Shown here: piece after piece, positions 1 to 64,000 of the stretch | Layout of the letters: each line of letters begins with the position of its first letter | How positions within the stretch are numbered: the stretch's first letter is position 1 | Source: an uncultured Candidatus Saccharibacteria bacterium | GTDB taxonomy: Bacteria; Patescibacteriota; Saccharimonadia; CAILAD01; GCA-016700035 | DNA: 64,000 nucleotides | NCBI GenBank assembly: GCA_964583675.1 | Contig: CAZOVH010000001.1 | Coordinates: 81,754 to 145,753, forward strand | Direction of reading: 5' to 3' | The notes under the pieces: model-generated | Database searches by the model: none | Told to the model about the DNA's origin: nothing | The model's input: only the letters and a program-made list of their open reading frames with translations | Made by a program: the position numbers and the translations under genes

Positions 1-586
1 GATTAGGATTTACTACTTGGGTTCTTAAAAACGTTCCGTAATCCATCAGTGCCCAATACCATTCCCGTGGATGTTCTCTATCTACTGCCCCGGCAATAAA
101 TGGCAAAATTTCTTTATCCGTCACACCTTCCCGATCGCCAAAAAAATGATGTAGGAACACTCTGCGTATATTTGTCTCAATAAAAACCACTGGCTGATTG
201 AATCCGTACGCAACAATCGCTCCCGCAGTGCCCGGGCCAATACCGCTGTATGTCTTCAGCACTTCAACATCACTTGGCAAATTGCCGTCATAATCTACAT
301 GCACCCGCCGGGCGACTGCTTGCAGCCTTAAAGCCCGCCGGTTATATCCTAGCCCTTTCCAAAGTCGCAACACATCTTCAGTAGAAGCGGCTGCCAAACT
401 TGCAAAATCTGGCCATTTCTCAACCCAAGCTTCAAACTTAGGGCGCACCCTATCGACCTGAGTTTGCTGCAACATAAACTCGCTCACCACCACATTGTAA
501 GGTGTAGGCTCGTCGCGCCAAGGCATTTGGCGAGCATGCTCACGATAGTAATTCCAAACAATTTCCTGAAATTCGACAATACGCAT
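1..586 (-). CDS. mutY: A/G-specific adenine DNA glycosylase MutY (N-terminal part; gene continues past window start)
   Basis: Minus-strand ATG at 586..584. My translation MRIVEFQEIVWNYYREHARQMPWRDEPTPYNVVVSEFMLQQTQVDRV... matches the HhH-GPD MutY N-terminus. There is no stop before position 1, and it is absent from the ORF track because it is truncated. Confidence 0.7.
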   Translation of the reverse strand, partial: MRIVEFQEIVWNYYREHARQMPWRDEPTPYNVVVSEFMLQQTQVDRVRPKFEAWVEKWPDFASLAAASTEDVLRLWKGLGYNRRALRLQAVARRVHVDYDGNLPSDVEVLKTYSGIGPGTAGAIVAYGFNQPVVFIETNIRRVFLHHFFGDREGVTDKEILPFIAGAVDREHPREWYWALMDYGTFLRTQVVNPN

Positions 587-656
587 ATATGGTTACAGTA
601 TACAAAAATGAAAAACGGCCGGGCATAAAGCCCGACCGGTGATCTCACCTAAGAGA

Positions 657-1313
657 TCACAAGAAGGTGGCGTGGGCCTCGGCCCATTGGAGTGCCTCCG
701 TAGCTCGATCACGCCCACGCAGAAGCTCTCGACGCAACGTGGGTGGCAACTCAGTATCGCCCCAGAAATAGTTCCAGGATCGATCAGTGGGATTCACCCA
801 CAGCAAACGGTGCATATGCTTGCGCTCGCCAGCCCGGAACCAAGCCGCAGGCTCAACACCAATCTTGGTGTAGCCCGCTGACAACAGTGCCTTGATGCTG
901 GCCGTATTACCGAACAACACCTCCGACTCAATCGCCATCAGGTCCAAAACATGGACAGCGTAATAGCAACGCGCCCGATGCGCAGACTTGGCAATCTTCT
1001 TCCCCCACATATCGCGGCGAAAAATGAGACTACCAGAACTGTAACGACTCGGCTTCTCATGAAGCGAAGTGATGCCGATCGGCTCCCCTTCGAAGCGAAG
1101 CGACCACATCACAGAACCGGCATCAGTGCGACACCTCTCGAACCACTCATCCTCGTCTCGCTCGGTCTGCGCCGAAGGCAAGCCCAGCGTACGGGCAAGT
1201 TCGTAGCTCTGCATGCCAGCCGCAATCTTAGCGGAGTCCGAGGCCTGCAAAGGCTCCATGGTAAACTCCAGCCCGTCATCGGTTGTAACACGCATCGAAA
1301 AGCCAAAAGCCAT
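657..1313 (-). CDS. GNAT (RimJ/RimL-like) N-acetyltransferase, high-GC
   Basis: 218-aa ORF with GNAT motif B-like NTASIKALLSAGYTKIGV. SD AAGGAGAAAG lies upstream of the ATG. Local GC is clearly above the flanks. Confidence 0.55.
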   Translation of the reverse strand: MAFGFSMRVTTDDGLEFTMEPLQASDSAKIAAGMQSYELARTLGLPSAQTERDEDEWFERCRTDAGSVMWSLRFEGEPIGITSLHEKPSRYSSGSLIFRRDMWGKKIAKSAHRARCYYAVHVLDLMAIESEVLFGNTASIKALLSAGYTKIGVEPAAWFRAGERKHMHRLLWVNPTDRSWNYFWGDTELPPTLRRELLRGRDRATEALQWAEAHATFL

Positions 1314-1656
1314 GACTTTCTCCTTCTTGTACTAGGTTCACTCGACGAGAGGGTTCTCGTCGAGCAATTGATCTCCGAAATGCGCTTAATGTAAATTCTT
1401 AATTTTCGATATAAAAAAGCCTCCTTTCGGAGGCCAATTACTCGAAAAGAATGAGATTTACTCGAGTACCAGACCTCCTGGAATTGTGCGTACAGCAACA
1501 TGCCCAGCTGATTTCGCATCAGCCGAGAAAGTTGGGTGTTCGATCATGTAATCGAGTAATCTATTCATAATATCTTTATTAAAACACTAATGTTAATTAT
1601 TGTCAACAAATTAACTGAAATATGTTATGCTTTCTATATATTAAGGGGACATAACT

Positions 1657-2235
1657 TTGCCGAGCATACATAAGCCACTGTTTTTAATAACCGGCAGTTC
1701 GGGTGTTGGGAAAAATGCTGTTATTGCCGAGTTGGTGCGTCAGCACCCCACCCTAGCTCAAGTTATCAGCGTAACTACCCGCTGGCCAGCTAGGGCTCAA
1801 GAGAAATTTGCTGAGCACTACTTTTTTGTCGACAATGAGCGGTTTGCCTGGCTTGAAGAAACCAATCAGTTAGTCGAAAGTACCTTTGTGTATGGCGATC
1901 ACTACGGCACATTGGCTTTTTCGCTCGATCACACGATTGCAAGCGGCAAAACACCAATCCTCACCGTCGACCCCAAAGGTGTTGAGAACTACCGCCAGCT
2001 TGGCTATACCGTAAAGGTAATCTTCTTAGATTTTCCAGATGCGCGAACACAAAAAGATCGCATCATAAAACGCCAACCCAATATTAGCCCCGAAGAACTC
2101 GACGAGCGTCTGGCCGAAGCCGCTCAAGAGCGCGCTTGGGCCAATACTCAAGCGCAAACTCCAGATTTTGCCGTGGTGGTTAACGATAAACTCGGTGCCT
2201 GTGTACAAGACGCCGCCCGAGCTTTGGATTTATAA
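1657..2235 (+). CDS. gmk: guanylate kinase
   Basis: 192 aa with a P-loop GSSGVGK and a guanylate kinase-like core (TTR, YFFV, YGT). Apparent TTG start. Confidence 0.8.
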   Translation: MPSIHKPLFLITGSSGVGKNAVIAELVRQHPTLAQVISVTTRWPARAQEKFAEHYFFVDNERFAWLEETNQLVESTFVYGDHYGTLAFSLDHTIASGKTPILTVDPKGVENYRQLGYTVKVIFLDFPDARTQKDRIIKRQPNISPEELDERLAEAAQERAWANTQAQTPDFAVVVNDKLGACVQDAARALDL

Positions 2236-2340
2236 GGTTATCTTTTAAGCTAATTTCCAGCTAAGTTCGCGTTATAATAGGGCTTGCTGGATTGCATTCT
2301 TGGCCGAATTATTCTAAGCTACTCCAGTTCTTAAAAAACT

Positions 2341-3726
2341 ATGCAAAAATCACCTAAACCAGATTTTATCTATGATCCAGTTCGGGACAAGCGGCACAAT
2401 CTGAAACGAGTCGCCGGTCGCCCGAAAAAGCCAATGGCGCGCTGGAAAAAAGTTCTTATTTTTATTGGTTGCTGCCTCGCGCTCGGCCTGGTTGCTTTTG
2501 GTATTTTTACGTTTACTAACATTGCAAAAATCGCACCAAATTTCTTCAAGTTTGAAACTAAACTAAAAGGCGAAGATGAAGGCCGTGTTAATATTCTCCT
2601 CATCGGCACCGGCGACCCTGGTCACGATGGTGAAGGGCTTGCTGACACCAATATTTTGGTCAGTGTAAATACCCGCGAAAATAAGCTCGCCATGGTCTCC
2701 ATTCCGCGTGATACACGCGTAAAAATTGATGGGCATGGTAGTAAAAAGATTAATGAAGCACACGCATATGGTGATATCCCGCTGGCCACCGATACCGTCG
2801 AAAACTTTTTAGATGTACCGGTCCACTATTACGTGCGTGCCAACTTCACTGGACTCAAACAAGCCGTAGATGCAGTTGGCGGCATAGAGATAGACAACAA
2901 ACAATTGCTCTACGATCCAGAATATCCATGCGATAAAAACCAATGGAAGAGTTGCGGTTTTAAGCTACAGCCAGGTAAGCAAAAAGTAGACGGCACGACT
3001 GCGCTCAAATACGCCCGCTGCCGCAAGGGTACCTGTGGCGATGACTTTGGTCGGGCCGCTCGTCAGCAAGAAGTTATTACTGCCATTCGCACCAAAGCTA
3101 TGAGCACCGAAACTATTTTGAACCCAGCAAAACTGACGGCACTCATTCAAACGGCCGGCGACAATGTAAAAACAGACCTTTCCGTACAGGGCATGCTACG
3201 CCTCAATGACCTCACAAAAGACATCCCTAACGATCAAATCGTCAATGCCGTGTTCTCGCTGGAGCCAAACGGATTTCTTAAGCCTGACCCAGCAGGCTCG
3301 AGCGACCTCCTGCCAATCGATACCACGCTCACCTCTATTCAAACCTTTGTAAAAGACATCTTTAAGCTTGGCCCTATATGGAAAGAGAATGCCACTATCG
3401 TCATCCAAAATGGTACAGCCACAGCTTCACTCGGCGGCAAACTCGAGGCTAAGCTCGAAAAAGAAAAGCTACCTTTCACCATCACGCAGGTAACCAATGC
3501 CTTAAAGCGAGACTATACAACAACCCAAATTATCGACTATACCGGTGGCACAAAAAATAACACCAAGTCTTATCTTGAGGGTGTACTCAAAGTAACTGCC
3601 ACCACACCAGAAAAAGAAGTGAAGAATCCACCTCAAGATTTTGTCATTATTATTGGCTCAGACTACGGCAATTACCTACCAACGCCATCTCCGTCACCAA
3701 CAACTAATAGCTCCAGTCGTCGCTAA
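2341..3726 (+). CDS. LytR-CpsA-Psr (LCP) family cell-envelope polymer transferase
   Basis: 461 aa. N-terminal TM anchor, LCP core (NILLIGTGD, SIPRDT) and a C-terminal LytR_C-like domain. Confidence 0.75.
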   Translation: MQKSPKPDFIYDPVRDKRHNLKRVAGRPKKPMARWKKVLIFIGCCLALGLVAFGIFTFTNIAKIAPNFFKFETKLKGEDEGRVNILLIGTGDPGHDGEGLADTNILVSVNTRENKLAMVSIPRDTRVKIDGHGSKKINEAHAYGDIPLATDTVENFLDVPVHYYVRANFTGLKQAVDAVGGIEIDNKQLLYDPEYPCDKNQWKSCGFKLQPGKQKVDGTTALKYARCRKGTCGDDFGRAARQQEVITAIRTKAMSTETILNPAKLTALIQTAGDNVKTDLSVQGMLRLNDLTKDIPNDQIVNAVFSLEPNGFLKPDPAGSSDLLPIDTTLTSIQTFVKDIFKLGPIWKENATIVIQNGTATASLGGKLEAKLEKEKLPFTITQVTNALKRDYTTTQIIDYTGGTKNNTKSYLEGVLKVTATTPEKEVKNPPQDFVIIIGSDYGNYLPTPSPSPTTNSSSRR

Positions 3727-3729
3727 GAG

Positions 3730-3894
3730 TTAGTCGATCGGTATAATTGTCTCACTTGGCACGGGAGTTGCCTCCGAACGTTTGCCACCATTAAAAGCGT
3801 ACCAAGCGAGTGCAAAAATCGTTGCGGCCATCAAGAGAAGCACCATACCCATAATGATGATACCTCCAGATTGTGTGCGACGTGGCTGATTCAT
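3730..3894 (-). CDS. small single-pass membrane protein (54 aa)
   Basis: ATG at 3894. The product MNQPRRTQSGGIIIMGMVLLLMAATIFALAWYAF... has one hydrophobic helix. The longer track ORF 3730..4191 overlaps rarA and is unlikely. Weak RBS. Confidence 0.3.
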   Translation of the reverse strand: MNQPRRTQSGGIIIMGMVLLLMAATIFALAWYAFNGGKRSEATPVPSETIIPID

Positions 3895-3970
3895 ATACCT
3901 ATAGTAAATCAGCTTACGTCCAAACTCCAGTGTTCGGCATTTCTTCGTCATTACCTGATATACTATCTGT

Positions 3971-5179
3971 ATGACTAGCGATAATTCACACCAAAAAATT
4001 GAATTTCGACCGCTTGCCGATCGCCTGCGGCCCCAAAACCTGAAAGAGATGGTTGGCCAAGAAGCCGTCATCAGCAAGGGAAGTTTTGTTCGCGAGCTGG
4101 TTGAATCCGGACAAGTAGCGTCACTGATCTTTTGGGGGCCGCCGGGTTGCGGCAAAACCACTTTGGCTCGCATTTTAGCCCGCTCTGGCAACTATCACTT
4201 CGTCGAAATTTCTGCCGTCACCGCCTCCAAAGCAGATGTCATGCAGGTGATTGAAGATGCCAAGGCCATGCAGCGACTCGGCACTCAAACTATTTTGTTT
4301 GTCGACGAAATTCATCGTTTTAATAAGGCTCAGCAAGATGCTTTTCTTCCTCACATCGAAAACGGCACAATCATTTTTATTGGTGCCACTACTGAAAACC
4401 CAAGTTTTGAAGTGATTGCCCCTTTGCTCTCGCGTAGTCGCGTAGTCGTCCTCGAAGCAATTCCAAAACCTGAGCTCACAAAGCTCCTCAAACGCGCACT
4501 CAAAAACTACTCCTCAACCAAAGCCGATAAAGATGCACTCGACCTACTAGCCGAACTCTCAGTTGGTGATGCTCGCGCCGCTCTCGGTGGCCTCGAGGCC
4601 ACCATACAGATTTCCCCCACACATATCACAATCGAAGCCGTAAAACAGGCCATGCAAACCCTGGCTCTCAGTTACGACAAAACTGGCGAATATCACTACA
4701 ACCTAATTTCTGCTTATATTAAGTCTATTCGTGGTAGCCATGTAGATGCAGCTCTGTTCTATCTTTTTCGCATGCTCGAAGCTGGCGAAGATCCAAAGTT
4801 TATCGCCCGCCGCTTAGTGATACTTGCCTCCGAAGATATCGGCATGGCAGCGCCAGCGGCGCTCAATCTAGCTGTTAGCTGCTTCCAAGCCATCGAGCGC
4901 GTGGGCTTGCCGGAAGGTGAATATGCATTAGCTCACACAACAATTGCGCTGGCAAAATCCCCCAAAAGTCGATCAGTAGCCGACGCCATGGGTCGCGCCA
5001 AGAAATCGGTAAAAAATAATCCTACTGCGCAAGTACCACTGGGGCTCCGGAACGCACCTACTAAACTCATGAAAGAGTTGGGTTACGGCAAAAACTACAA
5101 GTGGAAAGCCGATTTCCAAGCACCCGAGGGTTTCTTGCCAGAAGAACTGCAAAATGAACGCTACTTTTTTGATGACTAG
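3971..5179 (+). CDS. rarA: replication-associated recombination protein A (AAA+ ATPase RarA/MgsA)
   Basis: 402 aa. Walker A FWGPPGCGKTT, Walker B LFVDEIHRFNK, and a MgsA-type C-terminal helical domain. Confidence 0.85.
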   Translation: MTSDNSHQKIEFRPLADRLRPQNLKEMVGQEAVISKGSFVRELVESGQVASLIFWGPPGCGKTTLARILARSGNYHFVEISAVTASKADVMQVIEDAKAMQRLGTQTILFVDEIHRFNKAQQDAFLPHIENGTIIFIGATTENPSFEVIAPLLSRSRVVVLEAIPKPELTKLLKRALKNYSSTKADKDALDLLAELSVGDARAALGGLEATIQISPTHITIEAVKQAMQTLALSYDKTGEYHYNLISAYIKSIRGSHVDAALFYLFRMLEAGEDPKFIARRLVILASEDIGMAAPAALNLAVSCFQAIERVGLPEGEYALAHTTIALAKSPKSRSVADAMGRAKKSVKNNPTAQVPLGLRNAPTKLMKELGYGKNYKWKADFQAPEGFLPEELQNERYFFDD

Positions 5180-5243
5180 TATTTGTGGCCCTATCGGTGA
5201 ATAATACAAGCTAAGTTATCGCACCTAAGCAAGTGAGGTTCCG

Positions 5244-5501
5244 ATGCAGGGAATAAGTCCCGTCCAATTTCGTATCATCGAAGACTGCTTGCCTTCAGAT
5301 CTCAGCCCGAGCGGCAAGCTAGCCATAATCAAACGGTACCGAATCATTTTGACGAAAATGCTGAATGGCCAAGCGACTCAAGATGAGTGCAAGCAAGTCG
5401 AGGAGTTCATGACTCAGGTCTCCGTCAGAAGCATGGCTGAATGTGCTCGACCAGGCTGCACGGTCGTCGAATTCCTGCCGCCCCCATCGTCACCCAGATG
5501 A
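5244..5501 (+). CDS. hypothetical small protein (85 aa)
   Basis: ORF with normal amino-acid composition. An intrinsic terminator lies about 70 nt downstream. Confidence 0.35.
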   Translation: MQGISPVQFRIIEDCLPSDLSPSGKLAIIKRYRIILTKMLNGQATQDECKQVEEFMTQVSVRSMAECARPGCTVVEFLPPPSSPR

Positions 5502-5568
5502 TTAAGCTTATGCTTGGGTTCGCTGCTGCGAGCTGATAGGCTAGATAAGTACTCGAGACAAGGGAGTC

Positions 5569-5598
5569 GCCCGAACCACATAGGTTCGGGCTTTTTAT
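5569..5598 (+). terminator. intrinsic terminator hairpin (gcccgaacc ... ggttcgggc + T-run)
   Basis: 9-bp GC-rich stem followed by TTTTTAT. It sits between the convergent ORFs 5244..5501(+) and 5595..6314(-). Confidence 0.5.
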
Positions 5599-6314
5599 AT
5601 TTCACCTCGCAAATAACTTTGGCGTGTAGCTTCAGGCAATCGCTCAATCGCATAACGCAACATTGTCCTGGGCATCGTTTTATACCGACCATTTTCCTGC
5701 AACCACATCTCCAACTCCTCCTCACTCACCCGCTTGCCGGCTTCTCGCAACATCCAGCCAACCGCCTTATGCATCAGGTCATGTGTGTCCGCGATAAGCA
5801 GCTCGGCAATTTCGTAAGTTGGTTCCGAGTCCCCAGCTCGTATAAAGGCAAATGTTGCCAACATGGCAATCCGCTTTTCCCACAAATTCTTTGAGCGCGC
5901 GAGCTTTTTTAAAACTCCCCAATCGCCCTGCGAAACGAGCCAGGCGCCAACAATATTGGGGGCAGAAGTATCGACTAAGTCCCAATTATTTATTCGTTTT
6001 GCATTGCGCAAGTAAAATGTATAAATTTTTTGCCTGTCTTCCGTATTATCTCGAGTAAATTGCTGCACCAAAACCAAGCAGCCAGCCAAACGCGCCTCGT
6101 GCCACTCGCTTGCAAGCAGCTTTTGTACCTCCAATAGGGACATGTTCTGCACCGCTCGCACATGCTTGCGAGTTGTAGGCACAGTAATCCCAAAAAACTT
6201 ATCTCCCTCACCGTACTCGCCAGGGCCAGTTTTGAAAAACCGCGTGGAATGCTGGGCGCGCACTGGATCTCCTTCTTGAGAAAGCGCTTCAATCAATTCT
6301 TGTGCTGTTTTCAT
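5595..6314 (-). CDS. DNA alkylation repair enzyme (AlkD/AlkC-like HEAT-repeat glycosylase family)
   Basis: 239 aa. FFKTGPGEYGEGDKFFGITVP and the helical repeat organisation are typical of the DNA alkylation repair family. Confidence 0.65.
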   Translation of the reverse strand: MKTAQELIEALSQEGDPVRAQHSTRFFKTGPGEYGEGDKFFGITVPTTRKHVRAVQNMSLLEVQKLLASEWHEARLAGCLVLVQQFTRDNTEDRQKIYTFYLRNAKRINNWDLVDTSAPNIVGAWLVSQGDWGVLKKLARSKNLWEKRIAMLATFAFIRAGDSEPTYEIAELLIADTHDLMHKAVGWMLREAGKRVSEEELEMWLQENGRYKTMPRTMLRYAIERLPEATRQSYLRGEI

Positions 6315-6378
6315 GTTTCAATTCTATCAGCCTATCAATAAAAATACCCCAGGAATCGAAACTCCTGAGGCTACGGCA

Positions 6379-6765
6379 CTAGGCCGATGCAAGGTTGCGC
6401 ATGCGTGCCCGAGCCTGATCGATGAGGTCGTAGATGCCAACACCACGTTCAGCGGCCACTTCGCGAATCAACGCACAGTTGTCATCGCTCAGCAGCTCAC
6501 CGTATTGTCTCAGCTGCATGTACACTTCGCTACCGAAGTCATCACGCAGCATCCACTGGTCGGTACTCGACGGATCACCCACAGGTCTGAGCTCAGCCTG
6601 CAGCAGTGTGTCCGGACCGAAGGATGCTCGGTTACCGAAATCATCGATCACCATGAGACACATATCTACAGAGCTGGACGCGTAGTAGAAAATCTCCGGA
6701 CAACAGCCTTCTTCGTGACAGAGCGTCATCAGATGACGGCGGGGTGCGGAATCAGCCTGAGACAT
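6379..6765 (-). CDS. hypothetical acidic protein (129 aa), second gene of a high-GC two-gene operon
   Basis: ATG at 6765 overlaps the upstream TGA (TGACATG) with a GGAG motif just upstream. Diverse composition (MSQADSAPRRHLMTLCHEEGCCPEIFYY...). GC about 60%. Confidence 0.45.
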   Translation of the reverse strand: MSQADSAPRRHLMTLCHEEGCCPEIFYYASSSVDMCLMVIDDFGNRASFGPDTLLQAELRPVGDPSSTDQWMLRDDFGSEVYMQLRQYGELLSDDNCALIREVAAERGVGIYDLIDQARARMRNLASA

Positions 6766-6766
6766 G

Positions 6767-7225
6767 TCAGCTCCGATCCTGGGAAGAAGCGCCATGATGG
6801 GGCTGTGAAATGGAGATGCGATCAATCTCCTTGCAGATGCGAAGCATCTCCGCCTCGAACTGGCGAACACCCTCTTCATCGAGGCGCACTGCCTGACCGG
6901 CACACAGCAGGGAGACATAGCGCCGACCGCCGATAGTGCCGCCGAACACACAGAGGTTCGAACTACCACCGAAGTTGCGTTGGCAATACCCATCTTCTTG
7001 ATTGAAGTTGGCTCGCACTGCTTGAGCCAGACATTCGACATCGACGTAGTCCAGATGGGCGGTTGCATCACCGACGCGAAGTATCAGCTTGAATTCATGC
7101 ACACGGCTCAACCTACTCAGCGAGACATGCAGCTCTTTGCTGTTCGTTCCACGTACCGTCATACCTTCCGGCAGTCTCGGTGGCAACACACTCGTTGCAT
7201 CTACAACTTGGCCAGTTTGGCTCAT
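6767..7225 (-). CDS. hypothetical protein (152 aa), first gene of a high-GC two-gene operon
   Basis: ORF in the high-GC island, translationally coupled to the 6379..6765 gene. No recognisable domain. Confidence 0.45.
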   Translation of the reverse strand: MSQTGQVVDATSVLPPRLPEGMTVRGTNSKELHVSLSRLSRVHEFKLILRVGDATAHLDYVDVECLAQAVRANFNQEDGYCQRNFGGSSNLCVFGGTIGGRRYVSLLCAGQAVRLDEEGVRQFEAEMLRICKEIDRISISQPHHGASSQDRS

Positions 7226-7304
7226 TTGTTTGGCTCACTTTCTTTCAAAGTGGATAAGGTACAGAGAACTTGAATTCTACCAAAAATATGTCAAAACTTC
7301 AAGA

Positions 7305-7961
7305 TTAAATACCGATGTCGGCAAGCCTATACAAATGTTTTGCTTCCTCCGTACCTGACGCCCTCACCTTGGCATGCTTGCCACGCCCCATAAACAACAA
7401 CACGAGCTCTCCGGCGCGGCCAGAAATCTCGAGCTCAGGCGAAGCCTCAGAATGTTTACCCACACTTCTCTCGTGTGTCTCACCTGAACTCTCATCGTGG
7501 ATTACGAGCCTAAAACGACCACTCACCCGCCGAAATGCAAATCGCGCAAGCTGAGGTACGAATCCCGACAATACCGCTTCCAGCTCATCTGAAATCACCC
7601 TCGAACGCCCGAGCTTACCGCGCAACAAATCCTCGTTGTGAACATAAAACTCAATCACATTAAACGGCAAACGCTTCACCCATGCTGGTGGATGCTCCAA
7701 CTTTGCGATCATCTTCTCATGCCCAATCTGCTTCATTTTCGTAATCGCAGCATCGTGCTTGTGATGTAAAAACGGCATCACAATGCCAGCGCGGGCTGGT
7801 ATGCTGCCTCGCTCTCGAACAATAAGATGTGCTGCCAAATCTTCCACATCCCAACCAGCGCACAATGTATCTGCTCGCCATTCAGCTTGCTTCAACTCTT
7901 TAAGGGTCTTCACAAAAAAAGCTCGCTCAGCCAAAATAATATCTTTTTTACTCAAAGCCAC
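7305..7961 (-). CDS. DinB/YfiT-like protein (mycothiol-dependent maleylpyruvate isomerase N-terminal-domain-like)
   Basis: 218 aa. CAGWDVEDLAAHLIVRER is typical of the DinB_2/MDMPI_N family, which is common in Actinobacteria. Confidence 0.5.
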   Translation of the reverse strand: MALSKKDIILAERAFFVKTLKELKQAEWRADTLCAGWDVEDLAAHLIVRERGSIPARAGIVMPFLHHKHDAAITKMKQIGHEKMIAKLEHPPAWVKRLPFNVIEFYVHNEDLLRGKLGRSRVISDELEAVLSGFVPQLARFAFRRVSGRFRLVIHDESSGETHERSVGKHSEASPELEISGRAGELVLLFMGRGKHAKVRASGTEEAKHLYRLADIGI

Positions 7962-8010
7962 GCTCCTTATCTATCCGATAGTATCACGGAATCTGGCCGC
8001 CTCGCGTATA

Positions 8011-8783
8011 CTGGTTGCATGCATGCTTTCTTTAAAGAGCGCAAAACGCCAATGATTATCGCCCATCGTGGTGCTTCGGCCGATGCTCCAGAAAACACCC
8101 TGGCTGCTTTCCGGGAAGCCATTCGGCAAAAAGCCGATGCCATTGAGCTCGATGTTCAGATGACCAAAGACAAAAAACTCGTCATCATGCACGACCTCAC
8201 GCTGGATAGAACCACAACGGGCAAAGGCTTAGTGTCATCAAAAACCCTCAAAGAAATTAAAACCCTCGACGCCGGTATAAAGTTCAGCGAAAGATTTCGC
8301 GGCGAACGCATTCCAACGCTCGACGAAGTTTTCGCCACATTTGGTAAGAAAACCAACTACGTCGTCGAGCTAAAATTTTACCGACTTAATCCCGGCCGCT
8401 TCGCCGAACGAGTGTACGACTCCGTCGCCAATCACGGCCTAGTCAATCAAACACTTTTCCTGTCATTCGATCACCGACTCCTCATCGATATTGAGAAAAA
8501 TAATGCTGCTGCAAAAACCTGCTGGGCTTTTGTGCCATTTTTTGGCTGGACACCCCCAGGCTGGCTCGTTTCTCGTTTTGATGCGCTGGCTGTCGCGTCG
8601 AGACGAGCAAAATCTGGCTACACAGACCGCCTACACGAGCTAGGCAAACCGGTCGACCTCTGGGCCGGACGCGGCGAGAATGAAGACTACCAAGACGAAT
8701 TGCGTGCTGGTGCGGAATTTATCACCACCAACCACCCTGCCGAGCTACGCCGTGAGCTGCAGAAACACACCACCGCCTCCTAA
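8011..8783 (+). CDS. glycerophosphodiester phosphodiesterase
   Basis: First ATG at 8011 gives MHAFFKERKTPMIIAHRGASADAPENTLAAF... with the GP-PDE motifs HRG and ELDV. The track ORF start at 7827 is probably an upstream extension. Confidence 0.8.
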
Positions 8784-8851
8784 GCTCGGTACTTGAAAAA
8801 GTAAGCCAGTTATGCTAAAATAGATAGCGTCGTAGTCGAAAAACGACGTCT

Positions 8852-9433
8852 ATGAAACACAAAAAGCACATCCCACATACGCATAATCAAAAGAAATCAC
8901 ATGCACTGATGACAGTGGCTACCCTTTCCGTGGCTCTTGTCCTGAGTGCATTTTCTCTTCCTACCCCCAAGAACAGCAGTGCCGCTGCCTCGGAGCTGGA
9001 TCTGGAAACCATGCGTCAGGTGTGCGCCCAGGCTGCACCGGCTTCATCAGCTTATGGAGACTGTCAGGATAGCGCAGACCGCATTGCTGCCTTGCGCGTA
9101 CCAAGCCCAATCGCCTATCTCAACCCGCCCTACCAAGCATTTTCTAATTGTCGCGAAGCTGTAGATTACATTTTTCAAGATCGAATCGACTATCCACGAG
9201 CCGTAAAGGTTGTATTTCGTGAATCTACCAACAATCCTAATGCTCGACGTCCTGGAAGCCAGTACGCCGGCTGTGCCCAGCTCTCTTCTGCCTTGCAACG
9301 CCTATTCTTAAAAGGTCCGTGGAATGACCCTTACTACAACGTACTCGCCCTCCGAGATGCTGTAGACCACCCACGTTGGGGTTGGTGTCACTGGGACCTC
9401 GTGAACTATTGTGGTAAGGGTGGCGAATTTTAA
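8852..9433 (+). CDS. secreted lytic transglycosylase (SLT-domain) protein
   Basis: Signal peptide. RESTNNPNARRPGSQYAGCAQL matches the SLT catalytic region ES..NPNA...G..GLMQL. Confidence 0.5.
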   Translation: MKHKKHIPHTHNQKKSHALMTVATLSVALVLSAFSLPTPKNSSAAASELDLETMRQVCAQAAPASSAYGDCQDSADRIAALRVPSPIAYLNPPYQAFSNCREAVDYIFQDRIDYPRAVKVVFRESTNNPNARRPGSQYAGCAQLSSALQRLFLKGPWNDPYYNVLALRDAVDHPRWGWCHWDLVNYCGKGGEF

Positions 9434-9677
9434 GATGAATCCATAACCTATTCTCCTTATACTTGCATTAGCTTAAAATTTGTGTTAATGTAATTAAGTT
9501 GTCAAACCAGTCTGAACTCCGCAAAGAGTGCCCACGAGCACGCCAATTTGCGAAGCTGAGACCTTGAGCTTAGTCACGTCGTAGACACCATCGAGACGTG
9601 GTAAGGATAGCTCACAAGCTGACAACGCCCCCTAGAAGGCCAACCCCCTTGGCCTTCGTGTACCTTTGGAGTAATCC

Positions 9678-10079
9678 ATGCAATCCAGCAAGAACATTCG
9701 ACGTGCAACGATCCTCGCGATCGTGAGCCTGGGCGCTGTTGTGCTCGCCAGCTGCACGCCGGAGCAGATCGCGCTTGCCAGGCGCATCCACATGGAGCGT
9801 CTGGCAGTGCAGAACCACCCGTTCCTGACGTGTGTGCGCCATCACGAGTCAGATCGTGGCCCTGCGCCCCACACCAACGGGTATGGCGAAGACAATCCAC
9901 GTAGCTCTGCATCTGGAGCCTACCAGTTTCTGGACTCCACCTGGCAGAACGTGTCTGTGCGATCTGGCCACGGCGGCTATGCTCGCGCCAAGGACGCACC
10001 CTGGTTCACCCAGGATGCCGTCGCCATGTGGACGCTTCGAAACGTCGGCACTTCCCCTTGGGCCGGCACTGGCTGCTAA
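9678..10079 (+). CDS. Rpf-like (transglycosylase-like domain) lipoprotein, high-GC
   Basis: Lipobox VLASC. C..HESDRG...NGYGEDN..SGAYQFLDSTW resembles the Transglycosylase-like (Rpf) domain. GC about 63%. Hairpin plus SD GGAG upstream. Confidence 0.5.
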   Translation: MQSSKNIRRATILAIVSLGAVVLASCTPEQIALARRIHMERLAVQNHPFLTCVRHHESDRGPAPHTNGYGEDNPRSSASGAYQFLDSTWQNVSVRSGHGGYARAKDAPWFTQDAVAMWTLRNVGTSPWAGTGC

Positions 10080-10100
10080 CCCTTCGCGGGAACCCACCGG

Positions 10101-10136
10101 GTGGGAAGATTCATTTCTTCCCACCCACTTTTTTAT
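10101..10136 (+). terminator. intrinsic terminator (gtgggaag ... cttcccac + T6)
   Basis: 8-bp stem and a T-run. Lies between the convergent Rpf-like gene and msrB. Confidence 0.5.
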
Positions 10137-10534
10137 TTATCAGATTTTTTCAAGTCTAAGCTGGCAGAATTTATGCAAAAGCGCTGCCCTGTCGTATCGC
10201 GCGGACCATCTTCAAATATATGCCCTAGATGCGCGCCACATTTACTGCACACCACCTCAGTGCGCGTCATGCCGTGACTTACATCTTCACGCACTTCAAC
10301 AGATCCAGGTACAGCTCGATCAAAACTCGGCCAACCAGAGCCAGATTCAAACTTGTGCTGGCTATCAAACAAAACCTGACCGCACACTTTACAGGTGTAA
10401 GTGCCATCGGTATGCTCATCCCAATATTTACCAGTAAATGGTGCTTCCGTACCAGCATTCTGCGTAATTTCAAACTCTTCCGAGGTTAACCGCTTTTTCA
10501 GTTCATCTTTATCTACCTGAAAACTATCAGCCAC
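10133..10534 (-). CDS. msrB: peptide-methionine (R)-S-oxide reductase
   Basis: 133 aa. SelR/MsrB zinc-ribbon CxxC pairs (CKVCGQ, CSKCGAHLGH). Confidence 0.85.
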   Translation of the reverse strand: MADSFQVDKDELKKRLTSEEFEITQNAGTEAPFTGKYWDEHTDGTYTCKVCGQVLFDSQHKFESGSGWPSFDRAVPGSVEVREDVSHGMTRTEVVCSKCGAHLGHIFEDGPRDTTGQRFCINSASLDLKKSDK

Positions 10535-12324
10535 TACTTTGCCTCCTGCAACTCATCCATCCATCCGCGGATAATTTCAAACCCACCACGCCAGAAGTCT
10601 TCGCTTTCGTAATCTATCCCAACTTCTTCTAGCACGAGCTTTGGATCACGCGCGCCACCAGCTGCTAAAATGGCCTCGATTTTTGGCACAAAACTCTCTC
10701 CTTCCTGCTTATACCGTGCGTACAGCGATAAGCTTAGAAGCTCACCAAAGTTATAGGCATAGCAATAGAACGGGGTGTGTACGATGTGCGGTATGTAGGA
10801 CCATTCGTGCTGGAAGATATCATCCACTTCAACAGAATCGCCAAACTGCTCACGTAACCCGTCGAGCCACAACTTTTGAATATCCACTAAGCTTGCCCCA
10901 TTTGGAATTGCTTCATGCGCGGCAATTTCAAACTTCACGAAATAGTTTTGCCGGGAAATTGTGGCGTAACTATCAGCTAACTTCTCTGCCAATAATGCTT
11001 TTTTCTCTACCGGGTCGGTAATTTTATCGAGTAGCGACTCAAAAAGCAGCATTTCACCAAACGTAGAGGCAGTTTCTGCCAAAGGTAAATTGGGGTGGTG
11101 CGAGCCTATCGGTAAATGCGCCGCATACATGTCGTGCACGCCGTGACCCAGCTCATGCGCTAATGTTGAGATATCGCGGCTTTTACCAGCAAAATTGAGC
11201 ATGACATACGGGGTCATAGAGGGCGTCACAGCTGCGCAGAAGGCCCCTCCGCGCTTTGTAGATGCCGGATGCGAGTCAATGTGCCTCTCGTCTAATATTT
11301 GGCGGGCTTTGGCCGCAAAATCAGCCGAATACTTCGAAAAGCTTTCCAGCACCAAATCAACTGCCTCGGCATAGCTATATTCCGATTTCGCTTCTGAGAG
11401 AGGCGCGTACAAATCGTAACGACTCAACTGACCTACTCCAAGTTCCCGGGCTTTCCAAGCAAAAAAGTCATGATATACACCCCTCTCCTCTTCACAGACC
11501 TTCATTAGCGATTCGATGGCCTTATCAGAAACCTGATTAGCAGCATTACGCATACCAATCGGGCTTGAATAGCCACGTAAGCCAGCTTCATAGGCCCAAT
11601 CTTTGACAATCGACTGGTAAACCTTAAAGAATTTATCTTCCTCGCGGATATAGGGTGCAAACAATGCTTGATATGTTGCCTTACGACGAGCTGCATCGGT
11701 GGAATACACTCCTGATTTTAACTCTTCGGCGGTTTCAAACTGCTCTGTTTTGCCATCCAGTTCGAGCTCAAAGGTAAAATCAGTCTCGATCATGTCACGT
11801 AAATCTGTCAGCGCGCTTGTGCCGGTAGCATCTTTGTGACTAATAATTGATTCTTCGGCCTGTGCGAGTGTGTGTCGAGCCATATCTCGCGCGTACGTCA
11901 GCGCGTACTCCATACCTTCTATGCAGGCAAAAAGCCGCTTAGCGTTCGCATCATCGAGCGTTTGCATGCCAGCTACTTCTTTACCCTTCAGCCACATCGA
12001 GATAGGACGCGACACCTCACGTAACCGTACCGCTAAATCTTGGGCACGTGGTTTGTCGCGCTTAGCTTCTTCGGATTTAGCGTCGGTAGATTCAGCGAGA
12101 CTCGGGCGAGAATACAGCAGCGTGAGTTTCTCAGATAACGCAAAGCTCCAAGCAAAATAGGCCTGAAAATCTGCTTCGCTCATATCTGGAGCAAGCTTTT
12201 TCTGCCACTCGGCATACTTTGGCATTTCAGCTTCAATTTCGGTATACAACGTATCAAATTTGCCATCCGGAAAAACGTCGTTTAAGTTCCAGTGGACTGC
12301 TTCAGTGGTGGTCTTTTTTGTCAT
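10534..12324 (-). CDS. pepF: oligoendopeptidase F (M3B family)
   Basis: 596 aa. HEXXH zinc motif HELGHGVH and M3 family architecture. Overlaps the msrB start by 1 nt. Confidence 0.85.
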   Translation of the reverse strand: MTKKTTTEAVHWNLNDVFPDGKFDTLYTEIEAEMPKYAEWQKKLAPDMSEADFQAYFAWSFALSEKLTLLYSRPSLAESTDAKSEEAKRDKPRAQDLAVRLREVSRPISMWLKGKEVAGMQTLDDANAKRLFACIEGMEYALTYARDMARHTLAQAEESIISHKDATGTSALTDLRDMIETDFTFELELDGKTEQFETAEELKSGVYSTDAARRKATYQALFAPYIREEDKFFKVYQSIVKDWAYEAGLRGYSSPIGMRNAANQVSDKAIESLMKVCEEERGVYHDFFAWKARELGVGQLSRYDLYAPLSEAKSEYSYAEAVDLVLESFSKYSADFAAKARQILDERHIDSHPASTKRGGAFCAAVTPSMTPYVMLNFAGKSRDISTLAHELGHGVHDMYAAHLPIGSHHPNLPLAETASTFGEMLLFESLLDKITDPVEKKALLAEKLADSYATISRQNYFVKFEIAAHEAIPNGASLVDIQKLWLDGLREQFGDSVEVDDIFQHEWSYIPHIVHTPFYCYAYNFGELLSLSLYARYKQEGESFVPKIEAILAAGGARDPKLVLEEVGIDYESEDFWRGGFEIIRGWMDELQEAK

Positions 12325-12407
12325 GCTTCTATTGTGGCGGAGTTAGCTATTTTGCGCTAGCGTAAGCAGCTTTGCTACACTACATATAAGTAAAAGGAAA
12401 AAGAACT

Positions 12408-12647
12408 ATGCTACTTCTCCATGCCATCATCGCGCTCGCCAGTATCGGTCTCTTTGCCGGGCGCATCTTTACGCAAAATACTCAATTACATGTCGCTGCC
12501 AATATCAGTGCCATAGCTACCCTAGTAACCGGAGCTTTTCTCGTACTTGGCCAAGCCACTTCTCTCTCGCACGCATGTGTTTCTGGAACTATCTACCTCG
12601 CAGCAGTAGTTGCGCTCAGCCGAGCTGCAACGTTACGACAAGCTTAA
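12408..12647 (+). CDS. small membrane protein (79 aa, 2-3 TM)
   Basis: Hydrophobic ORF with an SD-like AAGGAAAAAG upstream. Confidence 0.4.
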   Translation: MLLLHAIIALASIGLFAGRIFTQNTQLHVAANISAIATLVTGAFLVLGQATSLSHACVSGTIYLAAVVALSRAATLRQA

Positions 12648-12768
12648 GTAATAAGCGAGAGATAAACGCTTCGCTACTCATTGCGTCGCTTTCTCGGAGT
12701 AAACTCCTGCGATAGCGCCTTATGATCGAACCCTCTGCTTCGCAGTACGGATTCTTATCCTGTCACAT

Positions 12769-12809
12769 CATTACTAAAGCCAGGACCATTGGTCCTGGCT
12801 TTAGTAATG
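12769..12809. repeat. perfect 19-bp inverted repeat (hairpin) abutting the tRNA-Ser 3' end
   Basis: cattactaaagccaggacc-att-ggtcctggctttagtaatg, seen directly. The arm ends overlap the tRNA CCA. Confidence 0.6.
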
Positions 12810-12897
12810 GCGGAGAGAGAGGGATTCGAACCCTCGGTACGGTTTCCCGCACACACGCTTTCCAAGCGTGCTCCTTCAGCCACTCGGACACCTCTCC
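12808..12897 (-). tRNA. tRNA-Ser (anticodon GGA), class II with long variable arm
   Basis: The reverse complement reads GGAGAGGTGTCCGAGTGGCTGAAGG...CTTGGAAAG...GGGTTCGAATCCCTCTCTCTCCGCCA with CCA encoded. Confidence 0.8.
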
Positions 12898-12986
12898 ACG
12901 CGGTGTGATTATATCTGAAAAACACCCAATTTTCCAGAAAAAAATACCCGACCTCGCCCTCATGAAAGAGAAACGAAGCCGGGATT

Positions 12987-14078
12987 CTAGGCCGCAGCCT
13001 TTTTGGTACAACCAACATCGACAAACGTGTCCAAGCGAATCAGTGGATACCGACTCACCTCAGACTGTTTGCTGATAGGAGTTCGCGCCAAGTGACAGGG
13101 CTGAAGCACTAGCACCACTTCTGCGCCATACCGCTGCAAGCGCTCTGCAAGCACCAGGTGATTGCGATAGTCATTGCCCACCAGGTAGACAACGGCTGGC
13201 AGCTTTGGATCGCGCTTAGGATCTGGCTTAACCTGACAGCGCGTCCAATCCGAGAGGATGTCGTCCACGTCGCCAATTCGATGCAATTCTTCGCGCTGGA
13301 CAGCCAGTGCCTTGCGCACACGGTGTGCCCGATCTATGAGTTGCACAGTCGGCACCACATACGGATCAGCCTGGACGTCACGTTCCCTACCAGGCCAATC
13401 GAGCTGGCTAGCGTAGGCCACTGCCAAATGCTCGCGCACTCGCTGAATGTACTCGGCTTGCCCCCGCTCAGCGAGCGAAATGTTTGACCAAGCACTGATC
13501 AGCAACTTTTCGAGCCAACTACGTGACTTCTTGAAACGAGTAAGCCGCGCCAAAAGAGGCAACACCACGCGCAACACCATCCTTGTGGGAAGGCTGTAGT
13601 GAATGGCGTACACCTTGGTGAGCGTGCGGGCCGACTCTCGAAGCGTTGACACTGCCGTGTCGGCAATGCAATCACACTGAGCATCACGGGAGGCATCGAG
13701 CTCACGAAGAGCGCGCTTCACCTCACCAATCGCTTGATAGCCACGCGTGCCGAGAGCCTCATCTAGGCCTCGCGACACAGCTACAAGATCGGACGGATAA
13801 TCGGCTGGTGGCTTGGTGAAAACCTTCCAACCAGAGCCCGTGAGCATGCTCTCAAAACGAACACGCCCCTCGGTTGGATCGTCCTGACCATGTGACTGCA
13901 GAAAAACTGCCGCCTTCGCCTTAAAGTCGTCAGTGCCGAGGCGCGTACGCGCGTCTTCCAACAGAGCGGCCTTCAGGGCGAAGTGGTCCAGCTTGGCCTC
14001 GCGACCAAAAAGCTTCCCCATCGTTACGAGGACATTGGGGCCATCAACCGCGATGATTGCTTGAGCGCGCATATTCAC
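12987..14078 (-). CDS. NYN/PIN-like domain protein (N-terminal predicted RNase domain, unknown C-terminal), high-GC
   Basis: 363 aa. N-terminus [19 protein letters not shown] resembles the NYN (LabA-like) domain. GC about 60%. Confidence 0.45.
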
Positions 14079-14161
14079 CTCCTTTGAGGTCTAGCGCATA
14101 TCGAGGTACGATTACGAAAGCAAATTATACTATCAAGTTAGTAAAATTTCAAGTATATCTT

Positions 14162-14383
14162 TCACTTGCGAGTAAGCAGAAAGGCTGCACCGGTCGCCAA
14201 CAGAAGTGCCACCAGAGTTTTGAGTGCTAATCCGAGACATGTTTGCGCCACTACATAGCCCACAGCCACACACTCGCCAGCACATGATCCTTGAGTTATG
14301 CACCATGCATACACCCCAAGTGCAACTAAAAATTCCGCCACAAGCGCCCCTATAAAAACTTTGCGGCGCACCGACTTCTTCAC
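14162..14383 (-). CDS. small 2-TM membrane protein (73 aa), translationally coupled to upstream gene
   Basis: Its start lies 3 nt after the stop of the 14386..15435 gene. Hydrophobic. Confidence 0.4.
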   Translation of the reverse strand: MKKSVRRKVFIGALVAEFLVALGVYAWCITQGSCAGECVAVGYVVAQTCLGLALKTLVALLLATGAAFLLTRK

Positions 14384-14385
14384 TC

Positions 14386-15435
14386 TTAACCGAGTTTCTT
14401 TTTTAGTTCCTCAACCAATGCAACAGGCGTAGGATCAATGCCATTTAAAATCCCCATGTACGAAGAAACATAATCACCAAGCAGAATTGTCCAGAGTAGT
14501 TGCTGGATGTGCGTTTGCCCCTCGGCATGCACCACAATTGGCTCAAAACCATGCTCTTTGAGGATTTCTTGCGTTATCGTAAACCGCTTTTGCACCCGAA
14601 CATGGTCTAAGCTCGATTGGAGCTGCACCGTTGCCACTGGCTTCTTTTCGGGAAATAGCCAACCCTGATATTCGTTGTGATTCAACTCAGGATAGACATT
14701 ACAAAATGCCAACTGCTTAGCATTCTCATTAATATCAATCTTCCACTTATAGGCTGCCGCGCGCAAAGCCGGACCAGCGTACATAACCCCTGGCTGGCCA
14801 TGTAAATGTCGCGCCAGCGCTAAAGCAATATTATCTTCATCCAAATTATCCAGGCTCAACTTAGATTTCTCGACATCAAGCCAATTGGCGGCATCTAAAA
14901 GCTCACGACGCACATCTAAATCACCAATCCAGCCAAGATCTGAGAATACGCAAGTTAGGGCCTTAAGACCAGCAAATGGCGAGAGTCGTGGCTGCGAAAC
15001 CTGTGGGAGTTCGAGCGTGAAATATTTCTTTGAGCGAGCGATCTCCAGGAGCTTTCCGCCAGCGGCCATAATAACTATGCGCGCCGAGCGCTTCTCTGCT
15101 TGTTCAAGTGCCGAGAGTGTCTCTTCGGTGTTACCCGAATAACTTGATGCTATAAAGAGCGTAGTTGGCCCAACATATTCTGGTATGTCGTAGCCACGCA
15201 CAATCTCGAGTGGTCGTGCCAAGCGCGAGCTCAGCCAGTTCTTGGCTATATCTGCCGCCAGGGCTGAACCGCCCATACCAGCTACAACAATATTTTCTAG
15301 CCCTTCTCCCCAGCTAGGTGTAATGTCGTCTGTCATGGAATCAGCAAAGTTAAGACGCAAATGCGATGGCTGCACGTCTACTGCATCAAAAATATGGTGT
15401 TTGTCGAGTTTTTCTAGGTGAGCAAAATCTTTCAT
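14386..15435 (-). CDS. bifunctional phosphoglucose/phosphomannose isomerase (SIS-domain, archaeal-type)
   Basis: 349 aa. SIS motifs (VVAGMGGSALAADIA, FIASSYSGNTEETL) and a PGI/PMI-type C-terminal domain. Confidence 0.7.
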   Translation of the reverse strand: MKDFAHLEKLDKHHIFDAVDVQPSHLRLNFADSMTDDITPSWGEGLENIVVAGMGGSALAADIAKNWLSSRLARPLEIVRGYDIPEYVGPTTLFIASSYSGNTEETLSALEQAEKRSARIVIMAAGGKLLEIARSKKYFTLELPQVSQPRLSPFAGLKALTCVFSDLGWIGDLDVRRELLDAANWLDVEKSKLSLDNLDEDNIALALARHLHGQPGVMYAGPALRAAAYKWKIDINENAKQLAFCNVYPELNHNEYQGWLFPEKKPVATVQLQSSLDHVRVQKRFTITQEILKEHGFEPIVVHAEGQTHIQQLLWTILLGDYVSSYMGILNGIDPTPVALVEELKKKLG

Positions 15436-15540
15436 ACCTAGATTATCGCCTTTTTTTATCTATCTGTCGAACAGGGTTAAACTTTGTCTTGCAAAAAACG
15501 TCAACGCGTTGTAACATATCGCACATCGGCACTTTTGTCG

Positions 15541-15546
15541 TATAAT
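15541..15546 (+). promoter_or_regulatory. -10 box TATAAT (within the recurring cgtataatc motif)
   Basis: Located 41-46 nt upstream of the GTG of 15587..16000 in low-GC DNA. Confidence 0.3.
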
Positions 15547-15586
15547 CAACACCCGTACCTACAACCAAGAAAGTTGAGGTGGTACC

Positions 15587-16000
15587 GTGCCCACACGGAC
15601 CATGACCCTCACGGAATGGCAGAACGAAGCTCGGCGGCGCACCGACTCGGTGATGAGAGGCGGACGAGCCAAGCCACTCGCCCTCCTCAACGTGCATGTC
15701 GAGAACAACCCAGAGCCTTGGCAGGCTCTGTGCTCGAAGGCCATCACGTTTGCCACCGCCTGCTTCAGGCAGCTCCAGCTGGGCTACGGCGAGGTGAACG
15801 GCACCACGCACTCCCGGCTGGGCAAGATGGTGCGCTACATCGACTCGCGTGCCGAGGACTGGCGCGGTGAGGCTGCCGAGCAGTACCGCGAGCTCCGCCA
15901 ACTGATCGGCGAGGTCGATCCCGAAGCGCTCCCCGGGCGCGACGAGATGGACCGGCAGCACCAGCTGCAGGACTGCGATCCGGCCGTGGCCATCGCCTGA
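15587..16000 (+). CDS. hypothetical protein (137 aa), high-GC island
   Basis: GTG start with SD GAGGTGG 5 nt upstream. Diverse composition. The antisense ORF 15443..16084 has Leu/Gly/Arg-rich junk composition. Confidence 0.5.
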   Translation: MPTRTMTLTEWQNEARRRTDSVMRGGRAKPLALLNVHVENNPEPWQALCSKAITFATACFRQLQLGYGEVNGTTHSRLGKMVRYIDSRAEDWRGEAAEQYRELRQLIGEVDPEALPGRDEMDRQHQLQDCDPAVAIA

Positions 16001-16016
16001 CCAAGAGGGTCTCACA

Positions 16017-16053
16017 CCCCGGTAGACAACGACGTCTACCGGGGTTTCGCTTG
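16017..16053 (+). terminator. intrinsic terminator (ccccggtagac-aacgac-gtctaccgggg + TTTCGCTTGTT)
   Basis: 11-bp GC stem plus a T-rich tail, 17 nt after the stop of the 15587..16000 gene. Confidence 0.55.
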
Positions 16054-16061
16054 TTGCAGTT

Positions 16062-16105
16062 TTACTAAAAAGAATAACCTCCAACGGGATAGGACCGTTG
16101 GAGGT
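16062..16105 (-). terminator. intrinsic terminator for the minus-strand operon (cctccaacgg-gatagga-ccgttggagg + U-run on minus)
   Basis: 10-bp stem. On the minus strand it is followed by TTATTCTTTTT, downstream of ORF 16126..16392. Confidence 0.45.
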
Positions 16106-16125
16106 CGGTGTAGATTTGTCCGGTT

Positions 16126-16392
16126 CTACTTCCGGTTGCGCGAGGGCTTGGGCGGATGCTTCCGCCTGTCCTGATGTGCCCAGGGGTGACGCACCTCACC
16201 GGGCTGGTAGTAGCACCAGCTGGAAGACCGCACCGACTTGGAGACTCGTGCCTCCGGGTCGGACAACTCGCTCCCCGTGCAGGACAGCTCATCGGAGCCA
16301 TCACGAGGACCCGCGAGGCCGGCCAGGTCGTAGTAGTCCTGCTCGAACTCGTCAGGCTCGGTGGCGGCAGGTCGGATCATGGTCTTGGGCAT
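16126..16392 (-). CDS. hypothetical acidic protein (88 aa), high-GC island
   Basis: SD AAGGGGGAAAG 4 nt upstream of the ATG. The N-terminal half is acidic (EPDEFEQDYYD). Confidence 0.4.
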   Translation of the reverse strand: MPKTMIRPAATEPDEFEQDYYDLAGLAGPRDGSDELSCTGSELSDPEARVSKSVRSSSWCYYQPGEVRHPWAHQDRRKHPPKPSRNRK

Positions 16393-16414
16393 TACTTTCC
16401 CCCTTGTGGGTCTA

Positions 16415-16903
16415 TCAGACGGCGGTCAGGACGGGCAGGTCGGCGTGCACCGGCACAGAGTCGGCGACAAGCAGCTTGGGCTGCTCAGCCACACGCTCGA
16501 TCATGGTGACGACGTCTCGGTAGACATCCATCTGCTGCCGCGTGAAGGGCACACGGCAGCGCATCAACGGCGCGATGAAGCGCCAGTTGTCGTCGTGCTG
16601 CAGCAACGTTCGCTGCTCGAGCTCGGCGTAGGACATCTGGGTGCGATACGTGTCGATCACATCGACGCGAGTTAGCACCCACTCGAACATGTCGTCCACG
16701 GAGACAAGCTCCGGACGAGTCTGTCCGTAGGCATCGAGCATGGCCACGATGGCACCGATGCCTCGCTGGCGATCGGTGTGATTCCCATCGCGCTGCAGCC
16801 AGCAGGACACATCGTTGCCGCGCGGCTCGACACCCTGATGCCGGACGAGTCGGAAGCGATGATCACGCAGGCCCTCCTCGAGGAAAGTCCAGAGCGTGTT
16901 CAT
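16415..16903 (-). CDS. hypothetical protein (about 163 aa; ORF open up to 17074), high-GC island
   Basis: ATG at 16903 (MNTLWTFLEEGLRDHRF...). Diverse composition. The start is uncertain. Confidence 0.4.
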   Translation of the reverse strand: MNTLWTFLEEGLRDHRFRLVRHQGVEPRGNDVSCWLQRDGNHTDRQRGIGAIVAMLDAYGQTRPELVSVDDMFEWVLTRVDVIDTYRTQMSYAELEQRTLLQHDDNWRFIAPLMRCRVPFTRQQMDVYRDVVTMIERVAEQPKLLVADSVPVHADLPVLTAV

Positions 16904-17198
16904 GTACCGACCGTTGACGTCAGGGTCCGTCAAGATGGCGGGGATGCGGGGGGATGGCGGAAGATTCACAGGGCTCCTGGGTTGATTGAAGGTGCGGGGA
17001 CAAAAAGAGAACGTATCGCGCGACACTGATGTGTTGCGGTATGCGCCCTCCCACAGAGTTCGTGTTTTCCTCACAAACTATCTGGGAGAGGACAAAGTGT
17101 TTGGATTGAGCCCGAGGGGCCGGAAGCAGGCGCAAGAGGCGCCCTTGTGGTCGAACCACAGCTCCGGCCCCTCAGCCACGCCCCAGCGAGTCAGAGGA

Positions 17199-18161
17199 TC
17201 ACTTCCTCTTCTTGGCCTTGGCGGTTCCGGCCACGGGCTTGCCGCGGACGGCAGCCTGCCCGGGGACACCCTGGGGGTTCGGCTTGCCCACCTTGATGCG
17301 GGCGTGCTTCTCCTCCCAGGTCGGACCCTGGGGCTGCGGAGCCGGCTTGGGCCCCTTGGCCTCGGACTCAGCGCGACGCGCCTCGGCCGCCTCTTCGCGA
17401 CGAGCCTGGCTCACCGACTGGGTGGCGTGGAGACTGGGCTCCAGGTTCTCCAGCACCGTCAGCAGACCACGCAAGGTGTCAGCCGGCAGCGTCTCAAGAC
17501 GCCGCAGCTGCTTCTGGCGGTTGGTCGGCATACGGTCGCTGAACCACTGAGTGTAGTCACCGCGGCCATCCTGGGTGAGGACGTGCATGATCTCCTTGCG
17601 GACACCATCCTCCTCGAGACGGATGGCCTCGAAACGGGCCTGTTCGGCGGCGCGGCTCTCGGCACGCTCGGCGTCGAGCTGGTCCATCGCGGCGCGGCCA
17701 GCCGGGGTGGGCTGGAAGTGCGGCGCGTAGGACAGAGCTGTGCGGACGACCTCGGTGTCGTCGTCGGTCAAGCCGACGTAGACCTCGATGTCGAGCTCCT
17801 CGTCGCCGGAGCTGACGCGGCCGTTGTTGATGGCCTGCGCGAAGCTCCGGGCGCGAGCCCTCTCCTTCACCGACAAGCCGTTCAGCCAGTCGGTGAAGAT
17901 CTCGGGCTTGTACTTGGCCACGAGGTCCTCGAACTTGTAGACGTTGTTGAGCGCGCCCTCGAGCTCCTCCCGGCTGCCGTTGAGGGCAGCCTGGAGCTCG
18001 TTCTTGAGGCGCGCCACCATCTTGTCCTGGTGGAACTCGCTGTCGAGGATGGCCTGAGCCAACTTGGCCAGGTGCGGCGTGGTCGCCTCGCTCCACTTGA
18101 ACTGGCGCGGGATGATCGGGGTGAACACGGGGGTCGGGTTGGTGGTCTCAGTCATGGTCAT
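17199..18161 (-). CDS. hypothetical protein (320 aa) with Lys/Ala/Pro-rich basic C-terminal tail, high-GC island
   Basis: ATG at 18161 with SD AGGAGGG upstream (MTMTETTNPTPV...). The C-terminus is ...KPVAGTAKAKKRK. The antisense 398-aa ORF is junk-like. Confidence 0.55.
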   Translation of the reverse strand: MTMTETTNPTPVFTPIIPRQFKWSEATTPHLAKLAQAILDSEFHQDKMVARLKNELQAALNGSREELEGALNNVYKFEDLVAKYKPEIFTDWLNGLSVKERARARSFAQAINNGRVSSGDEELDIEVYVGLTDDDTEVVRTALSYAPHFQPTPAGRAAMDQLDAERAESRAAEQARFEAIRLEEDGVRKEIMHVLTQDGRGDYTQWFSDRMPTNRQKQLRRLETLPADTLRGLLTVLENLEPSLHATQSVSQARREEAAEARRAESEAKGPKPAPQPQGPTWEEKHARIKVGKPNPQGVPGQAAVRGKPVAGTAKAKKRK

Positions 18162-18360
18162 TATGCCCTCCTGGGCTCTTGAAAAGGAGACCACCAACTG
18201 GCCTCCGGATACCTATTACCCTCGTCTGACACGCAAACTACAGGTAACCGGAGGCCTTATTTCCAAACACTTTGTCAAATAACAACTTGATAAAATCAGA
18301 TTACCAAGTCGCTATAGTATAGCAAATTATAGGCTTTTTGTCAATGTATTATGACAAGTT

Positions 18361-19317
18361 TTATTTGGAGAATAGCGGGAGCCCTTCAGGTTTAGCGCCG
18401 CCTACGGACCTAATCCGCATACTTCCATATCTGGCGCTATCTGGATCATGTTCCGGAATAATGCTCTGCTCTCCAGACAGAACATCCTGTGCCATCTGAC
18501 GAATTTCTTTTCTGAGTTGTAGAGACTCTAAATCGGGCGTATCTGGGCGAGTTGAGAGAATTTCTGCTCCAGCTCTCTGGGCTGCACTACCAGATAGCGA
18601 AGACTTCTCGGGATTAATTCCTGAAACTCCACGACCTGAGTCTGAGGACTTTTTATACCAAACAGGAATTTCAGATGGATAGCTATTTCCATAGCGATCT
18701 TCCCTGCGTCCAGCTTGCATCCAGGCAGCAGATTTAATGTGCGCATCTGGGAAAGCTCGCCTGAATATCTGATACGCCAACTCTTCTGTTGAGCCACTCA
18801 CACTCACCTCGTCTACTACTAAAAGATTTTTACCGGCCATATCTGGATATACTTGCTTCATGGTTTCGATGTAGCTATCGAATATACCCTCCTGTACCTG
18901 ACGAATCATCTGCTCGCGAGTCGGTCGGCCACCACCTGGCCCCTCGTTGGCATGCAAGTTAAGAAAATGCGTATCTGGCTTCTTCGCGCCCTCTTCTGGA
19001 AACACTTCCCACATCGCATCAGTTAACCAATATACTGGACGCGCCGATTTATCTAAATAAAATACTACGTCAGCAGAATCGTGCCCAGGCCCACTCTCAT
19101 CCGCAAACCCATGACGAATTCTGTCGATAAGTCGCTCGGTATTTTGCACATATTTCGCGCGCATACCCTCAGAATCACCTCGAGCGATAGTGTCTGTTGC
19201 AACCACCTGCTGCCTTTTCGTTATCATGTCTAAGTAATTTTCCGCAGTCAGAAGTTTAAATTCTATGCGCTTTTCTTTTTCGGCTGATGCCGGGCTTGGT
19301 CCTTTTTCCATAAGCAT
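18361..19317 (-). CDS. phosphoribosyltransferase (PRTase)-domain protein
   Basis: PRTase type-I motif LLVVDEVSVSGSTEE. Start assigned to the ATG at 19317 (MLMEKGPS...). The upstream in-frame extension looks non-coding. Confidence 0.45.
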   Translation of the reverse strand: MLMEKGPSPASAEKEKRIEFKLLTAENYLDMITKRQQVVATDTIARGDSEGMRAKYVQNTERLIDRIRHGFADESGPGHDSADVVFYLDKSARPVYWLTDAMWEVFPEEGAKKPDTHFLNLHANEGPGGGRPTREQMIRQVQEGIFDSYIETMKQVYPDMAGKNLLVVDEVSVSGSTEELAYQIFRRAFPDAHIKSAAWMQAGRREDRYGNSYPSEIPVWYKKSSDSGRGVSGINPEKSSLSGSAAQRAGAEILSTRPDTPDLESLQLRKEIRQMAQDVLSGEQSIIPEHDPDSARYGSMRIRSVGGAKPEGLPLFSK

Positions 19318-19401
19318 AAGCGTAACATATTTTACAGGTTTACAGTCCGTAGAGAGTATTGTAAAATTACCATCATTCCGCACCTTATAGGGAGACCCTC
19401 C

Positions 19402-19920
19402 ATGAAGCACGTCGATCCAACCGAGTTGCCGCTCAAGTTCCGGCGAGATACGCGAACTATTCGAGAGCTCATCGACCAGGCCGAGCAGCATGCAGGAACC
19501 GGAGAACACGCAGCGGCACTACAGGCGTACAAAGACGCCTATCGCGAGAGTCGCCAACTTCCCGATCGAGATCTAGAGATCGAGATTGCGCTACTGATGG
19601 CGCGCTATCAGTTCGAACGCGGCCATCTCGATGCAGCGCAAGACTGGCTGGCTACGCACTGCATCCTGCTTGCAAGTGAAGTTGGCTTGCAGGATGGCAT
19701 GACAATCACTGGCAACAGTACCGTCATCAACTTTGTCGCCACCGCCAGCCTGCACGAGCCAGGAGCCGACACAATCAAGGTGTATCGCAAGTTCTCAGAC
19801 ACCTGGAAGAATCCCTTCGTACTCGAAGCAATGGCCGACGAAGGCCTTCCATTCGGCACGCAATTTCTGCCTGCGAAGACGCTGCTCCTTGCGATTCGTA
19901 CAGCATCAACCCCAGAGTGA
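19402..19920 (+). CDS. hypothetical protein (172 aa), GC-elevated
   Basis: ATG with an upstream GGGAG. The stop lies in the loop of an intrinsic terminator. Confidence 0.45.
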   Translation: MKHVDPTELPLKFRRDTRTIRELIDQAEQHAGTGEHAAALQAYKDAYRESRQLPDRDLEIEIALLMARYQFERGHLDAAQDWLATHCILLASEVGLQDGMTITGNSTVINFVATASLHEPGADTIKVYRKFSDTWKNPFVLEAMADEGLPFGTQFLPAKTLLLAIRTASTPE

Positions 19921-19936
19921 TCTGGGGTTTTATTTA
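19909..19936 (+). terminator. intrinsic terminator (accccaga-gtga-tctggggt + TTTTATTT)
   Basis: 8-bp stem plus a T-run directly at the gene end. Confidence 0.5.
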
Positions 19937-19998
19937 CATCTTTTAATTTTTATTGTAAAATATAATCTATTCGTACCTCCTACTGAATCGAGAAAAGC

Positions 19999-20667
19999 AT
20001 GGATAGATATCTGGAAGCCTTCGATGCCGCCGAGCAGGCTCGCATCCAGGGCGACAACGCGAAAGCAGTGCTGCTCTATGAAGAAGCTGCCAGCCTCGCA
20101 GAGTACAGTTCTGCTGCCGACCCTGTCACTCTCCACCACATGTGGGGTGTGGTCCTCACAAGTCTTGGTCAACATGAAGAGGCAGACGAACACTTCGCAG
20201 ATGCGTTGCTTCTCACAGATGACCCTACCAAGGTCAGGGCGATCAATCGCGATGGTAGTCGAGTAGCACTCCTGAGAGGCGACTTTGGTGTTGCCCATGA
20301 GCTCATCGACTACGCCATGGGTGAACCAACGGACGACATTGCAGAGCGCGGAGCCAGCATGGGCTTCAAGGCTCGTATCTTGCTCGCAGAGGACAAGCCC
20401 GAAGAAGCGCTCGAGATTTTCGGCATGGCCGATGTTCTTCTGCAGCGCAGTGACAACCGCCACTATGAGCTCTACAACCTCATGCACTTCCTGGAGGCGC
20501 TAGTGGAATATCGGCTCCCCCTCTTCGAAGACAACTGGGCAGAGATTCAGTTCGCAAGAGACCAAGTGTCACGACTTCGAGCACTGGCGATGAACTATGG
20601 CGGCCTGCCCCATCAACAGCGTGCCGCGAACATCATCAGCAGCGTCCTTGCCGAGCGCGAAGGCTGA
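19999..20667 (+). CDS. hypothetical helical-repeat (TPR-like) protein (222 aa), GC-elevated
   Basis: Ala/Glu/Leu-rich helical repeats and a strong terminator downstream. Confidence 0.45.
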   Translation: MDRYLEAFDAAEQARIQGDNAKAVLLYEEAASLAEYSSAADPVTLHHMWGVVLTSLGQHEEADEHFADALLLTDDPTKVRAINRDGSRVALLRGDFGVAHELIDYAMGEPTDDIAERGASMGFKARILLAEDKPEEALEIFGMADVLLQRSDNRHYELYNLMHFLEALVEYRLPLFEDNWAEIQFARDQVSRLRALAMNYGGLPHQQRAANIISSVLAEREG

Positions 20668-20673
20668 TCCCCA

Positions 20674-20702
20674 CCCCGAGTTAATCCTCGGGGTATTTTA
20701 TT
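20674..20702 (+). terminator. intrinsic terminator (ccccgag-ttaatc-ctcgggg + TATTTTATT)
   Basis: Stem plus a T-run. It shares the motif CCCACCCCGA...TCGGGGTATTT..TTACTAA with the terminator at 30495. Confidence 0.55.
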
Positions 20703-20753
20703 ACTAAAAAGAGCCTCGTTTTGAGGCTCTTTTTGGATTTGGCGATGTATTCG

Positions 20754-22657
<1,904 letters not shown>

Positions 22658-22729
22658 TCTTACCTCCTAAAATTACTTAGTACTTACTCGATAAAAAAAT
22701 GTTAATGCAATCTATTGCTAGAGAAAGCA

Positions 22730-22756
22730 TTAGCACTCTCATAAGTCGAGTGCTAA
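22730..22756. promoter_or_regulatory. CIRCE operator (HrcA binding site) upstream of groES
   Basis: TTAGCACTC-N9-GAGTGCTAA, a perfect consensus inverted repeat 73 nt upstream of the groES start. Confidence 0.85.
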
Positions 22757-22830
22757 CTTTAGTATAGAAATTCCTTGGTGACGCGTCAAGCAATAAAAAT
22801 CGCCCAGTCGATTATGACTGGGCGAAAAAA

Positions 22831-23652
22831 CTACATGGTGGACTGTAGTACGCGCGCGAGTTCGCGCCCCTTCTCGATAGCCATCTGCCAATCGCGCTGC
22901 ATGGCTCGGGCAACCACTCGATCGCCACCCATGTAATTCTCTGGATGGATCGGCTCCATCACCACAGCAGCTGCACATGAGCGGCGGAGAAAGCGCGTGC
23001 GACGATGCTCATCAGCCTTGCCCACGCCGTAGATGGCAAGCGGCACCAACGGAACATTGGCCCGAAGAGCGGCGTACATTGCGCCCAGCTTGGCGTCGGA
23101 AAGGTCGTCGTCATCACGACGCGTACCCTGCGGATACAGCACCACCGGCTGGCCGCGGAGCAATGCGCGGTGAACAACATCCTTCATCTCGTCCTTCGTG
23201 TAGGTGAACTTCTGATACTCTGGGTGCTTTGCCCAGTCCACATCACGCATGAACGGAATACAGCCCTGAGGCTGGTTCAGCCACTTCAGCCACGTCCAAC
23301 GAACAAAGTCTGGCTTCGAGGGCCAGGCCATCGGTCGCGGGATGAAGCCCGTCAGTGGAATGTCCAGCATGTGCTGGTGATTGGGCGCCACCACAAACGG
23401 GTAATCACTGATGTGACTATCGCCCTTGCGACGATATCGCGGCGGGTAATAAGTTGGTGATGGCTGTGGCAGTTGGTGCGAGCCGTGAATCTTCCCCTTC
23501 ATGCGTGTTGCCGCTACCATCAGAATCAATCGACGAAAGACCCTGTGGCCAAACCACGGACCGACACCGTTGGCGTTGCGCAGGCCCCTGAGGCGCTTTG
23601 CCTCGGCCTGCGGCGACAGAACGGGGATATCGGCTGACTGCGCCTGACTCAT
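22831..23652 (-). CDS. lysophospholipid (1-acyl-sn-glycerol-3-phosphate) acyltransferase-like, PlsC family, high-GC
   Basis: HX4D motif NHQHMLD. ATG at 23652 with SD GGGGA. GC about 60%. Confidence 0.55.
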   Translation of the reverse strand: MSQAQSADIPVLSPQAEAKRLRGLRNANGVGPWFGHRVFRRLILMVAATRMKGKIHGSHQLPQPSPTYYPPRYRRKGDSHISDYPFVVAPNHQHMLDIPLTGFIPRPMAWPSKPDFVRWTWLKWLNQPQGCIPFMRDVDWAKHPEYQKFTYTKDEMKDVVHRALLRGQPVVLYPQGTRRDDDDLSDAKLGAMYAALRANVPLVPLAIYGVGKADEHRRTRFLRRSCAAAVVMEPIHPENYMGGDRVVARAMQRDWQMAIEKGRELARVLQSTM

Positions 23653-23722
23653 ATTTTCCCCTAACACTCGTAGGTACAACAACTGGCGATGATTTTAGCA
23701 GATATATGCCAGATATGTAAGC

Positions 23723-23773
23723 AAAAAAAGAAACCCCGCCGAAGCGGGGCCGGGAGAGGGCCGAAGCTCTCCC
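23723..23773 (-). terminator. tandem GC hairpins followed by a U-run on the minus strand (ccccgc-ttcg-gcgggg TTTCTTTTTTT)
   Basis: Immediately downstream of the minus-strand lipoprotein gene 23783..24370. Confidence 0.5.
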
Positions 23774-23782
23774 CCGAAATCA

Positions 23783-24370
23783 TCAGCCGCCGTAGTTGTC
23801 CTTGTCGGCGACGGATGTGGGAGATGAACCCGTGTTGTACACCAGCACCGGCTGGGTGGTCAGGTCCAGCGGGGCGTCGGCCAGCACGTACTCGCCGGGC
23901 CACTGGATCATCACACCGTCGGTGGTGAAGAAGAAGATGGCATCCTCCGAGGGACCCCAGGTGCCGTCGTCCATCGGCGCTTCGATGCCGATGAGCGACT
24001 TGCAGCCCGAGCCGCAGGAGTCGACGAGCTGGGTCGCTGTCGTCATCTGCGAGGAGGTGTTGCTCACCTTGCCCTTCACGGTGTAGTTGGCCATCAGCTG
24101 ACCCTGATCCGAGAACAGGTAGATGTAGCTGATCTTGTTCGGATCCGAGTAGCGGATGTGGCGCTCACGCAAGTTCATGCGCTCCAGCCAGCCGCCTTCC
24201 TCCATCTCTTCGAGGGGGTACGGGACGGCCTTCTCGGCGGCCTGGCTGTACTCCTCGGTGATGTTCTGGCTCTTCTCCTGCGTGGATGCCTCGTCTTCGC
24301 CGCTGCACGAGGCAGCGATGAGCACGAAGGGCAGGAAGAGCAGGATGAGGTACTTCTTGTACTTGGTCAT
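23783..24370 (-). CDS. lipoprotein (195 aa), high-GC
   Basis: Signal peptide and lipobox LIAASC. No recognisable domain. Confidence 0.5.
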   Translation of the reverse strand: MTKYKKYLILLFLPFVLIAASCSGEDEASTQEKSQNITEEYSQAAEKAVPYPLEEMEEGGWLERMNLRERHIRYSDPNKISYIYLFSDQGQLMANYTVKGKVSNTSSQMTTATQLVDSCGSGCKSLIGIEAPMDDGTWGPSEDAIFFFTTDGVMIQWPGEYVLADAPLDLTTQPVLVYNTGSSPTSVADKDNYGG

Positions 24371-24389
24371 GGTTGTCTTTCTTGCTGAT

Positions 24390-24414
24390 GGGAGGGGGTT
24401 CGAAACCCCCTCCC
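24390..24414. other. GC-rich hairpin (gggagggggtt-cgaa-accccctccc) in the 5' leader of the lipoprotein gene
   Basis: 10-bp G/C stem between ORFs 24447.. and 23783... There is no U-tract on either strand. Confidence 0.4.
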
Positions 24415-24446
24415 GGAGTGGTTGTTGAGTGGAGCTTGAAGTACGA

Positions 24447-24974
24447 TCAGGCTGCCGGCTGGCAGTCCGTCTCGCTGATGGTCGACATGGAGTCGATCTG
24501 ATACGGCAGGTCCGGGGACCGCCACTCGGCGCGGATGGTCTTCCGAGCTTCGGCGTTGTAGCTCGCGACGGCGTCCTGACAGATCTGCTGGAGACCGGTC
24601 ACCGTCGTCTGCTTACCCTTGAGTTGCTGTGTGTAGAGCTGCACCTGCACCAAGTCCGAGCTGGAGGGCTGCGGGTTGGTGGCGATGAACTCGTTCAGAT
24701 CGGCCTGTGCTTCGGTCAACTTGAGGTCCTGCGCCTTGATGGTGGCGTAGGTGTCCTCGAAGAAGGCCTGGGCACTGATCCGGTTGTCGGCATCATTGCG
24801 CTGCTGTACGATCTCGCCGGAGCCGCGCACGCCACTGGTGGCGACGCTGATGCCCCAGCCAGCGACTGACAGGATGATGACGGCCGCAATGAGGACCCAG
24901 ATCCACGTCTTGACGCGGCGAGGGGTCCATCGATTGATCTCGTCGTCCCACTTCTCTTCGATGGTTTTGGACAT
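24447..24974 (-). CDS. membrane-anchored hypothetical protein (176 aa), high-GC
   Basis: ATG at 24974 (MSKTIEEKWDDEINRWTPRRVKTWIWVLIAAVIILSVAGWG...) with SD GGGAG. One N-terminal TM. Confidence 0.5.
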   Translation of the reverse strand: MSKTIEEKWDDEINRWTPRRVKTWIWVLIAAVIILSVAGWGISVATSGVRGSGEIVQQRNDADNRISAQAFFEDTYATIKAQDLKLTEAQADLNEFIATNPQPSSSDLVQVQLYTQQLKGKQTTVTGLQQICQDAVASYNAEARKTIRAEWRSPDLPYQIDSMSTISETDCQPAA

Positions 24975-25369
24975 GTGTGGTTCACTCCCGAATTTTCGAG
25001 GTACTTCCAGTGAGTCGGTCACTGGCACCGTGAGGGTCATCCCCTCATGGTGAGTAACGGGAAGGCGATTAACCTTCGCACCATGAGGTGATGAGACCTT
25101 TAGTAAAAGCAACAAAGTATGGAGCTTGTTGCCACCCTGAGCGGTCCCGTTATCCGCTCATCACTCCGTTCGTTCATATCTGTCGTTTTCGGCGCTTGAT
25201 GAGAGGATAGGTTTGTCAGGGTAAGTAGACACAAAAATCCCGCTGGCCGCGGACCTAAGGCTTAGTCCAGGGCGAAACGGGATTTTCGATACCTATAGCG
25301 TATTAAGTTGTGAAATCAATATAGCAGTTCTACACTATGATGTCAATAGGCTTTGGCACTTTTTTATTA

Positions 25370-26314
25370 TTAAGCAGCTTTACCTGATCTCCTATCTGTT
25401 GTACGTAATGGTTTTAACTCTTTTTTCGGCTCCACCCACGTGCCACGGAGCTTGTGCCAGGCCTCACTGATGGCCCTACTTTCATCCAATGCATGCAAGT
25501 TGATAACATCCGGACGGACGCGCACAAACGCTTCAGAGCGTAGATTCTTGGCCTGCTTACTGGTGTGACGTAAGTGAATTTTATAGCCACGATCATCCAA
25601 GCTATCCATCCATTTCATCCCCGCCCGATCGATGCTGCGTCCTCCTTTGGGCCATAGATAGTTTGGTGCATGCAAGCGCACATACGGACTAGCCTGCAAA
25701 ATCTCATACCACCGCCGTGCTCCGTACACCGGCACAGCTGTCATCAACCAGTAAATTAGGTGTGGATCGTTTTCGTGCATTATATCGCGCTCGAAAGTCA
25801 CTCCTCGTGTAGTTAAAAACATACCCAAACTAAACTGCCCGGCTTTTTTTTCTTCTGTTTCAAGCAGTTTTGCCCATCCTAGCGTTTTCCAGAGTAAGCC
25901 CTTAGCAACAAACACTCGGCCTGGCGTAGTCACAACGAGTAAATCTATGTCGCTATCCTCATGCACGTTACCTATGGCTACACTGTTTACCACGCACACC
26001 GCTTTTATAAATGGCATTTTTGCTAAAACTCGTGCCAATTTTCTAGCTCTACCCAAGAGATACTCCCTGTGCGCCTGTGCTTTATGTAAATCTACGTAAC
26101 GCACGCCAGGCAAACCAAAATCGTCATTGAGCCGAACTAAATCACCTGCTTCTACCATTTCGCGCGCCATTGCCTGCACCGCCAGATGACTCGCCTTAAC
26201 AGATAGTAGAGCATTGAGCCGCTCGATACTCACCGGCATGCCAAAGACCGCAAAATACGCCACCATATCTAAGATGGCCTCACGGATGGTTTGTTCTTTA
26301 TCATGGGCATTCAT
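25370..26314 (-). CDS. nucleotidyltransferase-fold (Pol-beta-like) domain protein
   Basis: ATG at 26314 (MNAHDKEQ...). NTase motif VNSVAIGNVHEDSDIDLLVVT (hG[GS]x9-13DxD-like). Confidence 0.45.
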   Translation of the reverse strand: MNAHDKEQTIREAILDMVAYFAVFGMPVSIERLNALLSVKASHLAVQAMAREMVEAGDLVRLNDDFGLPGVRYVDLHKAQAHREYLLGRARKLARVLAKMPFIKAVCVVNSVAIGNVHEDSDIDLLVVTTPGRVFVAKGLLWKTLGWAKLLETEEKKAGQFSLGMFLTTRGVTFERDIMHENDPHLIYWLMTAVPVYGARRWYEILQASPYVRLHAPNYLWPKGGRSIDRAGMKWMDSLDDRGYKIHLRHTSKQAKNLRSEAFVRVRPDVINLHALDESRAISEAWHKLRGTWVEPKKELKPLRTTDRRSGKAA

Positions 26315-26350
26315 ATGCTGTTCATCATAACAAACCTGGAGGATTGGAAG

Positions 26351-26402
26351 AAAAAGTAAATAAAAAAGATTTGAGCCGGTACGCTTGTTGGCGTACCGGC
26401 TC
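26351..26402 (-). terminator. intrinsic terminator on the minus strand (12-bp stem gagccggtacgc/gcgtaccggctc + U-rich tail)
   Basis: Perfect 12-bp stem. The minus-strand RNA would end ...CAAAUCUUUUUUAUUUAC. Confidence 0.5.
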
Positions 26403-26985
26403 TGTGTGCCGTTTTGCAGGCACCCGAGGGAGCGATCTCTGGTCGCGGCGACCAAGAGTTCACCCTGACAGTAGGAGGAGCGCGCCGGGCGCTCACTACT
26501 TTCGGCTTTGGACGATGTCTGTCCTGCGGGCCACACTGATGCAAGAGTGAATTACGAGTCAAGCTCGGTTTACCTCTGGCTCACCAGATAAGTTCCTCGC
26601 TCACCGTTTTAGTCCCCCCCGGGATCCAGGGTCGTTACGCCAGACAAGCTCAAGGCTCTTCTTACCTCGACCAGCATTACTGCTAGCTAGAAGCCGGTCT
26701 GACTAAACGTGATCCTTGGTGTGCAACTAAGTTTCCCCCTTCGAAGCTTCACGCAGGTTCTTCACCTACGTGTAGAAATGATGCGAGGTCGATGTGTCTG
26801 CTCTTCCTTTTTGCAGGTGCTGCCCACTAGGGCGGTGCTCGCGACATAACCCCCCTTCAGGTATTACGGGTCGCGGCTGGGGCTCGGATGCCCCTTCATG
26901 CACCATCCGGCGAGATTGCTCCCGGCGTTTGGCGATGCTTCGTATAGTACCACGTATTGACATCTTTGTCAATACGTTTTGCAGT
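26403..26985 (-). ncRNA. unassigned GC-rich structured noncoding region (candidate ncRNA; strand uncertain)
   Basis: About 580 nt with no convincing ORF, about 58% GC in a low-GC context, many hairpins, and terminator-like hairpins at both ends. No known RNA family matched by eye. Confidence 0.2.
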
Positions 26986-26989
26986 AGTA

Positions 26990-28354
26990 TTAGCTATTTT
27001 CTTGAATAAGCGCTTTCAGCTCTTTATGTGCGGCTGCCAAAGCAGTCTTGGTTCTGGCTTCTATATTAAGGCGAACCAGAGGCTCCGTATTACTTGGACG
27101 AATGCTAGCATGCCAATCGTCGGTGCGAATACACAACCCATCGAGTGTGTCCAGCTGAGCTGTTCGATAATGTTTCTGGAGGGCAATTAAGAGCTTTGTT
27201 GTATTCTCTACATCAAGATTCTCTTCTGGAATGCTCTGATATTTTCGATACGGACGCACCAACTCTGAGAGCGGTTTCTCCGTTTCAGACATTACACCTA
27301 ACACCATCACCGCAGTAATCAGCGCCGAATCACAGTAGAAATTATCACGATAGTAAAAATGACCAGAGGCTTCACAGCCAAAAATCGCGTTGCGCTCACG
27401 CATCACGGCCTGCATGTAGCTGTGGCCGACACGACTCTGCACCACTTCCCCGCCAAGCGCCTCGACCGTTTCGCGCAAAATGTCGCCAACTACTACGCTC
27501 TGCACCACCGTGCTTTTTGGGTTTTCTCCTAAAAATGTATGTGCCAACAGAGCTGCCAGTGCTGCTGCCTCCACGGCTTCACCCTTCTCATCAACAAAGA
27601 AGCATCTGTCACCATCACCGTCGAAAGCGATGCCGCAATCTAGTTCATTGCGCTGTACGAGGGTTTTTAGATCGTCCATCGCGCCTTCTAGCACCGGATT
27701 AGCCGGATGATTTGGGAATGTACCGTCCAGCTCCATATATAGGCCAGATACTTCAAGGCCTGTCAGTTCTTGCAGCTTAGGAATTGGTACCGAACCCATG
27801 CCATTACCAGCGTCAACACCTACCTTGAGCGGCTTAATTTCTGCGCCAGCAAAACGCAAGGTATGCTCTACCCAATCTGTAAGAATGTTCTTTTCTAGTT
27901 TTTTACCAGGTTCATCCGCCGGACTGAATTCATTTTTCTCCACCCGTTTTTTCAATTCATTAAGTCCACCTTCAGCACTCAACTGCACTACACCGGCAGC
28001 TGTCAGCTTAATGCCGTTGTATTTCCCAGGATTGTGGCTGGCAGTTATCATCGCCGCACCAGCTAGATCGTACTGCCCGACTGCAAAGTAGCTCATATCT
28101 GTTGTAACCATACCAATATCAAGTACTTCCCTGCCCTGCAAGATAAGCCCCTCTATAAAAGCAGTCGCCAATTCCTCAGAATCTGCACGCATATCACGTC
28201 CAACCGCAATCGTACCCCCTGGCATCTGTTCAGCAAACGCTTGAGCAATATCTCGAACCACATCAGCATTCAGTTCATCACCAACCACGCCTCGAATGTC
28301 GTAGGCCCGAAAAATTGCGTCTAGACGCGCAGCGCGCTCGCTTCCCTCACTCAT
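26990..28354 (-). CDS. phosphohexomutase (phosphoglucosamine mutase / phosphomannomutase family)
   Basis: 454 aa. Active-site serine loop TASHNPGKYNGIK, metal-binding DGDGDR, and a sugar-binding C-terminal domain. Confidence 0.8.
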   Translation of the reverse strand: MSEGSERAARLDAIFRAYDIRGVVGDELNADVVRDIAQAFAEQMPGGTIAVGRDMRADSEELATAFIEGLILQGREVLDIGMVTTDMSYFAVGQYDLAGAAMITASHNPGKYNGIKLTAAGVVQLSAEGGLNELKKRVEKNEFSPADEPGKKLEKNILTDWVEHTLRFAGAEIKPLKVGVDAGNGMGSVPIPKLQELTGLEVSGLYMELDGTFPNHPANPVLEGAMDDLKTLVQRNELDCGIAFDGDGDRCFFVDEKGEAVEAAALAALLAHTFLGENPKSTVVQSVVVGDILRETVEALGGEVVQSRVGHSYMQAVMRERNAIFGCEASGHFYYRDNFYCDSALITAVMVLGVMSETEKPLSELVRPYRKYQSIPEENLDVENTTKLLIALQKHYRTAQLDTLDGLCIRTDDWHASIRPSNTEPLVRLNIEARTKTALAAAHKELKALIQENS

Positions 28355-28466
28355 GGAGCTTATTATAGCTGATTTCTTCTAAAGAGGAACATCAGAAGCG
28401 TCAATTACGTACGCCGTTGAGGCAATGGATTTTTAACAAAGCAGTTCGCTCTGTATTGAGATCGAT

Positions 28467-29534
28467 TTACCAGAAGATGTTGCGTTTAATGCGCGAGTAA
28501 AGCTTATGAAACAACGGCTCAGCCTTCTGCCAGCGGCCATATACACCGGCTTTAAGTGGCAGCTCCCAACAGCCAACAAACTGCGTAATTTCTTGATTAA
28601 ACCCACTCTTAAACTGATACAAGCCATACATATGATGCTCGGGGTTGAGTTGATCTTTTGGCGGCACGGCGATGAGATCATATTCCTTCGCGCCGCGATC
28701 GCGTGCCCAACGCATGACTTCATATTGCAGCAGATACGGCGCCATTAAATTCCGTTTAGCGCCACTCGAGCCACCCTCTTTGTAATACGCTTTTGCGCCA
28801 AAAATCATCGCGTATTCAGCTGCCAGCACCTCACCTTCGTGCACGGTTACAAAAAACTGACCCATGCCGGCACGTGCAAAACTCTGCCAGTACGACTTAA
28901 ACGCATGTTTTGGTCGCAAATAAAACCCGGCCCTACCCTGCGTATCGCCCATCAGCTTATACATTTCATCAACCATCTCGTCGGTGGCATCACGCTTTTC
29001 GATGGTGACACCTTTTTTTGTAGCCAGCCGAATATTGTAACGCGTCTTCTGCTTAAAGCTCGCCAGCAGTGCGTCATCATCCTTATCAATATCCACGATG
29101 ATTGTGGCTCGAAACTGCAAATCATGCACACTCTTAAGATACCCTGCTTGCTTGGGCTTGAGCTCATCATCATAAATCTCGGGCTCTACCATCAGCATAA
29201 ATGCCTTGGAGTCGTGTTTTTTAATGTATAAAGCCAACTCTTTGGTGAGCGCCTTAAACGCGGCCATCTGGGCCTTATCACTTTTGTAGTGCGCGAAGAT
29301 TCCAGGGCCTTTCGGGATATACCAAATGGTACCAAAACCTGGCGCATTTTTTACTAGCGCCTGAAAGTACACACGCTCTTTGCCACCCTCCCAGGCAAGC
29401 CTTTCCGGACGCCAATCATATTGCGCTTTATACTCACCCCACTCCTGTGTCTGGTAAATATGGCCGCCATCCGGATTCTCTAAAACCAGCTTATTCCAGG
29501 CGTCGCGCTCTTCGGGTCCGGCAGTTCGTATCAT
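28467..29534 (-). CDS. FemAB-family peptidoglycan interpeptide-bridge aminoacyltransferase
   Basis: ATG at 29534 preceded by TATAAT and GGAG. FemAB-like length (about 355 aa) and motifs. Confidence 0.6.
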   Translation of the reverse strand: MIRTAGPEERDAWNKLVLENPDGGHIYQTQEWGEYKAQYDWRPERLAWEGGKERVYFQALVKNAPGFGTIWYIPKGPGIFAHYKSDKAQMAAFKALTKELALYIKKHDSKAFMLMVEPEIYDDELKPKQAGYLKSVHDLQFRATIIVDIDKDDDALLASFKQKTRYNIRLATKKGVTIEKRDATDEMVDEMYKLMGDTQGRAGFYLRPKHAFKSYWQSFARAGMGQFFVTVHEGEVLAAEYAMIFGAKAYYKEGGSSGAKRNLMAPYLLQYEVMRWARDRGAKEYDLIAVPPKDQLNPEHHMYGLYQFKSGFNQEITQFVGCWELPLKAGVYGRWQKAEPLFHKLYSRIKRNIFW

Positions 29535-29634
29535 GCTCCGTATTATACCGGTTTGACCCCTGTAAGATACATTGACTAAATAATTACTAAGTTGTATTAT
29601 ATGCGAACCTGCACCTATCCAAGAAAGGTTCCTG

Positions 29635-30486
29635 ATGACAACTGTCAGCATGGAAAAGTTCCTCACCAGCTACCCCACACGACAAGAAGCGCTCGACACG
29701 CTCGGTCTCGGTGACCTATTCGAATTCATCGATGCCGTCGACGTACATGAGGACTCATCGGCCGCCGACAAACTGGCCGAGACAGCTACGCTCGCAAAGA
29801 GTGAGCATGGCATCCGAGACATGTGGGCCTGGCTACAGCGAAACTTCGGCCTGTCACACAGCCGTGTCAACCAGATCATCACACGCCAGCCGGTCGTACA
29901 TCTGCAACATCACCTACGGCATGCCACGTCGCCGAGTCTGCGTCCGGGCTACCGCTTCAACCAGCTGTGCTACGCCTGGAGCATCTTGCACGATGTGCCC
30001 GAAGGATTCTTGTACGGCGACAACTTCCAGATGATGCGCGAGCGCTTCGACTCGACACTCCAGCAATACCTGGAAGATGCCGTGACCCCCGAGCTGTTCT
30101 GGCTGTGCTTCCACGCCAGCCAGGATGAGCTTCTGCATGACATGCTGCGCAAGCAAGCGGCTGTTCATGCCAGGCGTGTTCTCGAAGAATACACGGAGTC
30201 ACTAGAGGAACTCTGGCTTCTTGATCCGCTACAGCACGAACCCACCTCCATCTGGGACCACACCCTTGAGGACGCAGACACACCGGCAGAAGACGTCGAC
30301 GACAGCCCTGATGCAAGCAACGATCTGGAAGCACTCGACGTCGCACTGACTGAAGGTCCGTTCGATGATGAAGATGACTCCACCAATGGTGGGCCGATCA
30401 GTGCCGAAGCCATGGACGATGAAGACGCCTTCGAAGTGTCGATTCGCAAGCATTACGGCAAGCAAGCCGCTGACCTGCTCTTTTAG
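29635..30486 (+). CDS. hypothetical acidic protein (283 aa), high-GC
   Basis: Asp/Glu-rich C-terminus and a conserved-style terminator downstream. Confidence 0.45.
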   Translation: MTTVSMEKFLTSYPTRQEALDTLGLGDLFEFIDAVDVHEDSSAADKLAETATLAKSEHGIRDMWAWLQRNFGLSHSRVNQIITRQPVVHLQHHLRHATSPSLRPGYRFNQLCYAWSILHDVPEGFLYGDNFQMMRERFDSTLQQYLEDAVTPELFWLCFHASQDELLHDMLRKQAAVHARRVLEEYTESLEELWLLDPLQHEPTSIWDHTLEDADTPAEDVDDSPDASNDLEALDVALTEGPFDDEDDSTNGGPISAEAMDDEDAFEVSIRKHYGKQAADLLF

Positions 30487-30494
30487 AGCACCCA

Positions 30495-30525
30495 CCCCGA
30501 CTTTCCCTGGTCGGGGTATTTCTTT
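30495..30525 (+). terminator. intrinsic terminator (ccccgac-tttccctg-gtcgggg + TATTTCTTT)
   Basis: Stem plus a T-run. Motif CACCCACCCCGA...TCGGGGTATTT..TTACTAA shared with 20674..20702. Confidence 0.55.
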
Positions 30526-30586
30526 ACTAATACCTAATTAAGTTATATAATTTACCTGTTATAGCACCCTATCCGAAACGAGCAAT

Positions 30587-31078
30587 ATGTCCACCGACGA
30601 CATTCGCTTCCGCCCCATTCGTTGCGGGGCTGGTCACACTCACTCCGTATTCGAACACAGCCGCGCAATTCAGCAGGCCGTTTTCGTGGAAGAGCAAGAC
30701 GTTCGTCCCGAAAAGGTGTTCGAGCACCAGCACGAAGCCACGCATTACGTCTGCTACATTCTTACAGATGACACCTGGCTGCCGGTTGCTTGCGCCAGAG
30801 TCCGGCAGTTCCAGGCCGATCGGTCCATCAAGATCGAGCGTGTTGCCACCCTCAAGGAATTCCGAGGCAACAAGTACGCACACCGACTCCTGGAGTACAT
30901 CATCCAGGAGCAGGGCGAGCGCTACCAGCCGCCGTTCTTCTTTCTGAACTCCCAAGAAGCAGCTGTCGGACTGTACTTGACGCTGAATTTTGCGTCCAAG
31001 GGTGACATCTTCAACGAAGAGGGTATCCGTCACGTTCGCATGGAGCTCGAATGGCCGCTTGCCACAGCCGCAGCCTAG
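30587..31078 (+). CDS. GNAT family N-acetyltransferase
   Basis: 163 aa with an acetyl-CoA binding motif region (FRGNKYAHRLLEY). Confidence 0.55.
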   Translation: MSTDDIRFRPIRCGAGHTHSVFEHSRAIQQAVFVEEQDVRPEKVFEHQHEATHYVCYILTDDTWLPVACARVRQFQADRSIKIERVATLKEFRGNKYAHRLLEYIIQEQGERYQPPFFFLNSQEAAVGLYLTLNFASKGDIFNEEGIRHVRMELEWPLATAAA

Positions 31079-31110
31079 CCCCCTACCCTCGCCTCGCGCG
31101 AGGGTCTTTT

Positions 31111-32073
31111 TTACTCCAGCCCGCGCAACCTACGATACACCTGGTAAGCTCGATACTTCGTCTTTTTAATAGGAATATCCCACGTGCCGAAAGTGGTCAC
31201 GCGCTCACCGCCAAAACCTTTTTTAAACGCGGTAATCCCTGCCCATTTATGGTCAGCAGAATCATCTGGCGCAGCGCCCCAAAAATCAAACTTCGTCAGT
31301 CCCGCAACTTTAGCATCTGCAATCATCTTCCAGACTGCCGAGACAGCTACTTTGTATTCACGATTCAAAGCCTGATCATTACCAGTATGCGCATACGAGC
31401 GCGTATCGCCCCAGTCGTACACCAGACTGACGCTGGCTACTTTTCCGGCCACGCTAGAGACATAAAAGCTCGCAACACCTTTACCGATGAGTGTTTCCGC
31501 GAGATGGCGGTAATAACTATCCGGATAATTCGTGATATGGGCGTGTGCAGCAGTGTCAGCCATAAGCCGCAAAAAATCATTCATAGGTGACATATCTTGC
31601 ACCTGTCGAATAACGATACCGCGTTTTTCGGTAGTGTTTACGCGGTTGCGATGGCCAGATTGCAAGCCGCGTCGCAAATCTTCTTCCGGCTGGGAAATAT
31701 CCAAAACAAATGTATGCTGAGGATCTACCTCGGTGATCTTGCGCGCACCCGCAGCTCGCAAATCGGCTTCCGTAACAGCGCCAATCGGCTCCAGGCGAAC
31801 AAAATCTACCTCCTGCTCCTCGGCCGAAAAAACAATCGAGCGCAGTGCCTCTGCGGCGTTCTTCTGCACCACTGGGCCATAGGGCAAAATAAGATAACGC
31901 AAGCCCTTTGAGCTACGCATAAAGCCTTGCCAAGCCCACCCACCTGCTGAACTAGCCCGCACGGCTTCGCGGCCAACAATCTCCTGAAATTCTGCCCAGG
32001 CGGTACTTTGTAAAATGCCACCGCCTAACTGCGCAATCTGCGTATCCCAAACGGTTGGCTCAAAGTTAGTCAT
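31111..32073 (-). CDS. FemAB-family protein (second paralog)
   Basis: ATG at 32073 (MTNFEPTVWD...). A TTG at 32103 is an alternative start. FemAB-like. Confidence 0.55.
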   Translation of the reverse strand: MTNFEPTVWDTQIAQLGGGILQSTAWAEFQEIVGREAVRASSAGGWAWQGFMRSSKGLRYLILPYGPVVQKNAAEALRSIVFSAEEQEVDFVRLEPIGAVTEADLRAAGARKITEVDPQHTFVLDISQPEEDLRRGLQSGHRNRVNTTEKRGIVIRQVQDMSPMNDFLRLMADTAAHAHITNYPDSYYRHLAETLIGKGVASFYVSSVAGKVASVSLVYDWGDTRSYAHTGNDQALNREYKVAVSAVWKMIADAKVAGLTKFDFWGAAPDDSADHKWAGITAFKKGFGGERVTTFGTWDIPIKKTKYRAYQVYRRLRGLE

Positions 32074-32173
32074 AGTTTTATTGTATACCAAAGTATAGTC
32101 CAACTTATATTGCTAAATTAGTAAAAAAATTGTATGATATAGCAATTCTTGCACCTCAAAGAAAGGCTTCACC

Positions 32174-32461
32174 ATGGGTGGACTCAGTCCCAACCTCACT
32201 CTCGAGGGCGATGCGCCCAACATCTACCACACCGATGGGAGAGGCAGGCCGCTTGATGTCAGCGGAACAGCTGATGTGCCACAACCAATCCCCGGCCGTT
32301 ACGACCCCTACAACGACAGGTTCGACCCTGAGGTCTTCGACACAAGCATGGTGGTAGCTCTGACGCTCGCCAGCATCGCGCTGGTCGTCGGCATCATCGG
32401 CGCCATCGTGACCGTGCCGATCACCATCGTGCGTCGCCTCCGTCGGAGGAAGTCATCATGA
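32174..32461 (+). CDS. hypothetical C-terminally anchored membrane protein (95 aa), high-GC
   Basis: Pro/Asp-rich N-terminus and a single C-terminal TM followed by RRLRRRKSS. Confidence 0.35.
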   Translation: MGGLSPNLTLEGDAPNIYHTDGRGRPLDVSGTADVPQPIPGRYDPYNDRFDPEVFDTSMVVALTLASIALVVGIIGAIVTVPITIVRRLRRRKSS

Positions 32462-32510
32462 TCAACCGGCGCTGGATCGCTGAGTAACCGTAAAACCCCA
32501 CCCTCCCCAA

Positions 32511-33119
32511 TCAGGAGAGTGGGGCATTTTTATGCCGCGAGTGCAGCATGGCTTGAAAGTTCGCAACCGACATTCGGAGTGCGAGCGAAGTACGTGGCAG
32601 TCCATTGAGTGGCGGTCGCACCCGGTGTCGAATGCGCGGATCACTGGCTCGATCCGGCTCACATCCCAATAGCACCATCGCACTCCCAGCCGAAACTCGC
32701 CAAGACACGATCCGTCCATGCAGCTCAACATCAATCACCGACTCACCTGCCAGCGTATAGACCACCACCAAGTAGACATCTTGCTTATAATCTCGGTGCC
32801 AGCCAATCATGTCCCAAGGCTTGATGTAGCGCTGCATCGCTACATCATTCACTCGCCATTCGCGCAGCCACGCTGGACCACCGCGCGCATGAATGGTGCG
32901 CGCAACAGATTCGGTACGCTCAACCAGCCACTCCAAGGCACTTGGCAGCGGCTCTGCAAAATGATGAGTCGTAAAGGACTGATACACGCCGCTCGGCCGT
33001 GGTCGATGGACCTCAGCCTCATCGCAGAACTGCAATAGTTCTGCGCACGTCGCTGCGGTGAGAATACCTGGATACACAACGCATCCCTGCAGCATTGCTG
33101 TGAGAATGGCCGAATACAT
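32511..33119 (-). CDS. putative Fe(II)/2-oxoglutarate-dependent oxygenase-like protein, high-GC
   Basis: H-x-D...H...R-x-S spacing (WHRDYKQD ... HG ... RHRV). ATG at 33119 with SD GGGAG. In-frame extension to 33179 is possible. Confidence 0.35.
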   Translation of the reverse strand: MYSAILTAMLQGCVVYPGILTAATCAELLQFCDEAEVHRPRPSGVYQSFTTHHFAEPLPSALEWLVERTESVARTIHARGGPAWLREWRVNDVAMQRYIKPWDMIGWHRDYKQDVYLVVVYTLAGESVIDVELHGRIVSWRVSAGSAMVLLGCEPDRASDPRIRHRVRPPLNGLPRTSLALRMSVANFQAMLHSRHKNAPLS

Positions 33120-33129
33120 GTGCTCCCAA

Positions 33130-33384
33130 TCAATCTCCAGTTGCTGCATCGTCGCTCTCCTCTCTAAGAAAGCTCCCAAATAGCTGACGATCTTTCACAT
33201 CGTGACACCGCTCGTGCGCCAAGTAGTTTATGCTCTGCTCTCCATTGCGGAACAAAACAGTCGCAACTGCGCGCTGACGCTGCTGCACCAAGTGACAGCA
33301 ATGCTCACAAACATGATGATGTGCCAACGGAAATGGGCACAGCCATTCGCCTCGAAAATCGTGACCGACAAGACACAACGCCAT
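33130..33384 (-). CDS. small Cys/His-rich protein (84 aa), high-GC
   Basis: HHHVCEHCCH cluster. The stop is 10 nt before the start of the 32511..33119 gene. Confidence 0.35.
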   Translation of the reverse strand: MALCLVGHDFRGEWLCPFPLAHHHVCEHCCHLVQQRQRAVATVLFRNGEQSINYLAHERCHDVKDRQLFGSFLREESDDAATGD

Positions 33385-33624
33385 TGTTGCCTCCCTTTTT
33401 GTAGGTACACCCGGAACAAAGAACTGCCCGGGCGGGCAGTTTTCTTGGGTTTACTTTGGTGAGTTCAGTACTTTCAAAAACGCTGGCCGCTCGGTCAGTT
33501 TAGGCTATAGTCCATCATGGACGACCAGGTTGTGTGGCGCTTTGAAAGTAACATTACTTTTATGATACCAAAGCGAACAGAAAAAGAAAACCGCACCCGA
33601 ATAATCGGATGCGGGGAGCTCTAC

Positions 33625-34065
33625 TCAGCAAAACTGAGCCGGATTAAGGGCAGCAAGAACAATTCGTGCCTGGCGGCCTGAGGCTATCACGGTGGTTCGA
33701 GTCGGCAAGCGCGCATGCGAGATAGGCGTAAAGGCCACCTGCCCAACATGCAGACGAGATGCACACACACCACCTCTAACCTGCGTCTGAATATCCGCAA
33801 CTCCAGACACAACCAAAACTGCATGATGACCAAGAAAGTGCTGCGGCAGTACGAGCTCGCCTCCACTCTCCAGGGTGAATTCTTCTACAAAGTTAAAGTC
33901 ATGCCGGCAAAGAGGCTGTTCGCGAAGCAACCTCTCGGGGCGAGAGGCAACAGCTTGCAAGCGCATAGGCGACATCGTGACTTTCTCCACGACATGCAAA
34001 GAGTCGACAGCGGCCGCAAAGACCTTTGGCTCTCGGTTTTGAACAAATCCAGGTGTACGAGTCAT
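33625..34065 (-). CDS. cupin domain protein
   Basis: GGELVLPQHFLGHHAVLVVSG, a cupin motif with the H-x-H...E...H pattern. Confidence 0.5.
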   Translation of the reverse strand: MTRTPGFVQNREPKVFAAAVDSLHVVEKVTMSPMRLQAVASRPERLLREQPLCRHDFNFVEEFTLESGGELVLPQHFLGHHAVLVVSGVADIQTQVRGGVCASRLHVGQVAFTPISHARLPTRTTVIASGRQARIVLAALNPAQFC

Positions 34066-34254
34066 TACTACTCCAATGATAAAGGTACGAGGGGACGCTC
34101 AGAGAAGATCAAAAAAGACCGCCTGAGCGGTCAATTTTGCAAGTTTCTAGTCGCTAGTTAGCGCAAACCTGGCCGCTCGTGCCGTCGAGTGCCATAAAAA
34201 TACCAAGTGTTTGCGTTGCGTAATTGCATGATGGCCTGTATTATTCCATAGATT

Positions 34255-35325
34255 ATGACTACTGACAAGCAAATTCGAACCATTCTCTCCATCGAGTCAA
34301 GCTGCGATGAGACAGCCTGCGCGATTATTCGCAACGGTCGCGAGGTTTTAGCAAACGTAATTGCTAGCCAAGCCGACTTACACGCTCAGTTTGGCGGCGT
34401 GGTGCCAGAAGTCGCGGCGCGCAGTCACATCGAAGTGGTAATTCCGGTCATTGAAGAAGCGTTGCAAGACGCCAATCTGAGCTGGGACGACATCGATGCA
34501 ATTGCCGTTACTCGTGGCCCCGGCCTAATTGGGTCACTGCTTATTGGGGTGTTGACTGCCCAAGTAATCGCCACAGAAAAAAATAAGCCCCTGATTGGCG
34601 TAAACCACATCTTAGCGCACGCCTACGCTAGCTTTTTAACCGAGGGTGAGCAACCAACATTCCCAATGCTGGCGCTGATTGTTTCCGGCGGAGACTCCCG
34701 GCTTATGTTGTTCCGCGAAGACCTCACGTTCGAACTTATCGGCCAGACCCGCGATGATGCTGCTGGTGAAGCTTTTGATAAGGTAGCCAAGCTCCTTGGT
34801 CTCCCTTACCCTGGTGGCCCGAATATCTCTCGAGTAGCAGAAGTAGGCAATGACCAAGCCTATAACTTCCCCATTGCCAAGATGGGTGACAGCTACGATT
34901 TTAGCTTTTCTGGCCTCAAAACCGCCGTCTTGCGACAGGTTCAGCAGATTGTCGGCGATAAGCCTGGCCTGGCTGACCTAAAAAAGACCTATCAGCTGCC
35001 CGCAGAAACCGTTGCGGACATCGCAGCATCGTTTGAGCGCACTGTAGTAGAAACGCTCGTGAGAGGGCTTGTACGTGCGTATAACGCCTACGCTCCGGCA
35101 AGCGTGGTGGTTGGCGGTGGCGTGAGCGCCAATAAACGGTTACGAGAGGAAATTGTGGCTAAAATTCCAGAAGCTCGCGTAGTGCCACCAGTGTTCTGCA
35201 CCGATAACGCCGCTATGATTGGGGCGTTGGCATATCAGATGGCTCAACAAGATTCTGGGGTTCTGTCGCCGGGGGGACTGATTGAGGCCGAACTGGTGGC
35301 TGACTCGAGCTTGGAAGTTTTGTAG
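34255..35325 (+). CDS. tsaD: tRNA N6-adenosine threonylcarbamoyltransferase
   Basis: 356 aa. Kae1/TsaD motifs SIESSCDETACAI and HxxxH metal site context. Confidence 0.9.
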   Translation: MTTDKQIRTILSIESSCDETACAIIRNGREVLANVIASQADLHAQFGGVVPEVAARSHIEVVIPVIEEALQDANLSWDDIDAIAVTRGPGLIGSLLIGVLTAQVIATEKNKPLIGVNHILAHAYASFLTEGEQPTFPMLALIVSGGDSRLMLFREDLTFELIGQTRDDAAGEAFDKVAKLLGLPYPGGPNISRVAEVGNDQAYNFPIAKMGDSYDFSFSGLKTAVLRQVQQIVGDKPGLADLKKTYQLPAETVADIAASFERTVVETLVRGLVRAYNAYAPASVVVGGGVSANKRLREEIVAKIPEARVVPPVFCTDNAAMIGALAYQMAQQDSGVLSPGGLIEAELVADSSLEVL

Positions 35326-35773
35326 ACCCAGGCTTGAGATAGGCGCCCTGGATAGCCCAGATAACAATCATCACTCCTGGTACACTTCCTAGAGCAAATA
35401 CACGAACCCACGAAGATTGAAAATAGCCAAAAGATACCAGGCAGATAAAAAGTACTGCAAAAGCAGTTAACACCATATAGACTCTATTCTGCTTTTCATC
35501 AAATCCGTCATTTTGATCAACTAGTTTTAGAGTTACCAACACCGAAATCACCACACTTATAAGAGCGGGGGCCAAAACAGCCAGACCCAGTCCTAGATAA
35601 AATATGGTGTTAAATAAATAAATACCCGAAAAGCCAGGCAGAGGTGTTCCTGCCGGTACTCCCACCTGAATGATAGCTATGGTCCATAGGGAACTAAAGA
35701 ACAATCCATAAAGCGAGACGAACCAAGTAAAAGCTATGGAAAATGCACGTCTAAAGTCAAGTCGCATGTGCAT
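35213..35773 (-). CDS. polytopic membrane protein (about 186 aa)
   Basis: Four hydrophobic helices. The Pro/Ser-rich C-terminal tail overlaps the 3' end of tsaD by 112 nt (convergent). Confidence 0.4.
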   Translation of the reverse strand: MHMRLDFRRAFSIAFTWFVSLYGLFFSSLWTIAIIQVGVPAGTPLPGFSGIYLFNTIFYLGLGLAVLAPALISVVISVLVTLKLVDQNDGFDEKQNRVYMVLTAFAVLFICLVSFGYFQSSWVRVFALGSVPGVMIVIWAIQGAYLKPGSTKLPSSSQPPVRPQSVPPATEPQNLVEPSDMPTPQS

Positions 35774-35832
35774 ATAGTACCACCGCTTAGCATAACTAGC
35801 ATCTACACCAGATAATTGATAGGCTGTAAAGT

Positions 35833-38208
35833 ATGGAAAAAGCCTACGAGCCCTCAAAATATGAAGCTAAAATTCGTGAAATTTGGCAACAATCTGACAG
35901 CTTTGCGCTAAATAGCAACTCCCCTTCTCCAGACGCAAAACCGTTTACCATCATTATGCCACCGCCAAACGCCAACGGCTCACTGCACGCTGGCCACTTG
36001 ATGTACGTAGTGGAAGATATCATGACCAGGTACGCACGCATGCAAGGCCGCCCTACTCTCTGGCAGCCAGGAACAGATCACGCCGGCATCGAAACGCAAT
36101 TCGTATACGAAAAAGAGCTCGCTAAAACCGGCAAATCTCGCCACGACCTCGGCCAAGAAAAATTTTACTCAGAAGTGTGGGATTTTGTAGAAAACCATAA
36201 AGGTACCATGATTTCTCAGATGCAGTCGATGGGCTTTTCTGCAGATTGGGACAAGCTAAAATACACGCTTGATAGCGACATCGTTGACGTAGTTTTGGAT
36301 ACATTTAAGCAGCTACACGATGACGGCCATATCTACCGTGGTAACCGCATCGTAAATTGGGACCCAGTCACTCAATCGGCTTATGCAGATATCGAACTCA
36401 AGTACGTTGAGCGCGAAGATGAAATATACACCTTAGATTACGGCACCGTTCAGATAGCTACCACCCGACCAGAAACCATCTTTGCGGACGTTGCGATTGC
36501 CGTAAATCCAGAAGACAAACGCTTCGCAAGCCTTGATGATGCAATAGCTACAATTCCACTTATTGACCGTCCTATTCCTGTAATTGCCGATGCTCATGTC
36601 GATCCAGAATTTGGTACTGGCGCACTTAAAGTCACTCCTGGACACGACAAGAACGACTACGAGATTGGTCTCCGCCACAACCTCCCTCAGCTCACGGTTA
36701 TCGACTTTGAGGGAAAGATGATTAACGTACCTGAAAAGTACGCGGGGCTCACCGTAGACAAAGCTCGCACAGCCGTTGTGGCCGATCTAGAAGCCGCCGG
36801 CAAACTCGTACGTCGTGAGAAGATCACTCACTCTGTTGCCATTCAAGACCGATCCGGAGCTGTTATTGAACCACTCATTACCGAGCAGTGGTTTATGCGC
36901 ATGGCCGAGCTAAATCGACCCGTTATCGAAGCCATCGAAAACGAGCACATCAAAATCTATCCAAAGCGCTTCAAAAAAATCGCTTTAGAGTGGCTCAAAA
37001 ATGAGCATGACTGGTGTATTTCCCGCCAAATCTGGTGGGGTATCCGTATTCCGGTGTACTACAAGACAAGCCATGATGCGGATAAAAAGCCTTACATCAT
37101 CGCAAAATCCGAAGACGAAGCGCTCGAATACTACGGCACTGGCAACTATCGAGCCGAAACTGACACATTTGACACCTGGTTTTCATCTGGGCAATGGCCA
37201 TATGCCACACTTATGACAAGCCTAGGAGATGACTGGCAAAACCACTACCCTACTACCGTAATGGCAACCGCCCGCGACATTCTTCACAAATGGGTAACGC
37301 GCATGACGATGTTCTCACTCTACAAAACTGGCAAAGTACCATTCGAGAACGTCTACCTATGGGGCATGGTAACCGACGAAAAAGGTCAGAAACTCTCTAA
37401 ATCTAAGGGCAACTATGGCGACCCAATGGAAATCACAGCCCAATACGGCACCGACGCGCTGCGTCTTGCCCTATCTATTGGCATTACACCTGGTAATGAC
37501 GGCAAACTCTCCGAAGAAAAAATCAAAGGTTACCGTAATTTTTGTAACAAACTGTGGAACGTAGCTCGGTTTACCACTACCCGTCTAAGTACAGACTACA
37601 CACCTAAACGGCCGGAACTACTCTCCCCTGCTGACCACTGGATTATTGAAAAGACCAACGTAGCCATCAAGGACGTTTCTCGTCATCTCGATAACTACCG
37701 CTTTTCTGAGGCAGGTGAAGCGGTCTACCACCTGCTCTGGAGTGAGCTTGCCGATTGCTACATAGAATATTCAAAACAATCACTCAATCCTGAGGTACTC
37801 GCCCATGTTCTGGATACCGTACTCAGGCTTGCTCACCCATTCGCCCCCTTTGTAACAGAAGCGATCTGGCAGGAACTCCCCTGGACAGAAACAAATCTAA
37901 TTACCGAACATTGGCCGAAACTAATTATACACACAAATAACGAACAAGCCAAGAAGTTTGACATAGAAATTGCTGCAATTATTGCTCAAAAACAAGCCGA
38001 TTCAGATCAAGTGCTCCGCGTGAAACTTGAAAAAGAGCTCCAACTCAAAATGCAGCACATCGAAATCATTCAAAAGAAGCTCGAAAACGAGAATTTTGTG
38101 GCCAATGCGCCCGAGTCAGTAGTAGAGTCGGAACGTGCTAGACTTAAAGAAGCACAAGCCGCCTATGAAGAACTCCAAACCGCTCTCATTCAAATCCGAC
38201 AAGCCTAA
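35833..38208 (+). CDS. valS: valine--tRNA ligase
   Basis: 791 aa. HIGH (LHAGHLM), KMSKS (KLSKSKG) and the GTDHAGIETQ editing-domain entry, which is ValS-like. Confidence 0.9.
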   Translation: MEKAYEPSKYEAKIREIWQQSDSFALNSNSPSPDAKPFTIIMPPPNANGSLHAGHLMYVVEDIMTRYARMQGRPTLWQPGTDHAGIETQFVYEKELAKTGKSRHDLGQEKFYSEVWDFVENHKGTMISQMQSMGFSADWDKLKYTLDSDIVDVVLDTFKQLHDDGHIYRGNRIVNWDPVTQSAYADIELKYVEREDEIYTLDYGTVQIATTRPETIFADVAIAVNPEDKRFASLDDAIATIPLIDRPIPVIADAHVDPEFGTGALKVTPGHDKNDYEIGLRHNLPQLTVIDFEGKMINVPEKYAGLTVDKARTAVVADLEAAGKLVRREKITHSVAIQDRSGAVIEPLITEQWFMRMAELNRPVIEAIENEHIKIYPKRFKKIALEWLKNEHDWCISRQIWWGIRIPVYYKTSHDADKKPYIIAKSEDEALEYYGTGNYRAETDTFDTWFSSGQWPYATLMTSLGDDWQNHYPTTVMATARDILHKWVTRMTMFSLYKTGKVPFENVYLWGMVTDEKGQKLSKSKGNYGDPMEITAQYGTDALRLALSIGITPGNDGKLSEEKIKGYRNFCNKLWNVARFTTTRLSTDYTPKRPELLSPADHWIIEKTNVAIKDVSRHLDNYRFSEAGEAVYHLLWSELADCYIEYSKQSLNPEVLAHVLDTVLRLAHPFAPFVTEAIWQELPWTETNLITEHWPKLIIHTNNEQAKKFDIEIAAIIAQKQADSDQVLRVKLEKELQLKMQHIEIIQKKLENENFVANAPESVVESERARLKEAQAAYEELQTALIQIRQA

Positions 38209-38929
38209 GCGCCCAAAACGTCTCAAATATATCGTTGGGGGAGTGCTTTTGCTGTGTCTTGTTTCATTCATTTTTGGACGAGAGGCTGCAGCCAGCCAAA
38301 TGGCAAAAGCATCACAAACACTGCCACAAACTGAACGTGAGCAATACCTCCTAAATCTATCAGCGGCTAGTCTTAGAACAGACTCAGCCCAGCTGGCGCT
38401 CGCAGAGTTTTACCTTGCACAGCAGAACTACGCCAAAGCTGCTCAGGCTTACCACGATGGATCCACCAGTCTACGTGATGAAGCTGCTGCAAACTATACT
38501 GAAGCAGGGAAGTACGACAAGGCTATCGTACTGTACAAAAATCTCTCTAAAAACGGTTCGAATACGAACTATACGTATCTATTGGCTCGTAGTTATATAA
38601 ATGCAGAAGATATCAAGAAGGGGTGTGAGTTAAAAGACAAACTGGGGGAGAGTGAGGAAGCGAAAAAGCTACAGCAACTGTGTGATTTTTCTGAAAAGAA
38701 AGACATTTCTCGCAAAGATATGTATGAACTTTCAAGCCTAGGCGCTGACACTCTGGTGGAGAAGACCCTTGCCAAGAGAACTCAAAAAACCGCCGAGGAT
38801 TGGCTTCTTCAAGTCCGCATTTACCAAAAGAGGGGAGAGCTGGATCGCGCCAAACAAACGCTAGAAGCAGCCTTACAGCAACTTCCCTACGACGTACAGC
38901 TCCAAGACGCCCAAAAAGCTCTCAACTAG
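38135..38929 (+). CDS. membrane-anchored TPR-like repeat protein (start uncertain)
   Basis: The track ORF overlaps the valS 3' end by 73 nt. A TM anchor is followed by helical repeats. The true start may be an internal GTG/TTG after 38208. Confidence 0.4.
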   Translation: MLDLKKHKPPMKNSKPLSFKSDKPKRPKRLKYIVGGVLLLCLVSFIFGREAAASQMAKASQTLPQTEREQYLLNLSAASLRTDSAQLALAEFYLAQQNYAKAAQAYHDGSTSLRDEAAANYTEAGKYDKAIVLYKNLSKNGSNTNYTYLLARSYINAEDIKKGCELKDKLGESEEAKKLQQLCDFSEKKDISRKDMYELSSLGADTLVEKTLAKRTQKTAEDWLLQVRIYQKRGELDRAKQTLEAALQQLPYDVQLQDAQKALN

Positions 38930-39039
38930 GCGCCATGTGAAACGCACTTGTTTCACAATATTCTTATGCTATTCGTACTACTTTCGCTTATTGAGATAGT
39001 TTTTAACTACCGTACATAGAAATTTTTGCAACAATCCCG

Positions 39040-39045
39040 TATAAT
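39040..39045 (+). promoter_or_regulatory. -10 box TATAAT (cgtataatc motif) upstream of tRNA-Ser(GCT)
   Basis: 20 nt upstream of the tRNA 5' end. The same nonamer recurs at 39971-39979 and 15538-15546. Confidence 0.3.
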
Positions 39046-39064
39046 CTTCATCTGTAGCACCTAT

Positions 39065-39157
39065 GGAGAGGTACCCAAGTGGCTGAAGGGGCTGGTTTGC
39101 TAAACCGGTAGGTCGGGGAAACCTGGCGCGAGGGTTCGAATCCCTCCCTCTCCGCCA
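39065..39157 (+). tRNA. tRNA-Ser (anticodon GCT)
   Basis: GGAGAGGTACCCAAGTGG... with anticodon loop TTGCTAA, a long variable arm, GGTTCGAATCC and CCA encoded. Confidence 0.85.
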
Positions 39158-39184
39158 TGATGAACAGATACGTGTCTGCTGATC

Positions 39185-39529
39185 ATGGCGAAACAGATTA
39201 CTACTCTAGAAGATCTTGCTGGTTTTATCGATACCCAATTTGAGCACTTAACCAGCCTGTTTCCAGATGTATATTCACATCACGAGATGTTAGCATACGC
39301 AGCTCTAGCGAAACTTACCGAGGAAACTGGCGAACTATCCGAAGCTGTACTCTCCGAATTCCAGCGACAACGCAAAACCAAATCCCACAAGACCACCTCC
39401 ATCGAGAAAGAAGCTGCAGATGTAATTGTTGTGGCACTTCTTATAGCCCATCAGTTTAATATTGATATCCCGAAAATGCTCCAAGCAAAAATAGAGTATT
39501 TAGAAAATCGCCGGTCAACCGACGCATGA
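39185..39529 (+). CDS. MazG-like nucleotide pyrophosphohydrolase
   Basis: 114 aa. EExGELxEAV and EAADVIVVALLIA motifs of the all-alpha NTP-PPase. Confidence 0.55.
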   Translation: MAKQITTLEDLAGFIDTQFEHLTSLFPDVYSHHEMLAYAALAKLTEETGELSEAVLSEFQRQRKTKSHKTTSIEKEAADVIVVALLIAHQFNIDIPKMLQAKIEYLENRRSTDA

Positions 39530-39969
39530 ACTCACCCCTTGGGCCAATTCACCTGACCGTAAATGATGGTGCACTAATATCTCTCAGCTACTCCACCCAA
39601 CAAAGCGGCGATGGAACTGATGAGGCCGGGCAGCAGCTCCAGGAATATTTTTCTGGCAATCGAGTAAATTTCGACCTGCGAGTACGTCCAGAAGGAACAC
39701 TTTTTCAGAAACAGGTTTGGGAAGAGATGCAGAAAATTCCTTTTGGAGAAACAGTCACGTACGCTGAGCTCGCCAAAAGAGTAGGGCGTCCTGAAGCCTG
39801 GCGAGCAGTCGCCAATGCATGTGGCAAAAACCCGATTGTAATAGTGATTCCGTGTCACAGAGTAGTCGGCTCATACGGAAAACTCGGCGGTTATTCTGGT
39901 GGACTCGATAAAAAACAATGGCTCTTACAGCACGAAGCCTCTGTACTCTCGAGAATTTCTCGAAAATAA
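39526..39969 (+). CDS. ogt: methylated-DNA--protein-cysteine methyltransferase
   Basis: 147 aa with the active-site PCHRV motif. The 4-nt overlap with the upstream gene suggests translational coupling. Confidence 0.8.
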   Translation: MNSPLGPIHLTVNDGALISLSYSTQQSGDGTDEAGQQLQEYFSGNRVNFDLRVRPEGTLFQKQVWEEMQKIPFGETVTYAELAKRVGRPEAWRAVANACGKNPIVIVIPCHRVVGSYGKLGGYSGGLDKKQWLLQHEASVLSRISRK

Positions 39970-39971
39970 CG

Positions 39972-39977
39972 TATAAT
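39972..39977 (+). promoter_or_regulatory. -10 box TATAAT upstream of tRNA-Ser(TGA)
   Basis: cgtataatc motif 24 nt upstream of the tRNA start. Confidence 0.3.
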
Positions 39978-40000
39978 CTATGCGTTCCACTTAAAAACAC

Positions 40001-40090
40001 GGAGAGGTGTCCGAGTGGTTGAAGGAACTGGTCTTGAAAACCAGCAGGCGTGAAAGCGTCTCGTGGGTTCGAATCCCACCCTCTCCGCCA
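40001..40090 (+). tRNA. tRNA-Ser (anticodon TGA)
   Basis: GGAGAGGTGTCCGAGTGG... with anticodon loop CTTGAAA, a long variable arm and CCA encoded. Confidence 0.85.
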
Positions 40091-40121
40091 GCAATTATTT
40101 GATTCAAAAAAGGATCTCACC

Positions 40122-40445
40122 ATGAAAAAGCATATGCACGGCTTTATGGATTTTATTCGCGAGCAAGGCGTTGTCGGGCTCGCCGTTGGTTTTATTCTAG
40201 GCGCAGCGGTTGCTAAAGTGGTATCTTCGCTCGTTAACGACATTGTTAACCCGTTTGTGGGCCTTGCACTAGGCTCTGCCGATGGACTGAAGGCCGCAAA
40301 CGTAAAAGTGGCTGGAGCCACCGTTGCCTACGGTAATTTTTTGGCTACTTTGCTCGACTTCGCAATCATCGCAGCAGTCGTGTATTTAGGCGTAAAAATC
40401 CTCGGCCTTGACCGACTTGATAAGAATAAAGACGACAAAAAATAG
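40122..40445 (+). CDS. mscL: large-conductance mechanosensitive channel
   Basis: ATG at 40122 (MKKHMHGFMDFIREQGVVGLAVGFILGAA...). MscL signature and length (107 aa). The track ORF started earlier, inside the tRNA. Confidence 0.8.
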   Translation: MKKHMHGFMDFIREQGVVGLAVGFILGAAVAKVVSSLVNDIVNPFVGLALGSADGLKAANVKVAGATVAYGNFLATLLDFAIIAAVVYLGVKILGLDRLDKNKDDKK

Positions 40446-40501
40446 CGTAAAAGCTTGAGGGCTTTGCCCTTTTTTAGTAATTGCGAGATAATGGCGATAA
40501 C

Positions 40502-41041
40502 ATGCAGCCAGATACTCAAGCCCCAGAAGAAGAGCAAATAGACGAGCAGCTTCCAGAAGATGCTATCACAGAAAATCAACCGGACGAAGTCTTATTGCAG
40601 TGGCAGGTCCAGGATACAGCCCCTGAGCACAAGAGCACTCTTTGGTATGTGGTACTTGGCCTCATTGCCGCCATCATTATCGTTATCGCTATCTTCACTC
40701 AGACTTGGTTCGTGATCCCACTCGGTATCCTTGTGCCTTGGGCGCTATCACTCTATACCAATCGCGGTATTGGCGATCACAACTATGAGCTTGCTACGTT
40801 TCACGCATCTGTTGATGGCAAAATTCATGCTTACACGAACTTTAAGTCATTCTTTGTTGTTACAACAGGGAAACTTACAACTTTTGAGCTGGTGCCCGCT
40901 AAGCGCTTTGGGCAGCTCATAACACTCCACGCTAACGATGCTGAAGTCGAGGATGTGTCTGACATCCTCACGTCCGTACTCCCCGAAACCGAGCCGCAAG
41001 GCTACGTCGGAGAGTCATTCTTTAATCGCTTGAAGTTTTAG
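40502..41041 (+). CDS. hypothetical membrane protein (about 179 aa)
   Basis: Acidic N-terminus, two TM helices and a soluble C-terminal domain. Confidence 0.4.
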   Translation: MQPDTQAPEEEQIDEQLPEDAITENQPDEVLLQWQVQDTAPEHKSTLWYVVLGLIAAIIIVIAIFTQTWFVIPLGILVPWALSLYTNRGIGDHNYELATFHASVDGKIHAYTNFKSFFVVTTGKLTTFELVPAKRFGQLITLHANDAEVEDVSDILTSVLPETEPQGYVGESFFNRLKF

Positions 41042-41105
41042 CCCTTTACGAATCAGGGGAAATTAGGTAAAATAACCTCTGCTTTTTGTACCTTACATTT
41101 TGTGC

Positions 41106-41182
41106 GCGCTCGTAGCTCAGTTGGATAGAGCGTTGGTTTGCGGTACCAGAGGTCGCAGGTTCGAATCCTGCCGAGCGCACCA
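41106..41182 (+). tRNA. tRNA-Arg (anticodon GCG by eye)
   Basis: GCGCTCGTAGCTCAGTTGGATAGAGCG... with A20 in the D-loop, anticodon loop TTGCGGT, GGTTCGAATCC and CCA encoded. Confidence 0.7.
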
Positions 41183-41724
41183 TAATTATTTTCTTGTGAA
41201 TTCGGGAGGGGAATAATCCTTTCTCGATCACACCAGAAAAGTCTGGTAAGTTCATGAGATCCCGCGTGTCCCTAAGAGGAAGTGAGCCTCACCGCCTCAC
41301 GAAAGCGTAAGTCGGTCATATGGGTTTGTTAACGACCAAGCCCTATGGCGCCAAGGAACTTCGCTGCACAGAGGATCGGCAGCTGTATCTGCCCTGCTGG
41401 GCTCGTAGAAGCTCGCGGTGGATGCAGCCGTTTCGCACCTTAATACATGCAACAATTCTGGGATAAGCAACGCCCAGACGTTCGACGACAAGGCCACCCC
41501 AGCTTCGGCTTAGGTGTGCTCACAGGAATCGGGGATCCCCTGCATGTCGAACGAATAACCCCGGCATTCCTGTGATGCACACCACTGACACAGCGGATTA
41601 GATACCCGCGCCGTCACACAAGGTGGTAAGGAGGAGCATCGTCCTCCGTTGGTAACCCAGCAACCGCGGAAGTACCAACGAAAACGTAGAGATTGGGGTG
41701 CCAGGACACCCCTCTCTCGACCAA
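41183..41724 (+). other. structured noncoding spacer with colinear 16S rRNA-like conserved motifs (possible mini-16S relic/pseudogene)
   Basis: Contains GCTCGCGG...CCTTAATACATGCAA, CTGCATGTCGAACG, an exact GGATTAGATACCC, CGCCGTCACAC and GGTAACC..AACCGCGG, in 16S order, within 540 nt and with many hairpins. Confidence 0.3.
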
Positions 41725-41797
41725 GCACAGATAGCTCAGTTGGTAGAGCATTCGCCTGAAAAGCGGAAGGTCGAAGGTTCGAACCCTTCTCTGTGCT
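41725..41797 (+). tRNA. tRNA-Phe (anticodon GAA)
   Basis: GCACAGATAGCTCAGTTGGTAGAGC... with anticodon loop CTGAAAA and GGTTCGAACC. CCA is not encoded. Confidence 0.8.
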
Positions 41798-41801
41798 CGA
41801 T

Positions 41802-41874
41802 ACCCCCGTAGCTCAGCGGAAGAGCGTCCGATTCTTAACTCGGAAGGTCGCGAGATCAATACTCGCCGGGGGTG
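41802..41874 (+). tRNA. tRNA-Lys (anticodon CTT)
   Basis: Acceptor ACCCCCG/CGGGGGT and anticodon loop TTCTTAA. Unusual T-loop ATCAATA (A54). CCA is not encoded. Confidence 0.65.
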
Positions 41875-41900
41875 CAGGGCTAATGTGAGCCTTAATCACA

Positions 41901-41971
41901 CGGGCTATAGCTCAGAGGTAGAGCTGCCAGCTGGGTGCTGGTGGTCACAGGTTCAAGTCCTGTTAGCCCGA
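41901..41971 (+). tRNA. tRNA-Pro (anticodon GGG by eye; T at position 37 is unusual)
   Basis: Acceptor CGGGCTA/TAGCCCG, anticodon loop CTGGGTG and GGTTCAAGTCC. Confidence 0.55.
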
Positions 41972-42056
41972 CAACTGACTTCCACTCTCGTTGTTTTTGT
42001 AGCAGCGCCGCCAACGCTGCTCTCTGCTTGCAGAAAGCAAGGAAACGGGAAGTCAG

Positions 42057-42134
42057 GCGGGGGTAGCTCATGGGAGAGCAACTTGGGTGAAAGCCCGAGG
42101 AGGTACGTGGGTTCAAATCCCACCCCCTGCACCA
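42057..42134 (+). tRNA. tRNA-like gene with atypical 18-nt anticodon arm (identity unresolved; possibly Phe-like GAA with extra nucleotide, or pseudo-tRNA)
   Basis: Acceptor GCGGGGG/CCCCTGC, D-arm GCTCATGGGAGAGC, T-arm GTGGGTTCAAATCCCAC and ACCA encoded. The anticodon region CTTGGGTGAAAGCCCGAG is one nucleotide too long. Confidence 0.4.
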
Positions 42135-42566
42135 CCACACCTTCAGTCGGCGAGGTAAGTGGACCACTGCCTCTAGAGAGGCCTCCATTGGACCCCTCTC
42201 GAACCCAGTGGTGTGTGCCTTAAAATCAGACCGAGTCTCGTGAAAACGGGGCAAAGACAGTTTGTGGCACACTCGGGTAGCACGTCTTTCACACAGACGA
42301 AGGCCCCGAAAGACAAGCCGACGCTCGGTAAAATCCGGACACCACGAGACGCAAAACGTAAATGGAAGACACATAGCACAAGTCCGGTCCCTCATGCCAG
42401 CTTCGGCAAAAATGAGGCAACGCAAGTTGATGCATGCGACGGCATGCGCTGCACCATACCGAAGCGTGGCGATAGAAGCTCGCCTCGCTGAAAGCCTTCG
42501 GGCCGTAAAAGTTGGTGTGGCACCCGCCGGTCGGGGAGAGGTCCCCGGCCGGCACTTCTTTTTTAC
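42135..42566 (+). ncRNA. structured RNA / leader (about 430 nt) ending in a strong intrinsic terminator; T-box-like UGGCACC element immediately 5' of the terminator
   Basis: No credible ORF. Multiple long-range complementary segments. GGTGTGGCACCCGCCGG overlaps the 5' strand of the terminator. Confidence 0.25.
42526..42566 (+). terminator. intrinsic terminator (gccggtcgggga-gaggt-tccccggccggc + CTTCTTTTTT)
   Basis: 12-bp GC-rich stem followed by a T-run, 67 nt upstream of the ATG at 42633. Confidence 0.7.
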
Positions 42567-42632
42567 TCACAGTTTGCCCTCAGTATTCTTTTTTCGCTAT
42601 AGTGATTGCAACACTTACTAAAAGGAAAACTT

Positions 42633-43319
42633 ATGGCTACCACAAAAACCCCTCCCGTCGTTACGGCAACTACCTCTACCGCCACCACAGCAGCAGCATC
42701 AAATTACCCTGGAGCATTTGGCCTGTTTAAGCCAAGTAGCCAAGCAATCCGCCTAGCGTTTGTGCCACTCTTGCTCATATACGTAATCCTTTTTGCGATC
42801 GGCATAGTTGTTGGCATATTCAGCGGAGGCAATAAAGATCTGGCCGATTCACTTGGCAGTATCCTCAATATCGTCTCACAGGTTATCACCATCCCAATGT
42901 TTTCGTTCATTATCTTGTATGCGGTACGCGGTACACGCAAAGAACTTCGAGAATCGTTTGACTACGCCACTCAAAACATTTTGCGTTTCTTTGTAGCTAA
43001 CCTGCTTTCTATTCTGGCGGTCCTTGGGGGACTCATCCTGCTAGTAATCCCTGGAATTCTCATTGCGATGAAGTTCTCCATGGTAAATTACATCTTGGTG
43101 GATAACCCTAAGATGAGCGGCACAGAAGCACTTTCAAGAAGCTGGGATATGACAAAGGGCCACATGGGCAAAATCTTTGGGATCATTGGCGTTTCTATTC
43201 TTATGCTGCTGCCTATTATTACTATCGTAGGTATCATCGCTACTGTTATCCTGCTCGTACTCTACGCAGCAGCCATGCCTGTGCTCTACAACTACCTTGT
43301 CGGCAAACAAAAAGCCTAA
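42633..43319 (+). CDS. polytopic membrane protein (228 aa)
   Basis: ATG at 42633 with SD AAGGA. Thr/Ala-rich N-terminus followed by about 6 TM helices. Confidence 0.5.
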   Translation: MATTKTPPVVTATTSTATTAAASNYPGAFGLFKPSSQAIRLAFVPLLLIYVILFAIGIVVGIFSGGNKDLADSLGSILNIVSQVITIPMFSFIILYAVRGTRKELRESFDYATQNILRFFVANLLSILAVLGGLILLVIPGILIAMKFSMVNYILVDNPKMSGTEALSRSWDMTKGHMGKIFGIIGVSILMLLPIITIVGIIATVILLVLYAAAMPVLYNYLVGKQKA

Positions 43320-43388
43320 CCAAGCTAGCTCAAACCTAGAAAAACTGTAAAAATCAGGTATAATATTCCAGTTCGACCTCAGCTATCT

Positions 43389-43479
<91 letters not shown>

Positions 43480-43524
43480 CTCTGTGTCGTGAAACGCATT
43501 CACGGCAAGGACCTGGAGGCACAT

Positions 43525-44142
43525 ATGACCAAGCAAGCACATCGACTCGCAGTTCTGGTGTCCGGGAGTGGCACGCTCTTGGAGCACATGATTTCTGAAG
43601 GCCTTCCAATAGATCGAGTAATCGCAGACAAACCCTGTCGAGGTCTTCGACTTGCCAAAAAGGCAAGGGTTAAGCGGATTGAGTTCTTTCGGGAAGACTA
43701 TGGCTGGGACCAGGCGAGACAATGGAGTGATCAGCCCAATTTCAATCGTGAAGGTTTTTCCGAAGGTCTAGCAAGCTCTCTCAACGAGCGCGGCATCACC
43801 GTTGCAGCAATGGCTGGCTTCATGACAATCCTTTCACCAGGGTTCTTCTCTGTCTTCGAGGGGGTGCTACTCAACATTCATCCAGCACTCTTGCCCGCCT
43901 TCAAGGGCGAGAAAGCCGTTCAAGACGCGCTCGACGCTGGAGTGAAGATTACTGGTACAACTATCCACATCGCTACACCCGAGCTCGATGCCGGACCAAT
44001 TATCGAGCAGGAAGCGGTGCGGGTTATGGATGACGACACCGTCGATTCGCTCCACGAACGCATCAAACAAGTTGAGCGACCACTCTACGCCAGAGTGTTG
44101 CGCGAGCTTCTAGGTGGAACTCGTATTCTGCCGTCACACTAG
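43525..44142 (+). CDS. purN: phosphoribosylglycinamide formyltransferase-like (formyl transferase N-terminal domain)
   Basis: ATG at 43525 with SD GGAGG. PurN-like motifs VLVSGSGTLLE and NIHPALLPAFKG. Confidence 0.65.
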   Translation: MTKQAHRLAVLVSGSGTLLEHMISEGLPIDRVIADKPCRGLRLAKKARVKRIEFFREDYGWDQARQWSDQPNFNREGFSEGLASSLNERGITVAAMAGFMTILSPGFFSVFEGVLLNIHPALLPAFKGEKAVQDALDAGVKITGTTIHIATPELDAGPIIEQEAVRVMDDDTVDSLHERIKQVERPLYARVLRELLGGTRILPSH

Positions 44143-44167
44143 TGACGGTTTTTTTTATTTAACTGCT

Positions 44168-44575
44168 ATGCTAAAAGCTATGCAGCTCATACGAAAGCTC
44201 AAACAACATGACATCATTCCTTTATGGAGTAATCTACCGTTCTATATTCCGGCTGGCCTCGCCATACAAAAAGGCCTGCTCTGGTATGGTTTACTCATCG
44301 CGCTCGCAACAACCGTATCGCTGTATTATCATCACACCGATGAAACCGCCCTCAAAAAAACCGACCGCGTACTAGCCTACTCAGTAATTGTTGCCAACTT
44401 ATACGTCTTACACCTCAGCGGCTGGAAGCAACCATACTTCGCAATCGCACTAATTTTTGTGGCCATAGCCTTTTACTTCTTTTTTCATGGTCGTGGAGCC
44501 AAATACGACCTCTATCACGGCCTCTGGCACCTGAGTTCGGTAGTTATCACCATGATGTGCGTTTTAGCCTACTAG
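44168..44575 (+). CDS. membrane protein (135 aa, 4 TM)
   Basis: ATG at 44168 (MLKAMQLIRK...). Hydrophobic helices with His-rich loops. Confidence 0.4.
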   Translation: MLKAMQLIRKLKQHDIIPLWSNLPFYIPAGLAIQKGLLWYGLLIALATTVSLYYHHTDETALKKTDRVLAYSVIVANLYVLHLSGWKQPYFAIALIFVAIAFYFFFHGRGAKYDLYHGLWHLSSVVITMMCVLAY

Positions 44576-45228
44576 CGCTTTGCTACAGCCGCCACAAACA
44601 CCGGCCCTGAACCAGCCAATTTCAACACTCGCGCACACTCAGTAACAGTAGCGCCCGTAGTCACAACGTCATCAATGAGTAATATCCGCTTATCTTCGAG
44701 TAATGCTGAATGCTTGGTAGAAAAATTGCCCTTTACCTGCCGCCAGCGCGCCTCGCGACCAGCACCAACCTGCGGTGTGTGGACCGTGCGAGATAGGAGT
44801 TCAACATATGGCTTGCGAGAAATTCGCGATAATTCACGAGCAATCAATTGCGGGGCTACATAGCCACGCTCACGTCTTCGAGACGATGTATCGGGTACAA
44901 AAGTAATGAGATCATAATAGGGAAGTTCTGCCAACGAAAGCTTTCTCGCAAGAACGCTCGCGATATCTTCGCGGCCTTCGTATTTCAGCCCTTGAACCAC
45001 ACCTTCAACCTGGCCTTGGTAGTTCCATAAAATAGTTGCTCGACGCACGCGCGTTCGCCATTGACAACTGGAGCACACCTGCCCATCAGATGTTATTGCG
45101 TTACATAAATAGCATGCATTCTGATGTTTTTCTAAGCCTCCGCTACATGCATTACACAGCCCCGAGCCTTCATCGTTGCATAAAACACAACAGCTAGGAA
45201 CCAGTAACCTGGAAATAAGTTTCAACAA
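44572..45228 (-). CDS. comF: ComF family protein (competence protein F; PRTase fold with N-terminal zinc ribbon)
   Basis: N-terminal CxxC...CxxC, PRTase motif ILLIDDVVTTGAT and ComFC-like length. Confidence 0.7.
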   Translation of the reverse strand: MLKLISRLLVPSCCVLCNDEGSGLCNACSGGLEKHQNACYLCNAITSDGQVCSSCQWRTRVRRATILWNYQGQVEGVVQGLKYEGREDIASVLARKLSLAELPYYDLITFVPDTSSRRRERGYVAPQLIARELSRISRKPYVELLSRTVHTPQVGAGREARWRQVKGNFSTKHSALLEDKRILLIDDVVTTGATVTECARVLKLAGSGPVFVAAVAKR

Positions 45229-45302
45229 ACTTGCGTTCTCCTGTAAGTTGCCAGTATAATACGTGCTAAGATCAGGTGGAGTAAAGGATAAGGAGTTTAA
45301 CT

Positions 45303-45737
45303 ATGGCTCGTAAGCACAATCCAGACGAAGAGATTTTGCAGGACGAATTCCTCGATGACACCTCAAGCACTTCTGATGAGTGGATGGGGGAGGAAGAATT
45401 TGAAGGGCAGCTTGCTGTCGACGTATATCAAACTAAAGACAGCGTTGTTGTAAAAGCACCGATTGCTGGTGTTCGATCAGAAGATATTGATATCGCAATT
45501 TCTGAAGACGTCATGACAATTCGTGGTGATCGTAAAGAAGAAGTAATTGTAGAAAAAGAGCACTACTACGTACAAGAATGCTTCTGGGGTTCATTCTCTC
45601 GCTCAATTATCTTGCCTACCTCAACTATCGCCGAGAAGGCGCAAGCAACCCTTAAAGACGGTGTACTCACCGTAACAGTTCCGAAGGTTGTACAAGAAGA
45701 TAAGGTTAAGAAGATTAAGGTTAAGCCAGTCGCTTAA
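45303..45737 (+). CDS. Hsp20/alpha-crystallin family small heat shock protein
   Basis: 144 aa. ACD core with GVLTVTVPK. Confidence 0.8.
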   Translation: MARKHNPDEEILQDEFLDDTSSTSDEWMGEEEFEGQLAVDVYQTKDSVVVKAPIAGVRSEDIDIAISEDVMTIRGDRKEEVIVEKEHYYVQECFWGSFSRSIILPTSTIAEKAQATLKDGVLTVTVPKVVQEDKVKKIKVKPVA

Positions 45738-45781
45738 GCACTAAACCTCTGACTAAAAAACGCCCTATTACTGGGCGTTTT

Positions 45782-46042
45782 TTAGTGCTTACGAAATCGC
45801 TTCCAAAATAGCAGAGTAGCTACCGGTAAAAGAGCTAATAAAATCAGGAGTATCCACGCCAAGAGGGTAGGGGAGCAGACCGGTGCTGGAGCTCCTATCA
45901 TCTCGCATTGAACCCCAGTACAATCTATCGGTGGCGATACACAGTTTTTAAAGTCATAACTCCACCATATTTGTAACATCACCCAAAACACAGGCACATA
46001 GCTTACGGCAGTAATAAGATATGCTTTTTTGAGAGGCTTCAT
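45782..46042 (-). CDS. small membrane protein (86 aa), coupled to upstream SBP gene
   Basis: 4-nt overlap with the stop of 46039..47391. Two hydrophobic helices, Trp- and Cys-rich. Confidence 0.4.
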   Translation of the reverse strand: MKPLKKAYLITAVSYVPVFWVMLQIWWSYDFKNCVSPPIDCTGVQCEMIGAPAPVCSPTLLAWILLILLALLPVATLLFWKRFRKH

Positions 46043-47391
46043 TTTCTCGGGTAACTTACAATAATGTCGGTGGCTCGACGTTCGAGATTCTTAACCGCCA
46101 ACTGCGGATCTAACCCTGAGAGCACACTTACTGTAGCGTCATAGAAATACCCATTCATTTCCTTATCGTTACCACGGTAAAACGTCTGGGCAGAACTTAT
46201 CTGTGAGGCGAACGGACCGATCATTGCATCGCCATCTTGAGCACTTATAAGGTCTTTTCGACTTGTCGGCCTAAGTGTTTCTGAGTTAAATTTCTTCTGA
46301 TTGTCTTTGGTGGCTGCAAATCGAATAAAGTCCCATGCTATTTCTGAGTTTGATGAATTTTTATTCACCATCTCAACCCAGTATTGTGCAAAGTTTATCT
46401 CTTTTTGGTCTTTTATCTGTGGAAGTTTGGCCATCTTAAATTCTAAGCCCTGGTTAAACTGCTTTACCTCGGTAGCCTTAAATGGATAATTGATCATCAT
46501 CGCCACCTTACCTTCGGCAAAAGCCTTCACGGTATAACCAAGCGTATCTTGAAAAGCATAGTTCTGCTTCTTGGGGTTAGCGAAGCTGGTGTAATACTCC
46601 ATTGCTTTAGCTCCAGAAGCGTAGCCGCTCGCATCTGGCTGAGCAAATGTGGCTTTAGTTGGTGGTTCATCTGTCATACTCGCCCCGTTTTGCAACATGA
46701 GTGCAGACTGGATGTCGACTGACTGATGCACAAACGGGGTGCCTAGCGCCGCCCCAGATTGCGTAATAGTTTCACCTTCCCGCTTAGTAAGCTTTCGGCT
46801 CGCCTCCGTAAACTCATCCCAGTTTTTCGGGACTCCAACATTGGCCTCCTTGAGCAGCGCGGGATTGTAGTAAAGTCCTAGGGTAGAAACTCCGTATGTT
46901 ACGCCGCGAATCTTACCGTCATACAATAATCTTTGCGTAGCAGCATCAACAAAAACATCTTTATATACCTTCTCGGTATATACCGTATCTGGAGCCGGTG
47001 TGGAGTAATCTACATAGCGCGGCATCCAATCATTCAGTACCGAATATATGTCTGGTAGGTTGCCTGTTTGGGCCGCCTGAGCCAGCTCTGCATCGTAACT
47101 GCCGTAATCAATATCACGTATCTCAATCTTTACGTTTGGGTGAAGTTTTTGAAATTGATCGATAATAGGCTGCATATACCGAGCTTCATCCCATGTGCGC
47201 CAGTAGGTGAGAGTTACTTGTTTTGATTCATCGTACACGACACGACTTTCACTATCAGCAGGAGCAAGAACAGCACCAAGTCCACTCTTATCTGATTGCG
47301 TGTCGGCTGGACGTGTAGCTAAATAGAGAAACCCAGCTGCACCAAGTATGATAACAGCAACTACGCACCAAAAAAGAATTCGCTTAAGCAT
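46039..47391 (-). CDS. ABC transporter substrate-binding protein (family 1, sugar-type)
   Basis: ATG at 47391 (MLKRILFWCVVAVIILGAAG...). SBP_bac_1-like length and composition. No permease or ATPase is adjacent. Confidence 0.65.
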   Translation of the reverse strand: MLKRILFWCVVAVIILGAAGFLYLATRPADTQSDKSGLGAVLAPADSESRVVYDESKQVTLTYWRTWDEARYMQPIIDQFQKLHPNVKIEIRDIDYGSYDAELAQAAQTGNLPDIYSVLNDWMPRYVDYSTPAPDTVYTEKVYKDVFVDAATQRLLYDGKIRGVTYGVSTLGLYYNPALLKEANVGVPKNWDEFTEASRKLTKREGETITQSGAALGTPFVHQSVDIQSALMLQNGASMTDEPPTKATFAQPDASGYASGAKAMEYYTSFANPKKQNYAFQDTLGYTVKAFAEGKVAMMINYPFKATEVKQFNQGLEFKMAKLPQIKDQKEINFAQYWVEMVNKNSSNSEIAWDFIRFAATKDNQKKFNSETLRPTSRKDLISAQDGDAMIGPFASQISSAQTFYRGNDKEMNGYFYDATVSVLSGLDPQLAVKNLERRATDIIVSYPRK

Positions 47392-47457
47392 TACAACTAT
47401 TGTACCAAACCAAAAACGCCCCAAGGGGCGCATTGGCTTCTATGATAAAGGTTTTAC

Positions 47458-47835
47458 TTAAAACTGCGCGAGTACGAAGTTTACAATTGCGTAGCCAAGG
47501 AGCGCTACAACAATACCAACCACCGCATAAAGAATGGTGTCTTTAGCGGCCTGGGTGTTTTTAGAATCTCCACCGGAAAGAACATAACGCAAGCCGCCAA
47601 CTACCAGCATAATAACTGCAGCAACGCCTACGATGTAGAGTAGTATGTTCGTAACACGCCCCACAGCCTGCGGGACAGTTAGGGGACTAGCCGGACCACA
47701 CTCTACGCCGCTGTTCAGGCCGCCAGCTGGATCACCGCACGCAGCCAAAGCACGCCCTGGTAGCTGTAATACTGCGGAGACAGCAGATGCACCCAAGACC
47801 GATACCTTTAAAACTGAGTTGCTAGTAAACTTCAC
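47458..47835 (-). CDS. TrbC/VirB2-like pilin (125 aa)
   Basis: Signal peptide, Cys pair, two TM helices and the C-terminal motif NTQAAKDTILYAVVGIVVALLGYAIVNFVLAQF. Confidence 0.6.
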   Translation of the reverse strand: MKFTSNSVLKVSVLGASAVSAVLQLPGRALAACGDPAGGLNSGVECGPASPLTVPQAVGRVTNILLYIVGVAAVIMLVVGGLRYVLSGGDSKNTQAAKDTILYAVVGIVVALLGYAIVNFVLAQF

Positions 47836-47850
47836 GAAAACCTAGGATTT

Positions 47851-48228
47851 TTACGCTGCAAACTGACCGAGTACAAAGTTAACAATCGCATAGGCAAGAA
47901 GGGCTACAACGATACCGATAACCGCATAAAGAATGGTGTCTTTAGCAGCCTGGGTGTTTTGTGAGCTACCACCAGAGAAGATGTAACGGAAACCACCAAC
48001 GATGAGCATAATCACCGCAACTACACCAATAACAAAGAGCATGGTGTTGGTGATGGTTTGAATATTTGCTACAAGATCAGTCTGCTGATCGTCACCCTTA
48101 GCAGCACTTGCACCTTCGTTAATTCCGCCTACTGCGGCTGAAGCGTGTCCTGCAAGTGAAGCTGCCACTACGGCATTACCAGCCAGCACGAGTGAACCTT
48201 TTTTAAGTAAATCTTTTGCATTACGCAT
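47851..48228 (-). CDS. TrbC/VirB2-like pilin paralog (125 aa)
   Basis: Same architecture and a near-identical C-terminal motif (NTQAAKDTILYAVIGIVVALLAYAIVNFVLGQF). Confidence 0.6.
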   Translation of the reverse strand: MRNAKDLLKKGSLVLAGNAVVAASLAGHASAAVGGINEGASAAKGDDQQTDLVANIQTITNTMLFVIGVVAVIMLIVGGFRYIFSGGSSQNTQAAKDTILYAVIGIVVALLAYAIVNFVLGQFAA

Positions 48229-48363
48229 ATTGTGTATTGTCTCCTTGACTTCTAATAATAGCTAAGTGGGCGAGTGCACACTACTAGGCACATTCTACTG
48301 CAAGGAGAGATATATCAGCAAGCGTTATGGGCAAAATTCTTATGCTTGCACTAAGAAAAGTCT

Positions 48364-48924
48364 TTAACGGAACTGGGCACTTACAAAGCTTATGATGGCC
48401 GTCCCGAGCAGTGCAACGCCCACGCCAATGACTGCGTAGAGAATCGCATCTTTTGCTGTCTTCGTCTTACCAGGATCACCAGCAGATGTTACGTACAGGA
48501 TTCCGGAAACGATAATCATAATCACCGAAGCCGCGCCAATCACCCACAAGAATAGCTGAATGCCAGAATTAACCACGCTTTGAACATTTGTAGCACCCGC
48601 AACAACCGGCAAGAAGAAATCAACAACTGCACGCGCAATTATCGCAATCACAAAACCAATTACGGTATAAATAATTGACTGAATTGCCAGCTTAGTTCGG
48701 TCAGGACGTCCGGCAGAAATTACAAACATAAAACCCGAGTACACAATCATTACTACGCCAACTACACCAACTACCCAAAGTAGGAAAGTAAAAAGATTAT
48801 TTACCAGCTGGGGAAGTGTGGCTGGACCACTGGCAAACTGAGTCGGTTTATACGTTGGCAAAGGCAAATTCGTCGCCTCTGCCGCGACATACAGCTTAAT
48901 CCCTAGTTCCTGAAAAACATTCAT
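48364..48924 (-). CDS. tandem double-domain VirB2-like pilin (186 aa)
   Basis: Two consecutive pilin-like units (RTKLAIQSIIYTVIGFVIAII... and KTKTAKDAILYAVIGVGVALLGTAIISFV). Confidence 0.55.
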   Translation of the reverse strand: MNVFQELGIKLYVAAEATNLPLPTYKPTQFASGPATLPQLVNNLFTFLLWVVGVVGVVMIVYSGFMFVISAGRPDRTKLAIQSIIYTVIGFVIAIIARAVVDFFLPVVAGATNVQSVVNSGIQLFLWVIGAASVIMIIVSGILYVTSAGDPGKTKTAKDAILYAVIGVGVALLGTAIISFVSAQFR

Positions 48925-48929
48925 GCCAT

Positions 48930-49790
48930 TTATCCCGTTATTACTCTGCCAATTAAACTAAATATCAGACTAACAGAAGCAACTCCAAGTAAGCCGATTA
49001 CCGCATACGTAATGATCTTACGGGCGGACTGAATAGATTGTGGGTTTCCAGCAGCGGTCATCATTCTTATACCACCAACAATTATCATCGTTACAGCCAG
49101 CGCGCCACCTATAAATTGTATGTACTGCCAAGCTGCCGCAATCAACTCAAGGATGGTGTTTTGATCAAAGTTATTGAGATCTACCCCTAAAAAGCGTCCT
49201 CCGCCAGTCACACCAATAAGATCGAGCGTTACGCGGGCTGCAAAGAAGAGCGCAATGCTCGAAGCGGCCAACGTAATACGTTTCTTGCCAGCCTTAAGTG
49301 CTTCTGGCGATGCACCACCGGTAATAACCTGCACCATGCCAAGCCCAATCATAATCGCAAAGACAATTACGCCAATATTCAAAATATAGTTTGTGAGATT
49401 TTCTACTATTGACTGAATCGCAGTCTGGTCATTGCCTCCAGTACACAGAGTAGACACAAAGCCACTACTAATAATTTGCCCATCAGCCTTAATGTCGTTA
49501 CACGTACCCTTAACAGACTGTGGGTTGTTGAGTCGCTCATTTTCGGCATTCGTACTTGTGCCATTACCAACTGGCTCGCTCCGAGCTGGACCTTTCGTTC
49601 CTGGAGGGAGATTCTCAGAACATACCAGCGCACCATCAGCGCCTTCTTTATATGTTCCGGCGGCTCCACCCGTCAAAGTACAGGGCTGTCCAGCTAGCTT
49701 TGCAGGGTCGGCATATGCCACTGGCGCAGTATATATATGTAGGGCGAGAAGGAGAGTGGCTGGCAATAAGTACGCAAGGCGGCTTTTCAT
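48930..49790 (-). CDS. secreted Cys-containing domain fused to two VirB2-like pilin units (286 aa)
   Basis: Signal peptide, an extracellular domain of about 120 aa with 4 Cys, then two pilin-like TM hairpin units (KKRITLAASSIALFF..., ARKIITYAVIGLLGVASVSLIF). Confidence 0.5.
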   Translation of the reverse strand: MKSRLAYLLPATLLLALHIYTAPVAYADPAKLAGQPCTLTGGAAGTYKEGADGALVCSENLPPGTKGPARSEPVGNGTSTNAENERLNNPQSVKGTCNDIKADGQIISSGFVSTLCTGGNDQTAIQSIVENLTNYILNIGVIVFAIMIGLGMVQVITGGASPEALKAGKKRITLAASSIALFFAARVTLDLIGVTGGGRFLGVDLNNFDQNTILELIAAAWQYIQFIGGALAVTMIIVGGIRMMTAAGNPQSIQSARKIITYAVIGLLGVASVSLIFSLIGRVITG

Positions 49791-49832
49791 GTCCCTTATT
49801 ATAAGCGGGTTTGGTATAATTTCGGTAGGGTA

Positions 49833-52800
49833 ATGAATATTCTTTCCAAAAAACTGAATATATTTCAGCAGGGGGCGCTGTTTGGCGCTGTTTTTTTCCT
49901 TTTATTTTTAGTTTCTATTTTAGTTGCGCCATCAGCGAAAGCAGGACCAAATAGCCCTACTGAATATGAAGGGTCTGATTCTACTCAATGCCAGTGGGTG
50001 GCCGACTCAAAAATTGTCTGCGGTACAGGGGAGTGGTGGTTTGATATTAATCAATCAGTATCTCTTGGCTATCCGGTATATAAAAGTTCTGACACCTCTA
50101 ATTCGTACATAGTTTTTGATAGCAATGGTGAAAATGGTGAGCTCACAAAAGACCCTGCTCAAAAAACAAACGGGACTGATGCATTTTTAGGAGAAAAACA
50201 GGTACGTAATAATCGCCTGTGGGCAAATGACGACAACTCTAGCGACCCAGTTGATAACGGCATGAGTGCACCACCTAACGGTGAGCATTATTATTGTGGC
50301 CTAAAATCCAAGACTGAAGAGGAATGCTTCGATGGGAGGGGCGGCTCACTTATAAAAGTCACTCAAGATCAGGGCGATAAAATTACGGCCATGCGCGATC
50401 AAATAGAAGAAACAATAGGTTCAGAAGAAGATTGCACAGAAGATGCAGGCTCATTAGGTTTTGTACTGTGTCCAATACTGAGCACCACACGCAATGCGGT
50501 TGGTGCACTCATTGGAGACGGAACGGGTAAAGGGTTTCTAGTCGAACTACTTACTATAAGACCCTTAAGCTCCACGAATACGCCAGAGCTCTACAATGGG
50601 TGGCAGGCTGTAAGAAATATTGCATTAGGCCTATACATTTTAGTCTTTGTATTAATTATTTTTGGTAACGGTATTGGCTATGACCCCTACACGATTAAGA
50701 GAGCGCTGCCTCGACTGGCAGCCGGCGTTGTTTTAACATTTGCCTCTTGGTGGATCATGCAAACACTTGTAGATCTATCAAACCTTGTAGGCAATGTTAT
50801 CCCCGCATTTGTGGCACAGATTTCAGGTAATGCCGGAATTGCAGACTACGCAATCGACCTAAACCCTGCCCTTGCCTTGAGCTCCGTAATCCTCCTAATT
50901 GTGGTTGCTTTTATCGCCCTTGGAGCCTTGCTAGTTGGTCTTGCCGGTTTAATTATGCGCATCGTGATTATTTATGCTCTCGTACTTTTAGCCCCTGTCG
51001 CGTTTATTGCCTGGGTACTCCCAAACACAGAAGGCCTCTTTAAGAAGTGGTGGAAAAACCTTATTAAGGTACTCATGATGTTCCCGATAGTTACAGGCAT
51101 GCTCTCTCTTTCATTGTTCTTCCAGACCATCCTACTCAATACGCAAACAGACGCTGCTGGCAACAGTAATGGATTAGGAGGGTCAGCCTCCAACTCGGTA
51201 ACCGGTATTGTTGGTATGCTTGCACCACTCATAGCAATTATCATGATCCCTAAAACCTTTAAATGGGGCGGTGAAGCCTTTGCTGCAGCAGCTGGATATA
51301 TGGCAGGAAAGGCAAGTGGAGTTGCAGGTAAAATATCTGATGCACCCAAAACAATCGGAGGCAAAGCTGCAGGTAGTGCAAAAGAACGTATGCTCGCAAG
51401 CGACAAAACTGCTGCCCTCACTGGCGCAATGGCCTCTAGTCGATTGGGTCGACTTGCGGGCGGTAAAGCCGCCATGAGATCAAGTGGTAGAGCAAGAAGC
51501 AGGGTTATTGGCGAGGCAGAAAGCCTAACAAAGAATATGACAAACGACCAGCTTGAAAAGATCGCTAAAACCGGCACACAAGAAGAGAGAATTGCCGCAA
51601 TTGGCCAGCTCGCAAAACGCAAGGATAGAGGTAAGCTCGCCTCCTTATCGCAGGCAGGCGGTAAAACTGCAAGAGCTTATGACGAAGCTAGTAGTAGGCA
51701 TGCTGGTGAGTTTGGAGGCAATGCTGACCTGCGCCGCATCGGCGGTAAATTCACGAACGTTGGAGACATGTCTACCGAAGATGCGGCCGGAATGAATGCA
51801 GACGGTTTCGCCGCAGGACTCGCAACAGGTGCAATATCTCACGCCACTGCGCAAGCAATCTACAATAATGACCGTACCCGAGCATCTCTTTCGCCTCAAA
51901 AACTACATGACCTTACAACATATTTATCATCTGGAGGAACAACCGACAAGGATGGAAATAGAATTACAGTACAAGGCAGAAACTCTCGCGTTGCCGATGC
52001 AAAAATAGAAGCAACCACTCCTAGTTACAATGCAGAAGGCAAGCATGTCGGCCAGAGAGTTACGTTTAAGGGTGATTCTGAATTACAAAATGCCCTCAAT
52101 GTAGCTGGATCAAATCGAGGCGTAACCACCACATCTGCTAGTGGTACTCCTCAGCCCACAGCAACTACCGCTCCAGCACGTCCAGCTCCACCACCACCTC
52201 CACCATCAGGAGGAACTCCAACTTATACTACCCCTGCGGGCGCACCAACCTACACAACAACGGGTACGCCAGTTCCACCACCACCAAGTGGCAATGTGCC
52301 AGTTTGGAGCAATCCAACTGCACCACCACCTCCGCCGCCAAGCGGTAGCACTGGTGGAACACCTCCGCCTTACACAGGCCCAGCTGCGCCATGGCAGCCG
52401 GCTCCCGGTTCGCAAACACCGCCTCCACCACCAAGTGGAGGGGCACCTACCGGCACGAACGGTGGAGGCACAGTCATAAACAATGTCACCAACGAAAATT
52501 CAACGACGAATAACAACTCGACCACCAACAACGTAAAAACCGTTCTCAACAACAACGGCATACCAAGTTCGATTGCGCTTGGTGCAGCCACACAGCTTGG
52601 AAGTGCCAAAAATCGCTTCGGAGCAGGATCAGCCGAACACGACGGCCTAGCCGGCATTGAAAGTAAGCTCAATGATCTGGGTCGTATGATTCAGTCCGGA
52701 TCACTCAGTCAAACTCGATTGCGAGAAAATATCCGTGACATCCACCGCGATATTGATGACCTACCACCAGGTGCACATGACCAACAAGATAACCTACGTG

Positions 52801-52847
52801 GCGTCCTCACAAACATCGAGCGCAATGCCACCGACGACGAGGCGTAA
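49833..52847 (+). CDS. VirB6/TrbL/PrgH-like polytopic T4SS channel protein with long Pro-rich and Asn/Thr-rich C-terminal extension (1004 aa)
   Basis: Signal peptide, an extracellular Cys-containing domain of about 250 aa, at least 6 TM helices (residues about 270-480), then a disordered tail with PPPPPSG repeats. Confidence 0.55.
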   Translation: MNILSKKLNIFQQGALFGAVFFLLFLVSILVAPSAKAGPNSPTEYEGSDSTQCQWVADSKIVCGTGEWWFDINQSVSLGYPVYKSSDTSNSYIVFDSNGENGELTKDPAQKTNGTDAFLGEKQVRNNRLWANDDNSSDPVDNGMSAPPNGEHYYCGLKSKTEEECFDGRGGSLIKVTQDQGDKITAMRDQIEETIGSEEDCTEDAGSLGFVLCPILSTTRNAVGALIGDGTGKGFLVELLTIRPLSSTNTPELYNGWQAVRNIALGLYILVFVLIIFGNGIGYDPYTIKRALPRLAAGVVLTFASWWIMQTLVDLSNLVGNVIPAFVAQISGNAGIADYAIDLNPALALSSVILLIVVAFIALGALLVGLAGLIMRIVIIYALVLLAPVAFIAWVLPNTEGLFKKWWKNLIKVLMMFPIVTGMLSLSLFFQTILLNTQTDAAGNSNGLGGSASNSVTGIVGMLAPLIAIIMIPKTFKWGGEAFAAAAGYMAGKASGVAGKISDAPKTIGGKAAGSAKERMLASDKTAALTGAMASSRLGRLAGGKAAMRSSGRARSRVIGEAESLTKNMTNDQLEKIAKTGTQEERIAAIGQLAKRKDRGKLASLSQAGGKTARAYDEASSRHAGEFGGNADLRRIGGKFTNVGDMSTEDAAGMNADGFAAGLATGAISHATAQAIYNNDRTRASLSPQKLHDLTTYLSSGGTTDKDGNRITVQGRNSRVADAKIEATTPSYNAEGKHVGQRVTFKGDSELQNALNVAGSNRGVTTTSASGTPQPTATTAPARPAPPPPPPSGGTPTYTTPAGAPTYTTTGTPVPPPPSGNVPVWSNPTAPPPPPPSGSTGGTPPPYTGPAAPWQPAPGSQTPPPPPSGGAPTGTNGGGTVINNVTNENSTTNNNSTTNNVKTVLNNNGIPSSIALGAATQLGSAKNRFGAGSAEHDGLAGIESKLNDLGRMIQSGSLSQTRLRENIRDIHRDIDDLPPGAHDQQDNLRGVLTNIERNATDDEA

Positions 52848-52849
52848 TT

Positions 52850-53689
52850 ATGGGGCAATATAAAGTACCTCAAAACGTAGAGAGCGAAGACAGACTCCTA
52901 GGCCCCTTAACGATGAAGCAATTCATCTACGCTATCATTGGGCTCGGGTGGGGATTCCTTATTTGGCGTATTCTTTCACCGGGAGGCACTGCTGCAATCC
53001 CTATCATGCTACTACTCATTGTGCCGGTTTCTGGTTTTATGCTCCTCTTGGCATTCGGTAAAAGGGAGGAGCAGAGTTTTGAGAATTACCTCATCGCCCT
53101 CATTCGTTTTAGTGTTGTACCGCGCAAACGCATTTGGCTAAAAGACGACTTTAAGGGTGAGGTGATTATCGATGCACCGCCGCCGCCAAAGCCCATGGCG
53201 CCAACTAAAGAAGATATCGCCCATGTTCACAGTCGACTTCAGCAGCTCTCGCTAGTTGTAGACACGCGTGGACACGCCAAGACTCCAGATGTTCAGCTGG
53301 CCGACCAAACAAATCGGGCTGCGGAATTTTCTCAACGCGTTTTTACACCGCCAGAACTCCAAAAGCCCATCCTGGAAGGGGGAGTACAAGAACAAGATGA
53401 CGTATTAGCAACAACAGAAGCGTCAGCCGCTCAAGCGCAAAAAGTTGATGAGCTACTACAAAACCAAGAGTACTCGATTCGTGAAGAGGCTATGAAAAAG
53501 ATGACTCAGGCCGTCGAAAATCCCGAATCTCAGGCCGTCGAAACCCCTACACAACCCTCCCAGCCACCAGCTGATAATGCTATACTGAAAAAGGTTATGG
53601 ATGCACCCCACCTAAGTGTGGCCCAGGTAGCCCAAGTGGCTAATCGTGGGCAACTCGCACAAGGCCAGGAAATCCAAATCCAACAATAA
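52850..53689 (+). CDS. PrgI/VirB3-like T4SS membrane protein (279 aa)
   Basis: N-terminus MGQYKVPQNVESEDRLLGPLTMKQFIY plus two TM helices, matching the conserved PrgI-family start (VP.D.E.ED...GP.T.RQ). Confidence 0.5.
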   Translation: MGQYKVPQNVESEDRLLGPLTMKQFIYAIIGLGWGFLIWRILSPGGTAAIPIMLLLIVPVSGFMLLLAFGKREEQSFENYLIALIRFSVVPRKRIWLKDDFKGEVIIDAPPPPKPMAPTKEDIAHVHSRLQQLSLVVDTRGHAKTPDVQLADQTNRAAEFSQRVFTPPELQKPILEGGVQEQDDVLATTEASAAQAQKVDELLQNQEYSIREEAMKKMTQAVENPESQAVETPTQPSQPPADNAILKKVMDAPHLSVAQVAQVANRGQLAQGQEIQIQQ

Positions 53690-53835
53690 AACGTATAAAA
53701 CCAAGACAGAAGACCCTCTAAATAACAAAATCTTTGAAGGTTGCTGTCTTTTTTTGTTATGATGATATATTCGTCACTCACCAGTAATGCAGTGATGAGG
53801 GTGTTCAAAAGTAAAAGAGGGAGAGAGAAGTTCGC

Positions 53836-54753
53836 ATGCCACAGGAGGCTGCCAAAACTCCACAACAAATTGAATATGAAAAGTCGATCACTCCCGCCAA
53901 GGAGCCGAAAGACCAACGTACCAGCACGCAAAACCACCTGATGTTCACCGAAATTAAGGATGGCATCGTCGTAATGCGTGATGGCTCTTTGCGTATGGTC
54001 GTACTTGCGAGTGCACTCAACTTTGACCTCAAAAGCCCCCAAGAACAGGATGCTATCGAGTACGCATACCAAGGCTTCCTTAATGGCTTACACTTTCCAA
54101 TTCAGATTGTTGTACGCTCACGTAAGCTCGAGCTTGACGGCTACCTTGAAAACCTTGAAGTTCTTCAAGCCAACCAAGAAAACCCTCTTCTAGCTGGACT
54201 AATGGAAGATTATATTTACAATATTCGCGGCCTCTTAGAACAAGTAAACATCATGAATAAAGAATTCTATGTTGTTGTACCGTATTATCTGGATGTTACC
54301 TCTAAAAAGAAAGATAATGCCGGCTTTAAACTTGCGAGCTTATTTAAGACCAACACCGATACCATGCAAACCACGGAGATGTTTGAGCAGCGTAAGCGAG
54401 ACTTAATTCAACGTACCAACCTGGTTGCCCAAGGCTTGGCTCAGCTTGGTATTCGAGCAGCTGTTCTCTCCACACAGGAGATTACTGAGCTCTTCTATAC
54501 GGCGTATAACCAAGAAGAAGCTACCAATCAAAATCTTGTAGATATCGAGCAAATGACGACGCCGGTTGTAGAACGTAGTGATGCCGATCCAGAACCATAT
54601 AGCGGCGCAACCTATCATGAGCCAGAGCCTGACGATCTATACTCTGCTGCCACGCAAATACCTCAGCCAGCACCAGCACCAACGCAACAAACTACGCAGC
54701 CACCAGTAGCTCAGCAGCCACCGCAAAATCCACTAATTGGGGGAGGGGTATAA
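53836..54753 (+). CDS. hypothetical T4SS-associated protein (305 aa), translationally coupled to virB4 (TAATG)
   Basis: SD GAGGGAGAGAGAAG. The stop overlaps the virB4 ATG. Gln/Pro-rich C-terminus. Confidence 0.4.
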   Translation: MPQEAAKTPQQIEYEKSITPAKEPKDQRTSTQNHLMFTEIKDGIVVMRDGSLRMVVLASALNFDLKSPQEQDAIEYAYQGFLNGLHFPIQIVVRSRKLELDGYLENLEVLQANQENPLLAGLMEDYIYNIRGLLEQVNIMNKEFYVVVPYYLDVTSKKKDNAGFKLASLFKTNTDTMQTTEMFEQRKRDLIQRTNLVAQGLAQLGIRAAVLSTQEITELFYTAYNQEEATNQNLVDIEQMTTPVVERSDADPEPYSGATYHEPEPDDLYSAATQIPQPAPAPTQQTTQPPVAQQPPQNPLIGGGV

Positions 54754-56660
54754 TGGCGCGCAAACCAAAAGTAGATCCAGCTCAGCAGGCAGCCATCGAC
54801 ATGGCTGCGGCCCAACAGCAAGAAGCTGAACGTGCCTATCGCGAAGGAATCTTAACTCTACGTGACATTATTGCGCCAAGCTCGTTTACTATAGAGAACA
54901 ATTATCTCATTATTGGCACTCGCTATGTGCGCACATTGTTTGTGTACGGCTATCCACGCACCCTATTTACCGGTTGGCTCTCGCCAATTATCAACCTCGA
55001 TGAGGTTATTGATATTTCGCTCAATATCATGCCGGTCGAAAGTCGTGTAGTACTTGAGAACCTCAAGAAAAAAGTAGGTCAACTCGAAGCCTCTGTGCAA
55101 ATTAACGCCGAAAAAGGTAAGATTCGCGATCCAGGACTAGAAGCTGCCATTGGTGACGCCGAAGAACTTCGTGACAAGCTCCAAGTAGGTGAAGAACGCT
55201 TCTTCCGTTTTGGGCTTTACATCACGCTCTACGGAAAGGATATCGAGGAACTCGATCTTATTCAACGCAAAATTGAATCCATCCTCGGAACAAGCCTCGT
55301 CTACACAAAACCAGCTAGCGTTCAGATGGAGCAGGGCTTTAACTCGACGCTCCCAATTGGCACCGATCAGCTTGGCATCTACCGCAACATGAATACCGGC
55401 TCACTCTCAACCAGTTTTCCGTTTACCACCGCCGAACTCTCTCGCAATGAAGGGGTTATGTATGGCTTAAACCGCCACAACAACGGTCTAGTGCTATTTG
55501 ATCGATTTAGCTTAGAAAATGCCAATATGGTTGTATTTGCAAAGTCTGGTTCTGGTAAAAGCTTTACCGTAAAGCTCGAATGCTTACGCTCACTTATGTT
55601 GGGTGCGGAAATTATTATCATCGATCCAGAGAACGAGTACCGCACACTGTGTGACGCAGTAGGCGGGAGCTACATTCACTTGTCGCTCGCCAGCAACACG
55701 CGCATTAACCCGTTTGATATTCCAACCACGGTTGATCCCGAGGAAGCCGACAACGCACTGCGCGCAAACATCATCATGCTGCACGGCTTACTGCGCCTGA
55801 TGTGTGGCAAGCTTGAGCCAGCAGAAGAAGCAGATTTGGATGTTGCGCTTATCAATACGTATGCCCAAAAAGGCATCACCAACGATCCGCTGACACACCG
55901 TAGCCAGCCACCTGTAATGAGCGATTTGTATAACACACTTATCACAATGGGTGGCACCGGCCCAGCAATCGCCGCTCGTCTACGTCGCTACACCGAGGGT
56001 ACGTTCTCTGGAATCTTCTCGCAACAATCAAACGTTCAACTCGACAATAAATTTGTAGTCTTTAATATTCGCGACCTAGAAGATGAACTACGCCCAATTG
56101 GCATGTATATCACCCTCAACTACATTTGGAACCGCGTAAAAACCGACCGACGTAAGCGCATCTTAGCTGTAGACGAAGCTTGGCAGCTCATGAAGCATCC
56201 AGACTCAGCATCGTTTATGTTCTCAATCGCTAAGCGCGCTCGTAAGTATTACCTCGGCCTCACAACCATCTCGCAGGACGTGGAAGACTTCTTAAATGAT
56301 CGCCTGGGACGTGCCGTAGTAAACAACAGCTCTTTGCAAGTTCTCCTAAAACAAGCACCGTCCGCTGCCGATGTTGTTGCCGAAACATTCAAGCTAACGA
56401 GCGAAGAAAAAAACCGCCTTACTCAGTTCCCGGTAGGAGAGGGATTATTCTTTGCTGGTTCTAACCACGTGGTTATTCGCATTTTGGCGAGCCCCATGGA
56501 AGAGCAGCTCATCACCACCAATCCGCAGCAACTCCTTGAGCGACAAATGCGCGACCAAGAAGAAGCTCAATTACAAACCGCAGAACCGGCCCCAGAATTA
56601 CAACAGGCAGTTCCAGAACCACCGGCAACCTACCAGCAGCCAGGAGGGCAGGTTAGCTAA
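54753..56660 (+). CDS. virB4: VirB4/TraE/PrgJ-family T4SS ATPase (635 aa, Gram-positive type)
   Basis: N-terminal APSSFTIENNYLIIGTRYVRTLFVYGYPR, Walker A VVFAKSGSGKSF, Walker B ILAVDEAWQLM. Confidence 0.85.
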   Translation: MARKPKVDPAQQAAIDMAAAQQQEAERAYREGILTLRDIIAPSSFTIENNYLIIGTRYVRTLFVYGYPRTLFTGWLSPIINLDEVIDISLNIMPVESRVVLENLKKKVGQLEASVQINAEKGKIRDPGLEAAIGDAEELRDKLQVGEERFFRFGLYITLYGKDIEELDLIQRKIESILGTSLVYTKPASVQMEQGFNSTLPIGTDQLGIYRNMNTGSLSTSFPFTTAELSRNEGVMYGLNRHNNGLVLFDRFSLENANMVVFAKSGSGKSFTVKLECLRSLMLGAEIIIIDPENEYRTLCDAVGGSYIHLSLASNTRINPFDIPTTVDPEEADNALRANIIMLHGLLRLMCGKLEPAEEADLDVALINTYAQKGITNDPLTHRSQPPVMSDLYNTLITMGGTGPAIAARLRRYTEGTFSGIFSQQSNVQLDNKFVVFNIRDLEDELRPIGMYITLNYIWNRVKTDRRKRILAVDEAWQLMKHPDSASFMFSIAKRARKYYLGLTTISQDVEDFLNDRLGRAVVNNSSLQVLLKQAPSAADVVAETFKLTSEEKNRLTQFPVGEGLFFAGSNHVVIRILASPMEEQLITTNPQQLLERQMRDQEEAQLQTAEPAPELQQAVPEPPATYQQPGGQVS

Positions 56661-59600
56661 TGCTTCGCCTGGAGGGTGACTCACAGGACCCACTTACTAG
56701 CTCTCGACACTACAAGGATATTAAGAGCGCCAGTAAGCAGTCCAACACAGGGCCAGGTTCTATGGCCGACAAGGCTGCCAATGGGCATATAGATAGTCTT
56801 TCTTCAGCAGGCAAGAAAGGTAGTGAAGCCGCTACAAAAGGTGCTTCTAGTGCTAATAGTACGGCGTCGAAAGGTGCTTCCAGTGCCGGCGCCAGTGCTT
56901 CGAAAGAAGCCGGGAAAGCCGCAGCTGATGCAGCAGCTAAGAAATCCATTTCCAAAGCAGTAGGAAAATCACTTGGTAAAGGCCTAAATGTAAAAGGCGA
57001 TATTGATGATGTAAAGAGAACAGCCAAAGAAGATGGTGCTGCTGCGGCTGCGGCTGCGGCAGGCCTTAAAGCCGCCGAAACGGTTGCCTCAAAAGTACCA
57101 ATCGCCTCGCAAGTTGCGACTGCCATCCGCGCGGGACAGGCCGCCCTGGCTAAAGTAGGCATCAACATTAAAGATCAGTACATTATGTACGCACTCTTGT
57201 TGGCTCCAATTCTCGCCCTTGTGCCAGTGATGGTTTTTGCACTCGTTGTCTTCTTCGCCTGGAAAAACCCTCAAGCCATCCTGAAGCTATCATTTACTAA
57301 TTTTAAAACTTTTGTTGGCGCAGCCCAGTCACTCGTAATCGAAAACGGAGGTGCCTCAAAGATGGCTTACGAGGTTGAAGTAGGAGGCAACCGAGCAGTC
57401 GCAGCTCCAGGTGATGTAGCGAAGCCAGAGGAAGGCACATATGAATATAAGTTGGCCCAAATAGACTGGGAAAAGGCAAAATATCAAACCCTCCCACTTG
57501 ATAGTCGCTGCGAGATCAAAACGAAAAAAGTCGTTTCCGTACTTGATGGAAAAGAACGTTCAGTTATCGAATCTGTAGAGCTAAATACAAACCCCGGCAA
57601 AGACCTGCAGGGAGTGGCTAGAGCTAACTGCATTAATAATACATATCCGATTTGGAACACCATGATGCGATCTCAGTTTGTGCGTGATGGCGTGAATAAA
57701 AACCTCAATGTACGCTACGCCTATGCTGAGCCGCAAGATTCAACTACATTGAGCGAACCTTCTGACGAATTCTCAACCACCCTCCGCGACAAAACTCTCA
57801 CCAGAATATGGAATCGTGGCCAAGCTATCAATAAACCCATTCAATCCACACCTGAAGAGGTTACGGCAAATGATGAAGAAGTAAAACGCTTCTTCACTAA
57901 CACCCGAGAAGTTCAAAAGTACGCAAAAGAAACTAATATCGCAAAATATAGCGACGAAGTAATTAGCTGTGCTGATATGTATGTCCCGAAAGGTGATAGC
58001 TACTACCAAAAAGATATAGACAAAATGAATCATGACTTGGCATGTGGCATTAACCCAAAAGATATTCTATTGTATACGACTAGCCCGTCTGAAGACCTCA
58101 TTAATGACTCGGACCCATTAATCGCCATTAAACCAAAGCGAGCAGCACTCAATGTAGTTTGCGATCTCTACTATAATCTTCTCGCCCCAGACAGTGACTA
58201 TGCTCCGGCAGTAGATAAGTACCGACAAAAAGTAAAAGACCGCATCAACTCTGCGGCTGTTGCTGGCTGGCAAGCTATGACATATGCCGATACGCATCAA
58301 AAAAGATTTATAGATCTTAAAGAGCTGGGCGGAGACTTTTATAAAATTTCCGGTATACAAGAAGGTCAAGAATATAACTATGCACTGGATTACCGTAAAA
58401 ATGGAGTTGCACTCGAGCCTGATGCCATCTCCCGCATTGTTGGCTACTACAACAAGCAAGCAGACGCCATTCCAGCCATCCAGCAAGAAAAGCAATATCA
58501 AGATGCATTAAACCTAGTCTTCACATACGTGACGTCAGGCGGCGATGCCTCTCCTTGTGATGCAGCTCGAGATACTGGCGAATTCGATAACACAAATAAT
58601 AATGATCCTCAGAGAAACGCAAAAATTAGCACTTTTTATAGTGATGTGTATCCCGCATTCAAAAAGGCAATCGCTGGAATAGATTTCTACGCCAACCCAT
58701 CACAAAGCAAATCTGTAAGCCAAATTTATAAAGACCTAACCTACGAAGACCTCCGTTTCCGATTAATTCGTATTGAGTCTAATGCTGCCACCGCCGGCAC
58801 CGAAGATGGCCCTCAAAACTTTAATCGTATGAATTTCGGCATGAAAGCCTACACAAACGCTTTTACTCTTTCAATGGGTGGAAACTTTCTCACTCAAAAC
58901 GAAGCTATCAGCCGCGATGAATCAACTCGAGTAGCGAGATACTATGACGATAAAACAAAGGGGATTGCCTGGCGCTTCTTTAACCTGGATAACCCCGGCT
59001 CATTTGCCAGCCGACTCGCTGTAGCCTCGACTGATAAGCCACAAAATATACCTGGCAACATCACAGGTACTTTGGCCTATATTATGAATCCCATCAGGAA
59101 CGCTGCGGGAGAAAATGGCACGCTAACTGCATTCTTAACCGGAGAAAGCCGAGTGGCCTCAGCCAGCTCCGTATATGATTCGGCTAATCTCAAGCTCGAT
59201 CCGGCTGGTATGCCAGAAGCATTTAATCAAATCAACCCAATCGAAAACGCTCGATACATTGAAAGTATAAAGAAGAATGATCCAACTCTTGCCACCGAAC
59301 TTGCTGGCTACGATCAGTGTTTTAAAGAGTTCCTTCCGAGCCGGTTCCATCTACTAAATCCACCTCCAGACAAAGTAGATCTATACAAAAACGTATGTAC
59401 GCCGCTCCTAGACAGTACTGCCACACGAGATCCAAATAGTCTCATCCTCCGCTACCGAGCCTATCACTTTCATATGCTCCAAGCCGATGCACTCGTATAT
59501 TTGTCAGACCCCAATAAGGAAGATCCCAACTTCAGCGCACCAGAGGGCGGAAGTACAACAAACCCTGTCGCAACTACCCCCACCGACGGAACACCAACCA

Positions 59601-60076
59601 ATCCGAGTGGTGACACCTCGGCATTACAATGCCCACCAGGAACTACCGACGCGGGTGTCGGTGAAAAATTTGGCGTCGGCCGCGTGCTCATGCATCGACT
59701 TAGGCTCTGTAACGTACAGGGGATTACCGTAAATGTTTCTATTGCCAATTCACTAAATGCTATGCTTACAGAAATGAAAGGAGCTAGTATTAATTTGGGC
59801 GGTTGGGGCTATCGAACATTTGATAAACAGGTTGAGCTCAGAACTACAAATGGCTGTCCCGACACCTACAATAGTCCGGCAAGTACGTGCGGAACTCCAA
59901 CTGCACGTCCAGGACAATCGAATCATGAAAATGGAGAGGCGATCGATTTCACTTCCGGAGGGTCAACATTGCGTAGCGGAACTCCAGGCTTCAACTGGCT
60001 TAAAGCAAACGCCGCACGCTACGGGTTTAAAAATCTGCCTTCAGAATCATGGCACTGGTCGATTAATGGAAAATAA
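56660..60076 (+). CDS. large membrane-anchored surface protein with C-terminal LAS/M15 (VanY-like) peptidoglycan peptidase domain (1138 aa)
   Basis: Ala/Lys/Ser low-complexity N-terminus, TM at about residues 180-205, and a C-terminal SNHENGEAIDF (SxHxxGxAxD) plus ESWHW (ExxH) motif. Confidence 0.55.
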   Translation: MLRLEGDSQDPLTSSRHYKDIKSASKQSNTGPGSMADKAANGHIDSLSSAGKKGSEAATKGASSANSTASKGASSAGASASKEAGKAAADAAAKKSISKAVGKSLGKGLNVKGDIDDVKRTAKEDGAAAAAAAAGLKAAETVASKVPIASQVATAIRAGQAALAKVGINIKDQYIMYALLLAPILALVPVMVFALVVFFAWKNPQAILKLSFTNFKTFVGAAQSLVIENGGASKMAYEVEVGGNRAVAAPGDVAKPEEGTYEYKLAQIDWEKAKYQTLPLDSRCEIKTKKVVSVLDGKERSVIESVELNTNPGKDLQGVARANCINNTYPIWNTMMRSQFVRDGVNKNLNVRYAYAEPQDSTTLSEPSDEFSTTLRDKTLTRIWNRGQAINKPIQSTPEEVTANDEEVKRFFTNTREVQKYAKETNIAKYSDEVISCADMYVPKGDSYYQKDIDKMNHDLACGINPKDILLYTTSPSEDLINDSDPLIAIKPKRAALNVVCDLYYNLLAPDSDYAPAVDKYRQKVKDRINSAAVAGWQAMTYADTHQKRFIDLKELGGDFYKISGIQEGQEYNYALDYRKNGVALEPDAISRIVGYYNKQADAIPAIQQEKQYQDALNLVFTYVTSGGDASPCDAARDTGEFDNTNNNDPQRNAKISTFYSDVYPAFKKAIAGIDFYANPSQSKSVSQIYKDLTYEDLRFRLIRIESNAATAGTEDGPQNFNRMNFGMKAYTNAFTLSMGGNFLTQNEAISRDESTRVARYYDDKTKGIAWRFFNLDNPGSFASRLAVASTDKPQNIPGNITGTLAYIMNPIRNAAGENGTLTAFLTGESRVASASSVYDSANLKLDPAGMPEAFNQINPIENARYIESIKKNDPTLATELAGYDQCFKEFLPSRFHLLNPPPDKVDLYKNVCTPLLDSTATRDPNSLILRYRAYHFHMLQADALVYLSDPNKEDPNFSAPEGGSTTNPVATTPTDGTPTNPSGDTSALQCPPGTTDAGVGEKFGVGRVLMHRLRLCNVQGITVNVSIANSLNAMLTEMKGASINLGGWGYRTFDKQVELRTTNGCPDTYNSPASTCGTPTARPGQSNHENGEAIDFTSGGSTLRSGTPGFNWLKANAARYGFKNLPSESWHWSINGK

Positions 60077-60079
60077 CGC

Positions 60080-61990
60080 ATGAAAATAAGAAAACTACAT
60101 TTCAATAAAGTAAAAAATAGATTTATTCGTTTGACGTATATCGTTTCTACATTACTTCTTATTGTGACACCAGCTCAGGCCGCAAGCGAACAGCGCAGAG
60201 ATATTGAGCGTACTCCTTTTTATGACAAGAACGCCGAACTAATTTGCGGAGCTGCGGGGACAACACAAGCAGCAGGAGGCGGGGGACTTATCGTTGGGGG
60301 AACAGTCTATTATCTCGGTGATTCAATCGGCGAAGGAGTTAAGACTCCTCTTGAAAAAAATCTTACTGCAGCTGGCTATAAGGCCGTCGTAAATGCAAGT
60401 AATTCTCGCTCTATCAGTGGTCCGGGAAGAGATGGATCGTCTGGCTTGGAAGCGGCAGCGAAAGACGCCGCCGTGATTCAAGGCGCTCAAGTGGTAGTTA
60501 TTGAGCTCGGCACAAATCCAGAGTCGAATGGTGATTTCGCAGGCAATCTTAATAACCTGGTCACACAAATTAAAACGGCCGGCCCACAGGCAAAAATCTA
60601 TCTCGTAGATGTTGCCGTAACGGCCGAACAGGCTGCTCGACTCGGATCAGCTAATGTAAATAAGGCCATTTATGCAAAGGCCGCAGAGCTCGGTACGCCA
60701 GTGATAAGTAGATTTAAAATTTATTATCCTGGGGGTAATCCGGAAACCTTTGAAAATACTGCAAGCCCCGCATTACCATTTGATGCCGCTGGAATTCATA
60801 GCCCTAACTCGCAAGGTTATGAAGCGCTTGCGGGAGTCATCCAGACCAGCATCACCACCTCGAGTGCACTCGCAACACCAAGCACATCCGACCCCTGTCA
60901 GTGTCCAGTTTCAGGAGGCGCCGGAGGAAGCGCAGCTACAATTAATCTTGCCGGTAACGACAATGTCGAGAAAGCATTTAACTTCTTCGTAAGCAAAGGC
61001 TTCTCACCGCAACAATCTGCCGGGATAGTAGGCAATCTGATTGCAGAATCGGGTGTAAATCCAAAACGAGTGCAGAGTACACCGACACCTGAAGGGGATA
61101 AAGATAATATTACAGTTAATAATAAAACGGGCTACGGCATCGCCCAATGGACCTCTTCTGGACGACAACAAGGTTTGGTTGATCTCGCTCGTTCGCGGGG
61201 CATGACTATCGAGGGTGATCTTGCACTTCAGCTCGACTATCTCATGATTGAGCTTACTGTTGGCTATAAAGACGTATATGATGCCATCAAACTCTCTGCA
61301 GATCTTAAGGCGGCTTCAGACGTATTTATGACTAAATTTGAGCGCCCTGCAGATCAAAGTGAAACTGCTCGGCAAAAACGTGCCAGCATGGGACAACAGG
61401 TACTAGATCTGTATGGCAACGGCGCAAGCGCCAGTGGTGCTCTCATTAGCGGCGCAACAAACTGTAATACTGGAGCGGGAGGTCAGGCGGCCGGCTTCGT
61501 AGGCTTCCCACTCCAAACTACTAAAGCGCGAATGACCGAGCTAAATGGCGGTCAGTTTAAGAATGGAGTGATGGGACAAGGCGGACACCCGTATGCGGCT
61601 CACGACATTATGGCCGACCCTGGAACTCCGGTAGCTGCAATTCTGTCGGGTAAGGTTGTACAAGTAAGCACAGATAAGTGCCCGGGGAGACTTATCGCAG
61701 TTTGGAGTGAACAGGTAGGCGTTACCGTCGCATATCTACACATGTCTATTGAGCAAACAATAGTGAAAGAGGGTGATTCTATCGCCGAAGGTCAAATTAT
61801 CGGCTTTGTTGGGCCACCAGCAGCTGGCTGCGGAACCCCACACCTCCATATTGATGCCAATACTACCAACCGTAGAATTGGGTGTAAGCGTGAAAGTTGC
61901 TCTACAGAAAATAAAGCACTCTTCCAGGCTGGGAGCGATAAAATTGGGTTACCAAAATCACTTTTCGATAGCTATCAGCGACTACCATAA
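60080..61990 (+). CDS. three-domain cell-wall hydrolase: SGNH/GDSL hydrolase + phage-tail-lysozyme-like + M23 peptidase (636 aa)
   Basis: Signal peptide; GDSIGEG (SGNH block I); GNLIAESGVNP...GYGIAQWTSSGR (lysozyme-like); HPYAAHDIM...HLHID (M23 HxxxD and HxH). Confidence 0.6.
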   Translation: MKIRKLHFNKVKNRFIRLTYIVSTLLLIVTPAQAASEQRRDIERTPFYDKNAELICGAAGTTQAAGGGGLIVGGTVYYLGDSIGEGVKTPLEKNLTAAGYKAVVNASNSRSISGPGRDGSSGLEAAAKDAAVIQGAQVVVIELGTNPESNGDFAGNLNNLVTQIKTAGPQAKIYLVDVAVTAEQAARLGSANVNKAIYAKAAELGTPVISRFKIYYPGGNPETFENTASPALPFDAAGIHSPNSQGYEALAGVIQTSITTSSALATPSTSDPCQCPVSGGAGGSAATINLAGNDNVEKAFNFFVSKGFSPQQSAGIVGNLIAESGVNPKRVQSTPTPEGDKDNITVNNKTGYGIAQWTSSGRQQGLVDLARSRGMTIEGDLALQLDYLMIELTVGYKDVYDAIKLSADLKAASDVFMTKFERPADQSETARQKRASMGQQVLDLYGNGASASGALISGATNCNTGAGGQAAGFVGFPLQTTKARMTELNGGQFKNGVMGQGGHPYAAHDIMADPGTPVAAILSGKVVQVSTDKCPGRLIAVWSEQVGVTVAYLHMSIEQTIVKEGDSIAEGQIIGFVGPPAAGCGTPHLHIDANTTNRRIGCKRESCSTENKALFQAGSDKIGLPKSLFDSYQRLP

Positions 61991-62004
61991 AAAGAAAGGG
62001 AACT

Positions 62005-62793
62005 ATGAATAAACTCTCCACTCAAGCCAAGCTGATTATCGGACTCTCATTCGTAACCCTAGTATTGCTCTGCGTGATGATATATGTGCAGTTCGTTCAG
62101 TTTCGTATTGTTAAATCTACCCCCGATACAAACAACTACCCAAGCACAATGGGCCTACTCGTATTGGAGTTTAATGAAAAATTAGACGCCAAGGCTATTC
62201 AGGATGCATACAATAAAGATGCAGCAAGTGTTATAAAGTTCAGTTTTGATAGCCCAGCCTATATAGAAGTGTATGATAAGACTCTCAAGATAACGATTCA
62301 GGAAACTGCTAAAGAAGGTAAGTACAAACTTCTACTTAATAATATTAAGTCTGAAGATGGAAGCATCTTTAAGCGAGAGATTCCTTTTGTCGTTAAGAAT
62401 ATTGCATACAATGACATGCCTGAAGAAACCCAGAAACTTTTTAATGAATATGCCTCAGAGGGAGAGACCCTACCTCAAGATCCAATCGTGGGAGTACTCC
62501 CTTATCAGACAGATAAGTATAAAATTAGTTATGTTTTTCCAGAAGAAGACGTCGAGATACCTGCAACAATAACTATTACCATGAAATTCTTTGAGCCGGG
62601 TGACAATGCATTACCAGAAACGCCAGCCCAAAGACAAGCTTACTTAAACGACCTCAGAAAATATCGGACCGAAGCATTAACCTACCTGAAAGAAAAAGGT
62701 ATAGATATTAATAACTATGTCATTAAATACACAGAGTTTGATCTACAAAACGAATTTCCGACTGGCTACGTCGCTCAACCAGAAACCGAATAG
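62005..62793 (+). CDS. membrane-anchored extracellular protein (262 aa); positional VirB8/PrgL-like candidate
   Basis: N-terminal TM anchor plus an extracellular domain, placed after the hydrolase genes as prgL is in pCF10-type loci. Low GC (about 38%). Confidence 0.35.
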   Translation: MNKLSTQAKLIIGLSFVTLVLLCVMIYVQFVQFRIVKSTPDTNNYPSTMGLLVLEFNEKLDAKAIQDAYNKDAASVIKFSFDSPAYIEVYDKTLKITIQETAKEGKYKLLLNNIKSEDGSIFKREIPFVVKNIAYNDMPEETQKLFNEYASEGETLPQDPIVGVLPYQTDKYKISYVFPEEDVEIPATITITMKFFEPGDNALPETPAQRQAYLNDLRKYRTEALTYLKEKGIDINNYVIKYTEFDLQNEFPTGYVAQPETE

Positions 62794-62801
62794 TTCACCA
62801 A

Positions 62802-63074
62802 TTATCCAATACGTATAAAAATTTTTTCTAGTTTTTGACCAGTTTTCTTTACTATTTCGCGTTCTATCTGAATTTTACGCATGCGGATTTCACTAGCCTC
62901 AACCGGGTGGCCAACGGTTATGCGCAGTAAACCCTCGTTAAAACTCACCGAATCAACTGTCACTCCCGACCGTCTTTTTATAATCTCTTTAACTGTCTTA
63001 AAGAATTGTAAAATATCAAACTGTGCATCTAAATTCTTACGCGACAGACTGTCGCCAATTCTTTCAAAACTCAT
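62802..63074 (-). CDS. DUF721-family small protein (DciA-like), downstream of recF
   Basis: 90 aa with a 4-nt overlap with the recF stop. Typical recF-DUF721 synteny. Confidence 0.45.
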   Translation of the reverse strand: MSFERIGDSLSRKNLDAQFDILQFFKTVKEIIKRRSGVTVDSVSFNEGLLRITVGHPVEASEIRMRKIQIEREIVKKTGQKLEKIFIRIG

Positions 63075-64000
63075 ACTGGAGGCCTCGTTAAGTCGAGTGT
63101 TTGCGCCGGCAGCTTAAGTCGCTTATCAATATCAGTACTCGTAATCACTGTCTGAATCTCGGACAGTTCGCTAATGAGTTGGCGGCGGCGAGATTCATCA
63201 AGCTCACTAAACACGTCATCTAAAAGAAGGAGCGGCTGACGATCTTCACTTTTTTGCTTAACGTATTCTAGTTCAGCAAGCTTGAGTGCTAGAAGTGCTG
63301 TGCGTGTCTCCCCGCGCGAGGCCATGCTCTGGATCGGATAGCCGTCAAACCATAGCGACCAATCCTCGCGATGTGGGCCCACCGTGGTTGTGCCCAAAGC
63401 GACATCGCGCTGGCGAGCTGCCGAAATGCGCTGCATAAAACTAGAACTCTTCTCATTAAATTCTAGTTTTAGCTTATGTTCTCGCTTGGCAATCCTCGGT
63501 ACCACCTCAGCCAGAATAGTGGCTAAGTCCGCAATCAATAATTCCCGATGCTGTGAAATTTCTTCAGCAACAGGAGCTAGTTGAGTCTCTAAGATAAAGA
63601 GCTGATCATCAAGTTCAGTAATAGGCGAGCGCTTATTGCGCCACAAAAGTGAGTTGCGCTGTTTTAAAATTCTGCGGAACGATAAAAAATTACTGCGATA
63701 ATGCTCGTCGGTCTGCGTCAGAACCACGTCCACATAGCGTCTACGGCGCTCTGGAGAGCCGGCAAGTAAGTTTAGGTCATTGGGCTCAAACAAGACTACA
63801 GGATGTCTACCAAGTAGCGTAGAACGCGAAATCTTAACGGCATTACGTTCAAACTGCTTAGATTTACGTGGCGTAAGTCGAGACACTACTCGAATCTGCT
63901 CATCATCATACGTTGCCTCTACTACGTAGCCATCCTGGCCATGCGCAACTAGCTCTTCATCATCTCCACGAAATGACCTACCTGTTGCGGCCACATACAT
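63071..64000 (-). CDS. recF: DNA replication and repair protein RecF (C-terminal about 300 aa; N-terminus beyond window end)
   Basis: SMC-like motifs SRGETRTALLALKLAELEY (signature) and LLLLDDVFSELD (Walker B/D-loop). The ORF is open to position 64000. Confidence 0.8.
   Translation of the reverse strand: MYVAATGRSFRGDDEELVAHGQDGYVVEATYDDEQIRVVSRLTPRKSKQFERNAVKISRSTLLGRHPVVLFEPNDLNLLAGSPERRRRYVDVVLTQTDEHYRSNFLSFRRILKQRNSLLWRNKRSPITELDDQLFILETQLAPVAEEISQHRELLIADLATILAEVVPRIAKREHKLKLEFNEKSSSFMQRISAARQRDVALGTTTVGPHREDWSLWFDGYPIQSMASRGETRTALLALKLAELEYVKQKSEDRQPLLLLDDVFSELDESRRRQLISELSEIQTVITSTDIDKRLKLPAQTLDLTRPPV

Follow-up and report, generated by a model that had tools for sequence, protein, structure and literature searches.

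A conserved, origin-proximal type IV secretion cluster of Saccharibacteria with an array of VirB2-like pilins

Introduction

[quoted passage not shown] In this one cultured species, the orthologous T4SS is essential for growth on the host bacterium; Tn-seq found SEML1_0004-0011 and SEML1_0013-0019 to be essential, all six pilin genes are essential, and a distant T4CP homologue is non-essential. Across Patescibacteria, 5,713 VirD4-like proteins have been reported, mostly far from virB4, and the catalogue of Quinonero-Coronel 2025 covers both the pilin arrays and the cases in which neither a relaxase nor a coupling protein lies nearby.

Here, we describe the corresponding locus in a window of 64,000 nucleotides (the whole stretch of DNA analysed) from an uncultured Candidatus Saccharibacteria bacterium. 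Since the pilin arrays, the missing relaxase and T4CP, and the origin-proximal position have all been published, the system is already known: the locus is the conserved, origin-proximal T4SS cluster of Saccharibacteria that has been described before. Our additions are modest and consist of the pilin positions as orthogroups, the recurrent fusions of neighbouring pilins, and the mosaic hydrolase slot.

Results

The open reading frames previously assigned to 47458-62793 were found there, with four pilin genes on the minus strand and a seven-gene operon diverging from them on the plus strand (Table 1). The operon encodes, in order, the VirB6-like, PrgI/VirB3, TrsD-like and VirB4 proteins, the 1138-aa M15 protein, the 636-aa hydrolase and the 262-aa Ig-like protein; the large M15 protein, the secreted hydrolase and the anchored Ig-like protein are thus in the same tightly coupled operon as the translocon genes. 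Between the two gene sets, TATAAT occurs on the plus strand at 49815-49820, preceded by TGG, and on the minus strand at 49803-49798. These putative boxes are separated from the respective ATGs by 12 nt and 7 nt, which suggests very short or absent leaders. A consensus promoter scan, which needs a -35 element, listed neither box.

Table 1. Features of the T4SS locus and its right flank (positions in the window)
Feature	Position	Strand	Evidence or remark
Pilin 1, 125 aa, signal peptide and one VirB2-like two-helix unit	47458..47835	-	PF18895 3e-11, TrbC 8e-4
Pilin 2, 125 aa, signal peptide and one VirB2-like unit	47851..48228	-	PF18895 2e-12
Pilin 3, 186 aa, two fused VirB2-like units, no signal peptide	48364..48924	-	PF18895 4.3e-20, 2 stretches
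Pilin 4, 286 aa, signal peptide, ectodomain, two fused VirB2-like units	48930..49790	-	PF18895 1.6e-18, 2 stretches
Divergent intergenic region, 42 bp	49791..49832	.	TATAAT box per strand, read from sequence
VirB6-like polytopic membrane protein, 1004 aa	49833..52847	+	TrbL E 0.05; CD3337/EF1877 mobilome membrane family E 0.022
PrgI/VirB3-like, 279 aa, 2 TM and C-terminal extension	52850..53689	+	PF12666 PrgI 2e-14, 54.3 bits vs cut-off 27
TrsD-like, 305 aa, VirB4-N-terminal-domain-like fold, no P-loop	53836..54753	+	
VirB4 ATPase, 635 aa	54753..56660	+	NCBIfam CD1110 VirB4-like 3e-113, P-loop_TraG 1.4e-26
Bitopic protein, 1138 aa, C-terminal VanY/LdcB-type (M15, LAS) peptidase	56660..60076	+	VanY 4.9e-10, residues 1024-1124
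Secreted three-domain cell-wall hydrolase, 636 aa	60080..61990	+	Lipase_GDSL_2 9.7e-9, Phage_lysozyme2 2.5e-32, Peptidase_M23 1.2e-13
Membrane-anchored Ig-like protein, 262 aa	62005..62793	+	Not VirB8-like
DUF721/DciA-like small ORF and recF	62802..64000	-	SMC_N/RecF matches, weak DciA match

We found that the locus is collinear with SEML1_0005-0019, and that gene-by-gene agreement with the ML1 map extends to the flanking Hsp20, comFC and tRNA genes. The right flank is the beginning of the recF-dnaN-dnaA origin cluster, and the dnaA-dnaN-recF-T4SS order is identical in ML1. In all, 571 VirB4 relatives were confirmed; the best 80 of these, nearly all from Saccharibacteria MAGs, were kept, and the VirB4 proteins of their loci are 63-83% identical to the one here. 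The order common to these relatives is pilins (minus strand), virB6-prgI-trsD-virB4-large protein-hydrolase (plus strand) and recF (minus strand), with recF at the matching position in 54 of the 80 loci and, downstream of it, dnaN and dnaA in relative L042 and dnaN in L003. The T4SS occupies the same chromosomal site across genera. The VirB4 relatives and the shared order beside recF-dnaN-dnaA bear out the Saccharibacteria lineage guessed by the sequence-only reading, and its proposal of a Gram-positive-type T4SS with VirB2-like pilins agrees with this synteny, with the profile matches (PF18895, PrgI, P-loop_TraG and the CD1110 VirB4-like family) and with the literature on the ML1 ortholog.

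As had been reported from the sequence, the scanned ORFs of the window, including every ORF of at least 330 aa, encode no relaxase, VirD4 or integrase. The locus might instead be the transfer module of a Gram-positive-type integrative conjugative element whose relaxase, coupling protein and integrase lie just outside the window, of which only 1.2 kb extends to the right of the locus, or elsewhere on the element. The gene order, which we take to be like that of pCF10/pGO1 modules, fits such an element, as do the membership of VirB4 in the CD1110 conjugal-transfer family and the published placement of the system next to MPF_FATA. However, recF lies on the right flank, with dnaN and dnaA after it in relatives, and the scanned ORFs of the 47 kb to the left encode no relaxase, T4CP or integrase. 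The site and order are conserved as described above, and there is no compositional break, with GC in 2-kb bins of 0.455-0.502 across the locus, 0.428 in the last bin (which includes recF) and a window mean of about 0.49. Moreover, ML1 needs the orthologous locus in order to grow, which would be unlike a mobile element. Relaxases are rare in Patescibacteria, and only 15 of 109 lie near virB4. A T4CP or relaxase may still be encoded far from the locus, in the part of the genome beyond the window. Hence, the T4SS is probably not used for conjugation, as the sequence-only reading had supposed; the conjugative-element reading is already largely refuted, and we leave it only a marginal chance.

Four proteins form the cytoplasmic-membrane translocon: VirB4, its TrsD-like partner, PrgI/VirB3 and the VirB6-like protein. 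The last has a signal peptide, an ectodomain with six Cys, five predicted TM segments and a long Pro-rich C-terminal region, and it shares its position with SEML1_0011 (998 aa, 'Type IV secretion system protein'). Although its own TrbL match is weak, 9 of 46 family members match TrbL (best 7.5e-5), and we keep VirB6 as a weak, putative assignment. The PrgI/VirB3-like call has its PF12666 match, and the gene is at the ortholog position of SEML1_0010. VirB4 scored 379.6 bits against the CD1110 VirB4-like family (cut-off 325), which confirms its identification together with P-loop_TraG; this monoderm family is the FATA class of the published survey. The ORF before virB4, earlier called unknown but coupled, is indeed coupled, its stop overlapping the virB4 start by 1 nt, and is identifiable as a TrsD-like protein resembling the VirB4 N-terminal domain.

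All four tandem pilin genes exceed the PF18895 T4SS_pilin gathering score, in agreement with the proposed TrbC/VirB2-like array, and pilin 2 also reaches TrbC/VirB2 at exactly the cut-off (2.8e-6, 27.9 bits); its match to the NCBIfam Mbov_0395 pilin-like family (9.5e-9) is below the family cut-off. Pilin 1 has TM segments at 64-82 and 104-122, is 65% identical to pilin 2 over the unit and shares 49-63% identity with the distal pilins in L003 and L004. The two longer pilins had been described as internally duplicated; instead, they are fusions of adjacent divergent paralogs. The halves of pilin 3, which has four TM segments, are 36% identical and collinear with separate L003 genes (2570-3055 and 2277-2564), and those of pilin 4 are 24% identical and collinear with L003 genes 3327-3716 and 3064-3327. 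The pilin 4 units are likewise fused in L004. Its ectodomain stands as proposed, but with four Cys in about 100 residues it is not Cys-rich. Many assemblies carry the fused forms: in the pilin 3 cluster, 14 of 15 variants have 186 aa and one has 188 aa, and public assemblies hold 11 pilin 4 variants of 286 aa.

The six units of 47458-49790 align nearly gap-free. They reside in four genes here, and the modal array elsewhere is six single-unit genes (25 of 43 arrays). Leave-one-out assignment placed 134 of 138 genes at the correct position; the six positions are separate conserved orthogroups, onto which the six units of this locus map only roughly collinearly. Separate fusions join positions 5 and 4 in L027 and L069. 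Since there are six conserved orthogroups, all six pilin genes are essential in ML1 and neighbours have fused repeatedly, we infer that the pilins make a heteromeric assembly with fixed neighbours and are not interchangeable variants. The recurrent neighbour fusion hints at a heteromeric pilus. Fusion as such is compatible with a heteromer and no proof of one.

Of the two proposed very large multidomain hydrolases, the 636-aa product, at the ortholog position of SEML1_0006, has GDSL/SGNH esterase, lysozyme-like and M23 endopeptidase domains. In the 1138-aa protein a single hydrolase domain was recognised, in which the SxHxxGxAxD and ExxH motifs are intact (LdcB 3.1e-5; PDB D-Ala-D-Ala carboxypeptidases 2e-3), behind an Ala/Ser/Lys-rich cytoplasmic N-terminus of about 175 aa, a TM segment (179-197) and an unassigned exterior region of about 800 aa; in SEML1_0007 (1113 aa), too, the C-terminal end is a DD-peptidase/M15B domain. 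The hydrolase slot is mosaic between genomes, with Phage_lysozyme2 (27), M23 (13), GDSL (11), C39_2 (5), SLT_2 (5), amidase (7), CHAP (2) and other domains.

Two large Sec-targeted wall-degrading proteins in the operon, and a slot as variable as expected of host-directed weapons, would suit an effector or toxin translocator that releases nutrients by injecting proteins into the host cell or bringing its wall hydrolases to it. Effector delivery is also the commonest published speculation, and protein secretors lacking a T4CP exist (Ptl, Brucella VirB). However, VirB1-type hydrolases are a regular part of monoderm T4SSs and not necessarily substrates, no nearby coupling protein could recruit cytoplasmic substrates, and we saw no candidate effector/immunity pairs in the window. 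We regard this export function as possible, though less likely than not. The diversity of the slot is what we would expect of action on host walls, but it could equally follow from wall differences among the epibionts themselves.

The 262-aa protein is membrane-anchored as proposed, by an N-terminal TM segment, but it is not VirB8-like: we found an Ig/CopC-like beta-sandwich (about 35-131) and a small alpha/beta domain, and no NTF2 fold. It matches essential SEML1_0005 (Ig/E-set and OmpATb-N-like). An anchored Ig-like protein, a pilin with an added Cys-containing ectodomain and the use of conjugative pili mainly as attachment organelles would fit an adhesive surface fibre through which nothing is translocated. 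This is unlikely, in that type IV pili and dedicated adhesins already serve Saccharibacteria attachment and motility, and a complete translocon (VirB3, VirB4, VirB6, TrsD) is conserved and essential.

The sequence-only reading had also suggested DNA uptake from a comF gene 3 kb away. The gene is present at 44572-45228 (TIGR00201 3.9e-25), separated by 2.2 kb from the last of the pilin genes, and ML1 has its comFC (SEML1_0021) in the corresponding location. In class ABY1, comF frequently neighbours the T4SS, and competence-type uptake with ComEC/ComF has a precedent in H. pylori ComB. However, SEML1_0021 is non-essential, Saccharibacteria competence depends on type IV pili, and ML1 survives without comEC, though no longer competent, but not without the T4SS. 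Hence, the essential role cannot lie in ComEC-mediated uptake, and we hold it very unlikely as the function of the locus. Ced-type import, independent of ComEC, is distinct from this route and part of the explanation that we favour.

Discussion

We are confident that this is the resident chromosomal T4SS of a Saccharibacteria genome, orthologous to SEML1_0005-0019. It is probably not a conjugation machine, in agreement with the published conclusions on the ML1 locus and on Patescibacteria in general, and may serve as a contact-dependent host conduit. Counting against a conduit, the literature on Saccharibacteria describes no T4SS substrate and reports no pilus or conduit seen. The pilin units may assemble into a short tube or pilus, associated with lipid, atop the translocon, and the hydrolases would open a way through the wall of the epibiont itself and, probably, that of the host.

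Precedents for such a system are archaeal Ced and Ted, chromosomal VirB2, VirB4 and VirB6 systems without a relaxase, of which Ced imports DNA. By analogy, we lean slightly towards import of DNA, nucleotides or other host macromolecules, independent of a coupling protein, rather than effector or toxin export. We picture the structure as a conduit that forms on contact with the host cell and on which growth of the epibiont would depend.

Type IV secretion locus and its operons

Positions 47458-62793 hold eleven closely spaced genes, arranged as two divergent groups. The plus-strand group begins 42 bp from the minus-strand pilin genes, and its consecutive stop and start codons overlap or are separated by 2-14 nt, except for a 146-nt gap before the gene of the 305-aa protein. 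Pfam and NCBIfam matches bore out the sequence-only reading of the locus as a Gram-positive-type type IV secretion system (T4SS) with VirB2-like pilins. PF18895 scored above its gathering cut-off in all four pilin genes, with two stretches in each of the last two, and the TrbC/VirB2 model PF04956 matched pilin 2 exactly at threshold. The window VirB4 exceeds the cut-off of the CD1110 family but covers only positions 184-732 of that 752-position profile. For the VirB6-like protein, the TrbL match is weak (E 0.05, Pfam); 9 of its 46 homologs match TrbL at E ≤ 0.01 (best 7.5e-5), and its place in the operon is that of SEML1_0011 in Southlakia epibionticum ML1. VirB1-type wall hydrolase domains (VanY/M15, lysozyme-like, M23 and GDSL) lie downstream of VirB4.

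Features discussed here, with positions in the window
Feature	Position	Strand	Character
GC-rich island	15600-18200		GC 0.644 over 16100-18200, against 0.493 for the remaining window
Island ORFs	17199-18197, 16415-17074, 15443-16084	-	No Pfam match
FemAB-family paralogs	28467-29666, 31111-32103		8.1e-35 and 1.3e-21
Eight tRNA genes	39065-43475		In a 4.4-kb stretch; a formyltransferase gene, comFC and Hsp20 lie downstream
86-aa ORF plus SBP gene	45782-47433		ORF Cys-containing, membrane; 4-nt overlap with SBP gene
ABC solute-binding protein (SBP) gene	46039-47433		SBP_bac_1 8e-36; between Hsp20 and pilin array
Terminator-like hairpin	47431-47416	-	Overlaps annotated SBP start
Pilin 1	47458-47835	-	One unit
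Pilin 2	47851-48228	-	One unit
Pilin 3	48364-48924	-	Two units
Pilin 4	48930-49790	-	Two units
Divergent intergenic region	49791-49832		42 bp between pilin and VirB6 genes
TATAAT box	49815-49820	+	Perfect; TGG before
TATAAT box	49803-49798	-	Perfect
VirB6-like protein		+	1004 aa; signal peptide, six-Cys ectodomain, five TM segments, proline-rich tail
PrgI/VirB3		+	PF12666 2e-14, 54.3 bits against cut-off 27
TrsD-like protein	53836-54753	+	305 aa; stop overlaps virB4 start
VirB4		+	P-loop_TraG 1.4e-26; NCBIfam CD1110 VirB4-like family 379.6 bits against cut-off 325
Bitopic M15 protein		+	1138 aa; C-terminal VanY/LdcB-type M15 peptidase the sole recognised domain, SxHxxGxAxD and ExxH intact
Secreted hydrolase		+	GDSL, lysozyme-like and M23 domains
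Membrane-anchored protein	62005-62793	+	262 aa; last gene of operon

In the divergent intergenic region, the two TATAAT boxes end 12 and 7 nt ahead of the start codons, which suggests two promoters set back to back, whose mRNAs would be leaderless or nearly so. A sigma-70 consensus scan found no excess of promoter-like sites (23, with 26.3 expected from shuffles), and these two boxes are absent from its list because they have no -35 element.

Resident chromosomal system

We searched a species-representative genome collection for VirB4 relatives and found 571 confirmed ones. The 80 best share 63-83% identity with the query and come almost exclusively from Candidatus Saccharibacteria/Saccharimonadia MAGs, in agreement with the lineage presumed earlier. 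When the proteins of the window were searched against the loci of these 80, one order recurred: pilins on one strand; on the other, the VirB6-like protein, PrgI, the 305-aa protein, VirB4, a protein of ~800-1300 aa and hydrolases; then recF, opposite. VirB4 is present in all 80, the 305-aa protein in 78, PrgI in 69, the VirB6-like protein and recF in 54 each, and pilins in 41.

RecF adjoins the locus in the window, and in relatives dnaN and dnaA come after recF; the chromosomal site beside recF is fixed in 54 of the 80 loci. The GC content of the locus matches its surroundings. The scan of window ORFs, which took in every ORF of at least 330 aa, gave no relaxase, coupling ATPase or integrase, and no oriT, relaxase or VirD4/TcpA-type coupling protein was found in the 64-kb window; Rfam found only tRNAs there. 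The sequence-only reading had likewise listed no relaxase, VirD4 or integrase, and its doubt about conjugation is supported by the genomic context, the fixed site, the native GC content and the lack of a relaxase among the ORFs scanned. An integrative conjugative element (ICE), the reading that would have made the locus ordinary, is rejected on the chromosomal context (recF-dnaN-dnaA, with the site fixed across loci). Hence, the locus is a resident, origin-proximal chromosomal system and not an ICE, and conjugation is very unlikely.

Elsewhere in the window lies a GC-rich island, whose 100-bp bins range from 0.59 to 0.75 with two exceptions near 0.50. A search of 5.8 billion proteins gave just 11 homologs of its 332-aa protein, none of them named. 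Island homologs, from 100% down to 38% identity, occupy the same groEL-pgi site of related contigs, where the island again has a high GC content (0.61-0.65 against 0.51-0.52). Hence, it is a lineage-conserved cassette and not a one-off insertion.

Comparison with the ML1 system

Wang et al. 2023 (Cell) described an 'apparent T4SS (SEML1_0006-0019)' in S. epibionticum that is essential in Tn-seq, is closest to Gram-positive conjugative systems, includes an essential series of predicted pilins and has no recognisable coupling or relaxase proteins; essentiality for epibiotic growth comes from ML1 only. In their supplementary tables, the ML1 map runs dnaA, dnaN, recF; 0004; 0005, exported, with Ig/E-set and OmpATb-N-like regions; 0006, a lysozyme-type hydrolase; 0007, of 1113 aa with a C-terminal DD-peptidase/M15B domain; 0008, VirB4; 0009, of 293 aa and unannotated; 0010, PrgI; 0011, of 998 aa; 0012, NTF2-like and non-essential; 0013, VirB6-like; 0014-0019, six PF18895 pilins; then Hsp20, comFC and a tRNA.

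This map recurs, reversed, in the window. Shared are recF, the small exported Ig-like protein, a lysozyme-type hydrolase, a ~1100-aa M15/DD-peptidase protein, VirB4, a ~300-aa TrsD-like protein, PrgI, a ~1000-aa VirB6-like protein, the PF18895 array, Hsp20, comFC and a tRNA, and, as in ML1 and the Patescibacteria T4SS class, there is no relaxase or coupling protein nearby and the position is origin-proximal. The two also differ. ML1 places 0012 between a pair of VirB6-like genes (0011 and 0013), whereas the window carries a single VirB6-like gene and nothing NTF2-like; the window holds six pilin units in four genes, whereas ML1 has six genes; and the hydrolase combines GDSL, lysozyme and M23 domains in the window but glucosaminidase, lysozyme and Cys-protease domains in ML1.

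Quinonero-Coronel et al. 2025 (Microb Genom) described a distinct Patescibacteria VirB4 clade related to MPF_FATA, with TrsD, PrgI/VirB3, VirB6 and VirB2-like homologs widespread in Patescibacteria, 441 arrays with 2-11 pilin genes each, above all in Saccharimonadia, scarce relaxases and T4SSs near dnaA. According to a 2025 review, Gram-positive T4SSs lack VirB2 with these systems as the sole exception. The reasons for calling the locus unusual were thus correct, but the VirB2 exception and the missing relaxase and coupling proteins had already been published. Since the system was already described and established by others (Wang 2023; Quinonero-Coronel 2025; a 2025 FEMS review), the window is one more instance of it and not a discovery.

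TrsD-like protein and terminal Ig-like protein

The 305-aa protein had no Pfam match in our scan. Against the NCBIfam TrsD/TraD model it gave a weak, near-full-length match (E 0.0018), and the top 14 Foldseek matches were all TrwK/VirB4 chains. Hence, this ORF, earlier called unknown but correctly seen as coupled, is a TrsD-like component encoded next to virB4 and translationally coupled to it; since it has no P-loop, it is a free-standing VirB4-N-terminal-like domain. An hhalign comparison of its family with the VirB4 family of the locus gave no signal (probability 0.3, low Neff), so the relationship is drawn from structure; the family profile also found nothing relevant among PDB sequences. 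Nearly all database homologs of the protein carry the precomputed Pfam id PF26593.2, which is absent from the Pfam scan of the window protein and found in no paper; the model is probably newer than the Pfam copy scanned.

The terminal protein of the operon had been proposed as a VirB8-like candidate. In its confident structural model (pLDDT 83.6), a TM helix is followed by an Ig/CopC-like sandwich and then a small alpha/beta domain; this predicted fold is not NTF2, and on it the VirB8 reading is rejected. Its positional equivalents match Big_5/CopC and PEGA and resemble SEML1_0005, and no VirB8-like NTF2-fold protein (PrgL/TraM/TcpC) was detected at the locus. Hence, on its predicted structure, the terminal protein is Ig-like and not VirB8-like.

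Hydrolase slot and neighbouring genes

Of the two large multidomain hydrolases claimed from sequence, the secreted 636-aa protein indeed has three domains, whereas the 1138-aa protein has a single recognised one. In the best 80 loci, a ~800-1300-aa protein always follows VirB4 directly, unlike the hydrolase slot downstream of it, which is a mosaic. Across 54 loci the slot holds Phage_lysozyme2 (27), M23 (13), GDSL (11), C39_2 (5), SLT_2 (5), Amidase_2 (4), Amidase_3 (3), Glucosaminidase (2), CHAP (2) and others including NlpC/P60 and GH3.

Elsewhere in the window, the two FemAB-family paralogs suggest a peptidoglycan with an interpeptide bridge, which bears on the question of which wall is the target of the M15 and M23 peptidases linked to the T4SS. 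The SBP gene and the overlapping 86-aa ORF form an insertion between Hsp20 and the pilin array that is also present in two related loci (L003 and L004), while in ML1 Hsp20 lies directly beside the pilins. Since the terminator-like hairpin lies over the annotated SBP start, the true start may be a downstream Met. As for the tRNA cluster, a tRNA stands beside comFC in ML1 too.

Pilin fusions preserve six units

The window pilins contain 1, 1, 2 and 2 units, six in all. The six align almost without gaps, each has a hydrophobic helix pair, and they fit the VirB2/TrbC pattern of a two-helix hydrophobic hairpin of about 70 aa. By inspection, pilins 1, 2 and 4 have signal-peptide-like N-termini ending in AxA; pilin 3 has none, and the 5-nt gap upstream of it leaves no room for one.

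Pilin genes were found in 42 of the 80 best related loci. Taken together with the window, these 42 loci most often carry six single-unit genes (25 arrays); two units occur in only 6 of the 242 pilin genes, two of these belonging to the window. The two-unit genes had been read as internal duplications, and two units each is correct; recent duplication is rejected, however, as the halves of each fused gene (36% and 24% identical) are at least as similar to other paralogs as to one another. In L003, a closer relative, each fused gene corresponds to two neighbouring separate genes, with the order kept (3327-3716 and 3064-3327; 2570-3055 and 2277-2564), and the members of the first pair meet exactly at the point where the window and L004 read through. 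Hence, the two apparently duplicated pilins are, by sequence, fusions of neighbours.

The fused lengths recur in many independent assemblies (15 sequence variants at 186 aa and 11 at 286 aa) and are therefore not assembly errors. Where the components of a fusion pair could be identified, the downstream one is a short pilin that lacks a signal peptide. Since every unit begins and ends outside the membrane, joining two of them leaves their topology unchanged. Positions 5 and 4 of the canonical six-gene array are separately fused in two further loci (L027 and L069).

We built position-specific HMMs from 23 canonical six-gene arrays, without the test genome, and found the correct position assigned to 134 of 138 pilin genes. 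Thus, the six pilins are six old, conserved paralogs. By BLAST and the position HMMs, the six window units are only roughly collinear with the six canonical positions because all units gravitate to positions 1 and 2; L003 was therefore used for unit mapping instead.

Tandem arrays of several divergent VirB2 genes beside a T4SS also occur in Bartonella and Anaplasma, where their presumed role is antigenic or host-range variation, and the literature extends this idea to pilin arrays. Unlike those arrays, the Saccharibacteria positions are conserved orthogroups, all six pilins are essential in ML1 and neighbours recurrently fuse, which together point to non-redundant subunits. The orthogroup evidence thus argues for a heteromeric structure, and we infer that a heteromeric pilus is favoured over antigenic or host-range variation. 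If so, the window fusions (units g6+g5 and g4+g3) and the fusions of positions 5+4 would record touching subunits. Conjugative pili of F, CedA1 and TedC are polymers of one major pilin, and no pilus of VirB2 type has been reported for any Patescibacteria.

Related systems and proposed function

Like the MPF_FATA systems (pCF10 Prg/Pcf, pIP501 Tra, pGO1 Trs and C. difficile CTn CD1110), the locus has a VirB4 above the CD1110 cut-off and PrgI/VirB3, TrsD-like and VirB6-like proteins and large wall hydrolases in the same order. Unlike conjugative T4SSs of this class, it has VirB2-like pilins but no relaxase, coupling protein or oriT in the window, no mobile element, no detected VirB8/NTF2 protein and no PrgB-type adhesin. 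The transfer module of Mycoplasma ICEs is also monoderm, with small two-TM proteins beside VirB4; these elements differ in being true ICEs with a coupling protein, and a review regards their small TM proteins as VirB3-like. Window pilins matched the Mbov_0395 pilin-like family below its cut-off (34.8 against 40 bits; pilin 2, 9.5e-9, and pilin 4, 4.5e-6), and VirB4 matched the Mbov_0397 family (1.6e-81; 274 bits, below the cut-off of 590). These matches hint that small pilin-like proteins may be native to some monoderm MPF_FATA systems and not diderm borrowings, a question left open by Quinonero-Coronel et al. 2025.

The archaeal Ced/Ted systems (Beltran et al. 2023, Nat Commun) share a chromosomal VirB4-like ATPase, a VirB6-like channel, VirB2-like pilins and the lack of a relaxase, and both they and the Saccharibacteria T4SS are domesticated in an envelope without an outer membrane. 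The window VirB4 matches CedB weakly (6e-11), and past the VirB4 superfamily there is no meaningful sequence relationship. Ced differs in having no wall hydrolases, PrgI or TrsD and in its homopolymeric pili of one pilin.

In the mechanism we propose, VirB4 and its TrsD-like partner would join with PrgI and the VirB6-like protein in a membrane translocon, pilin units would be pulled out of the membrane into a tube, the wall would be opened by the bitopic M15 protein together with the secreted hydrolase and its three domains, and the anchored Ig-like protein would be an essential accessory; the outcome would be a contact-dependent conduit to the host. Ced imports DNA (Beltran et al. 2023), and Saccharibacteria-type organisms cannot make nucleotides. 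Because the parts list parallels Ced/Ted and because of this nucleotide requirement, we lean, at somewhat short of even chances, to import of host macromolecules that needs no coupling protein, with export of effectors or hydrolases only slightly less probable. ML1 without comEC is viable, whereas its T4SS is essential; therefore, the essential role is not ComEC-dependent, and ComEC-dependent (ComB-type) uptake is ruled out as that role. A further proposal, an obligate heteromeric tube of six distinct conserved subunits with fixed neighbours (here two single and two tandem-fused) that would serve as a feeding conduit to the host, is rather unlikely.

A Gram-positive-type T4SS with pilins, essential on the host in one tested species, is among the more interesting open problems of ultrasmall bacteria. 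To it the window contributes a 'Rosetta-stone' clue, two neighbour fusions preserving six pilin units. These fusions, the conserved orthogroups, the Ig-like terminal protein and the catalogue of the hydrolase mosaic serve as leads and not as discoveries, and they can guide constructs for structural work on the putative pilus.

Follow-up and report, generated by a model that had tools for sequence, protein, structure and literature searches.

Two-unit VirB2-like pilins of a Saccharibacteria type IV secretion locus

Results

In the window, by which we mean the whole 64,000-nucleotide stretch of DNA analyzed here, four pilin genes (A to D) adjoin the genes of a monoderm-type type IV secretion system (T4SS), from which they are divergently transcribed. 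The features of the locus are as follows.

43389-43475: tRNA, flanking the pilin array
44572-45228: ComFC-like gene, flanking the pilin array
45303-45737: Hsp20 gene, flanking the pilin array
47458..47835, minus strand: gene A, 125 aa, single-unit pilin; apparent signal peptide …ALA↓A; two-Cys N-terminal loop
47851..48228, minus strand: gene B, 125 aa, single-unit pilin; apparent signal peptide …HASA↓A
48364..48924, minus strand: gene C, 186 aa, uninterrupted ORF with two PF18895 stretches; begins 5 nt past the D stop codon
C, N-terminal tail: 36 aa, lacking a classical signal peptide
48595..48816, minus strand: C pilin unit 1 (C1), aa 37-110; helices 37-69 and 74-110; signature AGRPDRTK…AIQSIIYT
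C, linker: aa 111-119, short, no K/R
48367..48585, minus strand: C pilin unit 2 (C2), aa 114-186; helices 114-146 and 151-185; signature AGDPGKTKTAKDAILYAVIG
48930..49790, minus strand: gene D, 286 aa, uninterrupted ORF with two PF18895 stretches
D, apparent signal peptide: aa 1-27, …PVAYA↓DP
D, Cys-containing ectodomain: aa 28-~120; Cys 37, 57, 97 and 116
49206..49430, minus strand: D pilin unit 1 (D1), aa 121-195; helices 124-157 and 162-192; member of the 'position-1' group
D, linker: aa ~193-209, GVTGGGRFLGVDLNNF
48933..49163, minus strand: D pilin unit 2 (D2), aa 210-286; helices 210-245 and 250-285; motif AGNPQSIQSARKIITYAVIG
49833..52847, plus strand: polytopic protein, 1004 aa, with a Pro-rich C-terminal region; weakly VirB6/TrbL-like (PF04610, E 0.053, below cut-off)
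52850..53689, plus strand: PrgI-family (VirB3-like) protein (PF12666, 54.3 bits)
53836..54753, plus strand: 305-aa protein with a weak TrsD/TraD-like match (NF041427, E 0.0018, far below cut-off)
54753..56660, plus strand: VirB4-like ATPase (NF045971 conju_CD1110, 379.6 bits, cut-off 325; PF19044, PF01935, PF12846)
56660..61990, plus strand: two large envelope or cell-wall proteins, one of 1138 aa (Pfam VanY) and one of 636 aa (Pfam GDSL, phage lysozyme and M23)

The locus is syntenic with that of Southlakia epibionticum ML1 (Se ML1), which likewise combines a VirB4-like gene, PrgI, six pilins, Hsp20, ComFC and a tRNA (tRNA-Ser in Se ML1); the genes at 49833..52847 and 53836..54753 match SEML1_0011 and SEML1_0009 in position. 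The six single-unit pilins of Se ML1, SEML1_0014-0019, are each essential for epibiotic growth by Tn-seq (Wang et al., 2023, PMC10633639). Phylum, locus organization, PF18895 membership and a total of six units are common to both arrays. The difference lies in their packaging, six genes with one PF18895 match each in Se ML1 (PMC10633639) against four genes, two of them double, in the window. By gene content and order, the window pilins are thus the counterpart of the Se ML1 six-pilin array, with the six units kept in four genes.

All four proteins are members of PF18895 T4SS_pilin (VirB2/TrbC-like) by gathering score. Against the Pfam cut-off of 26.6 bits, A scores 43.7, B 47.4, C 72.0 and D 66.9, with one matching stretch each in A and B and two each in C and D (the best in D being 210-280). 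The original prediction had called these proteins VirB2-like, with a single unit in each shorter paralog and two in each longer ORF; the PF18895 matches bear this out, and B in addition reaches the PF04956 TrbC cut-off at 27.9 bits. A, B and D carry apparent signal peptides, with n, h and c regions and an AXA-type site as read by eye from the sequence. Type IV pilus pilin families (N_methyl and similar) are absent from the Pfam matches of the pilin ORFs at E ≤ 0.1, as is the class III prepilin leader G↓F/M-xxxE from the pilin sequences.

NF045849, the Mbov_0395 / MMCAP2_0565 family of Mycoplasma ICEs, is the sole NCBIfam model that matches all four window pilins. Against its cut-off of 40 bits, A scores 26.2, B 34.8 and D 26.3, whereas C reaches 56.3 because the stretches of its two units add up on what is an 80-position single-unit model. 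The NF045849 system is also of the monoderm MPF-FATA type, and its Mbov_0397-family VirB4 also matches the window VirB4. Judged by these scores, the window pilins are related to the NF045849 family and are not equivalogs of it.

Alignment of the six units reveals a common pattern: a transmembrane (TM) helix, a G-G/A-G-D/N-P loop and a second helix bearing (A)K-D/x-x-I-L/T-Y-A-V-I-G. This last motif, originally predicted for every unit, stands out best in A, B and C2; it is fainter in C1 and D2, and in D1 it is degenerate. An internal repeat is detectable in both long proteins, with similarities of 0.38 for C1 and C2 and 0.21 for D1 and D2, and BLASTP with single-unit proteins matches the two halves of each, with E-values of 1e-23 and 2e-18 for C and of 3e-12 and 7e-4 for D. 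The description of each unit as a signal/TM hairpin survives in its second part only: the hairpins are present, neither second unit is preceded by a separate signal peptide, and C and most of its homologues have no classical signal peptide at all, as read from sequence. The route by which C is inserted into the membrane is consequently an assumption. D does possess the predicted secreted N-terminal domain with four cysteines, its apparent signal peptide being followed by C37, C57, C97 and C116; the C97/C116 pair is kept in nearly all of 25 homologues.

Two-unit ORFs of the C and D types recur, at 35-99% identity, in dozens of assemblies that are independent of one another and represent different studies and species; about 28 full-length homologues are known for C and about 25 for D (245-311 aa), all of them two-unit. 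Proteins of both types are already present in public databases as hypothetical proteins. The six window units have clean 1:1 orthologues in seven loci (L001-L007), and purifying selection is strong on both units and on the linkers of C and D (dN/dS 0.01-0.08). For C, overall dN/dS is 0.037, with 0.017 for C1; dS is saturated in C2, where 7 nonsynonymous differences fall on 163 sites. For D, overall dN/dS is 0.075, with 0.010 for D1 and 0.041 for D2. Neither linker has any nonsynonymous change. The D linker is nearly invariant over about 20 residues in the 25 homologues, which suggests a structural element and not a disposable spacer, and the linker of some C homologues contains a two-Cys insert. 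Between close relatives the D-C segment is far more diverged than the A-B segment.

A frameshift, a lost stop codon or a misassembly could in principle have joined two neighboring single-unit genes, and single-unit pilin genes side by side are indeed the usual arrangement in other Saccharibacteria. The original prediction had itself named a frameshift or an unrecognized stop as its possible undoing. Such an artifact is vanishingly improbable and was rejected on the conservation across assemblies: the ORFs are uninterrupted, the same architecture is found in dozens of assemblies, a separate signal peptide is absent from unit 2, and the linkers show both conservation and purifying selection. On this comparative evidence C and D are real, full-length genes.

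Each unit is predicted from hydropathy and from the helices of AlphaFold2 (AF2) models to form a two-TM helical hairpin with a short basic loop, and the K/R residues of C and D are confined, in the same kind of prediction from hydropathy and K/R distribution, to the loops within the hairpins. The predicted topology of each unit is therefore VirB2-like, with the N-terminus outside, the basic loop in the cytoplasm and the C-terminus outside, which would place the covalent link on the outer face of the membrane. The AF2 models of C (pLDDT 76) and D (pLDDT 66) each contain four long helices, with a low pTM of 0.41-0.46 that makes the mutual packing of the hairpins unreliable. A Foldseek search of the C model against the PDB returned generic helical bundles and no match at E < 0.5, and a profile search of PDB sequences found nothing meaningful; solved structures, those of pilins included, are not detectably related by these searches.

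The two double genes differ in what can be said of their origin. D1 and D2 are the least similar unit pair (0.21). In a neighbor-joining tree of the units (Poisson distance), of which only the shallow nodes and the position-1 clade are resolved, the position-1 units of fused and unfused loci form one clade that includes D1 (93% bootstrap). The best-hit pattern agrees with this placement, and members of the position-1 group are stand-alone genes in other lineages. D thus arose by fusion of adjacent paralogues and not by duplication, so that 'internally duplicated', as the pair had been described, fails for D. For C the term may still apply. C2 is closer to A (0.47) and B (0.43) than to C1 (0.38), and the C1 orthologues of the window clade group at 99% bootstrap in the same tree; duplication of a single ancestral gene and fusion with a neighbor are both possible from these comparisons.

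Position-specific HMMs built from 16 canonical six-gene arrays were perfect in leave-one-out tests on those arrays for positions 1, 2, 3 and 6. On the window units their scores are nearly flat, assigning none to the six canonical positions, and a simple model of 1:1 fusion of the canonical six was dropped on these grounds. Hierarchical clustering of 444 units sets apart only the position-1 units. D may accordingly be pictured as the first array gene, comprising ectodomain and unit, that became fused to the next unit, the latter losing its signal peptide; C may be the third array gene, either duplicated or fused with its neighbor.

Multi-unit PF18895 proteins extend well beyond the window. They occur in 29 of 80 Saccharibacteria loci, at differing array positions and including one three-unit ORF and, in a Nanosyncoccus MAG, a two-unit first gene of 250 aa, and every one of the top 150 cluster representatives at 50% identity contains 2 to 13 units. 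The largest protein, from a metagenome, has 13 or more units in 1775 aa and does not lie beside T4SS genes; this ORF and a six-unit ORF are intact under table 11. The long multi-unit proteins keep a tight hairpin period of ~87 aa. Among the linkers of multi-unit proteins, 122 of 409 contain at least two Cys and only 4.4% K+R, which, like the two-Cys inserts of some C homologues, fits the predicted external position of the linkers. Tandem pilin subunits had been put forward as no standard T4SS feature, which is right with respect to textbook T4SSs and wrong if taken to mean rare within this family.

Discussion

The preferred interpretation, to which we assign a probability of roughly 0.6, is that the products of C and D escape cleavage and, as covalent double hairpins, determine which units adjoin one another in a pilus or conduit of mixed composition. 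Each would be a four-TM protein, with two PF18895 units head-to-tail, that enters a T4SS-associated pilus or conduit uncleaved as a ready-made heterodimer. The covalent link would set both a 1:1 stoichiometry and the neighbor relation of two different units, and the Cys-stabilized ectodomain of D would be displayed outside. The comparisons above establish the genes as real, their family and T4SS setting, their conservation, their predicted topology and the fusion origin of D1; from these we infer the absence of cleavage, the entry into a filament and the heteromeric packing. In the literature that we found, no pilus is demonstrated on a Patescibacteria T4SS, which counts against the filament part of this interpretation.

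The fused genes might instead encode polyproteins, cut in the external linker by signal peptidase I or another protease into two equimolar single-hairpin pilins, the gain from fusion being equimolar co-production. Like a signal peptide, TM2 of unit 1 crosses the membrane in the outward direction, and the C junction, …FFLPVVAGA↓TN, resembles a signal peptidase I site, residue -6 being P and residues -3 and -1 small; among the homologues, 'PVA' is commonly followed by a small residue, and many keep P-V-A-x-[S/G/T]. Several homologues, however, place Q, H or N where residue -1 would be (for example PVAQHQ, PVAQNQ, PIAAQP), and a conserved signal peptidase site at the C junction was rejected because it is not consistently present in the homologue alignment. 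The D linker has no AXA-type site and its near-invariance is unlike a spacer, the two-Cys inserts of some linkers suggest a folded loop, the R and D residues within TM2 of the first unit are atypical of a signal-peptide core, and proteins of 6 to 13 units contain no regular cleavage motif. Processing of this kind is quite unlikely. An alternative by analogy is that PF18895 hairpins form a ring, channel or platform of the T4SS and not a filament, the link then joining lateral neighbors. Thirteen or more hairpins in a single protein of 1775 aa with an ~87-aa period are hard to square with the extraction of subunits into a pilus, a structure-based annotation gives the F1F0 ATP synthase subunit c domain as the best ECOD match of the pilin SEML1_0018 (Table S2 of Wang et al., PMC10633639), and monoderm T4SSs otherwise have no pili. 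Nonetheless, the homology is to TrbC/VirB2 pilins, which form pili, some of these proteins carry N-terminal secreted extensions and D an ectodomain, and the longest proteins, among them the 1775-aa protein without T4SS neighbors, may differ in function from those with two units; on balance a purely membrane-embedded role appears unlikely.

The paralogues of the array could, on yet another account, be variants for host range or immune evasion, and the fusions neutral accidents of a packed operon. Such versatility has been proposed for CPR arrays (Quiñonero-Coronel et al., 2025, PMC12102498), and the far greater divergence of the D-C than of the A-B segment between close relatives is in keeping with it. 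That divergence, however, is almost wholly synonymous (dN/dS 0.04-0.08), the fusions are conserved across the clade, and the array positions are stable orthologue families, as the leave-one-out results for positions 1, 2, 3 and 6 attest. Moreover, each of the six Se ML1 pilins is essential in its own right, and hence they are not redundant variants. Interchangeable variants are very unlikely to account for the array.

Canonical VirB2/TrbC/TraA pilins contain one hairpin per polypeptide and are sometimes cyclized head-to-tail. Like the pilins of the T-pilus, RP4 and F pili (PF04956), the window units are hairpins of ~70-80 aa with a basic inter-helix loop, A, B and D have apparent signal peptides, and the genes lie next to VirB3/VirB4/VirB6 homologues; unlike them, C and D join two different hairpins head-to-tail, and do so in a monoderm organism. 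Anaplasma and Bartonella also have several divergent VirB2 paralogues in tandem. Those are separate genes thought to provide antigenic or host-range variants, whereas the window units are fused and positionally conserved and their Se ML1 counterparts individually essential. The V-/A-type ATPase proteolipids, whose c/K subunits may be duplicated, triplicated or extended to 13 hairpins, offer a parallel for the repeated fusion of side-by-side TM hairpins, and by analogy PF18895, with its 2 to 13 or more units per protein, spans a like range. The systems and functions differ and no homology is implied.

The papers searched know VirB2-like pilins solely as arrays in which every pilin has a separate gene (PMC10633639; PMC12102498), the CPR VirB2 arrays among them being gene arrays and not fused units (PMC12102498), and a non-exhaustive literature search found no description of fused VirB2-like units. 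The practical impact of the fusions is moderate. They demonstrate that the VirB2-type hairpin tolerates head-to-tail linkage, which is topologically related to the cyclization of T- and P-pilins, and they supply a distance restraint, since a linker of 3-15 residues must span the gap between the C-terminus of each unit and the following N-terminus, that is usable for modeling and for cryo-EM maps.

Saccharibacteria cannot live as epibionts without the T4SS and its pilin array, as Tn-seq has shown for Se ML1 (Wang et al., 2023, PMC10633639). Gene fusions are 'Rosetta-stone' evidence of physical neighbors and fixed stoichiometry, and these natural fusions therefore argue for a heteromeric assembly and against interchangeable variants. 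In a bolder reading of the recurrent joining of 2 to 13 or more hairpins, which we hold only tentatively and think improbable, Patescibacteria and some archaea may use these 'pilins' not for a classical pilus, put together from single subunits drawn out of the membrane, but for a heteromeric tube or ring in which hairpins pack side by side in fixed order, much as if a proteolipid ring were prolonged across the envelope. If this were true, the fusions, which here join units 1 and 2 and units 3 and 4, would directly report the neighbors in an essential host-contact conduit.

Pilin genes and their constituent units

Four genes of the PF18895 (T4SS_pilin) family are arranged head-to-tail on the minus strand at window positions 47458-49790.

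47458-47835, minus strand: A, 125 aa, one PF18895 stretch
47851-48228, minus strand: B, 125 aa, one PF18895 stretch
48364-48924, minus strand: C, 186 aa, two PF18895 stretches
48930-49790, minus strand: D, 286 aa, two PF18895 stretches

All four score far over the Pfam gathering score, B also reaches that of PF04956 (TrbC/VirB2), and only 5 nt separate the stop codon of D from the start of C. The original prediction of one VirB2-like hairpin unit in A and B and two in C and D is borne out by these Pfam stretches and by the similarity of the single-unit proteins to each half of C (E 1e-23 and 2e-18) and each half of D (E 3e-12 and 7e-4). Alignment of the six window units reveals a common plan, namely a hydrophobic helix, a G-G/A-G-D/N-P-x-x-T/S-K loop and a second helix, (A)K-D-x-I-L-Y-A-V-I-G, terminating in N-F-V. 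This motif is clear in A, B and C2 (the second unit of C) and discernible in C1 and D2, but degenerate in D1. The hairpins described as signal/TM units are likewise present, but neither second unit carries its own signal peptide, and C altogether lacks a classical one. The secreted four-cysteine domain proposed for D is found as anticipated: a putative signal peptide (ending in PVAYA, with DP following) precedes approximately 95 residues with four cysteines, of which the second pair, together with the motif GTCxDI…G.IIS.GF…LCTG, is kept in nearly all homologues. The D linker, LDLIGVTGGxRFLGVDLNNF, is near-invariant throughout the family.

Conservation and divergence of the two-unit genes

Among 5.8 billion proteins, a word-indexed search picked out about 28 C homologues that are two-unit and full-length (166-239 aa, 33-99% identity), and for D it found 25 homologues (245-311 aa, 41-97% identity); both sets are drawn from many independent assemblies. 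Compared with the closest genome locus (L001), D has a dN/dS of 0.075 and C one of 0.037, with per-unit values of 0.010 (D1), 0.041 (D2) and 0.017 (C1); for C2, dS is saturated and 7 non-synonymous differences fall over 163 sites. The linkers of C and D carry zero non-synonymous changes at near-saturated synonymous sites. These observations reject an artefact, including the frameshift or split gene that would have undone the prediction. C and D are conserved genes under selection that belong to the VirB2-like family and lie inside a type IV secretion system (T4SS) locus.

Divergence from L001 (5017-12558) is a mosaic across 47458-49790. DNA identity is 71-84% for D and C (dS 1.2-1.6), 93-98% for A and B (dS 0.10-0.22) and 85-95% in the flanks. 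Since the differences are nearly all synonymous, this pattern looks like inter-lineage recombination rather than relaxed or diversifying selection.

The T4SS locus and its synteny with Southlakia epibionticum ML1

Genes transcribed divergently from the pilins encode a 1004-aa polytopic, weakly TrbL/VirB6-like protein, PrgI (VirB3-like), a protein with weak similarity to TrsD, a CD1110-family VirB4 ATPase (379.6 bits against a cut-off of 325) and two large wall-hydrolase proteins, one with a VanY domain and the other with GDSL, lysozyme and M23 domains. The locus is a monoderm (MPF-FATA-like) T4SS as already described for Patescibacteria (PMC12102498). The VirB6-like protein (49833-52847) has a long low-complexity C-terminus that is rich in PPPPPSG-type proline repeats and also contains a stretch rich in N/T, and this region is the part of the locus most diverged from L001 (77% identity or not alignable).

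In S. epibionticum ML1, a VirB4-like gene (SEML1_0008), PrgI (0010), large membrane proteins and pilins 0014-0019 are followed by Hsp20 (0020), ComFC (0021) and tRNA-Ser (Wang et al., 2023, PMC10633639, supplementary tables). The neighbours of the window pilins are as follows.

43389-43475, plus strand: tRNA, in place of the ML1 tRNA-Ser beside ComFC
44572-45228: ComFC-like gene, syntenic with SEML1_0021
45303-45737: Hsp20, syntenic with SEML1_0020
45782-46042: small two-TM ORF
46039-47433: extracellular solute-binding protein gene (SBP_bac_1)

The last two lie between the pilins and Hsp20, whereas in ML1 Hsp20 directly follows the pilins. The tRNA is the last of eight plus-strand tRNA genes clustered at 39065-43475, immediately upstream of the T4SS/pilin region. 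SEML1_0014-0019 are six single-unit PF18895 pilins, every one scored essential (PMC10633639). Because the gene order is the same, the four window genes, which hold six units in total, are the counterpart of that essential array.

Elsewhere in the window, 15500-18200 is a sharp-edged GC-rich island (GC 0.59-0.69 against ~0.46 on both sides) that may be of foreign origin (a high-GC host or a phage, for instance) or reflect a chimeric assembly. Its minus-strand ORFs are as follows.

16415-17074, minus strand: 219 aa, without Pfam match
17199-18197, minus strand: 332 aa, without Pfam match

Origin of the fused genes

Scanning one genome per species gave 244 related loci, of which the best 80 were retained, nearly all labelled Saccharibacteria/Saccharimonadia. 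An HMM made from the window's six units was run over every ORF (table 11) in these loci and identified 437 pilin-like ORFs: 401 with a single unit, 35 with two and 1 with three. At least one multi-unit ORF occurs in 29 of the 80 loci, a sample biased towards such loci by the two-unit query. Most commonly, the array consists of 5-7 single-unit genes. Across 16 canonical six-gene arrays, each position corresponds to a true orthologue family, with perfect leave-one-out HMM classification at positions 1, 2, 3 and 6.

In the window clade (L001-L004, L006, L007) every one of the six units has a clean 1:1 orthologue and both fusions are kept. A sister group (L024, L028, L031, L021, L036) has the D-type fusion only, and further relatives (L041, L048, L033, L008, L044) have separate genes at positions 1 and 2. 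D1 clusters with all position-1 units, fused or unfused (93% bootstrap), and D1-D2 is the lowest-similarity unit pair in the window (0.21), which together indicate that D is the first array gene fused to the following unit. The term 'internally duplicated' therefore fails for D. C may be either a duplicated third gene or the product of a fusion with a neighbour: C1 and C2 best match the lone third gene of sister loci, C2 resembles A and B more closely than it does C1, and the unit tree favours neither origin. Otherwise the original observation and its interpretation hold, refined in that D arose by fusion inside the already known pilin array of Saccharibacteria.

In other lineages different array positions are fused (2+3 in L046 and L040; 3+4 in L034), so the event is recurrent. 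A two-unit first gene also occurs in the animal-associated group L049-L073. There, the array is reduced in L049, L053, L057, L058, L060, L070 and L073, a Nanosyncoccus MAG among them; its first gene is two-unit, or three-unit in L058 (5761-6786, goat ileum Saccharibacteria MAG), and one or two more pilin-like genes follow ~0.1-2 kb downstream on the opposite strand (two in L057).

Multi-unit proteins in the wider family

When 1.84 billion cluster representatives were searched in full by HMMER with the two-unit profile, 65,030 matched, 141 of them with E <= 1e-30. All 150 matches listed have at least two units by the unit HMM: 54 have two, 47 three, 19 four, 11 five, 5 six, 8 seven, 2 eight, 3 nine and 1 thirteen. 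The multi-unit architecture is recurrent in PF18895 and not unique to this genome. Units are tightly spaced (median period 87 aa), and 30% of inter-unit linkers, which are K/R-poor (4.4%), contain at least two cysteines.

Two long ORFs were confirmed as intact at the DNA level (table 11). In L081 (1777-3435), a 552-aa six-unit ORF sits among four other pilin genes (125, 215, 150 and 120 aa); the close likeness of its units indicates recent internal duplications. In L082 (8001-13328; GCA_975902405.1, CDLKIH010000037.1), a single 1775-aa ORF has at least 13 detectable PF18895/TrbC hairpin units, with cysteine pairs ahead of many. It adjoins genes for ribosomal protein L39e and a Cas4-like protein, which suggest an archaeal source, and no T4SS genes were found within 8 kb.

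Topology and structural models

Within the TM region of C, K/R residues are confined to the two intra-hairpin loops (RPDRTK, PGKTKTAK), with 0 in the linker. By the positive-inside rule, the loops are predicted to be cytoplasmic and the termini and linker outside, as in VirB2; linkers of some C homologues carry two-Cys inserts, which fits an external linker. AlphaFold2 predicts four long helices in C (37-69, 74-110, 114-146, 151-185; pLDDT 76) and in D (124-157, 162-192, 210-245, 250-285; pLDDT 66), the latter with a small, low-confidence beta ectodomain. Packing of the hairpins is uncertain in these models (pTM 0.41-0.46). No related solved structure emerged from Foldseek against the PDB or from profile searching of PDB sequences.

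Proposed role in a heteromeric assembly

Published CPR genomes contain arrays of 2-11 separate VirB2-like genes (Quiñonero-Coronel et al., 2025, PMC12102498). An array of small signal-peptide proteins is also published for TM7x, and the closest named NCBIfam family is Mbov_0395, a Mycoplasma ICE pilin-like protein. The literature searched yielded no mention of PF18895/VirB2-like units fused in one polypeptide.

We propose that C and D are produced and used as covalent double hairpins. Cleavage within the linkers seems unlikely: the C junction (PVVAGA, followed by T) resembles a signal-peptidase site, but this resemblance is not conserved across homologues, and the near-invariant D linker looks structural. 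As double hairpins, C and D would hold two different units side by side at a fixed 1:1 ratio within a heteromeric assembly, on which the D ectodomain would be exposed. An ordered heteromer is favoured over interchangeable variants because the six ML1 pilins are individually essential (PMC10633639), array positions are stable orthologue families and fusions of adjacent units recur. A membrane-embedded ring or platform in place of a filament is suggested by the very long concatenated PF18895 proteins but seems unlikely. The main value of these fusions is as natural evidence on how units are arranged in this essential apparatus.

Follow-up and report, generated by a model that had tools for sequence, protein, structure and literature searches.

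Two genes downstream of virB4 as candidate wall-remodelling components of a Saccharibacterium type IV secretion system

Two genes located directly downstream of virB4 in a Saccharibacterium genome are probably dedicated peptidoglycan-remodelling parts of its chromosomal type IV secretion system (T4SS) of the Gram-positive (MPF-FATA-like) type, with a role in the localised opening of the wall. By analogy, the pair would be the functional counterpart of VirB1, PrgK, TraG and CwlT, divided over two proteins. The T4SS is needed by these tiny parasitic bacteria for growth on host bacteria, and the two genes would provide its wall-cutting parts. A gene pair of this kind has already been noted and is essential in a cultured relative, and the present account is not its first description. 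What is new is the swapping of modules between relatives while the layout is held.

Genetic setting of the pair

In the window, i.e. the whole 64,000-nucleotide stretch of DNA analysed, the two ORFs reported by the initial annotation at 56660-61990 are present exactly as claimed (56660-60076, 1138 aa, and 60080-61990, 636 aa, both on the + strand). They are referred to as gene 1 and gene 2, and their surroundings are as follows.

47458..49790, - strand: four divergent T4SS pilin (VirB2-like) genes (Pfam T4SS_pilin, E 1e-11 to 1e-20)
49833..54753, + strand: genes for a 1004-aa polytopic VirB6-like protein, PrgI/VirB3 and a 305-aa TrsD-like protein, upstream of virB4
54753..56660, + strand: VirB4-type ATPase, directly upstream of gene 1 (Pfam TraG P-loop, E 1.4e-26)
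56660..60076, + strand: gene 1, predicted 1138-aa protein, bitopic in the membrane and ending in a LAS-type zinc peptidase (ORF, Pfam VanY, place after virB4)
60080..61990, + strand: gene 2, predicted 636-aa secreted three-module wall hydrolase (ORF, Pfam, model)
62005..62793, + strand: 262-aa membrane-anchored protein (TM segment 4-37), last of the + run

The T4SS operon setting proposed for the pair holds. Indeed, the VirB6-like, PrgI, TrsD-like and VirB4 genes share the + strand with genes 1 and 2, the virB4 ORF shares 1 nt with gene 1, gene 2 follows gene 1 after 3 nt, and the 262-aa ORF follows gene 2 after 14 nt. The PrgI/VirB3 gene matches Pfam PrgI, the 305-aa protein has a weak NCBIfam TrsD match, and the 1004-aa protein carries multiple TM segments, its VirB6-like assignment being taken from the literature on Patescibacteria (PMC12102498). 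The 262-aa protein, conserved in position across the compared loci, is probably Ig-like, as its homolog in locus L004 matches Big_5. The order from the pilins through the VirB6-like, PrgI, TrsD, VirB4, gene 1, gene 2 and 262-aa genes to recF is kept in ten Saccharibacteria MAG loci and in four further contigs, with VirB4 identities of 82-99% across loci.

It is highly improbable that these are housekeeping autolysins for growth, budding or daughter separation that merely adjoin T4SS genes near the replication origin. Enzymes of the M23, VanY/LdcB and lysozyme types are common in wall turnover and division, judging by NCBIfam names, and the essentiality seen in Southlakia would equally fit a division role. 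However, the reading frames overlap or abut virB4, the pair stands between virB4 and the final cluster gene in every locus examined, and the core of gene 1 is confined to proteins of the gene 1 architecture. Moreover, Gram-positive T4SS clusters carry their own hydrolase, a pattern that is matched here.

Domain architecture of the two proteins

Gene 1 can be divided into five regions, all on the + strand.

57184 is the end of the first, 56660..57184, + strand: aa 1-175, Ala/Ser/Lys/Gly-rich N-terminal region (composition, charge)
57185..57301, + strand: aa ~176-214, sole transmembrane segment (Kyte-Doolittle 172-208, peak 2.91)
57302..59539, + strand: aa 215-960, mostly alpha-helical conserved extracytoplasmic core of ~750 aa (conservation)
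59540..59659, + strand: aa 961-1000, flexible linker rich in Thr (25%), Pro (17%) and Gly (15%)
59660..60073, + strand: aa 1001-1138, VanY/LdcB-like (M15B) zinc peptidase domain (Pfam, profile, fold)

The N-terminal region, with a net charge of +10, a median identity of 27% and pLDDT <50, would be cytoplasmic according to the positive-inside rule, and helices at 173-227 span the TM segment in the predicted model. The core displays eight invariant Cys (C284/324/437/462/501/633/887/913) and >150 invariant alignment columns. It has zero Pfam matches at E<=10, neither a sequence nor a fold match was found in the PDB, and only 43 cluster representatives occur among 1.84e9 proteins, exclusively with the gene 1 architecture. 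As judged by these searches, it is lineage-specific and restricted to Saccharibacteria-type T4SS loci. The reading of the pair as T4SS hydrolases leaves these ~750 residues without explanation. Beyond the core, the linker zone 949-983 again falls below a pLDDT of 50.

The C-terminal tip ends in the LAS motifs SxHxxGxAxD (SNHENGEAID, 1087-1096) and ExxH (ESWH, 1129-1132), as the initial annotation had stated, with S1087, H1089, D1096, E1129 and H1132 as predicted catalytic or zinc residues, and both motifs are retained in all VanY-tipped gene 1 members. VanY (PF02557) matches aa 1024-1124 above its curated cut-off (E 4.9e-10), the family profile finds VanY/VanXY/LdcB structures at E 1e-7, and the predicted fold finds LdcB/VanY in Foldseek (E 3e-4, prob 1.0). 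The tip as an LdcB equivalog is ruled out by a score of 24 bits against the NCBIfam cut-off of 275. Enzymes of the VanY/LdcB type are typically carboxypeptidases trimming stem peptides rather than opening the mesh, which counts against a mesh-opening role for this tip. The hydrolase share of gene 1 is ~12%, i.e. the last ~140 residues. Thus, the description as a giant peptidoglycan hydrolase does not apply to the 1138-aa protein.

Gene 2 has a signal peptide and no TM segment, and its predicted model consists of three folded modules with disordered linkers between them.

60080..60181, + strand: aa 1-34, signal peptide of the Sec type (n-region basic, then a hydrophobic core and AQA, followed by AS)
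60290..60865, + strand: aa 71-262, SGNH/GDSL esterase-fold module (Ser82, Gly116, Asn146, His240)
60947..61423, + strand: aa 290-448, phage-tail-type lysozyme (muramidase) module (Pfam, profile)
61547..61987, + strand: aa 490-636, M23/LytM metallopeptidase module (H503, displaced; D509, H554, H588, H590)

Cleavage of the signal peptide would occur between AQA and AS, a site read by eye. VanY, SGNH, phage-tail lysozyme and M23 domains all pass the Pfam curated thresholds, and profile-to-PDB searches and predicted folds agree with all four assignments. Among homologs, most of the catalytic residues do not vary.

The GDS(L) esterase block announced for the 636-aa protein is found as GDS at 80-82 and GTN at 144-146, and S82, N146 and H240 are conserved among homologs. 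The module is modelled with a pLDDT of ~88. The Lipase_GDSL_2 match (aa 79-248, E 9.7e-9) is marginal, its 36.4 bits standing 3.5 bits above the 32.9 cut-off, and DxxH is absent from the module, block V reading D-AAGI-H. The triad Asp is accordingly off register in the sequence, not at His-3, a second caveat to the SGNH reading. The family profile best matches PDB 6wn9, an entry titled 'Acetyltransferase' (E 5.5e-6), and the Foldseek neighbours are OatA-C, PatB, Cj0610c, an acetylxylan esterase and BT3161. An O-acetyl esterase is plausible from the first four of these structural neighbours.

The lysozyme module matches Phage_lysozyme2 (PF18013, aa 294-445, E 2.5e-32, above the curated cut-off) and has an invariant Glu323 in GNLxAESGVNP. 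It is the most conserved module of gene 2, with a median identity across homologs of 77% vs 61% for M23 and 43% for SGNH.

The third module, matched by Peptidase_M23 at aa 507-597 (E 1.2e-13, above the curated cut-off), resembles lysostaphin, LytM and ShyA in sequence and fold. From the HxxxD/HxH signature initially attributed to it, HxH stands (HLH, 588-590), whereas the sole literal HxxxD of the protein is H588-D592, within HLHID. The real first zinc motif is HPYAAHD (H503-x5-D509), in which Tyr505 occupies the canonical His position and H503, two residues upstream of it, is invariant like D509, H554, H588 and H590. With a zinc ligand displaced, the module might be non-catalytic, by analogy with the degenerate, regulatory LytM domain of PrgK. 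In vitro, only the muramidase of PrgK is active and the degenerate LytM down-regulates it (PMC11323569). It is unlikely, though, that gene 2 likewise has the muramidase as its single active module, M23 and possibly SGNH being regulatory or binding. The missing canonical HxxxD, the far higher conservation of the lysozyme and the presence of the degenerate LytM regulators DipM and EnvC among the fold and sequence matches would fit such an arrangement. However, degenerate LytM domains normally lose residues of the D509/H554/H588/H590 type, and the LytM of PrgK is devoid of both zinc motifs, whereas gene 2 keeps four of the five residues with the fifth shifted. The canonical HxGxD of the distant relatives P0037 and P0041 also suggests that the zinc site is shifted, not lost.

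As to activities, bond specificities, T4SS localisation and target wall, the preferred reading of the pair as T4SS parts would run as follows. Gene 1, most likely within or beside the T4SS, would have a basic tail in the cytoplasm, a single TM helix, a Cys-rich helical ectodomain and a Thr/Pro tether with a zinc LAS-fold peptidase at the far end, which would trim or cut stem peptides locally. In Sec-exported gene 2, the SGNH module would most plausibly strip O-acetyl groups that block muramidases, the phage-tail-type muramidase would cut the glycan and the M23 module would act as endopeptidase. Together, both proteins would open a defined hole in the peptidoglycan as a passage for the T4SS channel and pilus. 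The cell's own wall would, by analogy, certainly be a target, and that of the host possibly another at the contact site.

Module exchange and the targeted wall

Gene 2 is SGNH + Phage_lysozyme2 + CHAP in locus L004, SLT_2 + M23 in L005 and SGNH + Glucosaminidase in L008. Across relatives, the glycan cleaver is thus a phage lysozyme, an SLT or a glucosaminidase, and the peptide cleaver M23 or CHAP. Gene 1 carries a tip of the VanY type in 15 of 32 members, of the M74 type in 6 and of the M23 type in 5. The overall layout is constant despite these exchanges, which argues that the pairing of a glycan cleaver with a peptide cleaver is what is selected.

This variability bears on a further explanation, considered doubtful, in which the main target of the enzymes is the actinobacterial host, whose wall they would attack where the epibiont is attached, either for penetration by the pilus or channel or for freeing muropeptides, amino sugars and amino acids that the epibiont cannot make. 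The exchange of modules would then follow differences between hosts in peptidoglycan chemotype or in defences. Entire catalytic modules are replaced between relatives, gene 1 of P0084 having 75% identity in the core vs 13% in the tip, and the pair diverges far faster than the adjacent VirB4 of the same loci (38-58% vs 82-93%). For the lysozyme+M23 unit, matches with alignments of 330-590 columns are found among virion-associated phage hydrolases attacking walls from outside, including gp13-type 'morphogenesis protein' and tape-measure proteins, and the gene 1 tip is carried on a long ectodomain with a flexible tether. Epibiotic growth strictly requires the T4SS cluster, which comes without relaxase and coupling protein (PMC12102498). 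In addition, TM7x is unable to make UDP-GlcNAc and the wall of its host thickens upon infection. Nevertheless, rapid evolution and domain shuffling are general in secreted wall hydrolases, those acting on the own wall included. CwlT has a phage-type muramidase that acts in the donor. The same holds for PrgK (PMC11323569).

Comparison with known systems

The VanY/VanXY/LdcB (DacB) M15B carboxypeptidases share their fold, SxHxxGxAxD and ExxH with the tip of gene 1, but they are small stand-alone enzymes (~180-230 aa) trimming stem peptides, whereas the tip ends an 1138-aa membrane protein and is replaced in other members by tips of the M74 or M23 type. The SGNH module of gene 2 has the fold of SGNH enzymes acting on O-acetyl groups of peptidoglycan or carbohydrates (OatA C-domain, PatB, C. 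jejuni Cj0610c, acetylxylan esterases). These rank among its best matches in Foldseek, with E 1e-5 to 5e-7 and a TM to target of 0.6-0.67, and share the Ser, Gly, Asn and His of blocks I, II, III and V, respectively, although identity is only 13-21% and the triad Asp is displaced.

The nearest analogues are phi29 gp13 and PrgK. Phi29 gp13 ('morphogenesis protein 1', PDB 3CSQ/3CSR) joins an N-terminal lysozyme, of the family also present in gene 2, to a following M23 peptidase. The family profile matches this N-terminal domain at E 3e-9, and PHROG 11037 and BFVD matches cover both the lysozyme and the M23 module. Unlike gene 2, gp13 is a tail-tip protein attacking the host wall from outside, with no SGNH module, no signal peptide and no link to a secretion system.

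PrgK, the hydrolase of a DELTA-class Gram-positive T4SS (E. faecalis pCF10), is essential for conjugation and needed for T4SS function (PMC11323569). Its gene also directly follows the VirB4 homologue, and the protein comprises a cytoplasmic N-domain and a TM helix, then LytM, a muramidase that is structurally closest to phage-tail lysozymes, the type also present in gene 2, and CHAP. PrgK is a single protein, whereas the anchor and tether (gene 1) are separated here from the three-module enzyme (gene 2), and it has no SGNH module, LAS tip or 750-aa core, all three being present in the gene pair.

In Ca. Southlakia epibionticum ML1, SEML1_0007 and SEML1_0006, annotated as a DD-peptidase and a lysozyme/Cys-peptidase, are essential by Tn-seq (Wang et al., Cell 2023, PMC10633639). 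They form a like pair directly after virB4, in a cluster beside recF/dnaN/dnaA, with similar sizes (1113 and 643 aa vs 1138 and 636 aa). SEML1_0007 carries a Hedgehog/DD-peptidase domain at its extreme C-terminus (951-1105), the remainder being unclassified as in gene 1, and SEML1_0006 has PF18013 mid-protein (299-431) as in gene 2. The outer modules of the latter differ, with a glucosaminidase/lysozyme-like module instead of SGNH at the N-terminus and a Cys-proteinase (CHAP-like) instead of M23 at the C-terminus. Gene 1 and gene 2 are positional equivalents of SEML1_0007 and SEML1_0006, respectively, by synteny and architecture rather than by sequence alignment. It was proposed that 'peptidase and lysozyme homologues immediately downstream of virB4' may take the VirB1 role, and standard VirB1 profiles mostly miss the virB4-adjacent proteins of this T4SS class (PMC12102498), so that the equivalence to VirB1 would be functional, not homologous.

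Thus, the observation made by the initial annotation is confirmed and its interpretation partly supported: the suggested role in breaching a wall agrees with the T4SS context and with published work on orthologous and analogous genes, and the 'unusually rich' toolkit is so only in relative terms, as PrgK combines three wall-hydrolase modules and Southlakia a glucosaminidase, a phage lysozyme and a Cys-peptidase.

Locus and gene order

Two large peptidoglycan hydrolase genes had been annotated within a type IV secretion system (T4SS) operon. Both open reading frames (ORFs) are found at their predicted places in the window, and the T4SS setting is borne out by the neighbouring genes (pilins, VirB6-like, PrgI/VirB3, TrsD-like and VirB4), which are arranged as follows.

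47458-49790 (-): four T4SS pilin genes
49833-52847 (+): 1004-aa polytopic VirB6-like protein
next (+): PrgI/VirB3
53836-54753 (+): 305-aa TrsD-like protein
next (+): VirB4-type ATPase
56660-60076 (+): gene 1, 1138 aa
60080-61990 (+): gene 2, 636 aa
62005-62793 (+): 262-aa ORF, the last of the T4SS run
next, convergent: 90-aa ORF, at the end of the (+) run
63071-64000 (-): recF, continuing past the window end

The VirB4 and gene 1 ORFs have 1 nt in common, and the subsequent gaps measure 3 nt and then 14 nt. As recF stands at the window end, the T4SS cluster adjoins the dnaA-dnaN-recF origin region, as in Candidatus Southlakia epibionticum; such a location beside the origin has been proposed in the literature as a possible route to high expression. 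The homologs of the pair all come from metagenome assemblies of Saccharibacteria (CPR/Patescibacteria). The order from the pilins through VirB6-like, PrgI, TrsD, VirB4, the 1138-, 636- and 262-aa proteins to the 90-aa ORF and recF is kept in the other loci, as judged in ten loci from metagenome-assembled genomes (MAGs) and four further contigs wherever the contig reaches far enough. In these loci, identity to the window proteins amounts to 82-93% for VirB4, 38-55% for gene 1 and 36-58% for gene 2. An origin of the cluster in a mobile element or prophage is ruled out by its chromosomal site beside recF and by its conservation in all loci.

One MAG locus, L001, is 95-99% identical to the window in VirB4, PrgI and both hydrolases. 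Between the same two loci, the VirB6-like protein (L001 2972-5230) shows just 66% identity across residues 1-755, its C-terminus being unaligned, and one pilin (48364-48924) is merely about 35% identical to its counterpart. Judged from these alignments, surface-exposed T4SS parts appear hypervariable at strain level between the window and L001. The VirB6-like gene carries a Pro-rich repeat (52172-52435), and two neighbouring 125-aa pilin genes (47461-48051, -) are paralogous duplicates forming a 192-nt direct repeat, 75% identical, with a spacing of 399 nt. According to the literature, a multi-pilin array is unusual for a monoderm T4SS. These are the sole repeats found and none touches gene 1 or gene 2, so a diversity-generating or repeat-based mechanism is dismissed for the pair. 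A scan for promoters and terminators returned counts equal to the shuffled expectation.

Further observations concern other ORFs of the region. The 305-aa ORF shares 1 nt with the start of virB4, and its tail is rich in Pro and Gln. It resembles TrsD/TraC weakly (NCBIfam E 0.0018), and PF26593 (TraC-like) is among the precomputed domains of related contigs. A TrsD homologue has been described as both common and essential among Patescibacteria, and the match would fit an assignment of the ORF to it. The 262-aa ORF starts with a transmembrane (TM) segment (aa 4-37) and matches nothing in Pfam; its homolog in the MAG locus L004 matches the Ig-like domain Big_5. Larger proteins (438-442 aa) or additional PEGA-domain proteins take its position in other loci, and essentiality extends to its counterparts in Southlakia, SEML1_0005 (PEGA/Ig-like) and SEML1_0004.

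Upstream of the T4SS region, eight tRNA genes (+) are gathered within about 4.4 kb (39065-43475). Elsewhere in the window, a block of about 64% GC (15440-18200, vs about 46-54% elsewhere in the genome) adjoins a phosphoglucose isomerase gene (14386-15435) and holds two ORFs with zero Pfam matches, at 16415-17074 (-, 219 aa) and 17199-18197 (-, 332 aa). This block looks like inserted DNA of foreign origin, with an actinobacterial host or a phage of that host as a possible source.

Modules and active sites of the two proteins

The initial annotation took gene 1 for a giant peptidoglycan hydrolase with LAS-family motifs at its end. The peptidase holds, and it is confined to the last ~12% of the protein, the remainder being laid out as follows.

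Residues 1-175: rich in Ala, Ser, Lys and Gly, with a net charge of +10 and low conservation (median identity 27%)
Residues ~176-214: single hydrophobic (TM) segment
Residues 215-960: core, well conserved and mostly alpha-helical
Residues 961-1000: Thr/Pro/Gly-rich linker

Both LAS motifs are present, as SNHENGEAID (1087-1096, SxHxxGxAxD) and ESWH (1129-1132, ExxH), and are kept in all VanY-tipped homologs; the first one lines up with the corresponding motif in VanY structures. The AlphaFold2 (AF2) model, computed from 15 sequences, is of low confidence as a whole (mean pLDDT 55) and reaches values of 76-90 over the C-terminal ~140 aa. The top Foldseek matches of this tip in the PDB are BaLdcB, VanY-B, LdcB and DacB (E 3e-4 to 2e-2, prob 1.0).

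Pfam-A domains of the two proteins (bit score vs curated cut-off)
VanY (PF02557, M15B, LAS fold), gene 1 aa 1024-1124: 39.7 vs 25, E 4.9e-10
Lipase_GDSL_2 (PF13472), gene 2 aa 79-248: 36.4 vs 32.9, E 9.7e-9 (marginal, +3.5 bits)
Phage_lysozyme2 (PF18013), gene 2 aa 294-445: 112.4 vs 28.2, E 2.5e-32
Peptidase_M23 (PF01551), gene 2 aa 507-597: 51.5 vs 28.7, E 1.2e-13

More than 150 columns of the core do not vary across 15 homologs, and its eight Cys are all among them, a pattern that would suit an extracytoplasmic, disulfide-bonded domain. The core is all-alpha in the AF2 model, where confidence is good only at ~390-510 and 850-950. The core returned nothing from Pfam even at E<=10, nor from NCBIfam or PHROGs, and in a profile search of the PDB the VanY tip was the only region matched; all Foldseek matches in the PDB apart from the tip had a prob of at most 0.1. 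The core is also rare, with 28 proteins retrieved when 5.8 billion clusters were searched by profile and 43, nearly all of 1000-1250 aa, by an exhaustive phmmer search with a single-sequence query against 1.84 billion cluster representatives.

Gene 2 bears a signal peptide, not a membrane anchor. The three domains assigned to it, namely an SGNH esterase, a phage-tail lysozyme and an M23 peptidase, all score above the Pfam-A curated cut-offs, and their folds are corroborated by structure prediction. Its AF2 model (mean pLDDT 71) displays folded modules at 71-262 (~88), 290-448 (~80) and 490-636 (~80), separated by disordered linkers. Residue conservation was read from a 16-sequence family alignment, and median identity per module stands at 77% for the lysozyme, 61% for M23 and 43% for SGNH.

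In the lysozyme module, E323 of the motif GNLxAESGVNPKR is unchanged in all 16 sequences, even where overall identity is as low as 25%. The phage phi29 protein gp13 matches this module with an E of 2e-4 from the single sequence and 3e-9 from the family profile, and E323 would be the counterpart of its catalytic Glu. CwlT was considered as the nearest solved relative, a candidate set aside as zero CwlT entries were returned and phi29 gp13 was found instead. Joint alignment across the lysozyme and M23 modules is seen with PHROG 11037 and with several phage proteins of BFVD, annotated as 'morphogenesis protein 1', 'lysozyme/metalloendopeptidase' or tape-measure proteins.

For the SGNH module, conservation across the 16 sequences is complete or no lower than 90% at G80-D81-S82, G116, G144-T145-N146 and H240. 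Block V lacks DxxH, with an Asp at His-5 in the gene 2 clade, at His-4 in the group of the homolog P0016 and at His-3 in the homologs P0009 and P0027; the acid could have moved, or the site could be a Ser-His dyad. Its Foldseek matches in the PDB (E 5e-7 to 1e-5, TM to target 0.6-0.67) are the OatA C-domain, PatB, Cj0610c of C. jejuni and an acetylxylan esterase, all of which handle O-acetyl groups on glycans.

The M23 module matches Csd1, ShyA, lysostaphin and LytM, as well as the degenerate regulators DipM and EnvC, in Foldseek searches of the PDB, and with the family profile, M23 structures are matched at E values as low as 6e-17. The HxxxD motif claimed for it does not stand, since the site reads H503-PYAAH-D509, with Tyr505 where lysostaphin has His, and the sole literal HxxxD in gene 2 is H588-D592, inside the HxH motif. 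That second motif is present as predicted, as H588-L-H590. H503 is kept in 14/14 close homologs, H508 is variable (H/Y/F), and D509, H554 (the catalytic His), H588 and H590 are invariant in the 16 sequences. The canonical HxGxD is found in the more distant relatives P0037 and P0041.

Exchange of modules between relatives

The layout of the two genes is retained between relatives, and catalytic modules are traded.

Architectures at the gene 2 position
Window: SGNH + Phage_lysozyme2 + M23
MAG locus L004: SGNH + Phage_lysozyme2 + CHAP
MAG locus L005: SLT_2 + M23
MAG locus L008: SGNH + Glucosaminidase + C-terminus without assigned domain
Southlakia: Glucosaminidase-like + Phage_lysozyme2 + Cys-proteinase

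Among distant PF18013 relatives, precomputed domains add Amidase_2 and VanY to the partners. On the secreted protein, selection would thus seem to retain a glycan cleaver and a peptide cleaver, with or without an accessory glycan-modifying module, while leaving the type of enzyme free.

A comparable exchange concerns gene 1. The 32 core-bearing proteins end in VanY (15/32), M74 (6/32) or M23 (5/32) tips, the other 6/32 being without a Pfam tip, and none of them carries a Cys-peptidase or amidase tip according to Pfam. PF26571 occurs in two others. The established classification places M15, M74 and M23 together as zinc peptidases of the LAS fold (Bochtler et al. 2004), and MepA is a LAS enzyme. 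What selection retains on the anchored protein may be a tethered zinc peptidase, with the type of enzyme free to vary. The homolog P0084 is 75% identical to gene 1 in the core vs 13% in the tip, a signature of recent cassette replacement.

Proposed wall breach and comparison with known systems

By their domains, their position and analogy, the two proteins may act as follows. Gene 1 would sit in the membrane in association with the T4SS and, by means of its ectodomain and tether, keep a zinc peptidase within the wall zone, where the VanY-type tip would either trim or cleave stem peptides. Gene 2 would be exported by Sec. Its SGNH module most plausibly strips the O-acetyl groups that shield MurNAc from muramidases, its muramidase would cut glycan strands, and its M23 module, with a displaced His and a precedent in the LytM domain of PrgK, the pCF10 T4SS hydrolase, would putatively cut peptide bridges. 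Both proteins would in this way open a local breach for the passage of the T4SS channel and pilus, through the wall of the epibiont, that of the host, or both.

That the enzymes are directed at the host wall is favoured by the rapid divergence of the gene pair, the exchange of cassettes, the likeness to phage enzymes acting from outside and the biology of Saccharibacteria, evidence that is too unspecific to decide. TM7x, for instance, is without UDP-GlcNAc synthesis, and the peptidoglycan of its infected host thickens from ~15 nm to >40 nm. An extended form of this proposal, considered rather unlikely, makes the pair a device for penetrating or harvesting the host wall, with modules swapped to track the peptidoglycan chemotype or the defences of the host. 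Gene 1 would then be a T4SS-anchored stalk with a new, disulfide-rich helical fold of ~750 aa, carrying a swappable zinc peptidase out past the wall of the epibiont itself, and gene 2 a secreted enzyme that deacetylates, cuts glycan and cuts peptide; the catalytic cassettes would be exchanged by recombination, the hosts being different actinobacteria. If true, such a device would be a determinant of host range and of amino-sugar and peptide acquisition. Should module type track host wall type, both genes would be candidates for determining host range; otherwise, the pair is the lineage's version of the standard wall hydrolase of Gram-positive-type T4SSs.

Reviews describe the role of the Saccharibacterial T4SS, the first on which the bacterium carrying it has been found to depend for survival, as 'completely unknown'. 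The two genes are among the few T4SS components with predictable chemistry and so offer a direct experimental way in. A list of residues is newly available as mutation targets (S82, E323, H503/D509/H554/H588/H590 and H1089/D1096/E1129/H1132). Also new are the finding that the bulk of gene 1 is a lineage-restricted ectodomain, not an enzyme, and the trade of catalytic modules within a retained layout. The observation behind the initial annotation is real and its interpretation at domain level right; the residual interest lies in the lineage-restricted 750-aa core, the layout kept with its modules swapped, the non-canonical M23 site and the SGNH module.

In Southlakia, the T4SS cluster SEML1_0006-0019 is essential for epibiotic growth according to Tn-seq, and it includes pilins but neither a relaxase nor a coupling protein that could be recognised (Wang et al., Cell 2023, PMC10633639). 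Its order recF, 0004, 0005, 0006, 0007, virB4 (0008) is that of the window. The positional equivalent of gene 1, SEML1_0007 (3342 nt), has a classified region limited in that study to a Hedgehog/DD-peptidase at residues 951-1105, and that of gene 2, SEML1_0006 (1932 nt), combines PF01832, PF18013 and a Cys-proteinase; both are essential in Tn-seq like the remaining cluster genes, which would indirectly support a need for the pair in T4SS function. The SGNH module of gene 2 has no equivalent in Southlakia, the sole cultured reference, whose strain ML1 takes up DNA by natural transformation. Outside Paceibacteria, matches to VirB1 profiles are mostly without virB4 association, and other glycosidases may substitute (PMC12102498); virB4-associated matches to standard VirB1 profiles are rare in this T4SS class (Quinonero-Coronel et al.). 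Both genes studied here are encoded in the cluster beside virB4.

The tail protein gp13 of phi29 also unites a lysozyme and an M23 domain, and its match to gene 2 runs through the lysozyme module. PrgK, the best-studied Gram-positive analogue, consists of a cytoplasmic N-domain, a TM helix, a LytM domain, a phage-tail-lysozyme-like muramidase and a CHAP domain. In vitro, activity is confined to its muramidase, which CHAP and the degenerate LytM domain modulate (PMC11323569). The features of such PrgK/TraG/CwlT-type proteins are here split over two genes, gene 2 carrying the lysozyme and M23 modules and gene 1 a single TM segment and a peptidase. The pair represents the wall hydrolases of a Gram-positive-type T4SS in a variant module composition, and belongs with the previously noted, essential peptidase/lysozyme pair of the Saccharibacterial T4SS.
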